Source: Asterias rubens (lineage: Eukaryota). Taken from it: 64,000 nucleotides of DNA. A program made the position numbers and the translations under genes. The notes beneath the pieces are model-generated. The model saw nothing but the letters and a program-made list of their open reading frames with translations. It was not told the DNA's origin and made no database searches. Every line of letters begins with the position of its first letter. The first letter of the stretch is position 1. Below are positions 1-64,000 of this stretch, in pieces. The stretch lies in contig NC_047083.1 in assembly GCF_902459465.1 (NCBI RefSeq), positions 434,001-498,000 on the forward strand. The letters run 5' to 3'.

Positions 1-91
1 CAAGGAGAAAATGCCTTGGTGCCCTTTCAAAAACGAAGCATACAGGCCTATACACTTGATTGTAATGACTTTTTGTCTCGATGCTTTAAAG

Positions 92-3000
92 GATGCGAAT
101 AAACGCGGACGGAAGAGAAAGTCAGAAGCTGAAGCTGAAGCTGAGGAAGTACCTGAAGCCAAGACGTCTAAAGATGAGACTGAGGAGACTGTAGAGGCCA
201 AGGAAGATGCTAAGGAAGAACAGGAAGCAGTAGAAGCTAAGGGGGATGGTGCCAAAGAGGGTAAGTCAAAGGTCAACAGGTCAGGTCAAATCAAGTCATC
301 TGGCCTTTTTTTTTGGAGGGAGGTAATAATTTAAAGAGTTGTAGTTATAAACATTTTTTCTGTTTTTTTTTTTATTATTATTCTTTGTTTGTTTTCTTAA
401 GATGAAGCCAAGAAGGAGGAAGATACTCCCAAGGAAGCGGAGAACGGAAAAGACGAAGCAGCTGAAGAACCAACTGAGAAGATGGAGACCAACCAAGGTT
501 TGTTCAGAAGAATTTGTTTTGTTTTGTTTTGTTTTTTAGAAAATAATGTTTTCTCTCAAGAGCATGCTACCAGAAACACACAATTATTTTTATTGGGCCT
601 TACTAAAGGTACCAAAACATCTACGTTGTGATTCTGTAAAACTATCCGATTCAAGAAACTTTAATTCAGGGAAAGATTTCGTCCTAAATATTTTGTGAGC
701 ACACTGAATGCCAATTATTGGGAATCAAACGGTGAGTTTTGAGTAGCAACTGATACATGTTGTGTAGCTTTTTGTTTTGCTATACAAGGAAAAACGTGTT
801 GAGGAAACAATTTGAAATGCCAGAGATGCTTTAAATTAAGTGTAAAACTAAACCTTGAAGCTTTCGTTGGAATTAGTTGTTTTTATCAAAATCAAATGTT
901 GCTCTGAATTATTATTTATAGCCTTTTGAAACACATTGCGCCCTTCTCTATGTTAATTTTTTTTTTTTTTCCACTTGTTGTTTTCCTGTCCACATTTTCA
1001 AAACAACCAACTCTAACTTCCCAAACACCATCCCCACTCACAACAAAAAACAAAATATCCAAACACAATTTTGAAACGCTTGGTACAGCTCTGAGCGAGT
1101 CTTCTTCTTCTCAAGAACCTAAACCAAAAGCCGCTCCAGTGGTTCCGGTTATTGAACAGTCCTCAACCGGCCAACAAATTCAGGACCCTGTCGCTAAGAT
1201 CGCTCCGCAACCATCACCTCAAAAGATCGTTCAAGCAACTCCTCCTCACCCTGTCAAGTCGGCAGCCTCACCTGTTGAGGTCTTTAAACCAACTCCAACG
1301 GTTGCTCAACAATCACCTAAGAAAACAATTCATCAAGAGATTAAGACCGCACCCCCTGGAATGAAACCGGCTTCTCAGCCACTGCCCCAGCCGACGCCCC
1401 AGCAGAAGCCCCAACCGGCACCCCAGGCGACGCCCCGTCAGAAGCCCCAACCGGCACCCCAGGCGACACCCCAGCAGAAGCCCCAGCCGACACCCCAGGC
1501 GACGCCCCAGCAGAAGCCCCAGCCGACACCCCAACCGAAGCCCCAGCCAACGCCCCAGTCGACGCCCCAATTGCCTAGGATAGAAACTCAAGGCCAAGCT
1601 TCTAAAGCTGTACCTGACGCTGTTATTCCAGCCACCCAGGTGGCACCAGCAGCAGCCTCTCAGCCTGAAAAGCAAGCTGCTGAGAAAATTGTAATCGCCC
1701 CGAGCGTACAAGGTACGGCTCCTGTTGAACTAGACAAATGCTCTACGGAGCCACAATCGGTTACTCCTGAGATGAGAGAATGCGATCAAGCTGACCAGAG
1801 CAATGTTCAACAGCAACAAGTCGGTGAGGAAATCTGATTCTAACGGAGCATGCAGTCATTTGGCTTTTTGTGTTGCTCTTGCTTAGAATGTTTCATTGGC
1901 ATTTGGGGGATCGCAAATAGTGCTTTGACATACTTATACTGTTTGCTTGCAAGTGAAAATACAGCCTTTGTGACTTCAATAGTTCAATTGAGAATGTTTT
2001 TAGACCATCGGTATTCAGTTGGTGGGGGTCGAACAAAAAAACTTTCAAGACAAGAATTTGAAAACATGTTTATTGAAACGTTCCTTTCATATGAAAGAAA
2101 GAGCAAAAATATTCCGAAAACATTTTTTTCAGAATGTTTGAACCTCTTGCAGCTTGGGGCTGCTTGATGGTTTTCAGATTCACATAGCTGTAATTTCATC
2201 CATGTTTTCTTTGATGCTTTTGCAATGCAGTAGAATTTTGCATCTTGCTGTTTGTTAGTTTTTAAAGTCATTTCCAGTTTGTGTTTTTTTTTTGCTTAGA
2301 TGTTATTTAGATTGGTTTTGCTTGCTGATTCACTGTGCTTTGTTAAACTGTGCTTTGTTGAACTACTGCATCTGCTTTTGGCTTTAAGCCATTGCAATGC
2401 TAACTGGCTTTAAAACTACGGGTGTGGCTTAGCCAATGACTTACTGCATTTCTCTAGTTCACAGACCTTGCAGATCTCACCACAAATACTGGTGATACAT
2501 ATTTAGGAAATAAAATTTGCATTCATTGTAGAGGAGCCTGATGTTCAAATTTTCAAGGAAATAAGAATTCAGTTCATATGGAACAATAACAATCACACAA
2601 AGTTAACTTGTGGCTCAAAACTGCCAAAGGCCAGTGGCTTCATTGTCAGGCCAGTAGATTTATGACCAGATAAGTCCAGTAGTTTTGTGTTTTTCAACTG
2701 TTAAATAACAACTGTTACATAACTGTGGAATATCTTGAACAGAAACAAAATTTAAAAATGTCGACCTTTGAGTCTTAAAATTACCTTGAGTAATACTTAT
2801 TAATATCTCAAATTTACCTTGAGTAATACTTATTAATACCTCAAAATTACCTTGAGTAATACTTATTAATACCTCAAAAGACCGATGAGACAAAACTTCT
2901 CAACATTGTCCTAGAGGGTGTGAATGCATGTTGTCAGGACTCAGTCATTTATCTTTCATTTTGAGTCGGTCAGTGAACGATTTCCCTTGTTGAGCTGAGC

Positions 3001-6000
3001 AAAATGCTTTGCAAATTATATCAGTTTCTGCTCACAATTTGGTACTCTATAATATTAGCATTCAGTTTGCACAAAATCTATTTAGTTAAAATGTTTTGGA
3101 GGAAATCGTTCACGAAGTTTGGTCTCGTGCCAACAATTCTGGTCAAGTCACCATTTCAAGCTTACAAACCTTGTGGATTTCTCTCCAAGTTTCAAGCTTA
3201 CAAACCTTGTGGATTTCTCTCCAAGTTTCAAGCTTACAAACCTTGTGGATTTCTCTCCAAGTTTCAAGCTCTGACTGTACAGTTAGTTATTATATTAGAA
3301 TTAGAATTAGAATGTTTCATTGTCCGCATCGTAAATAAACAGAAATTTAGTTTCCATTGGCACATAGAAAAAACAAAACCTTGGTTAACAAAATTAATGT
3401 GCACAGTTGCACGGCAATGCACAACCTTTGCATTCGTCAACTCACTTTGGCAAATGTTATAGAAGTGCAGTGGTTTGAGTTAACTGCATTGCAGTTGAAT
3501 GGTTTTAGAAGGCTTCGTCAACTCACTTTGGCAAATGTTCTAGAAGTACAGTGGTTTGAGTCAACTGCATTGGATTGTCGTTTTGTATGTTAAGTGGAAT
3601 CCAGATACATAAGACACGACTGTGTCTCATAAAAACAAGATCACTGGGACTGGCCAAACTGCCTCTTTATAAAACAGGAATGTTTTTTAAGAGGACAGCA
3701 AAAACAAAGAAACACAAAGCAGAAATGAGATTCAGGACCTTAAAATGCACTTTTAATATGCAAAAATAAATGTTTGGGAGGTAGTGCTTTCTGCTCTACC
3801 AGCCAGGCTTCTGATGGATGATAACCAAGCCTACATCCATATGGACCGTAAAGGGGTAGCCCTGTTTCAGCCCCAGGATTAAATGACAACGGCCCCTAGA
3901 AAAAATAGTTGAAATGTACCCCACACCTTAAAGTGGCCTTCAGGCCTTGTGTGTCTGGCGACTTGTATTAAAAAAGAAAAACTATTTTTAGCAGTGCTCT
4001 ATGAAACAAGAGCTGAGTGTATTCTGAAGTGCTGGTTTGTCAGCTTATCAATCTAAGGAGTTGCAAATAATCGGGCACTTGTGTGTGTTTGTCTGTTTGT
4101 CTGTTTGTGTGTTTGTTAGTTTGTTCTTAACTTAAGTAGTCACGCTTATTTCACATTGTCAAAACAGATACCTCACTGTCCCTTCATCGTAAGGGTCAAC
4201 CACCACCACTGCAATACCTCACAAAGCCTGAAATCACAATAACTCCCGCATCGGACGCTGAGCCTAGTCCTACTCCGGGCACCCCCGGAGGGGAAGAGTC
4301 AGACTTTGAGGAGGAGGAGGGTGAGATCCGTGGAGCAGCATCAAGTGTTATGCATGACAGTAGTTGTTTTGGGCTGTTGCTGCAAAATTTCATGTCACTT
4401 GCTCCACATAGTGACCTTTGCACATTGTGGCCATGTTATGTTTTTAAGTGCAATTGTTGAATCAACAAAATATTTTGTAGTCATTACTGGACTTTTTGAT
4501 TGGTGAACCAAAATTGAATTAAAAAAAATTAATGTTAATTGTTGTAAACAAATAAAATGCAGAAAAAGAAACACCACAATAATGGTAGACAAAAAGCAGT
4601 CTGGTTCCCTTTTCACACTATAATCAACCATGTGAAATTAATGCAAGGGTACCAGGAGTGGATTTCACTAGTCTTATCTCGAGATAGGACAAGTCCTAAC
4701 TAAGGACAAGTCCTAACTTAGGACTAGCCTTGAGGTTTGGATATCTTCATGGTACTAGTCCTAACTCTATGTGAAATCGACCCCAGAAGGAGGCAAGATT
4801 CAAAGTAGTCTGGTCTCCTGTTTGGCATTTAGAATTAAACACACTTGAGACTTGGGTGACCAGACCAACATGGCTACAGTGTAGTAATGGTTGACGTGTT
4901 ATGCAAAGTTGTTGTGGATGCACAGTTTTTTTTCTAATATTAAAGTTGTCACTGCTTGACCTGAATCAGCCTGCTCACCTCCCCCTCCTAAAGCAAGACT
5001 CAAGTTTCTTTCCTGTAGCTAAACCGGGCCCAATTTCATGGCTCTGCTTACCGTAAGCAAAGAATCCGCGACCATAAGCAAAGAATCGGCGCTTATGTAA
5101 GTAGGGAATTCCGCGTCAACGTCTCAAGCATATTTCACAGGTTAGCAGGGAATGTTTTTCTTGTTTGTGTGCGTACTCCACGTTACTAGGCTTCTTTGCT
5201 TACTTATACAGCTAGCGCAGAAAGTTGCCGCTTGCACAGTAAACAAAGAATTGTGATCAAAAGCGCAGAATTCGGTGACAAGCAGAGCCATGGAAATGGA
5301 CTATGGATAGAGTTTTGAAGCAACTATTCTAGGTTCATCCCAGCTAAAGATCATTTTACGTTGTCACTGTAAACCGTAATTTACTGATATGTTCAGAGAT
5401 TTTGCATCTTGTGGTGACCACAATCTGAGTCAAATTGTCCATTTAAAGAAACAACTTTGACTCAAAGTGGGTTTGTTGACTGAAACAAAAGTATGATTCT
5501 GTGTAAAGGAGTTTGAACTAATCGTTTGTACAGATTGGACAAGAACCGCTGGACGATTAAACAACCAAATAAATGGTCAGCACTCTTTCCATGCTAATGT
5601 CTCATACGACACCATCAGGTCAGGATGCTTGACTCTGAGACCTTGTATCTAGTCTGTATAGTGTCTGCAAACTCAGACTATTTTTTCATCTAATCATATT
5701 TCAGGCAAAAAATGTGATTTATTTTGTGGCGAATACTAATTTGAGTAAATTTTTCGCATGACTTACTTTCTGCATTTCAGGATTTCTCTTGATGTTGTGT
5801 CATTTTAATTTTCTTTTTGTTCGCTCAATTTCTATCGCTTTTTAAATGTTTGCAGCATTATTTGAACCTTGTTTTTGCTTTGAAGCAAACCTAAGATATT
5901 TAAAAGCTTCCCGACGCTTAGTTTGTATATTTCTCCTAGCACTGTCCTCATAGTTTGTGTAGCTTGTTAGCTGTGTTGGTTTCGTGGAAATATGCAAAAT

Positions 6001-7137
6001 TTCCCATCGGTTTTGAAAGAAGGAAAACAACAGATTTTTTTATTGTTTATAAATTTGTGATATTTTGAATTATTTTTTTGCAGTGGCTGAAAAAACAGCG
6101 GAGGATTTAACCAAAGAACAAGTGAGTATTTAAAAAATAAAATAAAACAAATATCTTCTCTTTTAAAGGATTTGGGTACTTTTTGGGACACAATGTCAGA
6201 TTTACATTAAACAGATTTGCATTAAACTTACACTGTTTGAAAATAATGATATTGGAAGGCTTCCCTTAAAATATTATTTGCTGTGGTGCTGTATTTTTTG
6301 AGAAATTAGTAAACAATGTCATGAAAATACGTTGTACGCTAAAATAAAGTTTTGTCTCTTGAACAAACATTATTTTCTTGACATTGTTTTACTCATTTCT
6401 CAAAAACTAAAGCACCTCAGCAACTAATGTTTACGCTTTCTACTATCATTATCTTCAAACAGTGTAAGTTTAGTGTAAATCTCTGGACATTGTGTCTTGT
6501 GTTACAAAAAGTACCCACATTCTTTAAAGGTGTTACACAGGATTGGCAGAGCTGACCAAATAGTCACAGTGTTCTATGGTTTGTGTGATCAACCTTCTAC
6601 ATGTAACAACAACCCGGTGAAAACTTGGGCTCTATCCATCGTGTAAATCACAAGAAAGCAGTGAAAACCAGCACAATTTGCAGCATGTAAACACATTGTT
6701 CTTATTGTTGGTTGTAACAATGGTTTTCTTAAAAAAAAATCAGACACAGTTTTCTTGAATATAAATCCATTTCAGAGAGATATTTTTCAGAAAAATTTGT
6801 TCTTATCAGAAATCTTTTCCTGCTCTACCAGCCAGGCTTCTGATGGATATGATACCAAAGCCTACGTATAAACATATGGACTGTAAAGGGGGTAACCCTG
6901 TTGCAGCCCCAGGAGTAAATGGCAACGCCTCCTGGCAAAAATTTCAGGCCTTGTGTGTCTGGCAACTTTCATAAAAAATTTGCAAATTATTATAATAATT
7001 TCAATCGTTGTTGTTGTTTCAAGGAGGTGCCCAATAACAATGTCCCGACTGAAAAGATTGACACTTTGAAGAAAGACGGAGTTCAACACGACGGGATGAA
7101 CAACGGAGAAAGTGTCGCTGCGGCGGTCGCTGTATAG
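92..7137 (+). CDS. 3' part of an unassigned acidic/disordered protein gene; exons 92-260, 402-497, 1089-1823, 4168-4320, (5534-5575 tentative), 6084-6121, 7024-7137
   Basis: GT-AG exons with compatible phases (0/1, 1/1, 1/1, 1/1, 1/0, 0/stop) splice into one frame: DANKRGRKRKSEAEAEAEE...DEAKKEEDTPKEAENGKDE...VAEKTAEDLTKEQ-EVPNNNVPTEK...AAVAV*. NLS-like KRGRKRK. No family motif recognised. The 5' exons lie outside the window. Confidence 0.75.
1381..1570 (+). repeat. Coding 36-bp tandem repeat (PQQKPQPAPQAT-like) inside exon 1089-1823
   Basis: About 5 near-identical units seen directly in the sequence and its translation. Confidence 0.9.
2778..2878. repeat. 33-bp tandem repeat x3
   Basis: AAATTACCTTGAGTAATACTTATTAATAYCTC(A) repeated three times. 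Confidence 0.9.
3154..3270. repeat. 36-bp tandem repeat x3.25
   Basis: TTTCAAGCTTACAAACCTTGTGGATTTCTCTCCAAG exact copies. Confidence 0.95.
3790..3975. repeat. Dispersed repeat, second copy at about 6820-6980
   Basis: Both sites share CTGCTCTACCAGCCAGGCTTCTGATGGAT...GTAAAGGGG...TTCAGGCCTTGTGTGTCTGGC. Confidence 0.8.
4652..4786. mobile_element. Degenerate MITE of the GTCCTAACTTAGGAC family (intact copy at 48654-48853)
   Basis: Termini GTGGATTTCAC...GTGAAATCGACCCC and internal GTCCTAAC/AGGAC subrepeats. Confidence 0.7.
5026..5300. mobile_element. MITE with GGGCCCAATTTCATGGCTCTGCTT termini; relatives at 36252-36475 and 15452-15682
   Basis: Terminal inverted repeat seen directly. Internal GTGCGTACTCCACGTTACTAGGC is shared with the 36.3 kb copy. 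Confidence 0.7.
6163..6527. mobile_element. TTAA-flanked foldback MITE (Kolobok-like)
   Basis: TTAA|AGGATTTGGGTACTTTTT ... AAAAAGTACCCACATTCT|TTAA with long internal inverted arms (TTACACTGTTTGAA / TTCAAACAGTGTAA). TTAA TSD plus RR..YY termini is the established Kolobok signature. Confidence 0.75.
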
Positions 7138-9966
7138 ATCAGTCAGTCACATGTAAAGTATCAATACCCAAGATGGTACGTAACCCTCCAAGATTCATGT
7201 TGTGCAAATGAAGGGAATTATACAAAAAAAGTGATTTTGGGAGTTTTTAAAATGAGAAAATGAATTAATTAAAGATAGGCTTGAAGCCATTTGGACACCG
7301 TGTCATCTAGAGAAAATGTTTTTTTAAAAACTAGATGTTTTTTAATTGTTATGTTTTTTAAAAGGTTGTACCTTCTTTAGGATATTAATAAGTGCAGGGT
7401 AATTTGAAGATATATTCTCAAAAGATTGTTAACAATTCATTTACTGATTCTTAGCACTGATGTTTGTTCTTTCTTACTTGAGGAATACATGGATCAACAT
7501 AATATCTTAAGAAAAGCAACCCTTAAAATGTGATAAAGGTCTATAGAGTTTTACTGGATTACATGTTTGTATCAGTTTTAGACTTGGTGCTTTAGGTTTG
7601 TGTGGGATAGTTTTATGTTTTGTGTGGGATCCTGAAGATGTAGTTGATTGTTTGAATTGGAATGGTGTAGATTTGGTGACTAAGGTCTTTGAACGCTTGC
7701 TCTCCAAAGATTTCAGAATGTTTGTTTTAATTCATGAGTAAGTACAACTTCAACGTAACAACAAATGGGTCATTCTTTAACTTGTTATTTCTCAGTGACC
7801 GTTGTTTCTCCTGGTTGACTTCCAAACTAAACTAAATCATTCTTAAAATTGGAGTCATTGAACTTTAATCAAGTAGCTGCCATATTGCTCTTCAATATCA
7901 ACCACATCATAGTTAGGCTCTAGCCATTAATGAGACTGGTGCCTTCAGACTGTTTCATTGAAACTAGTGAATGTAGTCAAGGAACCAAACAAAATGGCAG
8001 CTGCTTGATGATGATATTAATCCATGTAACCTAGGTGTTATCTTAGAGTATCTTATTTGTACATAAAGAGAGGGATTATGGCATAAGTCTACTGTAAACA
8101 TTTTTATAGAAACTGTAGGCATGTGGAAGGAATAATATTCCTAAAAAAGTAGTCAATTGAAAAAAAAAAATTAATGTAAGCATGCAACTGTAGCTAGCAT
8201 TCATCTTTTGCTATGATTCTGTGTTGTGGCCATTTGTTGTCTAGTTCCCAAATGGCCTTGTGTAAGATCAGTTAAAAGTAGGTCTTGATAACAAAGGTGC
8301 CAGCCTATTCTGTACATAGCCTCATTATGGCTCTCATAGAATTTGTATGTAGGAGAGTCAAGTGGCAGTTTTGTGCTGTAGGATGTTAAAGTCTGGTACC
8401 CAGACTTGAAAAGCATGCAAGATTGTGATTAGCATTCAGTTTGAACTAGTTGTAGTAATTTATGTGATGTGGCTGACTGTGTTTTGGTTTCTGCGTACAT
8501 TTCAGTAAAACTGTTTGTGGTGTAAAACAAGACGCCCAATTATCTTTATTTTTACGCTAACACAAACCTCGACATTTTAAATCTGACTCGAGAAAGTGGT
8601 TATGTCCTCCTACTTGGGCAGTTTGCATCATAACACAATAAAAATGTGTCTTCAAATCAAATCCAAAGGTTCTCAAATGCGGACAAAACAATCACTAAAA
8701 GACAACTCTATTCCAACTCCAAATTTCCACAGTAACTATATTTCTACAAATTAAAATGAGACTATTTTTTAACTCAAAGTGTAATTTTTCCAAAAAACTA
8801 AGGCATCACATTTTGATAAACCTTGGCTTTTTACCTGAGGGAAAAATCATACTTGTTTGTTTTTTCCTTTCATACACATTGTGCCCTTTTCACTTCATAT
8901 CTGAAATGTTGTCTTTGGTCACATTAAACGTTTTTTCCTTTTAAAAACTTCAGTAGTTTTCTTTACAAAACTTAGAATCAAGTTGGAATTGAAACTTAAC
9001 ATGGTGGGAGTATAATTTGGTGATGTTTGCAGTAGCGCCATGTGGCAATCTCCTTTCTGTCCCTTCCTGTATTTTTATTTTTATTTTTTGTTTGGGGGGA
9101 AGTGTCGGTTCTGAAATGAACTGTTAGTTGGCAGCTCTAAATGTATACAAAAGCCAAGCTTGATCGAAAAGTTTCTTAAGAATTTGTTTGTAATTTAACA
9201 AATAATTGAACTCAGATGAGTTTAACTAAGCACCTAATTTCATGTTTCGACAAAACGGTTGATCAAATTTCGTAATTTTCTTAGAAAATGTTTCCTTTGC
9301 CTTGCAAACTTTTATGATTCCTAGTGATTTGTAAGTCTTTTTAAATGAAATTTATACGAATTCTTAATCTTCTTTAAGCTTGTCTAAAATCATCAGATGC
9401 CAAAAAGAAGAAGTGTAACAAAACCAGTCATGATTTGAAACAACCTTCTTGTTGTTTTATTTAAACAGAAAAAAGCAGCAATCTTTGTTATATTGGAAAA
9501 CATGAATTTGCAACTCCTCAAATATCTATTTTTACCTTATTGCTTTTCTTTAAAGAAAATGTTTTTAAATTTTGTATTTTGTTATCATCATTTTTGGAGC
9601 AAAGATGATATAAGATGATAATTTGAGACTTGCAAGAAGATAGTCTGGTAGCTTTGTGAGAGTGCGTGCAATTATCATAGTTGCATACAGGTAGTTGGAC
9701 AAAGATGTAAAGCTTCAGATTGCTTGATTAAATCTGTTTATCCTCTGGTAATATATCTTTAAATTTCTGTGCATTTGCGTGTGATAATTAGTTCTTTAAA
9801 AGTAGCAATGGCAAATTATTTGACTCTAAATTCTGCAATGTTTTTTTTTAAATGAAAGTATGTCTGTTGTTTCCAGTAACTTTGCTCAGTTTGTACCCAT
9901 AACGAGAATTGTAATTATTCAGCACAACATTTTGTTACCTGTTCATGTTTGTTGTGTTGTCATTTA

Positions 9967-10002
9967 GCCTTCGAGAAAGACTCTGCTAGGATCGAAACGT
10001 CA
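9967..10002 (+). ncRNA. Penelope-type minimal hammerhead-like motif
   Basis: GCCT-TCGAGAA-A-GACTCTGCTAGGATC-GAAAC-GTCA. A copy differing at 1 of 36 nt lies on the minus strand at 27685-27720. Confidence 0.5.
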
Positions 10003-11692
10003 GACAATTAACTATATTTTGCACAACATTTTGTGTTACAAATCCATGTCATGGTCTCCAGTAAGTCGTAACTGTGTTTTAAAAACTGAGTTTCAAGTTG
10101 ATTGAGTTTTTGTTGTCATTGCAAGTGTTGAATGATGTAAAGAATTTAAATGAAATGTTAATCAGATAGTATGTGTCATGTGCCCTAACTCTACAAACTT
10201 CCGGATCAAAATGGGGTCAAGATGACCTGAAATCTAAATTTGTAATCACTTTGTGGGTCAGCTTGACGCAGAAAGGGTCAAGACTCTGGACTCTGGCTTA
10301 ATTCTGACCAGGGAGTTTGTGGAGTATATCATAAAGGCAAATTTAACGAGTATTTCAAATGAATTGGTTAGCATTTTGACTTGGTACCTTGCTTTATGTC
10401 ATAGTCGTGGCGTTTCATCATAAGGCTGTCATTTTGTTTTTGTTTTTCAACGCAATCAGAAAAAACCTGTCTGTTCCCTTGATTGAAAGACCAGGAAAGC
10501 TACATAGTTGTAAAGGGAACCAGACAATGGCGGCCATATGATGAAGAACCACAACATTGTTTAGTCTGTATCGCAAAAATGTGGTAAAGTGGCAGAGAGT
10601 TCAAATCAAGCATAGTTGCTTTTTAAAGTCATTGTTAGACGAGAGTTTTTTAACAAATGTATCTAGGCATGTTTTGAAAGTTTTGGTTATGCATATATTA
10701 TGTTAAAACAGTAATATTTTACTCTATGCTGATGGTTGCAGCCCAAAACTTTCTATATAATTGTGAATGTCTAAGTATTGTTCCCCAACGACGCAATGAA
10801 CTAAAGTAATACAGTCCGTTACTGGCACCCAGTCATATTGCCAGGGCGCTATTTTGATTGTCAATTTGATTACGTCATCATGATTATGATTTGAGGAACT
10901 GTCATAATTTTAAAATTTAAATTATTGCACATCGTATTAAACAAATTAAGTAGAACTTATTCTATATCTCAAAGAGAAACAACTCGTTGCAAGTAGAACT
11001 CAATCTGCTTTTAATACCGAAAATTGTTTTCAAAACTCAGCAATCTTTGCCAAATATTTACCTTACCAGTCCGACTGTTCTTTGCACAATTTCAAAGAGC
11101 AGCCAAGCTTTAAAATAACCGCAGAGTGAAACTTTGCTGGGAAAAGTCGTATACAAAAAAACATAAAATTGTTTGAAATTTGTACCTGATTACGCCAAGC
11201 TTTGAATGTTTTGAATGCTCGGAGGAACTGTGGAATATTATTGTTGTTTATTATTGTTAGAATTTAATACTTTATTCATGGGATCTGATATTTCAATTAA
11301 TAGTAGAATTGTCTCTTGAGTTGTCTGCTTTATTTTAGATTAAATAAAAACAGCCATGTTGAATTCGCAAAGGAAACAGTGATGTAATAATTTGTCATTT
11401 GTCGAATAGTTTTCTCTTTTTGTTCACTTTAAAAAAATGACCTTTCTTGCAATTAATGGTTTGGCCGTTTACGTATATGTTGAATGAATCCTATGATACA
11501 TAATGTAAAATTTCAGCGAATAATGGTATTGAGTTCCCTCGGCACAAGGGGATGGCTGGCAACAGCCAATCTTTCTCATACAAACACCGGGCTGGCAACA
11601 GCCAATCTTTCTCATACAAACATTCGTTAAACGTCAATGATTATGAGTTACACAAATCAACAAGTTGTCAATCAGTAACATACAAGTATATT

Positions 11693-11870
11693 CATGTTGG
11701 TTTTTACCCAAACACACCGATGTGTGTTAGCACTGTATACTCGGCACTTTCCCGATTTCTGTGAAAAAAAATCACAGTCATTCCTCTGACGGGATTCGAA
11801 CCCACGACCTTTGCAATGATAGCGCAGTGTCAAAACCAAGATTGCCCGTTAGCTAGAGGCAGTTCGAATC
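11693..11870 (-). mobile_element. tRNA-derived SINE fragment; related pieces at 28773-28870 (+) and about 48280-48315
   Basis: B box GGTTCGAATCC on the minus strand at 11792-11802. Shared body GAGTATACAGTGCTAACACACATCGGTGT. Confidence 0.7.
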
Positions 11871-13071
11871 TGTGATTTAGCAGCAGATTCTGCAAACGAT
11901 TTTCAAAACCAAAACGAATATTCTTTATCCTCTGTGCAAATTTAACATAATAATTTTTATTAAAAAACACGTACATTCAAGTACTTATTCTAAAACTATT
12001 CATATGAAATCAGTATCTTAAAGGAGTCGAACCTACCACTTTGACATAGAAGTTACAGGGATGAGATTTGTCAGACTTTTGGCTGAATTCATACTTTTTA
12101 TGTCGGCCTGGTGAAGAAAATAAGACAATATTTGTTTCTACAAATAAATAAATCTTGCTCATTGGTCTACTTCTCTAGTGCTTTGGATACTGTCTCCAAA
12201 AGCTCCTTGGAATCTATAACTCCAAAAAGTAGAAATGCCATAAATTCAACGTTCTTTAAAATTTATGTCAAAGTTTAAGACTTTTTAAATATCACCCCTG
12301 AAGTTAGAATTATCTGCATTTTTACGTTCTAATAAAATATGCCAAGCCACATCACCATATCCCATGTGAAGCGGTAACACAATGTAGTATAAATAAATAC
12401 CATTCATGACATTGGTTACCTTGCTTTATCTATTGGAAAACAACACGCCTCTGAACAGAACAGGGTACCAGTGTACATAGATGTGTATTCCTATTGTAGT
12501 GTTACGTAACATTTTGTGTTTGTTAGCACCGGAGTATTCTCGAGTCATAAAGCAACGATTGAACCACTTGGAATCCTCCGTTACAATACCGTTACGAATG
12601 ATATGGTTCACCATAGACATCTTAATATGGGTATGGGTGACGACAAATTATCACCCACTGACCTTATCTTTCTCGGTTTGAATTTCTACAATTAAAATTG
12701 TTTGCTGTATTGTCCATCCACTCTTGGATACAATTGCGATAACATTGGACAATAACAGGAATTTTACGAGTGTTGTGCAGCGAGATGCATTGGACCATGC
12801 AGGACGACAACACCTGCCTACGGTATACGGAGGACTTCACAGGTTGATAAAATCAAACAATTTGATGTCTTGCTCTATGGTTTAGACACTGTTTACACCG
12901 TCTTAGGGACTGAAGTAGTGCACACCGGTTTCTTTAAACATCTTTGGTGATTTTGAGCTCACAAGGAAAGACCACAACAAAAAGCTAATGAAACACTGAT
13001 TCTGTAAAGTTTCATCAACTGCTTCAACCAAGGAAGACCAACCCTTAAAAACGAACCAGCAGAGCAACAAC

Positions 13072-16000
13072 ATGTTTTTCTGCAGAGGTGGGAGGCAATC
13101 CCGACCCAAGTCCACCTTCATCCTGCTTGTTATACTCCTTGGCGCTGGTTACTTCTATATACGCTACTATAATTCAGACCAGCAGAACCAGCGCGATGGG
13201 AGTCTGTTTGAGGGGCGAGAAGCAGGGTTTGGTGGGGGAGGGAGAGCGCCGGAGCCCCCACTAGAAATCGGCAAGAGACCGGGTGATTTGGGTTTGGAAA
13301 GGAAGGTAGCTGCTGTCAAAGAAACTGTGAAGGAACCTGCAAAATATATATCAGGTAGGTACAACCGTATATGTAGAACCCCTCCGGGAAACGTTCCGTA
13401 TCTTGCCACCACTTGTTCACTTTATCTTGACAAAAGAAAAATATTTTTTTTTTGAGTAAATTTATTTTATTGCACTAACGAATGAAAAAGTGGTGGCAGG
13501 ATACTGAAAGGTATATTGAACATAGCTAACGCACTAAATTGGTCCTGGTGGCTATAGTCTAGAATTTGGGGAGAGCAAACCCTGGCTACACTCCTACCCA
13601 ACCACCTATCGCCCCTTCTTTCACTCTAAATCTGAATCTGAATCTGAATTATAGAGTCGGCAAAGCATCCTTTCAGGAAATATCACACCAACTTTTGTTT
13701 AGCTTGCGCGTCGCGTGGGGGGAGGGGGGGTTGACACTCTTCTTTCACCACATGGTCCAAATTGCATAAAGCCTCAATCACAGAAACTTGCTAAACTCGA
13801 CCGCACTTCGAAATGACTTAATGAAACTCAACAAATTATTAATTCGAGAAAACACAATAACATAAATTCCTTTGTTTTTCTCTACCAAAACGTCTGCAGC
13901 TTATAATACAACAAATTGTTATTTAATTTTGACCTTGTCACTATCGGCATACTTTAAACAACATTATTTTATTGATCAACATAATATATATATTTTTTCA
14001 ACCTGTATTTTAATGGGGAGATGAAAATAACAAACTTAAATTTTCACTAACAAGAACATGAACATAATGTGACCTACAGAATTAGTACGTCCCGTAGCTT
14101 TTGAACCCTGTATTCATCTAAACCTCTGTCTACGTCATTAACAAGGTTTACACGTTGGAGTAAAGTCCATTCCTCAAATGTTTATTCAAAAGATTCCAGA
14201 ACAGGCAACCGATCTTGAATAGAACACTTGTTTGAACAACATGGGTTGAGCAAAGATGTCCACTTTAGGGAGCGCCACTTTTACAAACACACTGTAGGTA
14301 TATTTGCTGTTAAGACCACACATGCCACGTATACAGTTTAGGCACTTTCAGACAGAATACACTCTGCTTTTTGTTCGAATTATACCTTAGTTATTCCATT
14401 TTATCTACTTTGGGAGCTTGAGTTTGGGGAAAAATCGTCAAAATATCAGAATAAACGTTTATGTGAAAGTTTATGACAGGAGATGTGAAACTACATGGTC
14501 TGCTTTGACGACTAGACGATTTAGTTGCTACGGTAGTATTGCGTAACAGTTTTGCCTATTGGACTCAAGGTGTCTTCAAGAAAACTACGTCAATGTATTT
14601 AGCCTCTTCTTACACCAGAAATCACCGCACAAAGGATATAGCAATTTTCCGTTTTTCATCGAGTATCATCGTCTGAAAGTGACAAGCATCAGAGGTATTA
14701 TACGACTGCAAAGAAGACTACATTCCAGTGATGTCCATAATAACTCTTTATTATCCTGTAATCAGATGAAACTGATAACTGATAGTCTCTTTTCGTGCCG
14801 CCGAGGTGCTGATCCAATCCAGATAACAGTAAATCTCCCGTGCTCAACGGAGATCTGATGACGACTTTTGTTTTTTCTCCAAATTCCCAGTGAAAGTTTT
14901 GAGAGAATTGTTTCACATTTTAAGTGAACCTTTTCAAGTGAATCTTTTTATAAAAGGGATTAATTTTCACAAACATCAGAGCGATGTTTACAATCAGGCA
15001 TTTAATCAGCCGGATGAACAGATTGAAGGGCACGTTGTTAATCATCATTGCGCTTTGTGCAGCAAGTTTCTACGTCGGACTTTACCTAAAAGCGGACTCA
15101 TCTAAGGCTACCCCTACCGACAAACGACTCGCTGAGCCCCGTCGTGCCGTGGACCCTCCTGATGCTCCGGTCGGTGCTCCGGTCGGTGCTCCGGTCGCTG
15201 TTCCGGTTCAACCAAGGCAAACAACATTAAACCAGATTATTACAGAGACAAAACCCAGATCTTTCATCTTAAATTCAGCCTCGACCAGTGCATTCAAGTC
15301 AGGTATAATTAATATCTTTATTTTCTAAACTTCCTAAGTTCCAGTCATTTGTATTTCACCCCTGTCCACACATTCCAGTAATACCAATGGAAACAAGACG
15401 AGTCTGTGAAGAAAGCAGTCAGGCTCCCATCCATTTGTGATGTAGACATCAGGGCAAAATTTCATATAACTGCTAAGCACAAACATTTGCATGACAATTC
15501 TTCCTTGATAAAAACAGGATTGCCAACCAAAGTTCCATTTGTTGCATATTGCTTGGTACTGTTATTCAGCTGTTGATTGCTTATAAAATTCACATGGAAG
15601 TTTGGTTGTTAATTCTGTTTTGACCAAGGCAAACATAATGCTCAGCAAATTTGTGTGCTAGCAGCTCCATGAAATTAGGCCCATGTTCACTTTATGCGCT
15701 GAGAGGCTTTTGCATCATTGTTTGTATCAGCCATTTTTATTTTAATATTTTTCAGAGTAACCCTTCTTTTTTACTCTTTATTTGTTTCTTTCCAAAGCTC
15801 TGAATAAAACTTGGATGACATGGACTGACATCGAGAGTCCTGGGGTCTACCGCGCATGCGTACCGAGACCCAAGGACGGCATTGAAATGACTGAAGTAGT
15901 AACGGGAGGACTGGTTGAACACTCTAACAGAATGACAATAACGCATTGTCTACACAGCTGCATTGCCCTCGTAAGTAAAATGGGACACGTTGGAACGCTA

Positions 16001-19000
16001 GGTGGCAGCAGACCTACCAGGTATAATTTCCAGCGCTTACATAATTCTGAGCATGTGCACATTGCCGAGAACAATGGATTTACCTGGTGACTCTGCTGCC
16101 ACCTAGAGTCTCAAAAGTTCCTCTTTTTTGGAAAGGATTACAAACCATCATTGTTTAATTTTAGTCTAAAGGTACGTGTATACTGATTGTATATGACAAC
16201 CATTCTGTGAAATATTTAACCCTAAAATGAAGTCATATTCAAGAAAATTGTTCTACTGTATTACTTCGAAATAAAATGGTTTCTTTTCATGATTCTCTCA
16301 ATGTTGTTTACACAATCGAAAGCTGTACTTCAATAACCAAGTAAGTTTGTTTTGCCAATCATTTTAGCAGTGATTTCCAAACGTATACCTGAAGGAAACA
16401 ACATCTAAGTATGCTTTTACGGGTCGAAATGTTTGAATAATGTATGCAACTTCTTCTTGTAGGGTTTCACCTATGCTGCCCTCAGTCGTGGTACTGAATG
16501 TTTCTGTAGTGACGTCAAAGGTGAATCACCTCTGCTGAACTATATGGAGAGCGCCCTCTGCGACATACCGTGCTCAGGTGAAGGCAGGTATCACTGCGGT
16601 GGTGCTCATCATATGTCGCTCTACAGAACGGCTGTGCCAGGTAAAGTTCTTATGTCACTGTTTTGTCCCAACTTGACAATCGTCCCAACTATAGTTGGGA
16701 CACCAAATATAGTTGGGACAGGTCCCAACTTGAGTTCAAGTTGGGACGTCCCAACTGTAGTTGGGGAAAGCCCAATAGAACTCTTAGGCCCTTATACAGG
16801 CTGCAAGGTACATGATAGCATCCACCAACTATTAAAAAAAAATTAAGAAAACAAAAAAAATAAGAACAAGAAAGAACGATTATTGTACTTGTAGATAACG
16901 CAAAACAAAACCAACATTTATTTATTCAATCGTAATGTTGTTATTAAAAAGAAAAACAGAGTTACGATTATGTTATTTACCTTTCAAAAGCGTTTTTTTT
17001 TTTTAAACCAAAGTACAAGTAGTAGTAATGCTAGTTTTTTAATTTTAGTGTTTATCCCTCAGTGTTTTTAATTATTGATGGCTGTGTACAGGTTCTGCAT
17101 TTAATTACATTTTAACTGCATTATCTCTAAGGTTTTATTTATAACTGTATAGATTTTAATGGGTTTGCTTTTAATTGTTCAGCGCCCAGGAGCATGTTTC
17201 ATGGATGGGCGCTATATAAATTGCCATTATTATTGATTCATAATTGATAAATAATTCCCATAATTCTCACCCCTTGTTTGATTTGACAGATAATCGTTGT
17301 TCTAAAGTTGAGCTAAAGCCGGTAGGTAGCTTGCCCCTGGTTGCTCTAGCTAGCTACCCCCGGTCTGGTAACACTTGGACACGGCAGCTCATCGAGCGAG
17401 GAACCGGGCTCCTGACGGGAAGTGTGCACTGGGTCAATGAGAAAGATATGACCATCTCCAAGAAAAGTAAGTCATTTTGAAATTCCTTTTTTAATATTTT
17501 ATTGTATACCATGCTGTATTGTCTTCAGCACCTTCAGTTCCTTAAAGACCCTGGACACTATTTGGCAATTGTTGAAGACCAGTCTTCTCACTTGGTGTAT
17601 CTCAACATTATGCACAAAATAACAAACCTGTAGAAATTTGAACTCAATTGGTCGTCGAAGTTGCGTGATAATAATGGGAAAAAAAAACACCCTTGTCACA
17701 TGAAGTTGTGTGCTTTCAGATGCTTGATTTCAGGACCTCAAAATCTAATTCTGAGGTCTCGAAATCATATTAAAATATTTTAGTGGAAAATTACTTATTT
17801 CTCGAAAACTACGTTACTTCAGAGAGGGAGCCGTTTCTCACAATGTTTTATAATTATCAACAGCTCTCCAATGCTTGTTGCAAGTAAGTGTTTATGCTAA
17901 CAATTATTTTGATTAATTACCAATAGTGTCCCTGCCTTCCAGTTTTTTCTCTTCTGATTGCACTTTTGTGTGCGATCTGCACTCGACCAACAAGCACTGT
18001 CCTCCGCCCTCAATCACATGTTATGGACCAATACATGACATTCCAATGTGTATCTGTTTTAATTGTACCCTTTCGTACATTACAAAGACCATAAATCAGT
18101 ATTTTTATGCGAGTGTCTTTAAAATCAGCATTGAAGAAATAAATTAAAACAATAATTTACAATAATTTCCTTCCTGCAGTATTTCCCGGTGGAAACATCG
18201 ACTACCATTCTCGGCAGACCATCTGCGTCAAGTCCCACCTCAACGAGGCTAAGCATATCCAGACGTTTGAGGGCGCTGTTCTTCTCATTAGAAACCCTTA
18301 TAGCGCTCTTGTGGCGGAGATCTTCCGGAGGCAGATGTTAGATCAAGCGAAGACAGCGGAGGAAACCATTCAGTATTTCAATTCTCCCGGTAAGACGAGG
18401 ATCCTTCTCTTTTTTCGTATCTTCTTCAAATACTAAAATGGATACGGTTAAAAAAGGTCATATCACTGCCCTCAAAATGAGGATGAATTTTACGGTTTCT
18501 GGGCATTACAAAACAGTTCTTCTCTTCATAGTCAAATGTGAGACTTTTGGGGACATTACGTTGCAGCAGACTTAAAAGGTAAAACCTTTGTTCTTGGGAA
18601 TGTGCGCATGATCAGAACTACGTAATAAGTGGAAATTGTCATAGTAGGTCTGCTGCCACAAAGCATTCTAAAGTCTCCCATTGGAAGAAGGTTTTTAAAG
18701 TTTTCATCAGGCTGAGAATCACTTGAAGATCAAGTAGCGAATGAATCAATAGTAACTTTTAGTTTTGTTGTTAATTTGGCACTGTGAAACTAAAGTTCTT
18801 TTGTGGCACAAGCCTATGTAGAAAGTGTTTTCTCACTGGAATTTCCGAGTTCATGAGTCATACTTCCTAAAAGGTATGCCATCGGGCCTGTCTGAGGAAA
18901 GAACTTGACAGATTTTACCTCTCTTTTGCTGAAAACCGAATACTGAGTAATTAAAGGCACTGGACACTAGGCCTATTGGTAATCACTCAAATTAATTGTG

Positions 19001-19817
19001 AGCAAAAAAACTTACTTGGTAACGAGCAATAGAGAGCTGTTGATAGTATAAAACATTGTGACACAACTTGTGCAACATTACTCTTTCGCAACTTCGACGA
19101 CCAATTGAGTTCAAATTTTCACAGGTTTGTTGTTATGCATAATAATGTCGAGGTACACCAAGTGAGAAGACTGGTCTTTTACAGTTACCAAAGGTGTCCA
19201 GGTCTTTAACTATTCGTGTGTTTTTGGTCACTGTCGCTGCTAGGCCATCGAAGGGTTTTTATACCAATGTTTCAAGACAGATCTTCTTTTTGTGAAAACA
19301 AGTACAGCGTGCATGGGTGTATGCTTTGAGTGTGGAAACCCTTATGGAGTGTGGGCAATAATATTGTTCTGAAACTAGTAATTAAAAACTGTTTAAAGTG
19401 TTTTTTGTTTGTGGTTTATCTTCCGTGACAGAATGGAGAAACTTTGCCGAGAACCAATCAAAGAGCTGGAAGAAAATGGCGGTTCAGTGGATCACAAATT
19501 CGAAAAAGATCTTTGTGGCTCACTACGAGAATCTTCAGGAAAACACCAACGAAGAACTCACAAAGATTGTACAGTTCCTAAACGTCCCTGTAGATAAACA
19601 ACGTGTGTTGTGCGCCGTACAGGAGCACCCGTCTTCTAAAGCCACTGGTATTGCTCTTGGCAACCATGGACGAAAGACCCGCGTGTATCTGACTAAAGAT
19701 CCATTCCCAAGCGATGTCCGGAAACTGGTCGATGATAATATTAAAGAGGTGAACGCAACTCTGATAGCACATAAGCTAACACCACTCCCGAGAGACTACT
19801 CTGTAGAAGTATACTAA
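13072..19817 (+). CDS. WSCD: WSC-domain sulfotransferase, paralogue A (WSCD1/2 family, sialate O-sulfotransferase-like); exons 13072-13354 OR 14984/15014-15302, then 15798-15970, 16463-16640, 17290-17466, 18180-18389, 19432-19817
   Basis: Signal anchor. WSC cysteine pattern (YRACV..CLHSC..GFTYAALSRGTECFCS..CDIPCSG..CGG..SLYR). 5'-PSB motif ALASYPRSGNTW, TICVKSH and 3'-PB motif LLIRNPYSALVAE, matching the recalled WSCD motifs ALASFPGAGNTW / CVKTH / LLIRNPY..AEF. All GT-AG phases are consistent. Confidence 0.92.
14984..15302 (+). CDS. Alternative first coding exon (1b) of WSCD paralogue A
   Basis: Own ATG, hydrophobic anchor LLIIIALCAASFYVGLYL, Pro-rich stem, and a phase-1 donor G|GTATAA compatible with the exon starting at 15798. 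Confidence 0.75.
15998..16106. mobile_element. Inverted-repeat core CTAGGTGGCAGCAG...CTGCTGCCACCTAG; copies at about 18560-18660 and 31290-31396
   Basis: About 26-bp inverted arms around a shared spacer (TTCTGAGCATGTGCACATT / AATGTGCGCATGATCAGAA) at three sites. Confidence 0.75.
17542..17938 (-). mobile_element. Kolobok-like MITE family K1, reverse copy
   Basis: Reverse complement of the 27903-28289 element. Confidence 0.85.
18951..19209 (+). mobile_element. K1 MITE, internally deleted copy
   Basis: TTAAAGGCACTGGACAC...GTGTCCAGGTCTTTAA termini, with the central hairpin segment missing. Confidence 0.85.
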
Positions 19818-19950
19818 TCCCGTCAACAGCCGTCAATAACAGACAGTTGATTATTCGTATAAGCTTACATCACTCCCGAGAGACTACTCTGTGTAGAAGT
19901 ATACTAATCCCGTCAAACGACCGTCAATAACAGACAGTTGATTATTCGTA
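19771..19950 (+). repeat. Head-to-tail duplication (about 87-93 bp) of the last codons, stop and proximal 3' UTR of WSCD-A
   Basis: ATAAGCT.ACA.CACTCCCGAGAGACTACTCTGT(GT)AGAAGTATACTAATCCCGTCAA...TTATTCGTA at 19771 and 19858. Confidence 0.9.
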
Positions 19951-20275
19951 CGAGAGGAGTTGTGACGATGCATAGGCAATCACGTGTTTATTTCAACAAA
20001 CGAAGAAATACAAAATATTATTATTATTAATTAAACGAACTTACTACTATTTTCACTAGATACTTAACTTCCTTTTGTTAAAGGGCATTAAATGAACTCA
20101 ACTGAAGCTAAAAGAAAGCGAGAAACAGCGAACCGCAAGAAGATAATGTTATTATATATTTTTTTAGAAGCTGCCCTGCTTATAAGCATGAAGGTATTCT
20201 GTTTATCAGGATGCTGTTTTAGTTTTAAGATTCTGTCTGTTTCACAATACCGTGAATTATATACAAACTTATTCT

Positions 20276-20787
20276 GCGGTAGATTTCACAAGACTTTACG
20301 CAACTGCATACTCTCTTAATGTAAAAGAGTGAAAAAGCACTCTTTGAAGAGCCATACTCTTTTTCGAGTGGTCTTCCACTCTTTTAGATTGAAGTTTGCA
20401 TCTTTTTGAATGTTGAACTCTGTGAAATAACCACAATTCTTTTTAAAGAGCCATATGAGGGACAACTCGAAATGTACAGAGTGGTGTTTTTCACTCTTTT
20501 ACATTTTAGAGAGTAAGTCGAGCATTTATTGCTCATAGTTGTGCACCAATGACACAATAACTCTTGCACAAGTGGAATATACCTTAATCGCGGTGTGGCC
20601 ATCTTGGTTTTACTCCATTCCAACTCATTGCAGCCAAAGTGAGGCTGGACGAAATAATAGTCTGGTGCCGTGTTTGCGAAATTTACGTAAGCATTTACTG
20701 CACTTGGAAACAGGGAACATGACCACTGGTGACAGTGTGATGAAGGTCTATTGGCGCAGTTGTGTAAAGTTTCATGAAATCGGCTGC
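20276..20787. mobile_element. MITE with about 32-bp imperfect TIRs
   Basis: GCGGTAGATTTCACAAGACTTTACGCAACTGC versus GCAGTTGTGTAAAGTTTCATGAAATCGGCTGC, plus the inner inverted pair TGTAAAAGAGTGAAAAA / TTTTTCACTCTTTTACA. Confidence 0.65.
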
Positions 20788-21269
20788 CGAATAGCGCCCT
20801 CTTTGAACCATTCTCCTTCAACCCATGATCATTTTAAATAATGGGTTGGCAGATGCGGATATTTCGAGGGACAAATTTCCCATCGACACTGGCACAGATT
20901 TATAAACTGCATATAAAGCAACTTCAAAGAGGGTGCCTTTTAGGCTTGTGACGTCATAAGAAAACTGAATGTTTTAATTTTGTATTTTTTTTCACACTAT
21001 AATGATCATAGAGCTGATCAACTTGTCTTTCAATCTGTTCTTTTCAGAGTTAGTTCCTTCGATATTCATTTATGTGTTTACATTTTTATTTAAATTTTTT
21101 AGTACGAGTTATAAACTAAACAGGTGTCTAACTGAACACTGAGAAATAAATCAGCTGAAACAATAATGAGTTTATTTCCACAGTTCAACTTTATTTTGCA
21201 CTGTTTGCATGATAGGGTTGTCATGTCCCGAGTCGTTCCCCGACGTAGTTTGCGATAATAACCAATTCT

Positions 21270-21548
21270 TATAATATAGCGCATTTCACAATAACCGTAT
21301 CAATGCGCTTTACATGAGTGCCCTGGTCATAGGACCAATAACATCCCTTTTTAATGTTTCTCAGCTCCCTTGGGAGTATACAACCTGGGCAACAGTTTAT
21401 ATCGCTCCAAAGGCTTTTTCATACACAATATCATCCTCTACCCTCGCAGGTACCCATTTATACCCCTGGGTGAAGAGAAGCAATTATGGTAAAGTATCTT
21501 GCTCAAGGACACAAGTGTCACGACCGGGATTCGAACCCACACTCCGGT
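21270..21548 (-). mobile_element. tRNA-derived SINE with CORE-like segment
   Basis: Minus-strand GGTTCGAATCC (21527-21537) followed by GTGTCCTTGAGCAAGATACTTTAC, and a GCGCTATATTA-type 3' tail. Confidence 0.75.
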
Positions 21549-22834
21549 GAATTATCGATGAAGATTAAGATGGTAAACGAAACAAGTTTATACTTATAAG
21601 AATGTACAGATTTATTTACAATATTACACGAGTTAAAAGTTTCACCAAAATAAAAAAATACGATATCTTAGGAATAACTTTGTGTGAGTGTCACTCCTTG
21701 TCTATACATCTCTACACCAGTCCAACTCCTCGTCTTAAGAGTTAGCACTCATTCAATTTCAAATAGGCAAACAACATTTTAAAATAATTGATCGTCCTCT
21801 CCCTCATACATTTTCGAGGCCGCATCCTTTTTATTTCCCTTTTTTTAATTCCATTTTTGTTCTGCAAAGGGCAAATATTCTGTGTAATTCTCATTCAGAA
21901 CTGACTAATCTCTTAAGAACTTGTACACTATGGCCTTCATAAAGTAAGTGGATACTTTTAAACTGAAGAATTGGTGGCCAGTTTCAATTTAAATGCTTGG
22001 CGGTAACCTTTGAAGAAAAAAAAGAAAGAAAAAAAAACAGCAATAAAAAGGCCCTCATCCTCCTCGTTTTGGAAAAACCCGGACGATCAACTTTTTTTTT
22101 ACCATACTTTTTTCATTTCATTTTCATTAATTATTTTCTTGATCTGTCCTTGACTGTCTTTGACTTATTGTACTTAATTTGTTTATTATTCTCTTGTTTT
22201 GACCGATTTGGACATAAATGTTGATTGAATTGAATAGAGTTGATCATGATGGCGCAGCGCCACGTTTTCACCCTCTACTGGTTGCCTGTCTGCTCCCGTG
22301 CATTGTTGTAGATGCCACGCTTCGGTACCCATCTACAGTCAACAACCTATCGACTCAGACACCTGTGAAAGCTACCCGATTGCTGTTTTTGTAAAGCTAT
22401 GTCCTAGACAAGACTAACAGTCATCATCGTATACTGTGAAGTGCAACAAATGTGAGCAGGCCGTGGGAACACACATTTTTGTCGCGATCCATGTGAACAT
22501 TTTTGTATAAACTGCCATCTCAATGCCGATCGATCTGTTTTAAGATCGCAGTGTTCTATAGGTAAAGATAAGCGAGTGATAAACACACAGGTAAAGCCTA
22601 TCTAAACCTACATCTACGCTGGAACTCAGCAAAGTCTACTTCTGGATGTAAACGCTTAGGTGAAGACTATATGGGCGTGAATCAGGTGGAAAGTTGTGCC
22701 AAATACAAGTAAAACAACACTGGTTGGAGCCGCATGACTCTGAGGTTACTACCGAAAGTAACTGACTGGTAATTAACAAACAGGTGTGAGCAGATTATGC
22801 AGCCGATTCTTTAGCTTGCTATCACAGGTACACC

Positions 22835-25800
22835 ATGACTCGTCGAACGTATCAAACAACATGTCGGTTTCTAAACTTGCCAGTCAGACTATTGGCACTA
22901 GTTTTACTGATAGTAGGAGGTTATCGTATCGCGAAAAGTTGTAATCGAATTGAGAAGGGTACCAACGTATCTAAACAAGAAGTACAGCAAGACGGCGACG
23001 GACAAGGTCAGGTGCCAGAAATTCCTCAGCATCCAGCATCTCTTCCTGACACCAAGGAGAAGTTTATTTCCGGTAAGTCCCACTCCCTTTTACTCACCCC
23101 TCCTCCCAACCCAAATGACTCCTCCCTTAACACCCTTCCCAACCCCAATACCCCCTTCCCTACTCACACGCACACTATTGTGTATACACCTGCAACCGTG
23201 GATGTCCCTGTTTTTTTTTGCAACAGCTCCCATAATACTGGCTTTGCCTACGTTTTCCAATTAATTATTAAAAAAATGTACCTTTTTTCATGTTGACAGT
23301 AAAAATTTTAAGCATACAGTAGAAAACAAATATTGATGAGTATAATAATGAAGGATGGATGCCAGACAATTTAACAGTAATACAATGTATAGAAGTTTGA
23401 AGAAAATAACTACAGAAATTAACGAGCTAGTCAACATACAGGACAAAGTTTACGCATCATGCTTTTGTATATTTCCCTGAGACAAACAAGGACTTTGACG
23501 ACAAGAAAGAAAACAAAAACACAGAACAAAGAAACAAAAACACAAACAACTGAGGATCTTTCCCGAACCGTGGAATCATTATCCCTTTTTTATTTTGTAT
23601 TATTGGTTTATTCTTTAAAATAAACTCCCATGGCGACCAAAGGTGGATTTACAGGAAAACATACAGAGATTAAAAACTAGGAGAAAAACAAAATTAGAAA
23701 ACATTAGAAAAAAATTACACTAAAAAAACGTGATCAGTATAAAGTTACTTTAGGTTAATATTTTGATACCTTTTCATTTTTAAACTTGTGTTGTTTTTGG
23801 TTTGGGTTTGTTGGTTTCGATTTTAATGTTTTGTGGCTGTAGAGAAAGAGGTTTGAGGATCGGAAGGGGGTGGAGTGAGGGCCTCCTGCGCCATGCACAC
23901 ACTAATTCTTCCTTTCAAGCGCTGCTTCAATAATTGAAGATTACCGCATTGCGGCTCGGCGCACGCGTGAAACCATGATTAATTGTTTTAATCTGTTGTT
24001 AATTTATCAAAAAAAAAAATACAAATACAAATCACTCATACAATTAATAGAATGGTAATTTATTATTACTTATTTTAAATGCGAATACACACATCTATAC
24101 CTCGTCTTTTATTATAACAATATTCCTGTTTTGTAGCAGCTCTTAATAAAACGTGGATGACATGGACTACTATTGATAGCCCAGGGGTGTACCGCGCATG
24201 CGTTCCAAGACCTAAAGATGTGTTAACAGCGCATGATATTGTGACGGCTGGATTGGCGAAAGAGTCGACGGACATGACTATTGGACTGTGCCTAAAAACA
24301 TGCATCTCGCTTGTAAGTTGTTAACAAATATTCAAAAGTTTTCCTATGATTTATTATGTTAATGATTAAAAGAACTGGGACCCAATCAGCTATTTTGCAC
24401 ATAACATATAAGGCCAGATAAAAAAAAATATTAGTTGATCGTCCCCTCCCTCATCCTTTTTTGAGGCCGCATCCTTTTTAAAAACTTTTGTTCCCTTTGT
24501 TTTCTTCAAAAAGACACATTTTCTGTGTATTTCTCATTGAACTTACTTGTACTTGTTAACTACTGCTGCATGAAGTAAGTGGTGACTTTCAAACTGAAAA
24601 ATTGGTATCCAATTTGAATTAAAGGGCTTAGCGGAAACCTTTGAAATAAATAAAAAATAACAAATTAATTTGCCCTCGTCCTAATATACACCCTTTTAGG
24701 AAAAACCTGGATGATCAACTTGTATTGTTTTTTACTTGGCCTTATATAGCAGTATAGTAGTTTGGCTAATAACTGTAGTTTGGCTGGTACCTTGGTAGTT
24801 TTGGCTGGTACCTTGGTAGTTTGGCTGGTACCTTGGTAGTTTGGCGGTTAACTTGGTAGTTTGGCTGGTAACTTGGTAGTTTGACTGGTATTAAACTTGG
24901 TACTTTGGCTGATAACCTTTTCCTTTCATATTTATATGTTTTTACGAAACCGAGGCCGTAAAGAATTTACAGTATGGCCCCTCATTATGTTTCGTGTAGT
25001 AGAGTAGTAAAAACAAACAGGAAACCAAACATTGCCATGATAAATCCTCAAAAATGAGTAACTATACCGATTTTTTTGTCTATAATGCAGCATCTCACCT
25101 ATGCCGCCCTCAGTCGGGGAAGTCAGTGTTTCTGTAGTGACGTCAAAGCCGAATCAGTTTTGTTAGACTACATGGAGAGCGCCCTCTGCGATAAACCATG
25201 CTCAGGTGACCCGAAGTACCACTGTGGAGGGTTTGAGTTTATGTCTTTATACCGGACATCAGTTCCAGGTGGGTGTGGTTTCTCTTCCCCCAACTTCAGT
25301 TGAAGTCTTATTTTTATTTGGTCTCTATCAACAGCACTGCTCTCCATTGCTCCTTATGCCAACAATTATATCAAGAATTTACCACTAGTGTCCAGTGCCT
25401 TTAAAAAGTTTTGATCTGTTGACTATTTTGTAGATCTTCGATGTTCAAAAGTGGAGCTGAAAGCTAAGAACAGTCTACCGTTTATCGCTTTGGCGAGCTA
25501 CCCTCGATCCGGGAACACGTGGACCCGTTCGCTCATCGAGAAAGGAACAGGAATACCGACTGGAAGTGTCTACTGGAAAGGCGAGAGTAAAATGCAAATC
25601 TCAAAGAAAGGTACATTGTTTGAATGAATGACGTCAAAGCATACGTAATATTGATGTGAATCTAATCATTTATTGTTTTATACTAGTTACAGTTAGCAAT
25701 CATATATATTTGTGTTTACTCTTACAGTCTTCATTGGTGGGAACGTTGACTACAAAACGAAGCAGACAATTTGCATCAAATCTCACCTGAGTGACACTAG

Positions 25801-27346
25801 CCATGTAAAAGAGTTTGAGGGCGCTGTTCTACTCCTGAGGAATCCATACAGCGCAATCGTTGCCGAGATTTTTAGACGTCTTATGATAGAGAAGAAGATC
25901 GCTCACGATGAAGCGATAAAGCAATTCCAGTCTGCAGGTAACGCACCCCCAAAGGAATTTTTCTCAAACCTCTTTAGTATACAAAACTACACAATCAAAA
26001 TTATTTTGTAAAACAAACTACTTTTAGAACTATTTTTATGTAAAGAAAAAACAACAGCACATGAAAAAAACAGGAAATTTTATGAATGGCATTATTTAGT
26101 TAGCTCATAGCAATATAAAAGGCTCCCATTTGGTATTGAAATTATCCAAGTTGTTACTTTGAACTCTTAAGATTTTTTTTAACATTACCCCCCCCCCCCA
26201 AAAAAAAAAACCCGAGGGTTTTTATGTCATTCATCCTCAGGCAAAATAATATGAAAATAGCAAAGAGCAGACCATTTCAGACCATACACTTTGGTCGTGT
26301 TGGCAAAATTAAAAACAATGTTCCGAGAATTAGTAACCTTCAGGTAAATCTTATCTAAGATAGCAAAGCTATAGTTTGAGTCGATTTTAATTCTGTAGAT
26401 CATTAATATAAAAACATTGGACACGATTGGTAACTATTGTTAAAGACCAGGCTTCTCATAAAAAAAAACCTGTGGAAATTTGAACTCGGTCGTCGAAGTA
26501 ACGAAATAATAATGGAAGAAAATAACACCCTTGTCACACGAAGTTGTGTGCTTTCGGGACCTCAAAATCAAAATCTGAGGTCTCGGAATCAAATCCGTTG
26601 AAAATTACTTTTTTCCCGAAAACTACGTTTCTTTAGAGCCGGTAGCCGTTTCTCACAATATGTTATACTATCAACAGCTCTCCCTTGCTTGTTACCAAGT
26701 AAGTGTTAATGCTAACAATTATTTTGAGTAACTACCAATCGTGTACAGTACATGCCTTTAAAGAGTTGAACCAAGGGTGCGTACCACTTGCGCAAACGTT
26801 TAGCAACCACAGGCGAACGTACAACTTAGGTGTTGGTGGTGGTTTTAAAATGGCGAATAAAGCCATGCACAAGTTTCAAATCCTAACTAGTCAAGTTATA
26901 GACAACACAGTATAGTCCCCAGTCTCTGATACTCGTTTTTGTATGGTCTTGTTACACTAGAATGGACGAAATTTGCCAAGGAGCAGACTGCACAATGGAA
27001 GACAATGGCATTACAGTGGATCACACACTCTAAGCGCATCCATGTAGCACATTACGAAGACCTACAGCAGCACACCAGCGAAGAACTCACAAAGATTGTG
27101 CAGTTCCTGAACGTCCCTGTGGATAAACAACGCGTGCTGTGCGCCGTACAAGAGCACCCATCTTCTAAAACCACTGGTATTGCTCTTGGTAACCATGGAT
27201 TGAAGACCCGTGTGTACCTGACTAAAGATCCATTCCCAAACGAAGTCAGGAAACTGATAGATGATAATATTAAAGAGGTGAATTCAACTCTTGTTAAATA
27301 TAACTTGACACCTTTCCCGATGGATTATTCGGTTAAGATTTTCTAA
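22835..27346 (+). CDS. WSCD: WSC-domain sulfotransferase, paralogue B; exons 22835-23072, 24140(or 24137)-24312, 25091-25268, 25434-25610, 25728-25937, 26961-27346
   Basis: Exon lengths 173/178/177/210/386 are identical to paralogue A. Motifs ALASYPRSGNTW, TICIKSH and LLLRNPYSAIVAE are intact. Confidence 0.92.
24411..24742. mobile_element. TA-flanked MITE (AGGCC...GGCCT); degenerate relative at about 21780-22100
   Basis: TA|AGGCCAGATAAAAA..GTTGATCGTCC ... GGATGATCAAC..TTTTTACTTGGCCT|TA. Absent from the homologous intron of paralogue C. Confidence 0.8.
24770..24910. repeat. 19-bp minisatellite GTAGTTTGGCTGGTACCTTG-type; diverged homologue at 32340-32460
   Basis: About 7 units, at the same intron position in paralogues B and C. 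Confidence 0.85.
26410..26761 (-). mobile_element. K1 MITE, reverse copy in WSCD-B intron 5
   Basis: K1 internal sequence ending GCCTTTAA. Paralogue C has the empty site (CATTAATCTAAAGAGCTGAACC, about 34684-34705). Confidence 0.85.
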
Positions 27347-27684
27347 AAGGCACTTTGTCAGCACACGCTGGCTTCATTTTAAACTGTTCATTGTCTTAGT
27401 TACATCGTCCACACTGATGGTCTGCTCATATGCAATGATATACCAAGCTGGACCATACCACACGTCCTGGAGGGGTGTCAATCAAACAGGGCATGTGGCT
27501 GGGATACATGGGAATGGAACCAAAAAACATGGTTTGTCGATTGTCAATGGTTCAGATGAAACTAAATTATAAAACTTCCTTAATTCGGAAAAGAAGCACA
27601 ACAAGAGAAAATAGAATTAGCTGTTGCAAACAACTTACTAACCAAAAGGACCGATGGTATAAATGCAAACAATAGTTAATGGCA

Positions 27685-27720
27685 TGACGTTTCGACCCTA
27701 GCAGAGTCTTTCTCGAAGGC
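27685..27720 (-). ncRNA. Penelope-type minimal hammerhead-like motif, second copy
   Basis: Minus strand GCCTTCGAGAAAGACTCTGCTAGGGTCGAAACGTCA. Stem II GACTCT/AGGGTC pairs fully if a G-U pair is allowed. Confidence 0.5.
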
Positions 27721-27902
27721 GATTTTCAAAGTGCATGTACATATTGGATATTGTGTTAGTAACTATTGGCCCTATCGCAAGTCGGGAGGTAGGCTGAGTA
27801 CATTGCCACGCCCTTAAAGAGCTTAGAGATTTAGAGAAAGATATAAATTAAATGGTATGCTAAACCACTGTTACGATCTTAGACAAATGGCTTGGCATGT
27901 AT

Positions 27903-28289
27903 TTAAAGGCAGTGGACACTATTGGTAATTACTAAAAATAATTATTAGCATAAAACCTTTCTTGGTGACGAGTAATGGGGAGAGGTTGATGGTATAAAAC
28001 ATTATGAGAAACGGCTCCCTCTGAAGTGAAATAGTTTTCGAGAAAGAAGTAATTTTCCATGAATTTGATTTCGAGACCTCAGATATAGAACTTGAGGTCT
28101 CGAAATCAATCATCTAAACGCACACAACTTCGTTTGACAAGGTTGTTTTTTTCTTTCATTATTATCTCGCAAGTTCTATGACCGATTGAGCTCAAATTTT
28201 CACAGGTTTTTTATTTTATGCATATGTTGAGATACACCAACTGTGAAGGCTAGTCTTTGACAATTACCAATATTGTCCACTGCCTTTAA
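27903..28289 (+). mobile_element. Complete K1 MITE (Kolobok-like, TTAA TSD)
   Basis: TTAA|AGGCAGTGGACACTATTGGTAATT ... AATTACCAATATTGTCCACTGCCT|TTAA (1 mismatch). Central perfect 15-bp stem GATTTCGAGACCTCA/TGAGGTCTCGAAATC. Confidence 0.92.
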
Positions 28290-28619
28290 ATAAGTCACAT
28301 AGAAGATGTACAAATTGTTGGAATAACAATGCCCAGAAATATTTTAGCAAATAGATGTTGTGTTGGGAAAAATTGGCTCTTAATTTGAAAGCAAAAAAAT
28401 CTGCAAAATAAAGCTTCTTTTTTGTGTCCTTTTATTTTGTTTTCTTCTTCTTCTTCATGATAACATGTTTTTATACAAAAGTAATCAAAGCATTCCCCGA
28501 GCTGTAAACCTACAACTTCAAGAATCAATTTCTTTTTTGTTATAGAACTCTAATATGAGAAACTTGAATGATCGTAGAAGTCCCTAGAAAATGTATAGCA
28601 GAATGTAAACCAAACACTA

Positions 28620-28661
<42 letters not shown>

Positions 28662-28996
28662 ACAAACATGTAATAAATAACTATGCAATTTTATTTTGTG
28701 TTATATCGATGGAAGATGACGTCCAGTTTGCACACATTCCATCACTTTCAGGAACTAGAAGATTACAGGACTCGGGAAAGTACTGAGTATACAGTGCTAA
28801 CACACATCGGTGTATGGGTAAAAACCAAAATTAATATTCTTTATCCCCGATGCAAATTTAACATCTATTAAACTAGAAGATTGTCTTTCACTACAGTTTA
28901 AATAAATTATATCTCACTGTTTTCTGAAACATTTGATTTTTGTTTTAATTAATGTAAGATAAATATTTTGGAATTGATTTTTACAACGTATGGTTA

Positions 28997-29011
28997 CCAC
29001 TAGAGGGCGCT
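28997..29011 (+). promoter_or_regulatory. CTCF-type motif between WSCD-B and WSCD-C
   Basis: CCACTAGAGGGCGCT matches the CTCF core consensus CCACYAGRKGGCRSY. Binding is not shown. Confidence 0.5.
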
Positions 29012-30439
29012 TAGTTTACATACTAAGAAAATAATAAATTCCGCGTATCCTGCATGTCCATACACAGCTATTAGTCTGGGCTGTTATGTATGGATTTCAA
29101 AACGGCCGCAATTGTTTACTTAGTTTATTGAGTAACATGAGTTGTGAATGTCACATGAAGTTCACTTTGGTGGCGATACCCCCCAATTACAATGCTAATG
29201 AGTTCAAAAGCACCAATTAAAACTTTTTTTAAGTAATGGATAGCAGCCATCGTGGATTTCAAAATGGCCGCTTTTTAAAACTTGGTCTCCTGAGTAACAT
29301 GAGTTGTGAATGTCACATGAAGTTCATTTAGTTGGTGGATACCCACTTTGTAACACCAATTAACTTAAACCTGAAGCTTTCTCTAGTTTTGCAAATGGAA
29401 TAACCTTCTTAGGATACATAATGTGCCAGCAGACTTGACTAGACTTTACTTTAGCAGACTGTTCGAACCCACAACATTGTGATTGCAAGTCCTGCAATTT
29501 AACCACTTGGCAACAGTGACAGGGGTATTCCCCGATACGGCATAGGGCCTACTTCGAACAAAAACATATAATAAACCTTTATTTATGGCTGACTGCAAGG
29601 GCCTTTTACGTTACCATGCCAACGGAGGGAAATAAAACGATTTATTATCCCTCGGATTGAAACACAGCCGTATAGATGAAATAACCCAGCAGGAGAGCAA
29701 GTCACACGCGTTGGGCTAAACAGAGTGTTGCCGAAGCGACAGGTTAAACTCTTCAGTACTCTGGTTTGATACGTTGTTGATGTAGCTACATCAGAAGGAC
29801 GAGTTGTCTCCCCTAGCTGAGTTTGTGTCAATACAGCAGGACGAGTTGTGTCACATCTCACCCAAAGATGCCAGCAACATGCCCTACACTATTTTAGAAT
29901 GAACCAAGATCATAATATTGTGGTATTTGTTTCCGCTGTTTTGTGAGTGAAGACCTTTCTTTTGAAACGCCACAGCCAGAGTTTTTGCCAACCCATGGTT
30001 GGAAAACTATGGAAAACCATAAATGCAAATCAAAATAAGATCGTTACCGTTTGTAAATATGTTACCAAATTATTCAAAAATTGTGTTGATTTTGTTGGAA
30101 AAAAACCCAACTAATTACGAGAGGTATTTTATTTAATGAAAATTTGCAGAAAATGTTGAATTTGGTTAAAACATCTGTTTATACGATTGAGTGTTTTACT
30201 GACCAAGGCGGTTTGTTTGCCAAAGAAAGGTGTATAGCAACCTCTCGATGAACGACCTTAGTAGTACGTGTACCATGGTGGTGTACACCGCTCCATCAAT
30301 GTATGGATGTTTAACGTCTCTTACGTAACTACTACACAAAAACTGTATTGTTGAAGATGTCACGCTTCGGTACCCACTAAGCAGTCTAGAAGACTGGTAA
30401 AATTACAAATATTCTTTGGCTTACTATCACACGTACACC

Positions 30440-33400
30440 ATGGCATTGTGTTGTACGTATAAAACATCATGGAAGTTTCTACAATTGCCATTTAGACTAT
30501 TAGTGTCATTGGTGTTAGTTGTGCTGATAGTAGGAGGTTATTATATCGCGCAAATTAGTTGGAATAGAGCTGAGAAGGGTACGCAAGATGAAGATGGCGA
30601 CGGACGACATGGTCAGGTACCAGAGTCTCCTCGGCGTCCAGCTATTCTTCCTTACACTAAGGAGAAGTTTGTTCCTGGTAAGTCCCGATGCAACCATGGA
30701 TACCTATTCATTGGTTTTATACTCACTTTTTATTTTGCAACTTTGTACAACTTTTCCAATTATTATTTCTTACATCAAAAAAATCTCAAAACGCTGTACA
30801 TATTTTTTACATATTATTGTAATCATTAAGCTAAAACAGATAAGCAAAATACAGCAAGATTACATTGGACAATAAGAATGACAACAATACAAACAATGAG
30901 ATAAACCAATAAGAGACAATCAACAATATATCACACCACTAGAAAAAGCAATAAATAAAATGTTAAAAGGATACAAAGATTCAAAGATAATGTCTTATAA
31001 AAAGAAATGTTTTGAGATGAGTTTTAAAAATACCAAAGTTGGATGATTGTCCTCAAATGAGTCCTGAATACCCTGAATATTGTCCCTTTTATTTAATTTA
31101 TTCATTTTGTTTGAATTCTTCGAGCAATGCAAATAAAACAAGCACATGCCGTCTTGGGAGGGGCAACAGTAAAAAAAAGAGAAAAGAAAAAAAATGTAAT
31201 TAAAAAGATTTGCTCTCCCAGATCTAGCTCATAAAAAGGTTAAAATAGATTTACTATATTAAGACACTCTAATAGGAGACTTTCCAACGCTAGGCGGCAG
31301 CAGACATACCGGGTAAATTCCCATTGTTTACATAGTTCTGAACATGCGCATAATTCTGAGAACAATGGATTTACCCGGTAAGTCTGCTGCCCTCTATCGT
31401 CCCAGAAAGTCTCCCATTGAAACGGAAGATGGCAAGTAAATGCAATACACACACGATATATAGAAGAACCACCATTTTTCATTATTGGTGTATTCTTTGA
31501 AAACATGGCGACCAGAGGTCATAATTACACTTAAATATACACTGATTCAAAATTAGCAGAACAAAAAAACTACACTAGGAACGTGATCAGTATAATTACT
31601 CTAGGCCACATACCTTTAAATAATATAATGAGCATATTATGATTTGTACTTAATTACTTGTATTAATCTGTTATTAATTAATTTATATCAAAATACATGT
31701 ATAAACATTATTACAAACCACTCATACAATTAAAATGACACTTTATTACTATATTTGTAAATGCGAATACACACATCTGTAGATACCTCGTCTTTCATTG
31801 TCAAATCTCCATTCTGTGGCAGCACTTAATAAAACATGGATGACATGGACTACCTTCGACAGCCCAGGCATGTACCGCGCATGCGTTCCAAGACCTAAAG
31901 ATGTCCTTACAGTGCATGATATTGTGACGGCTGGATTGGCGAAAGAGTCGACGAACATGACTATTGGACTGTGCCTAAAAACATGCATCTCGCTTGTAAG
32001 TTGTAAACAAATATAATTCAACAGTTTTTTCTTTATGATTTATTTTAAAATGATAAAAGGCACTGGTCTAGACTTGCGGACAAGTCGTTTATGGTCCCAC
32101 GCGGTGAGATAGTCGAGTTGCAGCGGTGCTCTAGCTCCCCGCGCGAACTGCTGTTGCGCGACTACTGCGCGCTGCTCGACTTCACTCCATGGGGAGTAGA
32201 AGTCGGCAACCAGCAGTTCGCGCGAGAGCAGTGACAACTCGACTATCTCACCACGTGGGGCCATTAACGACTTGTCCACAAGTCTACACTGGGACACATT
32301 CAGCTATTTTGTCACTGGTAATTTGGCTCATAAAGAACTGGGTAGTTTGGCTGGTAAAGAAATTGGTAGTTTTTTGTAGTTTGGCTGTTAACTTGCTATA
32401 GTCTGGCTGTTCACTTGCTAGTTAGTTTGGCTGTTAACTTGGTACTTCGGCTGGTAACTTTTTCCTTCCATATTTTCTTACGAAAAGAAAAAAACAGTAT
32501 GGCCCCTCATTATGTTTCGTGTTGTATACAGTAGTAAAAGCATACAGGGAACTAAACGGTTGCCACGATTTAATCCTCAAAATGATTATCTATTGTTTTA
32601 TCAATAATGCAGCGTCTCACATATGCCGCCCTCAGTCGGGGAAGTCAGTGTTTCTGTAGTGACGTCAAAGCCGAACCAGTTTTGTTGAACTACATGGAGA
32701 GCGCCCTCTGCGATAAACCATGCTCAGGTGACCCGAAGTACAACTGTGGAGGGATGGAGTTTATGTCTTTATACCGGACATCAGTTCCAGGTGGGTGTGG
32801 TTTCTTGTTTTTTTCCCTTCCCCAAACTTCAGTTGAAGTCATATTATTATTTAAATTACCTCTTTCTGAAGTTATTATATTTGGTTTGCGGTAACACCAT
32901 GTGTGTATCTACTTGCCAGGTTCTTATTTAGACAGTGACCGTCTTTATGTATTCTACTACCGCGGAGTCGGATTGTTCGGGAGACATCTCAGTTCTGAGA
33001 AGAACTGTCCTGCTTCTTAATAAACTACTACCTGTACACAAGTTGAAATATAGAAAATCGGCTGGGACTACTACATTGTATAGCTTTATGGGATCATAAT
33101 TAACTGCACTACCTCGAACTCTTGAATTGGTCTCTATCAACCAGCTCTCCATTGCTCGTTATGCCAACCATTATTTTAATAAATTAACAATAGTGTCCAG
33201 TGGCTTTAAAATAGTTTTGATTTGTTGATATTTTGTAGATCTTCGATGTTCAAATGTGGAGCTGAAAGCTAAGAACAGTCTACCGTTGATCGCTTTGGCG
33301 AGCTACCCTCGATCTGGGAACACATGGACCCGTTCGCTCATAGAGAAAGGAACAGGAATACCGACTGGAAGTGTCTACTGGGAGTACGAGAGTAAACTCC

Positions 33401-35487
33401 GAATCGCCAAGAAACGTACATTCTTTTGTTCTCTCTTGTATTTTTTAAGATTCAAGATTCAAGATTTTTCTGATGATGGCGTCACGTGAAATGGGTCAAT
33501 ACGTTCATTTGCCAGTCCTGTACGTCACGCATGAAATTCCGTTAATACATCATCGGTTTTGCATCAAGATGGCAGCCGAATAAAGTCAAATCATACGTTA
33601 TTGAATCTAATCGTTTATAATACGTGACCAATCGTATATATTTGTGGTTACTCTTACAGTCTTCATTGGTGGGAACATTGACTACAAAACGAAGCAGACA
33701 ATTTGCATCAAATCTCACCTGAGTGACACTAGCCATGTTGAAGAGTTTGAGGGCGCTGTTCTACTCCTGAGGAATCCATACAGCGCAATCGTTGCCAGAC
33801 GTCTCATGAAAGGAAAAATGGCTCACGATGAAGCGATAAAACAGTTCCAGACTCCAGGTAACGCCCGAGAATTTTACTCAAACTTCTTAAGGAAACAAAA
33901 CGTCACATTAAAAAGTATTTGTAAAACCAACTATACTATAAAGCCATGGTACACTTTCGGTAAACAGTATTATCCAAGGCCCACACTTCGTGTATATATA
34001 ACATAACAAACCTGTGAAAATTTAGGCTCAATCCGTCATCGGAGTCGGGAGAAAATAACGAGAGAACCCACCCTTGTTTCCGCACGTTTCGCCGTGTCAT
34101 GACATGTGTTTACTATAATCCGTAATTCTCGATATCGAGAATTGATATTGTTTTATTGTTTTCTCAACAAGTAAAGCATTTCATGGAATAATATTTCAAG
34201 AAAAGTTTTTCACCACTACCTTCTGTAAACCCTGTAAGTTATTTGTAAATCTGCGAACTTTTATTTTTGTTCTGTTCCGAAAGTGTCCAATGGCTTATAA
34301 GCACTATACAATGTATTATGTAAAGAACAAAAGAACAAACAGCAAAATGGCAACAGGAAATTGTGTGAATCGCATTGGATTTGTCCATAGCAACAAAATG
34401 GCTCCCATTTCGTATTGAATTTATGTAAGTTTTTACAAAAATAAAAGTTTCTTTTTTAATAAGAATAAACGAGGACTTCCTGTCATTTAACTTCATGCGA
34501 TATTGAACACGGCAAAGAATGAGAGGTAAATTAAGAGCAGACCATTTTCTATTAAGGACTCCAAGTAGCTTGGTTGTGTTGTCAAAATTAAAAACAATGT
34601 TCAGAGAATGAATTACCTATGTACAGGTAAATCTTATCTAAGATAGCTAACCTATAGTTTGAGTCGATTTTTATTCTTTACTTCATTAATCTAAAGAGCT
34701 GAACCAAGGGTGCGTACCACTTGCGCACACGTTGCCAATGATTGCGCATGTCGCCAACAATTTCGAAATGAACTGGTTGTGCGCCACCACCGTTGGCTAA
34801 AGTTAACAACCACAGGCGAACGTACTTCTGGGTTGTTGGTAGGTGATTTTAAAATGGCGAATAAAGCCATGCAAAAGTTTCAAATTCCTACTTAGGCCGT
34901 GTCCGAATTGGTGGCTACGGCTGCGGCTACGACCAGGGGTGTTGCTAAGGGCGTCCTATACTTCAATGCATGATGACGCGGCGATCCAGCCGTAGCCGTA
35001 GCCGCCAATTCGGATCCGGCCTTACATGTAATCAAGTTATAGACAACACAGTATGATCCCTAGTCTCTGTCACTCATTTTTGTATGGTCTTGTTACACTA
35101 GAATGGACGAAATTTGCCAAGGAGCAGACTGCACAATGGAAGACCATGGCATTACAGTGGATCACACACTCTAAGCGCATCCATGTGGCACATTACGAAG
35201 ACCTACAGCAGCACACCAGCGAAGAACTCACAAAGATTGTGCAGTTCCTGAACGTCCCTGTGGATAAACAACGGGTGTTGTGCGCCGTACAAGAGAACCC
35301 GCCTCATAAAGCCACTGGTATTGTTATTGGTGACCATGGACGAAAGACCCGCGAGTATCTGACTGACGATCCATTCCCAAACGATGTCCGCAAACTGATA
35401 GATGATAATATTAAAGAGGTGAATTCAACTCTTGTTAAATATAACTTGGCACCTTTCCCGATGGATTATTCGGTTAAGATTTTCTAA
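30440..35487 (+). CDS. WSCD: WSC-domain sulfotransferase, paralogue C; exons 30440-30677, 31823-31995, 32613-32790, 33239-33415, 33660-33857, 35102-35487
   Basis: Same exon phases. Lengths 173/178/177/198/386, so exon 5 is 12 nt shorter, in frame. 5'-PSB and KSH motifs are intact. Confidence 0.9.
32069..32286. mobile_element. GC-rich foldback MITE, hAT-like
   Basis: TAGACTTG...CAAGTCTA termini with about 55-bp inverted arms plus inner arms. Flanking 8-mers CACTGGTC / CACTGGGA (6/8 match). Paralogue B has a single AACTGGGA at the homologous site. Confidence 0.75.
33937..34299. mobile_element. MITE with AAGCCAT..ACACTTTCGG / CCGAAAGTGT..ATGGCTT termini in WSCD-C intron 5
   Basis: Terminal inverted repeat seen directly. 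Absent from paralogue B intron 5. Confidence 0.75.
34895..35021. mobile_element. PIF/Harbinger (Tourist)-like MITE with TTA TSD
   Basis: TTA|GGCCGTGTCCGAATTGGTGGCTACGGCT...AGCCGTAGCCGCCAATTCGGATCCGGCC|TTA. Absent in paralogue B. Confidence 0.8.
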
Positions 35488-35660
35488 AAGGCACTTTGTC
35501 AGCACACGCTGGCTTCATTTTAAACTGTTCATTGTCTTAGTTACATCGTCCACACTGATGGTCTGCTCATATGCAATGATATCCCAAGCTGGACCATACC
35601 ACGCGTCCTGGAGGGGTGTCAATCAAACAGGGAATGTGGCTGGGATACATGTGAATAAAC

Positions 35661-35691
<31 letters not shown>
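35661..35691. repeat. (TTGA)n microsatellite
   Basis: Seen directly. Confidence 0.95.
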
Positions 35692-35693
<2 letters not shown>

Positions 35694-35699
35694 GAATGG

Positions 35700-36217
35700 C
35701 AATTTTATCCTCAATGTGTCCCCTAGATTGAGGCAATGATTGATGCTTGGTTTCGTATCAAAGACTTTTGAACAGAGGAGGTATTTCTTTTTAGCCTGCA
35801 ATATGTATAAATGTGTTAATGGTTTAGCCCCAGAAAAACTTTTAAATAACACTGAGATGTACTTTGATAGGCATGGGTTCATTCATAGAAATGCTGATTC
35901 TCACCCTCAGCCTAACATCGAATGTTTCAAGCAATCTTTTAATTATTCTTGTGCTCATAAGTGCTGTTATATGGAACAAGTTACCTACTGAGGCCCAAAA
36001 TGCATCGTCTATTAGTGCTTTTAAAAATATGTATAAACAAATCAATTTGTATATATATTTTAATCCTCATGTTGTTCTGGTTTGTATAATGTTAATTTTT
36101 TTTGACTACTTTTTAAGTGGTGTTTTCCTTTTTTTTGTTATAACACAGAATCATAATGCAATACCGAATTTTGTATCCTGTATAAAGATTTTTTAATAAA
36201 TAAGTAAATAAATAAAT
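35700..36217 (+). mobile_element. 5'-truncated, frameshifted LINE (L2/CR1-group) 3' end
   Basis: Two frames give EQRRYF..MYKCVNGLAPEKL..PQPNIECFKQSFNYS and WNKLPTEAQNASSISAFK, the typical ORF2 C-terminal pattern (MYK..N.LAP..L; K.SF.Y; WN.LP; S...FK), followed by an (AAAT)n tail. Confidence 0.7.
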
Positions 36218-36779
36218 CACTCAATCCTCGGTGAGAATTTAGTCAATATCAGGGCCCATCGTGGCTCTGCTTTCCGTAAGCCCAGAACCGGTGCTTACGG
36301 AAGCAAGGAGTTCTGTGCTTACGGCAAGCGTGTTAGCGGCGAATATTGGCTTCTGCACGTGCGTACTCCACGTTACTAGGCATTCTACGCTAATACAAGG
36401 CTAGGGCAGAAATTCGGCGCTTGCACGTAAGCGGGAAATCGTGATCGTCAAGCCCAGATTTGTTCGGTAACCCTGGTTTACTATATTGAAACCTTTTGAA
36501 TAATACAATATTCCCATATAAGGCATAGGGCCGTCTGTTGCCATGAAAACAAAACACTCTATTATATATTATGTGGTGATGGCTGATTGCAAGCGCCTTT
36601 TACGTTACCATGCCAACGGAGGGAAATAAAACGATTTATTATCCCTGGGATTGGAGCCATCAGGCCGTAGATGAAATTACCCATCAGCAGAGAAGCATGC
36701 CACACGCATTGAGCTAAAGAGAGTGTCGCCGACGGGAAAGGTTGAACGTTGTAGTGGCTGGTTTGATACCCTCGCAGCG

Positions 36780-36980
36780 AGTTGATGTTACTACATCAGA
36801 AAGACGAGTTGTCTCTACAGCATCATGTGGACGAGTTGTCTACCCATACTGAGTTGATGTTACTACATCAGAAAGACGAGTTGTCTCCTCACACTAAGCT
36901 GATGTCACTACAGCATCATGAGGACGAGTTGTCTACTCACACTGAGTTGATGTCACTACATCAGAAGGATGAGTTGTCTA
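36780..36980. repeat. Composite repeat GAGTTGATGTTACTACATCAGAAAGACGAGTTGTC; shorter homologue at about 29775-29855
   Basis: Four to five related units seen directly. Confidence 0.8.
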
Positions 36981-38625
36981 ACAGGTCTTATGCCCAGTCG
37001 TTGGCGGGATCTTTATGCATAAAAAAGTGGCTACGACTTGGCGGGAATAACTGATCGTCTGCTCACTTCTGTTGTTTTTTGAACAATCTAGACACTGAGA
37101 TTCTGTGTCTATTTGTTGTCAAACCCACATGACATGACTCTAAACAGAGCTTTGAGATCCAGATCCAGATTCACACTTTAATGCTGAGATAGTGTGGTTC
37201 AGAAGTTGACTGTTACCCCGGGAGATATTTTGCTCCTTGGGATTAATCGAACGCTGTTCCGGAGTGAACTACCGACTGCGGAAGTGCATCTTTACATACA
37301 GATCACCGGAGCACAAGGGCCGGAGTGCTGCTATTTATCGGAACCACATTTTGACAGGAATTCTCTTCCTATGGATTCAGATGGCAAGTAAGGTGGTAAG
37401 TTAAAATTTTGTTCTTCTTATAATGGATAGGAGTTGTACATAATGTATAACTGTACCCAAAATCTGTGGTAACTCCTTTTGTTTTTCCGTTTCTGTTTTG
37501 GTTTCTTTGTGCCGTTTAATAATAATAATAAATAATAATAATAATAATATTAATAATGCCTTGTATAGTGTATTGGTAATTGACAATGACCAGTCTTCTC
37601 ACTTATTGTATCTCAACATGCATACAAAACAAACCTGTAAAATTTTGAGCTCTTGGTCGTCGAAGTTGCGAGAAACTAGAATGGAAGAAAAAAAACGAAT
37701 GCTTGAATACAGCTCATGTTAACAGTAATACGGAACTCAGCACATTTTTATTTACGTAAACAAAAACAAATGGCAGCACATAAATCCAATTCTTAAGCCT
37801 TTTTAAATGAAAGTTAATCTCCTTTATCATTAAATATGCAAAATGAAATTATGGAGTGCAATGAACCGTGTCAAATGTCCCTGCGCGTGCCCATGGAACC
37901 GTGACTAATAAAGTGAATGGTGGAATACACATTAGTTGTCATAATACATGAGCAGCCATGCATGACTTACCAGTAATTGGTTTGTCTGTAAAGAGTTTGG
38001 ATGGGGGGGGGGGGGGTGGTCATTTCAATTTGACCTACATGTTTGTTTAACCATATTGATGCATAAATTACAGAAATCGAGCATCTCATTATTATTATGT
38101 TATGTAATACTGGACTGAACTATATCTGTAAACACGTGCTGCCACTATGTCATGCACTTAGTGCATAGTGCGATGCTCATTACCTCGATCGGATATATTA
38201 CGAAGAAAACGGACCAGTCCGGCGAACCTGGTACTAACGGGAGTCAACTGTATTTGGATTTAAATGACCTTTAAAGGTCAAGTTTGTATGCAGTCGGTCA
38301 GACGTGCCCGTGTCACATTGACCAACTTGGACCCTTATTCTTGTATACTTTCTGGCGGGAACTATGCCGCCACGCTGATATTCTGTTTAAAAATACATCT
38401 CCCTCCAGAGTGTACGTTATGCTTTGATACCATATGGTACAATAATAACACAAATGAACCAGGCTAGTCGCTCAAGGATGCCAGCTACATGCTTTCATGC
38501 TGTTTAGAATGAACCCAGATCATAGTTTTGTGGTATTTGTGTCCGCTGTTTTTTTTTTTTTAGCTCTGAGTCGGGAATTGAAATATTCATAGATACATAA
38601 TTTGGTCTCGTGTGACGCGAGATGC

Positions 38626-38967
38626 TTAAAGGTACTGGTATGGACACTATTGGTAATTAGTAAAAAATAATTGTTAGCATAAAAAATTCTTGGTAATGAG
38701 CAAAGGAGAGCTGTTGTCAGTATATACAACATCGGGAGAAATGGCTCCCTCACAAGTCACGTAGTTTTTGAGAAAGAAGCATTTTCTCAAAATTTGAAAA
38801 CTGAATAAAGATCTCTGCTGTGGTCTCGAATTAAGGGTACCAGAAAGCACACAACTTGTGCGACAAGGGTGTTGTTGCACCTGTTATTCTCTGGAAACTT
38901 AGATTGAGTTCAAAATTCACAGGTTTGTTGTTTATGCATATGTTGGGATATACCAAGTGAGATGCCT
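38626..38967 (+). mobile_element. K1 MITE, diverged copy lacking the right end (further fragments at about 37562-37697, 47684-47957 and 48520-48620)
   Basis: TTAAAGG..TGGACACTATTGGTAATT start and K1 internal sequence. Confidence 0.75.
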
Positions 38968-39360
38968 TTTTTTTTTTAATTAGCGAAGTTGTCCATGCAT
39001 TTAATGAATGCGTTGAATTAGACTTGTTGAAATATTGTTTTGTCAAACTGTAACAGTTATTATCTTTATAGAACAGGTAAAATTTTAAAAGGTTACTAAT
39101 TTGATTGATTGACTTACCACGAAGTGATTATCTTGATATAGCAAATTGTTTTTATCAATCAGATTTGCTTCCTTCTGAAAATAATCATAATTGATCTTGA
39201 TACCTCACCAACCATTGCCTCAAATTCCATTATGTTTTCTATCCTTACCTTTTTTGTAAACACTTTTAAGAGTTTATCGGTGTCAGCACTAGCTGTGTAT
39301 ATTGTCGATTTGGAACCGCAGGTGGTTAAGACCTTAAGCAATGCTTAATTTGAAACTTTG

Positions 39361-39645
39361 AGGTAAGCCTAATGGGTTTTTAGGTAGACCTAATGGGTTT
39401 TAAGGAAGACCTAATGGGTTTTAAGGTAGACCTAATGGGGTTTAAGGTAGACCTAATGGGTTTAAGGTAGACCTAATGGGTTTAAGGTAGACCTAATGGG
39501 TTTTAAGGTAGACCTAATGGGGTTTAAGGGAGGCCTAATGGGTTTAAGGGAGACCTAATGGGGTTTAAGGGAGGCCTAATGGGTTTAAGGTAGACCTAAT
39601 GGGGTTTAAGGTAGACCTAATGGGTTTTAAGGGAGGCCTAATGGA
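39361..39645. repeat. 20-21 bp G-rich minisatellite GGTAGACCTAATGGGTTTTAA
   Basis: About 13-14 units seen directly. Confidence 0.95.
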
Positions 39646-40594
39646 TGTAAGATGGTTTACCATAAGCTCTTTAGAGGTAAAAGCTTTCCAGGTACAATAC
39701 GCACATCTTCCTAAAATAAAAGGAAGTATAAAAAAAGTCCAAGCTTTCTGTAAGTTAACCCAGCAGAACTTAATTGCAGCCAATATACAAGCAATACGCC
39801 TCTGTTAATATTAATGAATGACGTCATAATTCATACCCAAAATGAGGCTATGGGCGCACGTCCGCCACCCACTTGCAGTGGCGGCGACCACGGCCTCGTT
39901 TGAAGTTGTTCTGTAGCTTGCACTGCAAATGGTTGACTCAAAGTTGCCTGTAAAAGTTGCCTCCTGTGACAAGGCCCTTACATGTGTAGTCTGGTCCTTT
40001 GATACAATCGGTAATCCATGATTGCTTTAGACACAAATGTACAAGACAGGTGGAGACAAGACACAAGTAAACCGGGGAAAGAAAGCCCACTTTTTCTTCC
40101 TTGATGTCTTTTTATATTGTATCTTAATATTTTTATTTACCTTTAGTAGTTGACGATTCTCAATCTATCCAGGGTTTTGTTCAGTTTTGATGAAACTCGA
40201 GGCACAGGTGTTTCTTTTCTTTCAGAAAAGACTCAAATGGAGAGCGTTGAACCTTAAGATCTCAACCACTTTGGTGAAGAAATCCATACCTGAATTTTAC
40301 AAAATGTCAGTTTGACTGCTAAACCGAGTAAATTGACTATTAGCAGTTACGAGTAAACCCCCTCGGGATTTCACCCCGGTTGAATTTCTTCCCCTGGTGA
40401 CAATATTACTTGAGACACTCTGATCTTCATTTTGAGTATTTAAAGTGACTATTTTCTTTAAGTGACTATTTCTTTAACTGTACTACCCTCATGATTTAAG
40501 TTAGAAAAGCTTAAACTTAGAAAATTGCAAGGCCTATGAATTTATTAAAAATCAGGCAAAAACGAACAAAATATCTAAATTTTTGCCTCATTTA

Positions 40595-43500
40595 TTTTGC
40601 TAGAAAATTTGTACAAGGCTGAAAATGTGTACTACTTTAGCATTGTGTCTGAAAAGGTGTACTGTAGTCTTGTGTACCATTTTTGCTTGAAAAAGTGTAC
40701 AAGTGCCTTGTGAACTTTTTATTTTTTGCTTGAAAAAGTGTATCAGGCTATAGCCTTGTGAACCTTTCGTTTTTTGTTTGAAAAAGTGTAACTTTTAATT
40801 TTTTGCTTGAAAAAGTGTACAAGGCTTGTGAACTTTTCATTTTTTGCTTTAAAAGTGTACAAGGCTATAGCCTTGTGAACTTTGCATTTTTTTGCTTGAA
40901 AAGGTGTACAAGGCTATAGCCTTGTAAACTTTACATTTTTTTTCTAAAAAAAGTGTACAAGGCTAAAGCCTTGTGAACTTTGCATTTTTTTCTTGAAAAA
41001 GTGTAACTTTTAATTTTTTGCTTGAAAAAGTGTACAAGGCTTACCTTGTGAAGTTTGCATTTTTTGTCTAAAAAGTGTACAAGGCTATAGCCTTGTGAAC
41101 TTTGCATTTTTTGCTGAAAAAAGTGTACAAGGCTATAGCCTTGTGAACTCTTCATTTTTTGCTTGAAAAAGTGTACAAGGCTATAGCCTTGTGAACTTTG
41201 CATTTTTTGCTTGAAAAGTGTACAAGGCTATAAAGCCTTGTGAACTCTTCATTTTTTGCTTGAAAAAGTGTACAAGGCTATAGCCTTGTGAAATCTTCAT
41301 TTTTTGCTTGAAAAAGTGTACAAGGCTATAGCCTTGTGAACTTTTCATTTTTTGCTTGAAAAAGTGTACAAGGCTATAGCCTTGTGAACTTTGCATTTTT
41401 TGCTTGAAAAGTGTACAAGGCTATAGCCTTGTGAACTTTTCATTTTTTGCTTGAAAAAGTGTACAAGGCTATAGCCTTGTGAACTTTGCACTTTTTGCTT
41501 GAAAAAGTGTACTAGGTTATAGCCTTGTGAACTTTGCATTTTTTGCTTTAAAAATTGTACAAGGCTATAGCCTCGTGAAGTTTGCATTTTTTGTCTAAAA
41601 AGTGTACAAGTCTATAGCCTTGTGAACTTTGCATTTTTTTGCTTGAAAAAGTGAACATTGTGAACATTCCATTTTTTTGCTTGAAAAAGTGTACAAGGCT
41701 ATAGCCTTGTGAACTTTGTATTTTTTTTCTAAAAAAGTGTACAAGGCTATAGCCTTGTGAACTTTGCATTTTTTGTTTGAAAAGTGTACAAGGCCTTGTG
41801 AACTTTTATTTTTTTTTCTTGAAAAAGTGTACAAGGATATAGCCTTGTGAACTTTGCATTTTTTTGCTTGAAAAAGTGAACATTGTGAACATTCCATTTT
41901 TTTGCTTGAAAAAGTGTACAAGGCTATAGCCTTGTGAACTTTGTATTTTTTTTCTAAAAGTGTACAAGGCTATAACCTTGTGAACTTTGCATTTTTTGCT
42001 TGAAAAAGTGTACAAGGCTATAGCCTTGTGAACTTTTCATTTTTTGCTTGAAAAAGTGTACAAGGCTATAGCCTTGTGAACTTTGCATTTTTTTGTCTAA
42101 AAAAGTGTACAAGGCTATAGCCTTGTGAACTTATAATTATTTGCTTGAAAAAGTGTACAAGGCTTATAGCCTTGTGAACTTTGCATTTTTTGTCTAAAAA
42201 AGTGTACAAGGCTATAGCCTTGTGAACTTTGCATCTTTGTTTGAAAAGTGTACAAGGCCTTGTGAACTTTTCTTTTTTTTCTTGAAAAAGTGTACAAGGC
42301 TATAGCCTTGTGAACTTTGCATTTTTTTTCAAAAAAAGTGAACTTTTCATTTTTTGCTTGAAAAAGTGTACAAGGCTATAGCCTTGTGAACTTTGCATTT
42401 TTTTGTCTAAAAAAGTGTACAAGGCTATAGCCTTGTGAACTTATAATTTTTTGCTTGAAAAAGTGTACAAGGCTATAGCCTTGTGAACTTTGCATTTTTT
42501 GTCTAAAAAAGTGTACAAGGCCTTGTGAACTTTTCATTTTTTGCTTGAAAAAGTGTACAAGGCCTTGTGACTTTTCACGTTTGCTTGAAAAAGTGTATAA
42601 GGCTATAGCCTTGTGAACTTGTGCATTTTTTGTCTAAAAAAGTGTACAAGGCTATAGCCTTGTGAACTTTGCATTTTTTGCTTTAAAAATTGTACAAGGC
42701 TATAGCCTTGTGAAGTTTGCATTTTTTGTCTAAAAAGTGTACAAGTCTATAGCCTTGTGAACTTTGCATTTTTTTGCTTGAAAAAGTGTACAAGGCTATA
42801 GCCTTGTGAAATCTTCATTTTTTGCTTGAAAAAGTGTTTACCTTGCGAAGTTTGCATTTTTTGTCTAAAAAGTGTACAAGGCTATAGCCTTGTGAACTTT
42901 GCATTTTTTGCTTCAAAAGTGTACAAGGCTATAAGCCTTGTGAACTCTTCATTTTTTGCTTGAAAAAGTGTACAAGGCTATAGCCTTGTGAACTTATAAT
43001 TTTTTGTCTAAAAAGTGTACAAGGCTATAGCCTTGTGAACTTTTAACTTTTTGCTTGAAAAAGTGTACAAGGCTATAGCCTTGTGAACTTTTCATTTTTT
43101 GCTTGAAAAAGTGTACAAGGCTATAGCCTTGTGAACTTTGCACTTTTTGCTTGAAAAAGTGTACTAGGTTATAGCCTTGTGAACTTTGCATTTTTTGCTT
43201 TAAAAATTGTACAAGGCTATAGCCTTGTGAAGTTTGCATTTTTTGTCTAAAAAGTGTACAAGTCTATAGCCTTGTGAACTTTGCATTTTTTTGCTTGAAA
43301 AAGTGAACATTGTGAACATTCCATTTTTTTGCTTGAAAAAGTGTACAAGGCTATAGCCTTGTGAACTTTGCATTTTTTGCTTGAAAAAGTGTACAAGGCT
43401 ATAGCCTTGTGAAATCTTCATTTTTTGCTTGAAAAAGTGTTTACCTTGTGAAGTTTGCATTTTTTGTCTAAAAAGTGTACAAGGCTATAGCCTTGTGAAC

Positions 43501-46500
43501 TTTGCATTTTTTGCTTGAAAAGTGTACAAGGCTATAGCCTTGTGAACTCTTCATTTTTTGCTTGAAAAAGTGTACAAGGCTATAGCCTTGTGAAATCTTC
43601 ATTTTTTGCTTGAAAAAGTGTACAAGGCCATAGCCTTGTGAACTTTGCATTTTTTGTCTAAAAAGTGTACAAGGCTATAGCCTTGTGAACTTTTCATTTT
43701 TTCTTTGAAAAAGTGTACAAGGCTATAGCCTTGTGAACTTTGCATTTTTTGCTTTAAAGTGTAAAAGGCCTTGTGACTTTTCACGTTTGCTTGAAAAAGT
43801 GTATAAGGCTATAGCCTTGTGAACTTTGCATTTTTTGTCTAAAAAAGTGTACAAGGCTTATAGCCTTGTGAACTTTTCCTTTTTTGCTTGAAAAAGTGTA
43901 TAAGGCTTATAGCCTTGTGAACTTTGCATTTTTTGCTTGAAAAAGTGTACAAGGCTATAGCCTTGTGAACTTTTAACTTTTTGCTTGAAAAAGTGTACAA
44001 GGCTATAGCCTTGTGAACTTTGCATTTTTTGCTTGAAAAGTGTACAAGGCTTATAGCCTTGTGAACTTTTCCTTTTTTGCTTGAAAAAGTGTACAAGGCT
44101 TATAGCCTTGTGAACTTTGCATTTTTTGTCTAAAAAAGTGTACAAGGCTATAGCCTTGTGAACTTTGCATCTTTGTTTGAAAAGTGTACAAGGCCTTGTG
44201 AACTTTTCTTTTTTTTCTTGAAAAAGTGTACAAGGCTATAGCCTTGTGAACTTTGCATTTTTTTTCAAAAAAAGTGAACTTTTCATTTTTTGCTTGAAAA
44301 AGTGTACAAGGCTATAGCCTTGTGAACTTTGCATTTTTTTGTCTAAAAAAGTGTACAAGGCTATAGCCTTGTGAACTTATAATTTTTTGCTTGAAAAAGT
44401 GTACAAGGCTATAGCCTTGTGAACTTTGCATTTTTTGTCTAAAAAAGTGTACAAGGCCTTGTGAACTTTTTATTTTTGCTTGAAAAAGTGTACAAGGCCT
44501 TGTGACTTTTCACGTTTGCTTGAAAAAGTGTATAAGGCTATAGCCTTGTGAACTTGTGCATTTTTTGTCTAAAAAAGTGTACAAGGCTATAGCCTTGTGA
44601 ACTTTGCATTTTTTGCTTTAAAAATTGTACAAGGCTATAGCCTTGTGAAGTTTGCATTTTTTGTCTAAAAAGTGTACAAGTCTATAGCCTTGTGAACTTT
44701 GCATTTTTTTGCTTGAAAAAGTGTACAAGGCTATAGCCTTGTGAAATCTTCATTTTTTGCTTGAAAAAGTGTTTACCTTGCGAAGTTTGCATTTTTTGTC
44801 TAAAAAGTGTACAAGGCTATAGCCTTGTGAACTTTGCATTTTTTGCTTCAAAAGTGTACAAGGCTATAGCCTTGTGAACTCTTCATTTTTTGCTTGAAAA
44901 AGTGTACAAGGCTATAGCCTTGTGAACTTATAATTTTTTGTCTAAAAAGTGTACAAGGCTATAGCCTTGTGAACTTTTAACTTTTTGCTTGAAAAAGTGT
45001 ACAAGGCTATAGCCTTGTGAACTTTTCATTTTTTGCTTGAAAAAGTGTACAAGGCTATAGCCTTGTGAACTTTGCACTTTTTGCTTGAAAAAGTGTACTA
45101 GGTTATAGCCTTGTGAACTTTGCATTTTTTGCTTTAAAAATTGTACAAGGCTATAGCCTTGTGAAGTTTGCATTTTTTGTCTAAAAAGTGTACAAGTCTA
45201 TAGCCTTGTGAACTTTGCATTTTTTTGCTTGAAAAAGTGAACATTGTGAACATTCCATTTTTTTGCTTGAAAAAGTGTACAAGGCTATAGCCTTGTGAAC
45301 TTTGCATTTTTTGCTTGAAAAGTGTACAAGGCTATAGCCTTGTGAACTTTTCATTTTTTGCTTGAAAAAGTGTACAAGGCTATAGCCTTGTGAACTTTGC
45401 ATTTTTTGCTTTAAAAATTGTACAAGGCTATAGCCTTGTGAAGTTTGCATTTTTTGTCTAAAAAGTGTACAAGTCTATAGCCTTGTGAACTTTGCATTTT
45501 TTTGCTTGAAAAAGTGTACAAGGCTATAGCCTTGTGAAATCTTCATTTTTTGCTTGAAAAAGTGTTTACCTTGTGAAGTTTGCATTTTTTGTCTAAAAAG
45601 TGTACAAGGCTATAGCCTTGTGAACTTTGCATTTTTTGCTTGAAAAGTGTACAAGGCTATAGCCTTGTGAACTCTTCATTTTTTGCTTGAAAAAGTGTAC
45701 AAGGCTATAGCCTTGTGAAATCTTCATTTTTTGCTTGAAAAAGTGTACAAGGCCATAGCCTTGTGAACTTTGCATTTTTTGTCTAAAAAGTGTACAAGGC
45801 TATAGCCTTGTGAACTTTTCATTTTTTCTTTGAAAAAGTGTACAAGGCTATAGCCTTGTGAACTTTGCATTTTTTGCTTTAAAGTGTAAAAGGCCTTGTG
45901 ACTTTTCACGTTTGCTTGAAAAAGTGTATAAGGCTATAGCCTTGTGAACTTTGCATTTTTTGTCTAAAAAAGTGTACAAGGCTTATAGCCTTGTGAACTT
46001 TTCCTTTTTTGCTTGAAAAAGTGTATAAGGCTTATAGCCTTGTGAACTTTGCATTTTTTGCTTGAAAAAGTGCACAAGGCTATAGCCTTGTGAACTTTTC
46101 ATTTCTTTATTGAAAAAGTGTACAAGGCCTTGTGAACTTTGCATTTTTTGTCTAAAAAGTGTACAAGGCTTTAGCCTTGTGAACTTTTCATTTTTTGCTT
46201 TAAAAGTGTACAAGGCTATAGCCTTGTGAACTTTCCATTTTTTGCTTGAAAAAGTGTACAAGGCTATAGCCTTGTGAACTTTTCACTTCTTGCTTGAAAA
46301 AGTGTACAAGGCCTTGTGCAAGGCCTTGTGAACTTTTAATTTTTTGCTTGAAAAAGTGTACAAGGCTATATAGCCTCGTGAACTTTTCATTTTTTTCTTG
46401 AAAAAGTGTACAAGGCCTTGTAAACTTTGCATTTTCTGCTTGAAAAAGTGTACAAGGCCTTGTGAACTTTGCATTTTCTGCTTGAAAAAGTGTACAAGGC

Positions 46501-46563
46501 CTTGTGAACTTTGCATTTTTTGCTCGTGAACTTTACATTTTGTCTTGAAAAGTGAACTTTGCA
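40595..46563. repeat. Satellite array, 48-bp palindromic monomer AAAAAGTGTACAAGGCTATAGCCTTGTGAACTTTGCATTTTTTGCTTG
   Basis: About 6 kb tandem array, roughly 120-130 units estimated from length. The 16-aa periodicity of the spurious minus-strand ORFs confirms the 48-bp period. Confidence 0.98.
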
Positions 46564-48653
46564 TACTTTTTTGAGATATATTCTAATCTATAAAAGGAAT
46601 TATTATAAATAGATCGACCTACAAACGTCAGTTGTGTTTAAGAACCCCAATCTCTGAAATACACTGTCATCGCTTATTTTTGTTAGACCACTATAAATAA
46701 GAAATCAGTTTAAGTCGGTGTATATAATTGATAACGAGCTCTTTAAATAATGCATAGGTTCGTCCCTTTGATATGAAATGAAGTTGGGGCACCATACACT
46801 GCACTAACTATGGTAATGATTCAACAGAAAATTAATGGTTTAAACTGAAATGATGCCTCTTTATTTAGCTGCCTCAACAGAAAAAAGAAGTAGTGTACGA
46901 TTATATCATTGATATCTTCACTGGCAGTGGCTGGCATCCCCCAAAAGCACAAAACAGAAATAAATAAAAAGATTAGCAAATCCATAAACTCATTTTCTTT
47001 ACAAGAAATTAGAAGACCCGTGTATCAAACTAAACCATAAACATTTTAAACTAAATAGAGGGAAATGAAGCAAAAATCTTTGATCAATCATTTAATTTCA
47101 GAATAACAAATCTGAACTTTTTTAACATGCAGTGTTTATCTTAACATAAAAATAGGTCGATCGCAACACTCCATCAAAATAAAAAAAAATCAAGATTGTT
47201 TGAAATGGGTCAAATTTTACCACGAGGGTATCAAAGTACTGTGTCTTCGACGAGCTCTCGACCGGGGTAAGACGACGGAGTGTTGGGTGTCAATTTGATA
47301 TGCGACACGGTGCAACCTCGTAATCCCGGCAGATCTAAGACATATGGTTGGATTGGTGTAGATGGAGATAATGATTGCGGGTCTTTCTCCTGAGGGAGAG
47401 TCAACCCTAGGGAGATAAGAACATCGTCAAGGAAGATGGATATAAGACACGGGAGGAGTATTCTTGGTAACTTATCGGAAGTAGAATAAGATGTGATGAC
47501 CTGGGAAAGAAAGTTCTTGTGACTTTAATATTCATGAAATAAAAAAGCTTGTCAGATGAATTAAGTTCTTATTCTGTGACATTATCTTCAATTTAGATGA
47601 AAGTTTGGCTATTCCCTATGTAGCATCAATAAAGATGAATTAAAAGAAGAAGATACACACAAAGTTGTATCGAACGAAATGGAGCAATAGAGAGCTGTCG
47701 TTGGTATACAACATTGCGAGAAACGGCTCCCTCTGGAGTAACATTGTTAATTTCTCATTAAAATAACAAAATAAATAATAAGAAGAAGAATTGAAGAAGA
47801 ATAAATAACAATAATAATTAAATACGACAGACCTGAAGCCTTTTATCATGAATCTGAAAGCAAACACAGTTGTGCAAGAAGCGTGAATTTTACGTTGGGA
47901 TACACTAAGTGAAAATACTGGTCTTTGATAATTACAGAACGTGCCCAGTGCATTTAAAAGCAGTTTTCAATGGAAAAACCAACGCCGTCTGATTAACATC
48001 GCATTAATATATTGTGCAAGACATTCTGAAGAAAATTAAAAGCAAACATAAGTTGTCTTGATGAAAGTATAATTGAATTATAAAAATAATTGGAAAGAAA
48101 ATTTGGTTTCCAAGTTGCTTTGTATCCTAAGATAATTTTATAAATAATTAAAGTCATCAGGACATCGTCCTTGAGGTCATTGCATGAAGACGACTGTATT
48201 TATTGAAAAACAGTCAATATTTACGAAATTATTCGGTCTGGAAACATTTGATTTAATCATGGGCAGTCTGGAATCCCACACACATCGGTGTTTATGGGTA
48301 AAACCACAATTAATATAATTATTATCATAATGTGATAATAATATTTCTTCCCATGTTAAGATTGGATGATTTGGAAGGAATGATTTCTACAACATCACGC
48401 TGTCCCATCAGGCAGGTGGTCTTTAAGATTGGACTCTATCAATTCATTATGTTGAATACACTGTACAGCCAGACAGGCATGAAATTGTGCACTGCACGTT
48501 TTCACCTGCAACGTTCAGGGTCTTCAAATGCACTAGCAATTGTCAGACAAATTTTATTTTCACTTGGTGTATCTCAACAAAATATGCATACAAAAAAAAA
48601 CATGTGCGTACTGAACATTTGGGCTAAACTAACTTTCCAAAATTATGCCTTTT

Positions 48654-48853
48654 GGGTGGATTTCACAAAGGTAGTCCTAACTTAGGACTAGTCCTAGGCA
48701 ATGCTAAGAGACAGGACCAGTCCTAAGTTAGGACAAGAGATAGGACTGGTCCTAAGTTAGGACCAGTAACTCATCCTAACTGAGGACTGGTCCTGTCTCT
48801 TAGCATTGCCTAGGACTAGTCCTAAGTTAGGACTACCTTTGTGAAATCCACCC
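48654..48853. mobile_element. MITE with about 70-bp perfect TIRs built from GTCCTAACTTAGGAC subunits
   Basis: The left arm GGGTGGATTTCACAAAGGTAGTCCTAACTTAGGACTAGTCCTAGGCAATGCTAAGAGACAGGACCAGTCCT is the exact reverse complement of the right arm. Confidence 0.9.
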
Positions 48854-49014
48854 CTGGTGATTCTTCTACAATTAAGATGATATTTATTTGAGGGGTGTTT
48901 CCAAGTAGCCTATGACTTTGTGTTTTCAATTACAGAGTTGCTAATGTAATTATGCATGGATAAGGTTCCAGGCTGTCATGAATGCTGTCGTCGTACGTCT
49001 TGCTTCATAGAAAC

Positions 49015-49158
49015 TTTGGCCGCCATCTTTGACGACAAACAATGAACGTGTGTACGCGTGTACTGCGCTGCGCATGACCCAAGCCAATCATCGGGTCTTC
49101 GATTGACCTCCGTGTAGGTGCTGTTCGGGCTTGTGACAAGGTGACGTCATATGCAAAT
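49015..49158. promoter_or_regulatory. Promoter-like motif cluster
   Basis: YY1-type GCCGCCATCTT (about 49019), TGCGCATG (49069), CCAAT (49084), CRE TGACGTCA (49142) and octamer ATGCAAAT (49151) in a CpG-rich patch. Confidence 0.5.
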
Positions 49159-49906
49159 GTCCTAATGTTCATACTTTTGCATCTTACCGTGGCTGGTTAT
49201 AAATATTTTTTTCAATGTGGATTTAGATTAAGACAAGCTAAGTGTGGTAGAGACTTTCCTCATGTTCTACAAAATTGTGTAGAACAAAAAACAACATCCG
49301 ATTTATGATTCTAAATGTTTTAAATCACTGAAACTATGAAATTTATAAATGCAGTTCAATTCTTCTGAGTATAACTTGACCAACTTAAATTCTAAAAGGA
49401 AAGTTTCCATAGCAACGGCTATGTAAATTACAATTTTCTCTCAGACGTGAAACGAGTTGTTTCCAATCCACTTGCTCGATACATACGCATAGACAGAAAT
49501 ACACGACACGTTGCCGCCTTTTTGACACTTCGCTTCCGTTAAGAGAAGAAGAAGAATAAATCATTGCCGGGATTTCTTTTTCACCAAACATATTTTGGTT
49601 GAGGAAATTAAATTTGGAGGTTATGCTTGACTGACTTGATATTATCGAGTTCTGAACTTCTTTGATTCGCGTGAGGCTACTTTTCCACCCACACTTTTGT
49701 CGACAATCATAGGTCGAAGATGGTAGCAAGACGCCTCCCCCCTCCCCTCACCTATACGTAAAACTGAAATCAATGTTGCATCAGAAATAAGCTGGTTCCT
49801 TTTCTTGTTTGGGCCATCAAAGCAAGTTGTTTATATTGACAGGTAGGGAACCAGACCATCGATACGAACTGAATGCAAAGACATGGGCAGTATACCCTTG
49901 TTATGG

Positions 49907-50291
49907 TTAAAGGAAGTGGAAACTTTTTGTAATTACTCAAAATAATTATTAGCATAAAACCCTACTTGGTTACGAGTAATGGGGAGGTTGATAGTATAAA
50001 ATATTGTGAGAAACGGCTCCCTCTGAAGTAACGTAGTTTTCGAGAAAGGTGTAAATATCCACGAATTTGATTTCGAGACCTCAGATTTAGACTTTGAGGT
50101 CTCGAAATCAAGCATCTGAAACCATACAACTTCGTGTGACAATGGTGTTTTTTCTTTCAATGTTATCTCGCAACTTCGACGACCAATTGAGCTCAATATT
50201 TTTACAGTTTTGTTATTTTATGCATATGTTGAGATACACAACGTGAGAAGGTTGCTCTTGGACAATAACCAATATTGTCCAATGTCTTTAA
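49907..50291 (+). mobile_element. K1 MITE, full length
   Basis: TTAAAGGAAGTGGA...TGTCCAATGTCTTTAA, with the central 15-bp hairpin intact. Confidence 0.88.
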
Positions 50292-50904
50292 AGGTTCATC
50301 AACCGACGTGTTGTCGGTGATGTTATTGTCCCAATATTGTCCCATTATGTATCACCATAGTAACCAGCGAATTCGTGTATTATATGTTAATGGGTTATTA
50401 AGGGTTCCTTTGTTAATGGAGGGCTTGTATGTCTCACTAGCAAGAAGGTGTAACTGCTTCTTTGTCTTTGATAAGACTACGTCTTCTTAACGCGTGGCTG
50501 CCTTTTAGGGTTCTTCGTTCTGAATATTCACGGGGAAGATTTTTCAGTATGATTTGAGCATACAGCTTTTACGCCATCATGTCTGTTAATGTTTGATTTC
50601 TTACACACTATAGCTTATTAAATGGACAGACTTTTTTGCATTTATACGTTAGTATTGTTTTGGTTAAAAAGCAGTTTGCAGCAGTTTCGCCATCGTCTAC
50701 GCATAAATTAGTCATGCCATTTAGAGCTTCTTGATTGGTCAGTCCTATCATCAGATTATTATTCGCTGAACAGTTTGAGGCTTTTTCTGCTTGATATCCC
50801 ATGCATATAGAACATGTCTCACTGCTTGTCACTCCGATCAATCTATAGTTGATTTGAAATTAAAGTGTTGAGTCTTGCTATGGCTGATATCCGCCATCTT
50901 GAAT

Positions 50905-51640
50905 CCAAAGCCCACTGGGGCACTGTGTGGATTGGGTTTCATTCCCTACCATACTGCATGGGTTTTTCCTGGGCTAATTCTACGGGGTCTCCTCTGACAT
51001 CTAAAACTGAAACTTCCTTGTTTTCTCTCCATTGAATTATAGTATAGTAATTAAATTCGCTTTTCTGAGAGTCCTTGCCTTCACAACCAGAATAAATGAA
51101 CTGATAAAAAACATTAAACGCCCCAATAATATATAGTCGTTTGTTATTCGTTCACTGACAGATTCTGGACCCTTTATAGACTTTGTTAAGACGTTAATGG
51201 TGTGGAAGTGAAGATGGCGACTGGATTAAAGACTAGACCTATCCTAATGAAAGGTCCAAGTGCAAGGGTCATACCACCAAGATTGACCACTAAGAGCTCG
51301 ACTGACTTATTGCCATTGGAGATGAGATTGGGCACCAGTAAGGATGCGGTAAGATATTCAAACAATAGTCATCATTTCGATTTATTTCTATTTTTAATTA
51401 TTTGATGTTTATTTATTTTATTACACGGTCATCCAACAGCACAACTAGCGAAAATAACAGGATGGATAGAAAAACAAAATGAAATAATCAGTATTCGCAG
51501 TATTAGATGTAGGGAAATCCAAAATGGGAAAACCCATGTCGGGACTGAATACCCAATCCACACGCAAAGCTCCGGTCTTAGAGGGGACTCAAACCGGGGC
51601 CAACAGAGGTGAAGTGAAAGGCAGCGCAACTGAGCCAATA
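50905..51640. mobile_element. Two SINE-like fragments in opposite orientation (about 50905-51045 +, about 51430-51640 -)
   Basis: Shared TGTGGATTGGGT..CATGGGTTTT..ACATCTAA.ACTG body. Confidence 0.55.
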
Positions 51641-52119
51641 TTGTGATGTGGATGTGTATACTCAAATAATGACAATTAATAAATAAGTAGTACTGGCTAT
51701 ATATTGATGCGGGGGAGGGGATTCTTGTCATACGAACCTATTGTGATTATTAATATTGCAATAATAATAACAATAAACTCTCAAGCCTTGAGTGACAAAC
51801 AAAGACTGACCTCCCTGGCACAAAACAGCAAACTCATCCGAGTACAAATTCAGAACCTGATGCACTATTGCAAAGAGACAAGGAGAAACACAATCCATGT
51901 AACAGTCCCGTGGAGATTTAAATTGTTTCCCAACCCGTAAGATTGTTATTGTTAGCAGCGCTGACATCATGTCCGTGTACTCGTGGCTGGGGGAGAATGC
52001 GCGAGAATTCATTGAGGGAAATCAAACAATGAGCCATGAGAAACATGTTTACGTCGTCGACAGAGTATACATTGAATTTGCAATAGTCAAATACATTGTA
52101 TTTACCTTCTAGTCTGTTT

Positions 52120-52475
52120 ACATTATGCAAAAGCTAGTCTGTGTACTTTATACAAATACAAGTCTGTATTTACATTATTCAAAACTAATCTGTAATTTAC
52201 ATTTATCTCCTCCGTGTGTGTTTACAATACCCAACTGCTCTGTATTTACAAAATTCAATAATGCTCACGTTTTAAAATTACATTATTCAAATACACCTTG
52301 TTTACATTATCAAAATGCCTGTGTAGTGTATGCAAAATGCTTTGTGTACTTGCATTATTCAAATGCACCGAACACTATTTAAAAGCTTTGCATTTAAATT
52401 ATTCAAATGCCCTTTAATTCCCATTATTCAAACGCAATGTATTAACAATATTCAAACGCACCTTATTTACATTAA
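52120..52475. repeat. Degenerate minisatellite with core TTTACATTATTCAAA
   Basis: Core recurs about 10 times at roughly 30-40 bp spacing. Confidence 0.75.
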
Positions 52476-54481
52476 TCAGTTGCTCTATGTGGCTAAATTC
52501 AAATGAACATTTATCATTCAAAAACTAATAGTTTTCTCAGTTTTGACATAAAGAAATGAGGTCTATAATGCAGCTTTTTAAATTGTATCTTATTATACAA
52601 TATCGTCGACAGGGCTACAAAATATCCTACGGTTGTTTCATGACACTACCCAACCATTACTTTAATGCAACAGGAATCTGCAACACATCCCCTACACACC
52701 AAACAGCCGTTTATGCATGACGTATGACTGTTCAATAACACTATTAGAGGACAATGTGGTTGCAAATTCACACAACCTGTCCATGAAAACGTAATTTCAA
52801 TATAAAGGCAGATGGTCGCACCTCAGAAGATGTTATAAATGAATATTAACGCCCCCCCCCCCCCTCCCCAACCACATACACTCACACGCAAACACCATTT
52901 TATGGATCCGTTTGTGGGTCCTGCTTTTGTTGTACTAGTATTCCCTTTTCTTAAGAATTCCCTTGCGGGGTCAAGGTTGAACTAATAAGACCCTTGTGGG
53001 GTCCAGTGTTCCATAAAATACCCCACTAGGGTTATTCGCACATTATGACCCGTCAAAGTGCGCGAGTTCCTTTCAGGAGTTAGAGCAACGTTTGCTAGAT
53101 AAGAGTAGCCCCAAATATTCGAAAACAGGTGGAGACTTGCCTGGTCTACAGACCCCTTGCATATAATAATGATGAGGAAAGCTCAAAATAGCGCCATGTG
53201 AGGTCAATGAAGAGCTTTCATTGGTTGAGAGTCGTGCGCAGCAAATTTCCATTGTTTGAAATCAAAGATGGCAGCCAATGCCGGGTTACTATACTTTGAT
53301 TCCGTTGAATAGTAAAACAAAACGACCTATAATATGTCTCATTACGTTTCTTAAAAACACATTTTGAAGAAAGCTAGTTGATAAAACGAACTGTGCAACA
53401 AATCATGTTGGTTAATAAAAGTACTATACTAATGTAGTGACTGATAGGCCAATTACTGCCCCCAGCTGTCCCTTTTTATTCTCCCAACAATCCCTTTCTC
53501 AATTTCATTTATCGTCTCGCAATACTAAGCGGCAGGGTCCTTCTGGTGCTATTAGTGTTTCACTTGCACTATACAGTGACGAAGAACACATCGCACTCTC
53601 TAAGTATTATAACAAGACAGCCAACCCCATAAGTGCAACGGCAAATTGACTCGACTAGAGTTGCTTGAAGTGATTCCATGCAGCCTGAACGGAAGACTAA
53701 TGGAGTCCAAAAGCCCCCCCCCCCCCGCCCTTGCGACAGTGTTTTCAATACATGTGACAAAAGTATACGTTTTCCGGGTCTACTGAATAACAAGCATCAC
53801 ATTTTGTACTTATTGCTTCATGCTCATGTTCATTGTCGGTATCTTATGAAGACCAAAGAAGAAACAGAAAAATAGAAAGCAAAAGGGCTCCATATGGGAA
53901 TTCTAAAGACTAGTGCTCCACAAGGACATTTCTGTACAACGTCTCTGGGAAACTGTAAAGTCGATGGTCATGACAAAGATTTAAACAAAGCTCCACAAAG
54001 ATGCATTTTTTGATCCAGTGCGTCAAAAGTTTGTTTTTTGACGCGAGGTGTCCGTAGCGAGTGTGAAACTACGATGTTTCCAATATTATTACAGACCCAT
54101 GTATGTACAAATTCAGATCCCATATCCTGGCAAGATGTCTATAAGAGCTAATCAAATAAAAAAATGGTCACGTGGACTTACTGCTCTCGGGGGCATTAAG
54201 GGCAGGGCTTGTTGATTTTATCTAATTGCCACTGAACGTGACTTTCCCGTCGTTTCACACCATTTTTCTTTTTTTTTTTTTTTTTTTACAAAATGGCTGC
54301 CCCCGCCCCGGGGATACCGAATCAATCAATAAAGTGGGAGTTGCAATGTTACGTCCAGCTGTGACAAGTTGAAATTTCATCTCCGTTAAGTGACTGTGAA
54401 AATTGTACACCTTTGGCTTTCCCTTTACAAAAGAGGGAAAAGTCTTAATTGACAGATATGTGCGCGGTATAAGTACATAAC

Positions 54482-54516
<35 letters not shown>

Positions 54517-54615
54517 TCTCGGCAAAAAAAGGGAAGTAATATGATTGAAGTTTTGAACGATAATTGGAGAGACAACGGGGGGGAGGGGGGGGGGGGTACA
54601 AAAACTTCGTAGGAC

Positions 54616-57600
54616 ATGATGAACTCACAATACATATCGGCACGCCCATGTGCGATCGGAGCAGAACTTATTGATTTATACTATTCGCATATTAACTTAA
54701 AGTCTTCGTACATTCAACTACGCAGACCAAACATGGGTTTTCTCAAAGTAAGCAGAAATATTATTGACAATTTGCTGCTAAGCAAATCCCAAGAGGACAC
54801 CAATCATGCACTGTACATGTGACATGGTGTGATGACTGGTAACCGTAGTCTGCGGAGTGTTGTTCTTTTTGTGTTTTAAGCAGATCCATGAAATTGGGCT
54901 CGTTAAATAAGATTTCTGCAGCTAGATCGATCCCAGGTGCTGGGACTAGATCGATCCCAGGTGCTGGGACTAGATCGATCCCAGGTGCTGGGACTCCCTA
55001 CTTTTAAACAAACGCTCTATTCCTCAATTCAAACATAAACGCAATTCAAATCATTAATTCCCATGTATAACTGAACGAAAAAACAAATAAATAATGTGTT
55101 TTTACAAAGTTTGCTTTGTGGAAAAATTCACCGGTTAGAGGCAAGTACCTCTTTATTATGTTTGAATTATTAATAGACATCTTTGTTGGTTCTTTATTTA
55201 TTATCAAACCATAGCAACCGGCCGCCATCTTGAAACAGAAGCAAGTTCAGAAGCTTGACATTCCCGCTCAAACAAGACGGAAATCGTCTGCCGATGTAGA
55301 TGAACAGAAGGGAGTCTTGAAACCAGACCAAACGAGTCAGACTACTGAGAGTCTATTGTACGTACAGTGTCAGGTTAGTACATGGATTAAAAGAGAATGA
55401 ATGTCGTAACACAATAGTTAAAGCTCAGTAGAGAACTAGCTCCATTTTACTTTTCTGTCTGTTCTAGTAAACAATTCTCACACTTTAACCAAAATGTTTC
55501 TACGTGAATATTTGCAGTTGAATGGAGAGCAAGCAATCGCATTGATTGATACGGGAAGTCTTCAGTCTACTATACCACGTGGAATCGCAGAAGTCTATGG
55601 GTAAAAGTTAAATTTGGCTATTTATTTATTTATTATGTTATCGTTATAATCCCAGGGCAATGTCTCGTTATTTATCTCTTATTTATTGATGTCTTGATTT
55701 ACACCAGAAAGAAGCAATAGCAAAAGCTATAAAAAAAAGATAAACAAGAAACACAACCATTCTGATTTCATGATAAGAGTTATTAGTCTTGGCACAGTGC
55801 AGAGAGATCGCCACCATTTACTGAATAACTCTGTGGTGCTACCGCGTGAGGCGTGACTGGGTATTTTCTAAAAATCATTCTTCATGAGCAGTAAAGATTG
55901 ACATTTCCCGTTCATTTTCATTTTATACACATGGAACCGGCAAATTAAAAGAAAGGGTGCAGGTTCTTTTTAGTTATTGATTTTTGTTCGTAAGTTCATA
56001 ATTCAGTTAGCGTGAATCTTCTGGCGAAGTATGCCGTGTCTTTGCATCATTTAACGGTACAGTTCTACTGTCCCAAATCGATTGCTAACACGGTCGACCT
56101 GAATTGTTCGCACCAATGACACAATCGTTTAGCTTCACTCCACTAAGTTTGTTGTACCGCGAAATGTTGATCATTTATTTTGTGACCTTTTTTACACAGC
56201 TAATAAAAAAATACACTCTGACGATATAATAGATCGAACTCTACTGGAAATAAAAAAGTTCTCATTTTACACACCGACGAATAACCCTTTTCCGTATGAT
56301 TACTGCTTTTTTTTTTAATAGAAGAAAATTACTTCACTGGAAATGTAAAAAAAAAAAAAAAAAAAAAAAAAAATAATGATTTTGTTTGTCTTTTTTTCTA
56401 TCAGATTAATCGGTTCAGGTGGCAAGGCGATTAATTGCCATGGCAACGGAACTAAACACAACATATGTCCCGAGATTGAGACGGATGAATATCGGATAGT
56501 AACTGAGCTTCGTCTTGGAAGGGCGCCCTCTGACTACTCACTGATCGTTGTGCCTGGTAAACTCAAAGTCTTTGTGTTTTGAATTAAATCAAATTGTTGT
56601 GTTTATTTGCCTGTTATGGAACAGTTTAACGAAAAGGGTACAAATTGTGTTTAAATTGTAACCTAAAGCTAACGGACAAGAAACAGTGACCAATGAATAA
56701 CCGTCCATGTTTACAATCAATCAGTTGAAAACAGTAATTATCATAATCAAAATGACTGCCGTGTTAAAAACATGGAAGGTATGTGTATGCACAGACTACG
56801 AACTAACTAAATCAAACACTGCACAAGCTTTTCTAATGACTAATTGCATCCGATAGTGCTCCTATGAACATCATGAGACTGGTGAACATGTTTTTCGTGT
56901 AAAGTTATAGAGTCTACCACTACTTTTTATTCGGGGGAGGGGGGGGGGCACTATTGATCCACTACTAGCCACCACACGCCTGCTGCACCATTGATATTCC
57001 AATAGTGGGGTTTGTGTGCAGTACCAAACGGATACAGATACAGATACTTGTTTTAGAGATCATCATACAGTTCTTGGTTTCTATCTTTTAGTTTCCAACG
57101 TAAATTGTATATAATTATGTTGTAAAGTCTTGTTTTTGTTTCTCCTTTATAGATACATCTAGTTTGGTTTTAACAATCGGAATGGATGTCTTACATCGGA
57201 ACAAGGTAAATAGGCACAGACACAATCCAAATAATTATATGTGGATATGTTTTCGGAGAACTTGGAAAAGTAAATACGTAATTTATCATCGGCACAAAGG
57301 GTGAAAACTAATTATAAACACAAACTATTGTGGATGATAGATTCAACTAATCTTACATAACCTTCCACCCTGGGGAAACTGACTGGATATAAGACAAAAA
57401 TCCTTGGGACAATGCTTATAAAACTAGTCCTCACACGAATTCATTACAATAACTTGCAATGCTATTATAGAGACAACGTTTCCTGATTCACCGTCAAAAA
57501 GTTATTCATTAGTGAAGCCATTGAATAGGAACGGCAGTATTTCCTTAATCAATCACAATGTCATTACCATTACTCGAGGCAATCGTTTTCTTCATACAAC

Positions 57601-58288
57601 ACTTATTATCTTGGGGGGGGGGGGGGGGGGGGTACTTTAATCTCGTTATTAATAAAATAATTGGAAATTCTTGATATCATTAACAACAATGCTATTTTCC
57701 TTCCAATTTCGGGGAAATTCTGCTTTGACAAATTGCAATTTCAGGAATAAAGATAAAACATATTGAGTCCCTTGCACATTATTTAAAGCTGTGTTTATAT
57801 TAGTGAGTCCTTTGCAATGTTGACTTATGCAAAGGCCAGGAAGTATGGCACAAGAGGGCGCTATTGGATTGTTATGGTCCGATGGTACCGTTGGGTAGCA
57901 GCTGAACACTGATCATGGAAATGTACAGCAGGTCGAGTTGGTACCAACATAGCTGCGATATAGGATTACAGCAGGTCGAGTTGGTACCAACATAGCTGCG
58001 ATATAGGATTTGAATAGTTTATCATGGTTACAAATTCTAACCCGACACCACTACTATGATGTCACAGTCATCGAAGGATCCAATCTTTAACAACCTTCAC
58101 CAAACTATTGCCAATATCCTACTTATTGATAAAAAGGCACTTACCTGTATTCCTTGCAGTGCGTTCTTGACTTTGAATCTCGAGTTTTGTACCTCAACGG
58201 CGTATCCGGTGACGTTAAGGAACTACTCCTCCATGAAGAGGTGTATGGTGATACCAGACTAGTCAGATCCCAGTCATCGACATTGTGA
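54616..58288 (+). CDS. NRIP3: DDI1-type retroviral-like aspartic protease, NRIP2/NRIP3-like; exons 54616-54747, 55215-55373, 55518-55600, 56405-56556, 57153-57205, 58160-58288 (235 aa)
   Basis: Spliced translation ...QPAAILKQK...SLLYVQCQ|LNGEQAIALIDTGSLQSTIPRGIAEVYG|LIG...LIVVP|DTSSLVLTIGMDVLHRNK|CVLDFESRVLYLNG...STL*. It has the DTG motif and the second-strand IGMDVL (LLGxD). Phases are 0,0,2,1,0, all GT-AG. Layout resembles recalled NRIP3 (QPHNILQ..ILVSCQ|..ALVDTG..LG|..|..LGLQTLRSLK|CIINL). Exon 1 is the least certain. Confidence 0.85.
54922..54993. repeat. 24-bp exact tandem repeat x3
   Basis: CTAGATCGATCCCAGGTGCTGGGA; each unit contains the TCCCAG/CTGGGA hairpin. Confidence 0.95.
57924..58010. 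repeat. 43-bp exact tandem duplication
   Basis: TACAGCAGGTCGAGTTGGTACCAACATAGCTGCGATATAGGAT x2. Confidence 0.95.
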
Positions 58289-59862
58289 ATCAACGGTATA
58301 TAGGAGTCTGGGTTTGTTTCAAATAAAAGTCTGGTCCCTCAGAGTGTCTGTTATTGCGTCTCATTGGCAATTGTTTAAAAACTATCCTGCTGAAATCACG
58401 CGAGGACGCCCTGTTTTTGTTGCGAGATGGTGGCATTTTTATGTATCGAGTCTCCGAAACTCCAGATATTAAAATGTTTGGTAAACAAAATAATAACTGT
58501 ATACGAGTGGACTCTTATTTAGAGATAATTGTATGTCAAGTTTACAATTATTTGATTTTTTTTTCTATGCACAGATGAACAAGTGTAAGGCATATCGCTG
58601 TAACTAAATTAGTGTACATTGTAGAATAAAGCATTGTTCAATTATTTTGAAAGCATCATCACGTGTACAATAATAATTGTTCTGACCCCACATGTACAGA
58701 AACTCCTGCTAATGACTTACTCATTATTCAAGTGAAAAGGCTGTATATAAGAGTGAAAACATGCTTTGAGGTTTCTAAGAATGTACATGGACATTAATCG
58801 AGTGAGATTGACAGAAATGATCGTTTGTCCTCATGGTGGCGCCCTTTCCATAATAATGTTTGTACAAAATGGCGTCTTTAAGCACCCTGGTCCTAGTCAA
58901 CTTTTATAAAGATGTTTACCTGTAAGCAAACTTGTGTGCTTGTTATAGCAGGAAGCGAAATGTTTAGCAAAAGTGGAGTAAAAACGATTAAGAAGATTTT
59001 ACAGGGCGTTGTGCGTTCACAAATAGTTGTCGCGTCACTCCTAGCAAAAACTACTAGCATGTTAGCGTCGTTTTATTTGCTTACCGGTTAGCAGTGTATG
59101 AAGTAGAAACTGTGTTAAGAGTTGCTCCGTAAGCACAAAACTTCTGCTTACTGGCTTTATGAAATAGCCACCTGGCCTCATTATGATCAAAAGTTTAATA
59201 TTTCAAAAGTATAACAATTACGTAACAATAGTGAGTTTCTACTCAGAGACATGTACTTTTAACCAATAGGATGGTAGAATTTGTTAAAGTGTAGAAGTCA
59301 ATATAGACAAGCCGAGGCTGGCAGGAATAGTCGGGCCTTTTTTTATTACAATAATGCGTTTTAGTATATTATCAGAGCGGATAAGACATGTCCACAAAGC
59401 AAGCCAAATCACTTGCCTTTATAAACTTATGAATGACTTGTTGTACCTTTAAGACATGGAAAGTTTGGTTTACACTATAAATTAGTCACTTTAATTTCAT
59501 TTACCGGTGTATGGCACATGTCTTTATAATTATTGTAGTTAACTAATGCAAAGTAGTCTTTTAAAGAGAAGTAAGACGAAGAAGAGGGGGACATGGCAAA
59601 AGCTTGACCAGTTTGAGGAGTACTGTTTTATTATTTTGTCTCCACATTTTGGTACTTATTTACATTATATTTTAATCGGTATACACTCTCTCGCCCAGAT
59701 AATAGTTGTTTCTACTAAGTGTGTATTCATACTTTTTTTCCAAGGCGAATTCGGCTAATTAAAATAAAAAACAATTTGGCTCAAATTGTGTTTACAAAAG
59801 CTCCCATGAATCGTATATTTGTTGCCATGGTGTTTCATTGTCCACCCTACCTGCCCTGTTTT

Positions 59863-60101
59863 TTAAAGGCAGTGGACACTATTGGTAATTACTCAAAATA
59901 ATTGTTAGCAAACAACTTACTTGATGACAAGCAATGGGGAGCTGTTGGTAGTACAAAACATTGTGAGAAACGGCTCCCTCTTTTGCAACTTCGATGACCA
60001 ATTGAGTCACAATTTGCACACAGATCAGTTATTTTATGCATAGGGATACACCAAGTGTTATTTGGTCTATGGCAATTACCAAATGTGTCAAGTGCCTTTA
60101 A
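59863..60101 (+). mobile_element. K1 MITE, internally deleted copy
   Basis: TTAAAGGCAGTGGACACTATTGGTAATT...GTGTCAAGTGCCTTTAA. Confidence 0.85.
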
Positions 60102-62043
60102 ATTTATGGCAAGTTTCCTTTTTTAAACGTTCCTATTATTGAAGACTTTTTGGAAGATGTTTCTTCGATGAACAAACTGAAAGCTGAGTGAACCAAAATA
60201 ATTGTCAGATGAATTCCAAATCGAATGTACATGCACGATGCGTGTTGTAAGTTTATGCAGTCTTGTGTTAATTATATTTACGTAATAAGCTATTATTTAC
60301 AAAATGCAGTCCAAAAAGAACTGTCTGTTTCCCTGAAATACGTTACGCTGTTCCATAAATCCCCTGTCCATGGTCATGGGAATTTTAAAAATCAATCTAC
60401 CTAAACAATTCTATCTACGACTGTTTGCCGAAACAAATTTATTCTACATGAAACAGTTAACGGATACAGACGAGGCGTGAGGCACGCGTACCCGTCACTT
60501 AGCCGGTAACCTGTTTTTGACTTTTGATACATTAACACAGTAGTGTATTGTGGCTTAGTAATAGCTAAATGCATCATGAAGCAGTTCACGTAGTAAATGC
60601 TTTCTTCTGATGAACTACGTTGGTATCCCAATATTGCAATTTGTTTTGAATACTGCAACTGGGCCATCGTATAAAACAAAGACATAAATACTCGATAAGA
60701 AAAGCTCGAAGGATGCATGTAACTATTCAAAATGTTTCCACAAACGTTTCCCAACTTAATCTTTCATGACATATCCATAATGGTTGGCCTATTTTTGACA
60801 ATAACCGGGTTAAATCGTAGCTAGTCTACCTCTACATACAGTCATACATCTAAATCGCTGAACTTGGCAAGCACAATAGCTGGTTGACTGAATACATTTT
60901 CGCCATCTACACGTTTTAAATACATCCGCAAGAAGTATGATCTACTCGGTATTTAAACATGTGCTCAAATAGGCGGAAAACAATCAAGAACATTTTAAAC
61001 ATTTTAAAATTAAACTGGCTTGCATTTTAACCCCAGATTTTGAATGTTCTGTTGACGAATTGCTCATCCGATAGAACGCTTTCTTAAAATATTTGCAGAT
61101 ACATAAACACAACCATAACAATTTCAACAATAAACTTAATTTGATCAAATAGTTAAAAATTCTCTTTAAAATGATATAAAGACATGTTTGACAACTGACA
61201 GTAATCTATGATCTCAAAAACAGATAAAAAATTATTGACACAAAACATAGTTAATCTTCACAGTGATAAGTTTCCAATTGGATAGAAGACAAGACAGCCC
61301 CATCATATGCAGCGTAAATTTGTTGTCTTGTTAACATTTTGAACACCCTAAAGTAGTATTCACAGTACAAAATGTCGATTATTATTTTGTGCCCTTTTAT
61401 TATGAGCGAAGATATGAGTGTAACCAATGGCCGCTGTCCAAAAATAAACTACTCAAGTAAAATGTAACTTATAGAGCATGGATAAGCGGGAAGAGCAAAC
61501 ACTTTTATTTTTTTAATAAACATTTAAAGCATTATTTTGACAAATATTTTGCACCTTTTTTATAATAATAGTTCTACTAAAGATGGTCTCAAAAAGTCTT
61601 TTATGGGGAGTGCCTGTAAACATTTTGTTTGGTTTTGACTGCGCATGTCTCACAGTAGCTTCTTAGATCCAAGGAGGCGAGATCGCTGCGTCAATATCTC
61701 TCGTCACGTGGGTATTGACTCATGAATATTCATATTTCTCCACTTCAATGATGTTCTTTAGGAAAGATCTGAGACCGACGGCACACAACCCTCAGAAACA
61801 CAACAATGTGCTACTGTCGATCCATTGACATAATCCTATTTGCGGTGGTAGAACTGTAAACAGATCTGTTTACAATCCGCGGTCAGCAATCCCACTTCTG
61901 CCACCAACAAATTACTGTGTTCTCCACTCGGATCAGAAGCTCTTATCGAATAAAATTGAGATTCGCGCCCTCTACGGTCGTAACTCTATACAAAATGGGT
62001 TCATATAAATATTGATGCTGCTCCTAGCCGTGCATACCGAGTT

Positions 62044-62472
62044 CTAGGAGTAACCGTTCATCATTCCTACAACAGTGCTGTGTTCCTTCGCTCGTAACCT
62101 CAGTGCAGCTATACTGTTCGTCCTTCGATCTCCACCCTCCTGCCCACAATGCATCACTCCACCACTCTCCCCGTACTGTCCGTTATATGTATTCACATTC
62201 TGTGCAGCTGCAGCGTGTGACATGAACTGCGCAGCGGCGGGGTTACCGGCGGTGACGGCTTGCGCCATGGCGTTGATTGGATTATTGGCTTGTTGTGTGA
62301 GTTGGTTGAGCTGGTTGAGTTGGTTCTGATTAGTAACGCCCATAAAACTGGGGAGATTGGACTGAGGTGCCATACATGAGTTGTGAGGAGGTTGTTGCAT
62401 CTGCATAGGGGCGGGGTTCATTGTTGAGGTCAGGGGTGAAGACATGTTGTGACCCCATGGCGAGGCCTGCAT
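62044..62472 (-). CDS. ALX1: Terminal exon of an Alx-family (Alx1/Alx4) paired-class homeobox gene with OAR domain
   Basis: C-terminal RRTNSIAALRLRAKEH is an OAR motif. A phase-0 acceptor TTTGTTTAG precedes MQASPWG, parallel to the IQN..W start of the vertebrate ALX last exon; SCMAPQ..LP.FMG segment. The homeodomain is outside the window, so Alx1 versus Alx4 is unresolved. Confidence 0.75.
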   Translation of the reverse strand: MQASPWGHNMSSPLTSTMNPAPMQMQQPPHNSCMAPQSNLPSFMGVTNQNQLNQLNQLTQQANNPINAMAQAVTAGNPAAAQFMSHAAAAQNVNTYNGQYGESGGVMHCGQEGGDRRTNSIAALRLRAKEHSTVVGMMNGYS

Positions 62473-64000
62473 CTAAACAAATCAATCAAAAACAAGAAAA
62501 AGATCATTAGTTATCGAAAAGACTAAACTCATCAAAACTGAAATTCCTCTAACTATAAATGTACTAAACCGACATGCAAGCAAACAGCAGTGCCCGAATT
62601 TCATGATGTCGTTTCACCTAAAGTATCGATATTATTCGTTGATGGTAAATGAATATTATAACTTTGCAACAGAAACAACCAATACCGCAGGTACAAATTG
62701 GTAGTTACATAATCGTCATTCAAAAGAGGGCGCCGTTTATGCGATTTTAACAGAAACAGCTGTAAGTTCCGGTTTTGCAGTAGTTCATCCTACATTGGTT
62801 GCCATAAATGAACATCTAAGTACTTCTCAAACTGTTAGTTTTAAACTTTGCAAACAATTTGATGCAAGTATTAATGTTTAATATTCATTTCTGAATATGC
62901 TTATGAGAAAAAGGTGTGTAAAGTAACACAGTGCAGTTTGAAAACACTGATTGCGTCATAAAAACATTAAATTCGGAAAAAAACCCACCACAGAGCATCA
63001 TGGTCATATATCTTGATGTTTATTTGGTGTCAGTTTAAAAATTTGAAGTGTCTGGTAACAACTAAAGTTAATATCAATCATTGATATCAAGGTACCAGAC
63101 CAAAATGCTCGGCTTGTGTTTTCATGATGCATGCCACGTGCTTACATGCGTCATAATTGCAATAGTTCATTCCGGTTGGAAACTAATTAAGAAACAACTT
63201 ATAATGAATAACTGAATGTTAATGAGAAAAATCGCATGCAAAACATAAAACCATGCTTGATGTGATATGTGGAGTCTTAACTCGAAAATAACAAAATAAA
63301 TCATAAAAAAGATTGGAAGAAGAACCAAAACGGATTATCGAAAGTAAAAACAGAAACAATGGTAAGAAACGTGCACAAATAAACAAAAAGAAATAAATTG
63401 TAACTTCAACAAAAACCGAGTTCACACATGGCTTGGAATTGAGTGTTTATTCTTTGTTTTGACAAAAAGGGAAAAAATTGTGAGTTTGTGACGGAAGAAT
63501 GAAAACAATCTGGTGGGTATCAAACGAAAAAAAAACATGGTTCTCGTACCTTTTCACAATGAAAATTGCGAACCCACTGCCCCATTAGTCCATAATCTGT
63601 ATGCTTTAAACGAGAAACAGAAAGAAACAAAGAGCAGGGGGTGAATATTTATAAAACCTTTTTTTCTGTTTCAGAAATGTATTAAAATGTTACCCACTGT
63701 GTCCTTTTTGTTTACTTTCTTGTGTTTTAGGCGATACCTTATTTGTAGTGCTCTAACGATCTTCTTTTAAATCGGCTTATAATGAAGGTTTCTTTTGAGG
63801 CTGAATCCGTCAGAATTAAAACTATTGTTGGGAGGAGACTCTGTTTTCAGAGCATGCGCAGATGAGACGAATACTAACAACACTTGTTAATTCTGCTTTA
63901 ATACAACTTGTGTTTTTAAAGAAAGAAATTAATAATGTGTTTATTAGACCATTAGACGAACTGTAAAGCAATACAACTCAAATTTTAAAAATAAAAATCA

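Follow-up and report, generated by a model that had tools for sequence, protein, structure and literature searches.

Three paralogous genes, designated A, B and C, follow one another in the same orientation on the + strand of the 64-kb window (the whole stretch of Asterias rubens DNA that was analysed), from the ATG of the first exon of gene A (E1a) at position 13072 to the final base of the gene C stop codon at position 35487. Each gene comprises six intact exons separated by GT-AG introns of phases 1, 0, 1, 1 and 1, with no internal stop codon. Gene A (13072-19817), modelled from its splice sites, open frame, RefSeq identity and Pfam matches, is assembled from exons at 13072-13354 (E1a), 15798-15970 (E2), 16463-16640 (E3), 17290-17466 (E4), 18180-18389 (E5) and 19432-19817 (E6, stop included) and encodes 468 aa. 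Gene B (22835-27346), supported by spliced contigs, encodes 453 aa in exons at 22835-23072, 24140-24312, 25091-25268, 25434-25610, 25728-25937 and 26961-27346; a NAGNAG alternative acceptor of its exon 2, at 24137, yields the 454-aa isoform X1. Gene C (30440-35487), which has an orthologue in A. amurensis (P0162, 94% identity), encodes 449 aa in exons at 30440-30677, 31823-31995, 32613-32790, 33239-33415, 33660-33857 and 35102-35487. The three models are 100% identical to the A. rubens RefSeq proteins XP_033646137.1, XP_033645596.1 and XP_033645598.1, respectively. The preliminary description of this DNA as bearing three intact WSCD genes on one strand, with matching exon phases, was therefore borne out, and the rest of the window holds no additional copies or fragments. 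As a genomic observation the cluster is an ordinary young tandem expansion that RefSeq has already annotated; its interest lies in the placement of A, B and C in an uncharacterised, echinoderm-only WSCD line.

Domain content, motifs and alternative first exon

The spliced proteins (P0157, P0180 and P0185 for A, B and C) each contain one WSC stretch (PF01822; E values of ~1e-12 to 1e-13) with eight cysteines, N-terminal to a Sulfotransfer_1 domain (PF00685; E ~1e-8). Both domains score above the Pfam gathering score, in the layout of the WSCD family, and the single WSC domain per gene proposed earlier is confirmed. Single exons gave only weak, sub-threshold Pfam matches because introns split the domains, and a last exon compared directly with a representative protein library had no close full-length match. 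A hydrophobic stretch is encoded by exon 1 of all three genes, and by both first exons of gene A, in the single-anchor arrangement of a type II membrane protein. An AlphaFold2 model of B (mean pLDDT 83, above 90 in the core) predicts one helix (residues 15-37), a disordered stem and folds of the WSC and sulfotransferase types. Foldseek searches with this model retrieved StaL, Teg12, TPST and cytosolic SULTs (E ~1e-6 to 1e-7) together with the WSC domain of yeast Wsc1 (TM 0.78); these matches point to the general sulfotransferase fold only and are uninformative about the acceptor.

Motif alignment located on the + strand the 5′-PSB motif PRSGNTW (17358-17378 in A, 25502-25522 in B, 33307-33327 in C), a K-S-H segment (18230-18238, 25778-25786 and 33710-33718, respectively) and the 3′-PB core RNPYSA (18290-18307, 25838-25855 and 33770-33787). 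The P, G, T and W of the 5′-PSB motif, which were replaced by alanine in the inactivated mouse Wscd1/2 controls (PMC9304399), are kept in at least 35 of 40 family members. The Lys and the His of the K-S-H segment are each found in 38 of the 40, and by analogy with the general sulfotransferase fold they form a putative catalytic pair. The extended 3′-PB pattern, R-N-P-Y-x-A-(I/L)-(V/I)-(A/S)-E-x-(F/N)-R, is complete in A and B, whereas C keeps R-N-P-Y-S-A-I-V-A and lacks the Glu-Ile-Phe that immediately follows it. Thus, the PAPS-binding motifs that had been described as intact are so for PRSGNTW and RNPY in all three genes, but the 3′-PB motif of gene C is altered.

Gene A also has a predicted alternative first exon, E1b (14984-15302, + strand), recognised by its open frame and matching phase, which brings an ATG, a signal anchor and a stem of its own and ends at a phase 1 donor (gtataa following CAG). 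Joined to E2, it would give a predicted isoform of 480 aa. E1b matches the N-terminus of isoform X1 of A. amurensis (P0186, 476 aa) at 87% identity; for the X2 isoforms of Patiria and Acanthaster, the value is 41-43%. Gene A would represent the conserved copy, with two alternative signal-anchor first exons.

Placement among WSCD proteins

In the phylogenetic tree, A, B and C fall within an echinoderm single-WSC clade (100/99) that has members in urchins, sea stars, sea cucumbers and crinoids and includes an asteroid clade (99/97) and a B/C clade (100/100). Vertebrate WSCD1/2 do not belong to it; they group with two-WSC proteins of echinoderms, hemichordates and amphioxus (84/87). The difference in domain number follows the same division, with one WSC domain in A, B and C versus two in turtle WSCD1, Patiria P0014, Antedon P0016 and amphioxus P0018; the two WSC stretches that Pfam finds in turtle WSCD1 agree with what had been stated for vertebrate WSCD. 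Constraining A, B and C to group with the vertebrate enzymes lowers the log-likelihood by 17.8 lnL units, at a borderline AU p value of 0.047. The two AU tests both gave borderline p values (0.051 and 0.047), and the groups were defined after inspection of the tree; therefore, the age of the split between A and B/C and the exclusion of the three genes from the vertebrate line are only probable. With that qualification, the single-WSC subfamily is probably a paralogue, not an orthologue, of vertebrate WSCD1/2, and the split between A and B/C is probably old within asteroids.

On a different chromosome, A. rubens has a canonical two-WSC gene (C5:670979-728690), a closer counterpart of the assayed vertebrate enzymes than A, B or C. 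No WSC1 exons occur within 30 kb of this locus or of a further WSCD locus, C46; those of the C5 gene lie farther upstream than 30 kb, while none were detected for the C46 gene, for which two-WSC status is not claimed. Judged from these sequences, echinoderms carry two separate WSCD lines. The expansion of single-WSC enzymes suggested by the preliminary description is supported by the tree as far as tandem duplication in the sea-star lineage is concerned, but the single-WSC form itself is echinoderm-wide, not local. Taken together, we assign a probability of roughly 85% to the explanation that the locus is a tandem array of three paralogous Golgi-type membrane sulfotransferases from a WSCD subfamily confined to echinoderms and sister to the deuterostome two-WSC line.

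Divergence and expression of genes B and C

Genes B and C are 85-94% identical in DNA sequence along a ~5.2-kb unit, with the highest value (94%) in the last exon and 3′ UTR, as might be seen if they were haplotypes or an assembly duplication of a single gene. We rejected this explanation, which we consider extremely improbable, because A. amurensis has its own orthologue of each. These orthologues, at 96% for B and 94% for C (98% for A), are nearer to their A. rubens counterparts than B is to C (86%); furthermore, the B-C dS is 0.18 and intron lengths differ (117 versus 244 nt and 165 versus 448 nt). The earlier view that a haplotig artefact was unlikely is thus upheld, and the sequences place the B/C split before the divergence of the two Asterias species.

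All pairs are under purifying selection, with dN/dS ratios of 0.16 for A-B, 0.19 for A-C and 0.44 for B-C, and nonsynonymous change in the B-C body is below synonymous change (Fisher p = 4e-5). Over the 374-aa body, A. rubens and A. amurensis differ by 6 changes in A, 12 in B and 20 in C, and 13 derived changes are fixed in C versus 4 in B, making gene C the fastest-evolving paralogue. The paralogues are diverging, as had been noted, and they do so asymmetrically, in three surface segments adjoining the PAPS motifs. The single-WSC clade has two insertions of its own, one of four residues after the 5′-PSB helix and one of about ten (G-x-x-L-G-N-H-G-R-K-T) near the C-terminus. B and C would be younger duplicates that evolve faster than A, and the differences between them cluster in these two loop insertions and in the helix after the 3′-PB motif, where a change in acceptor specificity would be expected. 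Alignment of exon 5 DNA shows that the helix is affected in C by a gene-specific 9-nt deletion (33788-33805, + strand, after base 33796), whose counterpart in gene B is GAGATTTTT (Glu-Ile-Phe) at 25865-25873; another net loss of one codon lies about 20 nt beyond it. Most of the family (35 of 40 members) keeps the Glu that C has lost, and the 3′-PB helix of C is therefore not fully intact. A. amurensis C has the same 9-nt deletion.

RNA data differ between the two genes. Run X1 yielded a spliced gene B contig of 1440 nt and run X3 one of 2063 nt, the sums of exon lengths matching the model exactly. Both are gap-free from 26961 to 27632 and extend the + strand transcript by a 3′ UTR of at least 27347-27632, a contig end being no proof of a poly(A) site. 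Among the contigs of two A. rubens RNA runs, spliced gene C mRNA was not found, and the gene is represented there by low-depth unspliced pieces only (31072-31283 and 31719-31869). Run X2, labelled as another organism, contains C-type exon 2/3 words, and its exon 2 contig, which mixes B- and C-type positions, may be chimeric. Between 0.33 and 0.41 of the gene C last-exon words are present in the RNA runs, which is not evidence for C expression because 0.40 of them also occur in gene B. Of the three genes, only B is seen to be expressed in these data, through spliced mRNA in two runs.

These observations bear on whether gene C is losing catalysis, either as a decaying, relaxed duplicate or as a non-catalytic, glycan-binding pseudoenzyme. 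Its rapid protein change (20 versus 6 in A) and excess of fixed derived changes over B, the loss of Glu-Ile-Phe from the 3′-PB helix, the absence of a spliced contig from two A. rubens runs and last-exon word counts no higher than the overlap with B would all fit such a fate. Yet both Asterias species retain the frame, every splice site, all eight cysteines of the WSC domain and the PRSGNTW, K-S-H and RNPY motifs, the deletion itself is kept in both, and the B-C dN/dS is well under 1; moreover, C-type exon 2/3 words reach a B-like depth in run X2, whose label is that of a closely related organism, and contigs prove presence, never absence. Loss of catalysis in C consequently appears improbable.

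Candidate acceptors and comparison with known sulfotransferases

The predicted proteins consist of a short cytoplasmic tail, a signal anchor, a disordered stem, one WSC domain and a PAPS-dependent sulfotransferase domain. In the Golgi lumen, they would use PAPS to sulfate a glycan hydroxyl of a glycolipid or glycoprotein, and the WSC domain, of a carbohydrate-binding type, would help hold the glycan. By family resemblance, sialic acid is a plausible leading candidate acceptor for A, B and C. WSCD1 and WSCD2 correspond to sialate:O-sulfotransferases 1 and 2 (Ertunc et al. 2022, PMC9304399); in the mouse, both are Golgi enzymes, Wscd1 catalysing 8-O-sulfation of sialic acid on GM1 and Wscd2 on transferrin (PMC9304399), a split that provides a precedent for division of acceptors among paralogues. 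For A, B and C, such a division, as put forward in the preliminary description, is hypothetical. Our literature search found no paper on, or assay of, any member of the single-WSC clade, and the name “sialate:O-sulfotransferase 2-like” is an automatic assignment, not to be taken as proof of function. The acceptor of a WSCD enzyme is not necessarily sialic acid, since animals low in sialic acid (insects and others) carry genes of the family.

A, B and C could instead be active on another echinoderm glycan (e.g. Gal, GalNAc or fucose of glycolipids, mucin-type glycans, sulfated fucans or galactans, or glycosaminoglycans), sialate sulfation being left to the two-WSC gene on C5. We regard this alternative as a serious one, though somewhat doubtful. 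It is compatible with the paralogy of A, B and C to WSCD1/2 in a species that retains a two-WSC orthologue, with clade-own insertions that adjoin active-site motifs, with the occurrence of WSCD-family genes in insects and crustaceans, and with reports that O-8 of starfish sialic acid is largely methylated rather than sulfated (PMC6994554; also PMC8228791). On the contrary, the sole assayed family members are sialate sulfotransferases, and sea urchins, which are rich in 8-O- and have some 9-O-sulfated sialic acid, also possess the single-WSC clade; an egg-specific 9-O-sulfotransferase has been postulated in sea urchin (PMC13634767), which likewise counts against a non-sialic acceptor. Rather unlikely, in our estimate, is the more elaborate proposal that the single-WSC clade constitutes a second, functionally distinct glycan sulfotransferase whose Asterias copies partition acceptors, with C neofunctionalised through its remodelled cofactor-side helix. 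Under that proposal, the clade might supply the sialate 9-O-sulfotransferase postulated in urchin eggs or act on Neu5Gc, oligosialyl or non-sialic acceptors. The single-WSC clade delimits candidates for those echinoderm sulfations that still lack an explanation, among them that of 9-O-sulfated Neu5Gc in urchin eggs. Sulfated sialic acids have a role in sea-urchin fertilisation and sperm motility and are essential for vertebrate development.

The closest relatives of the array are the RefSeq single-WSC proteins of Lytechinus variegatus (P0002), S. purpuratus (XP_788295.3), Patiria miniata (P0159/P0160), Acanthaster planci (P0156/P0158), Antedon (P0163), Holothuria and Apostichopus, which share its clade, domain order and length (~440-480 aa). 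As their direct orthologue in the sea star, gene A is 81% identical to Patiria in the body and has alternative N-terminal isoforms in common with them. Within the proteins returned by word-based searches, counterparts of B and C occur only in Asterias, whereas other echinoderms show one gene each, with a divergent additional copy in Acanthaster. The two-WSC proteins (Patiria P0014, A. amurensis P0204, Diadema P0024, Antedon P0016, Ptychodera P0026 and A. rubens C5) differ in their two WSC domains, their length of ~600 aa and their grouping with amphioxus and vertebrate WSCD1/2, although the C5 gene shares exon boundaries with A, B and C in the WSC2 and catalytic region. Vertebrate WSCD1/WSCD2 themselves resemble A, B and C in the type II layout, in the order of WSC and sulfotransferase domains and in the P-x-x-G-x-T-W, R-N-P-Y and K-x-H motifs. 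They are set apart by ~30% identity, a separate clade, a second WSC domain (the one retained in A, B and C aligns with the second) and the lack of the insertions after the 5′-PSB helix and near the C-terminus. Solved structures of StaL/Teg12, TPST1/2 and cytosolic SULTs, the best matches to the catalytic domain of the B model, share a common PAPS-binding fold with it at 14-18% identity, but these enzymes lack a WSC domain and either are soluble or use peptides as substrates.

Organization of the cluster

Three related sets of open reading frames occupy the + strand between 13 and 36 kb of the window. DNA self-comparison reveals three copies, of which B and C are 75–94% identical across a unit of ~5.2 kb, the similarity of gene A to both being confined to exons (~83%). 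We built six-exon models using open frames, GT-AG sites and phase consistency. On the + strand, the exons of gene A are located at 13072-13354, 15798-15970, 16463-16640, 17290-17466, 18180-18389 and 19432-19817, those of gene B at 22835-23072, 24140-24312, 25091-25268, 25434-25610, 25728-25937 and 26961-27346, and those of gene C at 30440-30677, 31823-31995, 32613-32790, 33239-33415, 33660-33857 and 35102-35487. Exons 2 to 6 have the same lengths in the three genes, with the sole exception of exon 5 of C, which is 12 nt shorter, and all three share intron phases 1,0,1,1,1. No additional WSCD copy or fragment was found elsewhere within the window.

The spliced proteins of 468 (A), 453 (B) and 449 (C) residues are identical over their full length to A. 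rubens RefSeq proteins XP_033646137.1 (‘WSC domain-containing protein 1-like’), XP_033645596.1 and XP_033645598.1 (both ‘WSC domain-containing protein 2-like’). This residue-for-residue match bears out the three gene models of the preliminary description, whose observation of a three-gene cluster was correct and precise, and means that the cluster is already part of the public annotation. Each gene has one orthologue in A. amurensis, named ‘sialate:O-sulfotransferase 2-like’, with identities of 98% (A), 96% (B) and 94% (C). As the B and C proteins share 86% identity, the existence of a separate A. amurensis orthologue for each rules out that the cluster is an artefact of haplotigs or assembly. 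The array is an ordinary tandem expansion, specific to the lineage, within a known family of enzymes and already present in public annotation.

Gene A may be expressed from two first exons. RefSeq uses E1a (13072-13354), which matches A. amurensis isoform X2 at 97% identity and can hardly be aligned outside Asterias. The second exon, E1b (14984-15302), is open, has its own ATG, encodes a signal anchor and stem, and ends at a phase-1 donor compatible with exon 2. It shares 87% of its residues with the N-terminus of the 476-aa A. amurensis isoform X1 and is recognisably conserved in the X2 isoforms of Patiria and Acanthaster, and it is this conservation that supports E1b as a candidate alternative first exon.

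Several smaller features were observed in and around the cluster. A NAGNAG tandem acceptor (cag|cag, 24137 / 24140) at exon 2 of gene B yields RefSeq isoforms X1 (454 aa, with one extra Ala) and X2 (453 aa). At 19771-19950, two tandem copies of a 91-bp unit occur with 92% matches; the first takes in the final 47 nt of gene A and its stop codon, the coding end being thereby duplicated into the 3′ UTR. The last exons of B and C, along with 73 nt of the preceding intron and ~170 nt of 3′ UTR (26888-27515 versus 35029-35656), are 94% identical, against 75–90% for most of the remaining duplicated unit, which either stronger constraint or gene conversion could explain. A minisatellite of 20–24 bp (GTAGTTTGGCTGGTAACTTG-like) is found at the same place in intron 2 of B (24757-24916) and C (32317-32441) in different copy numbers. 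Downstream of the cluster, 38000-46000 displays a consistently positive GC skew of 0.09–0.14 and an AT skew down to −0.18, unlike the rest of the window.

Position within the WSCD family

Sequence searches detected single-WSC proteins of ~440–480 aa in sea urchins, sea stars, sea cucumbers and one crinoid, two-WSC proteins of ~600 aa in the same echinoderm classes, hemichordates, amphioxus and vertebrates, and WSCD-family genes in insects and crustaceans too. In a maximum likelihood tree of 36 proteins, the single-WSC echinoderm proteins form one clade (support 100/99) and a second clade (84/87) unites the two-WSC proteins, among them vertebrate WSCD1 and WSCD2. An asteroid clade is nested inside the former (99/97), in which the B/C group (100/100) is sister to a group that unites Asterias A, the genes of Patiria and Acanthaster, and a second, divergent gene of Acanthaster (95/89 and 96/95). 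Two competing topologies were weighed using the AU test, and both gave borderline results: forcing the six Asterias genes together costs 19.4 lnL (p = 0.051), and a constraint that unites the vertebrate enzymes with the single-WSC clade costs 17.8 lnL (p = 0.047). The lone WSC domain of cluster-type proteins aligns to the second WSC domain of two-WSC proteins.

The terminal WSCD exon occurs at five loci in the 417.6-Mb A. rubens assembly, namely the three cluster genes, whose window corresponds to C23:434001-498000, and two loci on other contigs, C5 and C46. The C5 gene (C5:670979-728690) possesses both WSC1 and WSC2 exons, has the same exon boundaries as the cluster genes and is 83–99% identical to Patiria and A. 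amurensis two-WSC proteins, thereby revealing a canonical two-WSC gene elsewhere in the genome. Together with the tree groupings, this gene argues that the cluster genes are probably paralogues, not orthologues, of the assayed vertebrate enzymes. The fifth locus (G000:C46:109081-124756), on a 145-kb unplaced scaffold, has catalytic exons 60–80% identical to the Patiria two-WSC protein; a search for WSC1 exons at this locus found none, and it may represent a shortened second gene belonging to the two-WSC line. On contig C22, at least a dozen places (e.g. 919495-942369, 6091830-6106292 and 12133823-12142643) contain many single-exon WSC-domain matches that are 32–41% identical to WSC1 of the two-WSC protein, which points to a large separate WSC-domain gene family.

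Our results assign the cluster to an uncharacterised, echinoderm-wide single-WSC subfamily apart from the WSCD1/2 line. Judging from the sequences compared, the one-WSC form, which marks a strongly supported clade that spans echinoderms, is an old echinoderm trait and not a local novelty.

Motifs, divergence and expression of the paralogues

The WSC regions of A, B and C contain eight cysteines each. Protein B was modelled with AlphaFold2 from a 40-member family alignment (mean pLDDT 83, core >90); in the model, a single helix at the N-terminus (residues 15-37) precedes a disordered stem, and WSC and sulfotransferase folds are both present. Using Foldseek, the nearest structures to the catalytic domain were StaL, Teg12, tyrosylprotein sulfotransferases and cytosolic SULTs, and the nearest to the WSC part was the yeast Wsc1 sensor domain (TM 0.78); no solved WSCD structure was found. 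The PAPS-binding motif 5′-PSB (PRSGNTW), in which P, G, T and W were replaced by alanine in inactivated mouse Wscd1/2 constructs (PMC9304399), is present in A, B and C. In the 40-member alignment, the Lys and His of the K-S-H segment are each found in 38 proteins, and the R-N-P-Y core of the second motif, 3′-PB, is likewise conserved. Gene C carries a clean 9-nt deletion that removes Glu-Ile-Phe right behind RNPYSAIVA, followed ~20 nt downstream by a second codon-length loss, for a net shortening of 12 nt. The deleted Glu is present in 35 of the 40 members, and A. amurensis C bears the same Glu-Ile-Phe deletion. The PAPS motifs, previously described as intact in all three genes, are therefore so in A and B and only partly in C, where Glu-Ile-Phe is gone from the 3′-PB helix. 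Single-WSC proteins also share two clade-specific insertions, one of four residues behind the 5′-PSB helix and one of about ten residues (G-x-x-L-G-N-H-G-R-K-T) close to the C-terminus, in a loop modelled with low confidence.

Nei-Gojobori estimates gave dN/dS ratios of 0.16 for A-B and 0.19 for A-C, both with saturated dS (~1.5–1.8), and 0.44 for B-C (dS 0.18, dN 0.08). For the latter pair, the ratio ranges from 0.30 (WSC part) through 0.39 (catalytic part) to 0.66 (exon 1), and the nonsynonymous deficit across the body is significant (Fisher p = 4e-5). Over the 374-residue body, A. rubens and A. amurensis differ at 6 positions in A, 12 in B and 20 in C. Fixed paralogue-specific differences that separate B from C number 28, with the derived state in C for 13, in B for 4 and ambiguous for the remainder. 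B/C differences concentrate at residues 245-256 (the insertion after the 5′-PSB helix), 302-311 (the helix after 3′-PB) and 391-420 (the C-terminal loop), three segments whose counterparts in other sulfotransferases flank the active site, judging from the general fold. Divergence of the paralogues is asymmetric, and C has an altered 3′-PB helix.

Four RNA runs were compared with 26961-32960. Two runs labelled A. rubens, X1 and X3, contain one long contig each (1440 and 2063 nt, respectively) matching 26961-27632 with 0–2 differences. The earlier parts of these contigs align to C exons 2 and 3 at 8–13 differences, which corresponds to B-type sequence cross-aligned to C, and the distance from the start of exon 2 to the start of exon 6 is 738 nt, the sum of modelled exons 2-5. 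This match and this offset identify both contigs as spliced gene-B mRNA with a 3′ UTR extending to at least 27632. No spliced C contig was found over 26961-32960 in these two runs, which for gene C yielded only low-depth unspliced pieces. Run X2, which bears another organism label, contains exon 3 sequence of C type, with a single difference over 169 nt, ending at donor 32790 at a depth similar to that of B-type sequence, and a marine metatranscriptome covers 30165-30502. In a second run search with the last exon and 3′ UTR of C, RNA runs shared 0.33–0.41 of words, a result that adds nothing for C because 0.40 of these words also occur in gene B. Over the compared interval, which covers parts of B and C, expression is demonstrated for B only. 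In all four runs, contigs reach a very high total depth and join irregularly at many points within 27761-28360, 28761-28960, 31161-31560 and 32761-32960; these stretches lie in the spacer between B and C and in the first and third introns of C, and behave like transcribed mobile elements present in very many copies.

Comparison with vertebrate sialate O-sulfotransferases

Fold and motifs lend good support to the prediction that the cluster enzymes are glycan O-sulfotransferases. Sea urchins are a well-documented source of sulfated sialic acids. An unidentified, egg-specific 9-O-sulfotransferase was postulated in a 2026 paper (PMC13634767). In the retrieved passages of a review (PMC8228791), starfish gangliosides are 8-O-methylated, and it is a sea cucumber that provides the 8-O-sulfo example. 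Given these 8-O-methyl gangliosides and the occurrence of WSCD genes in insects and crustaceans, a sialic acid acceptor for the single-WSC clade is plausible, at slightly less than even odds (about 40–50%), and not established, least of all in starfish.

In the mouse, Wscd1 and Wscd2 reside in the Golgi and add sulfate to O-8 of sialic acid that is already part of a glycan (PMC9304399). Their respective acceptors, ganglioside GM1 and transferrin, set a precedent for the division of acceptors among paralogues. The same study reported homologues ‘from echinoderms to vertebrates’, S. purpuratus being the sole echinoderm included, and we found no experimental work on the single-WSC clade or on echinoderm WSCD enzymes in the literature searched. 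The cluster enzymes differ from vertebrate WSCD1 in domain content: Pfam detects two WSC stretches in turtle WSCD1, whereas the full A, B and C proteins contain a single WSC stretch and Sulfotransfer_1, both over gathering scores.
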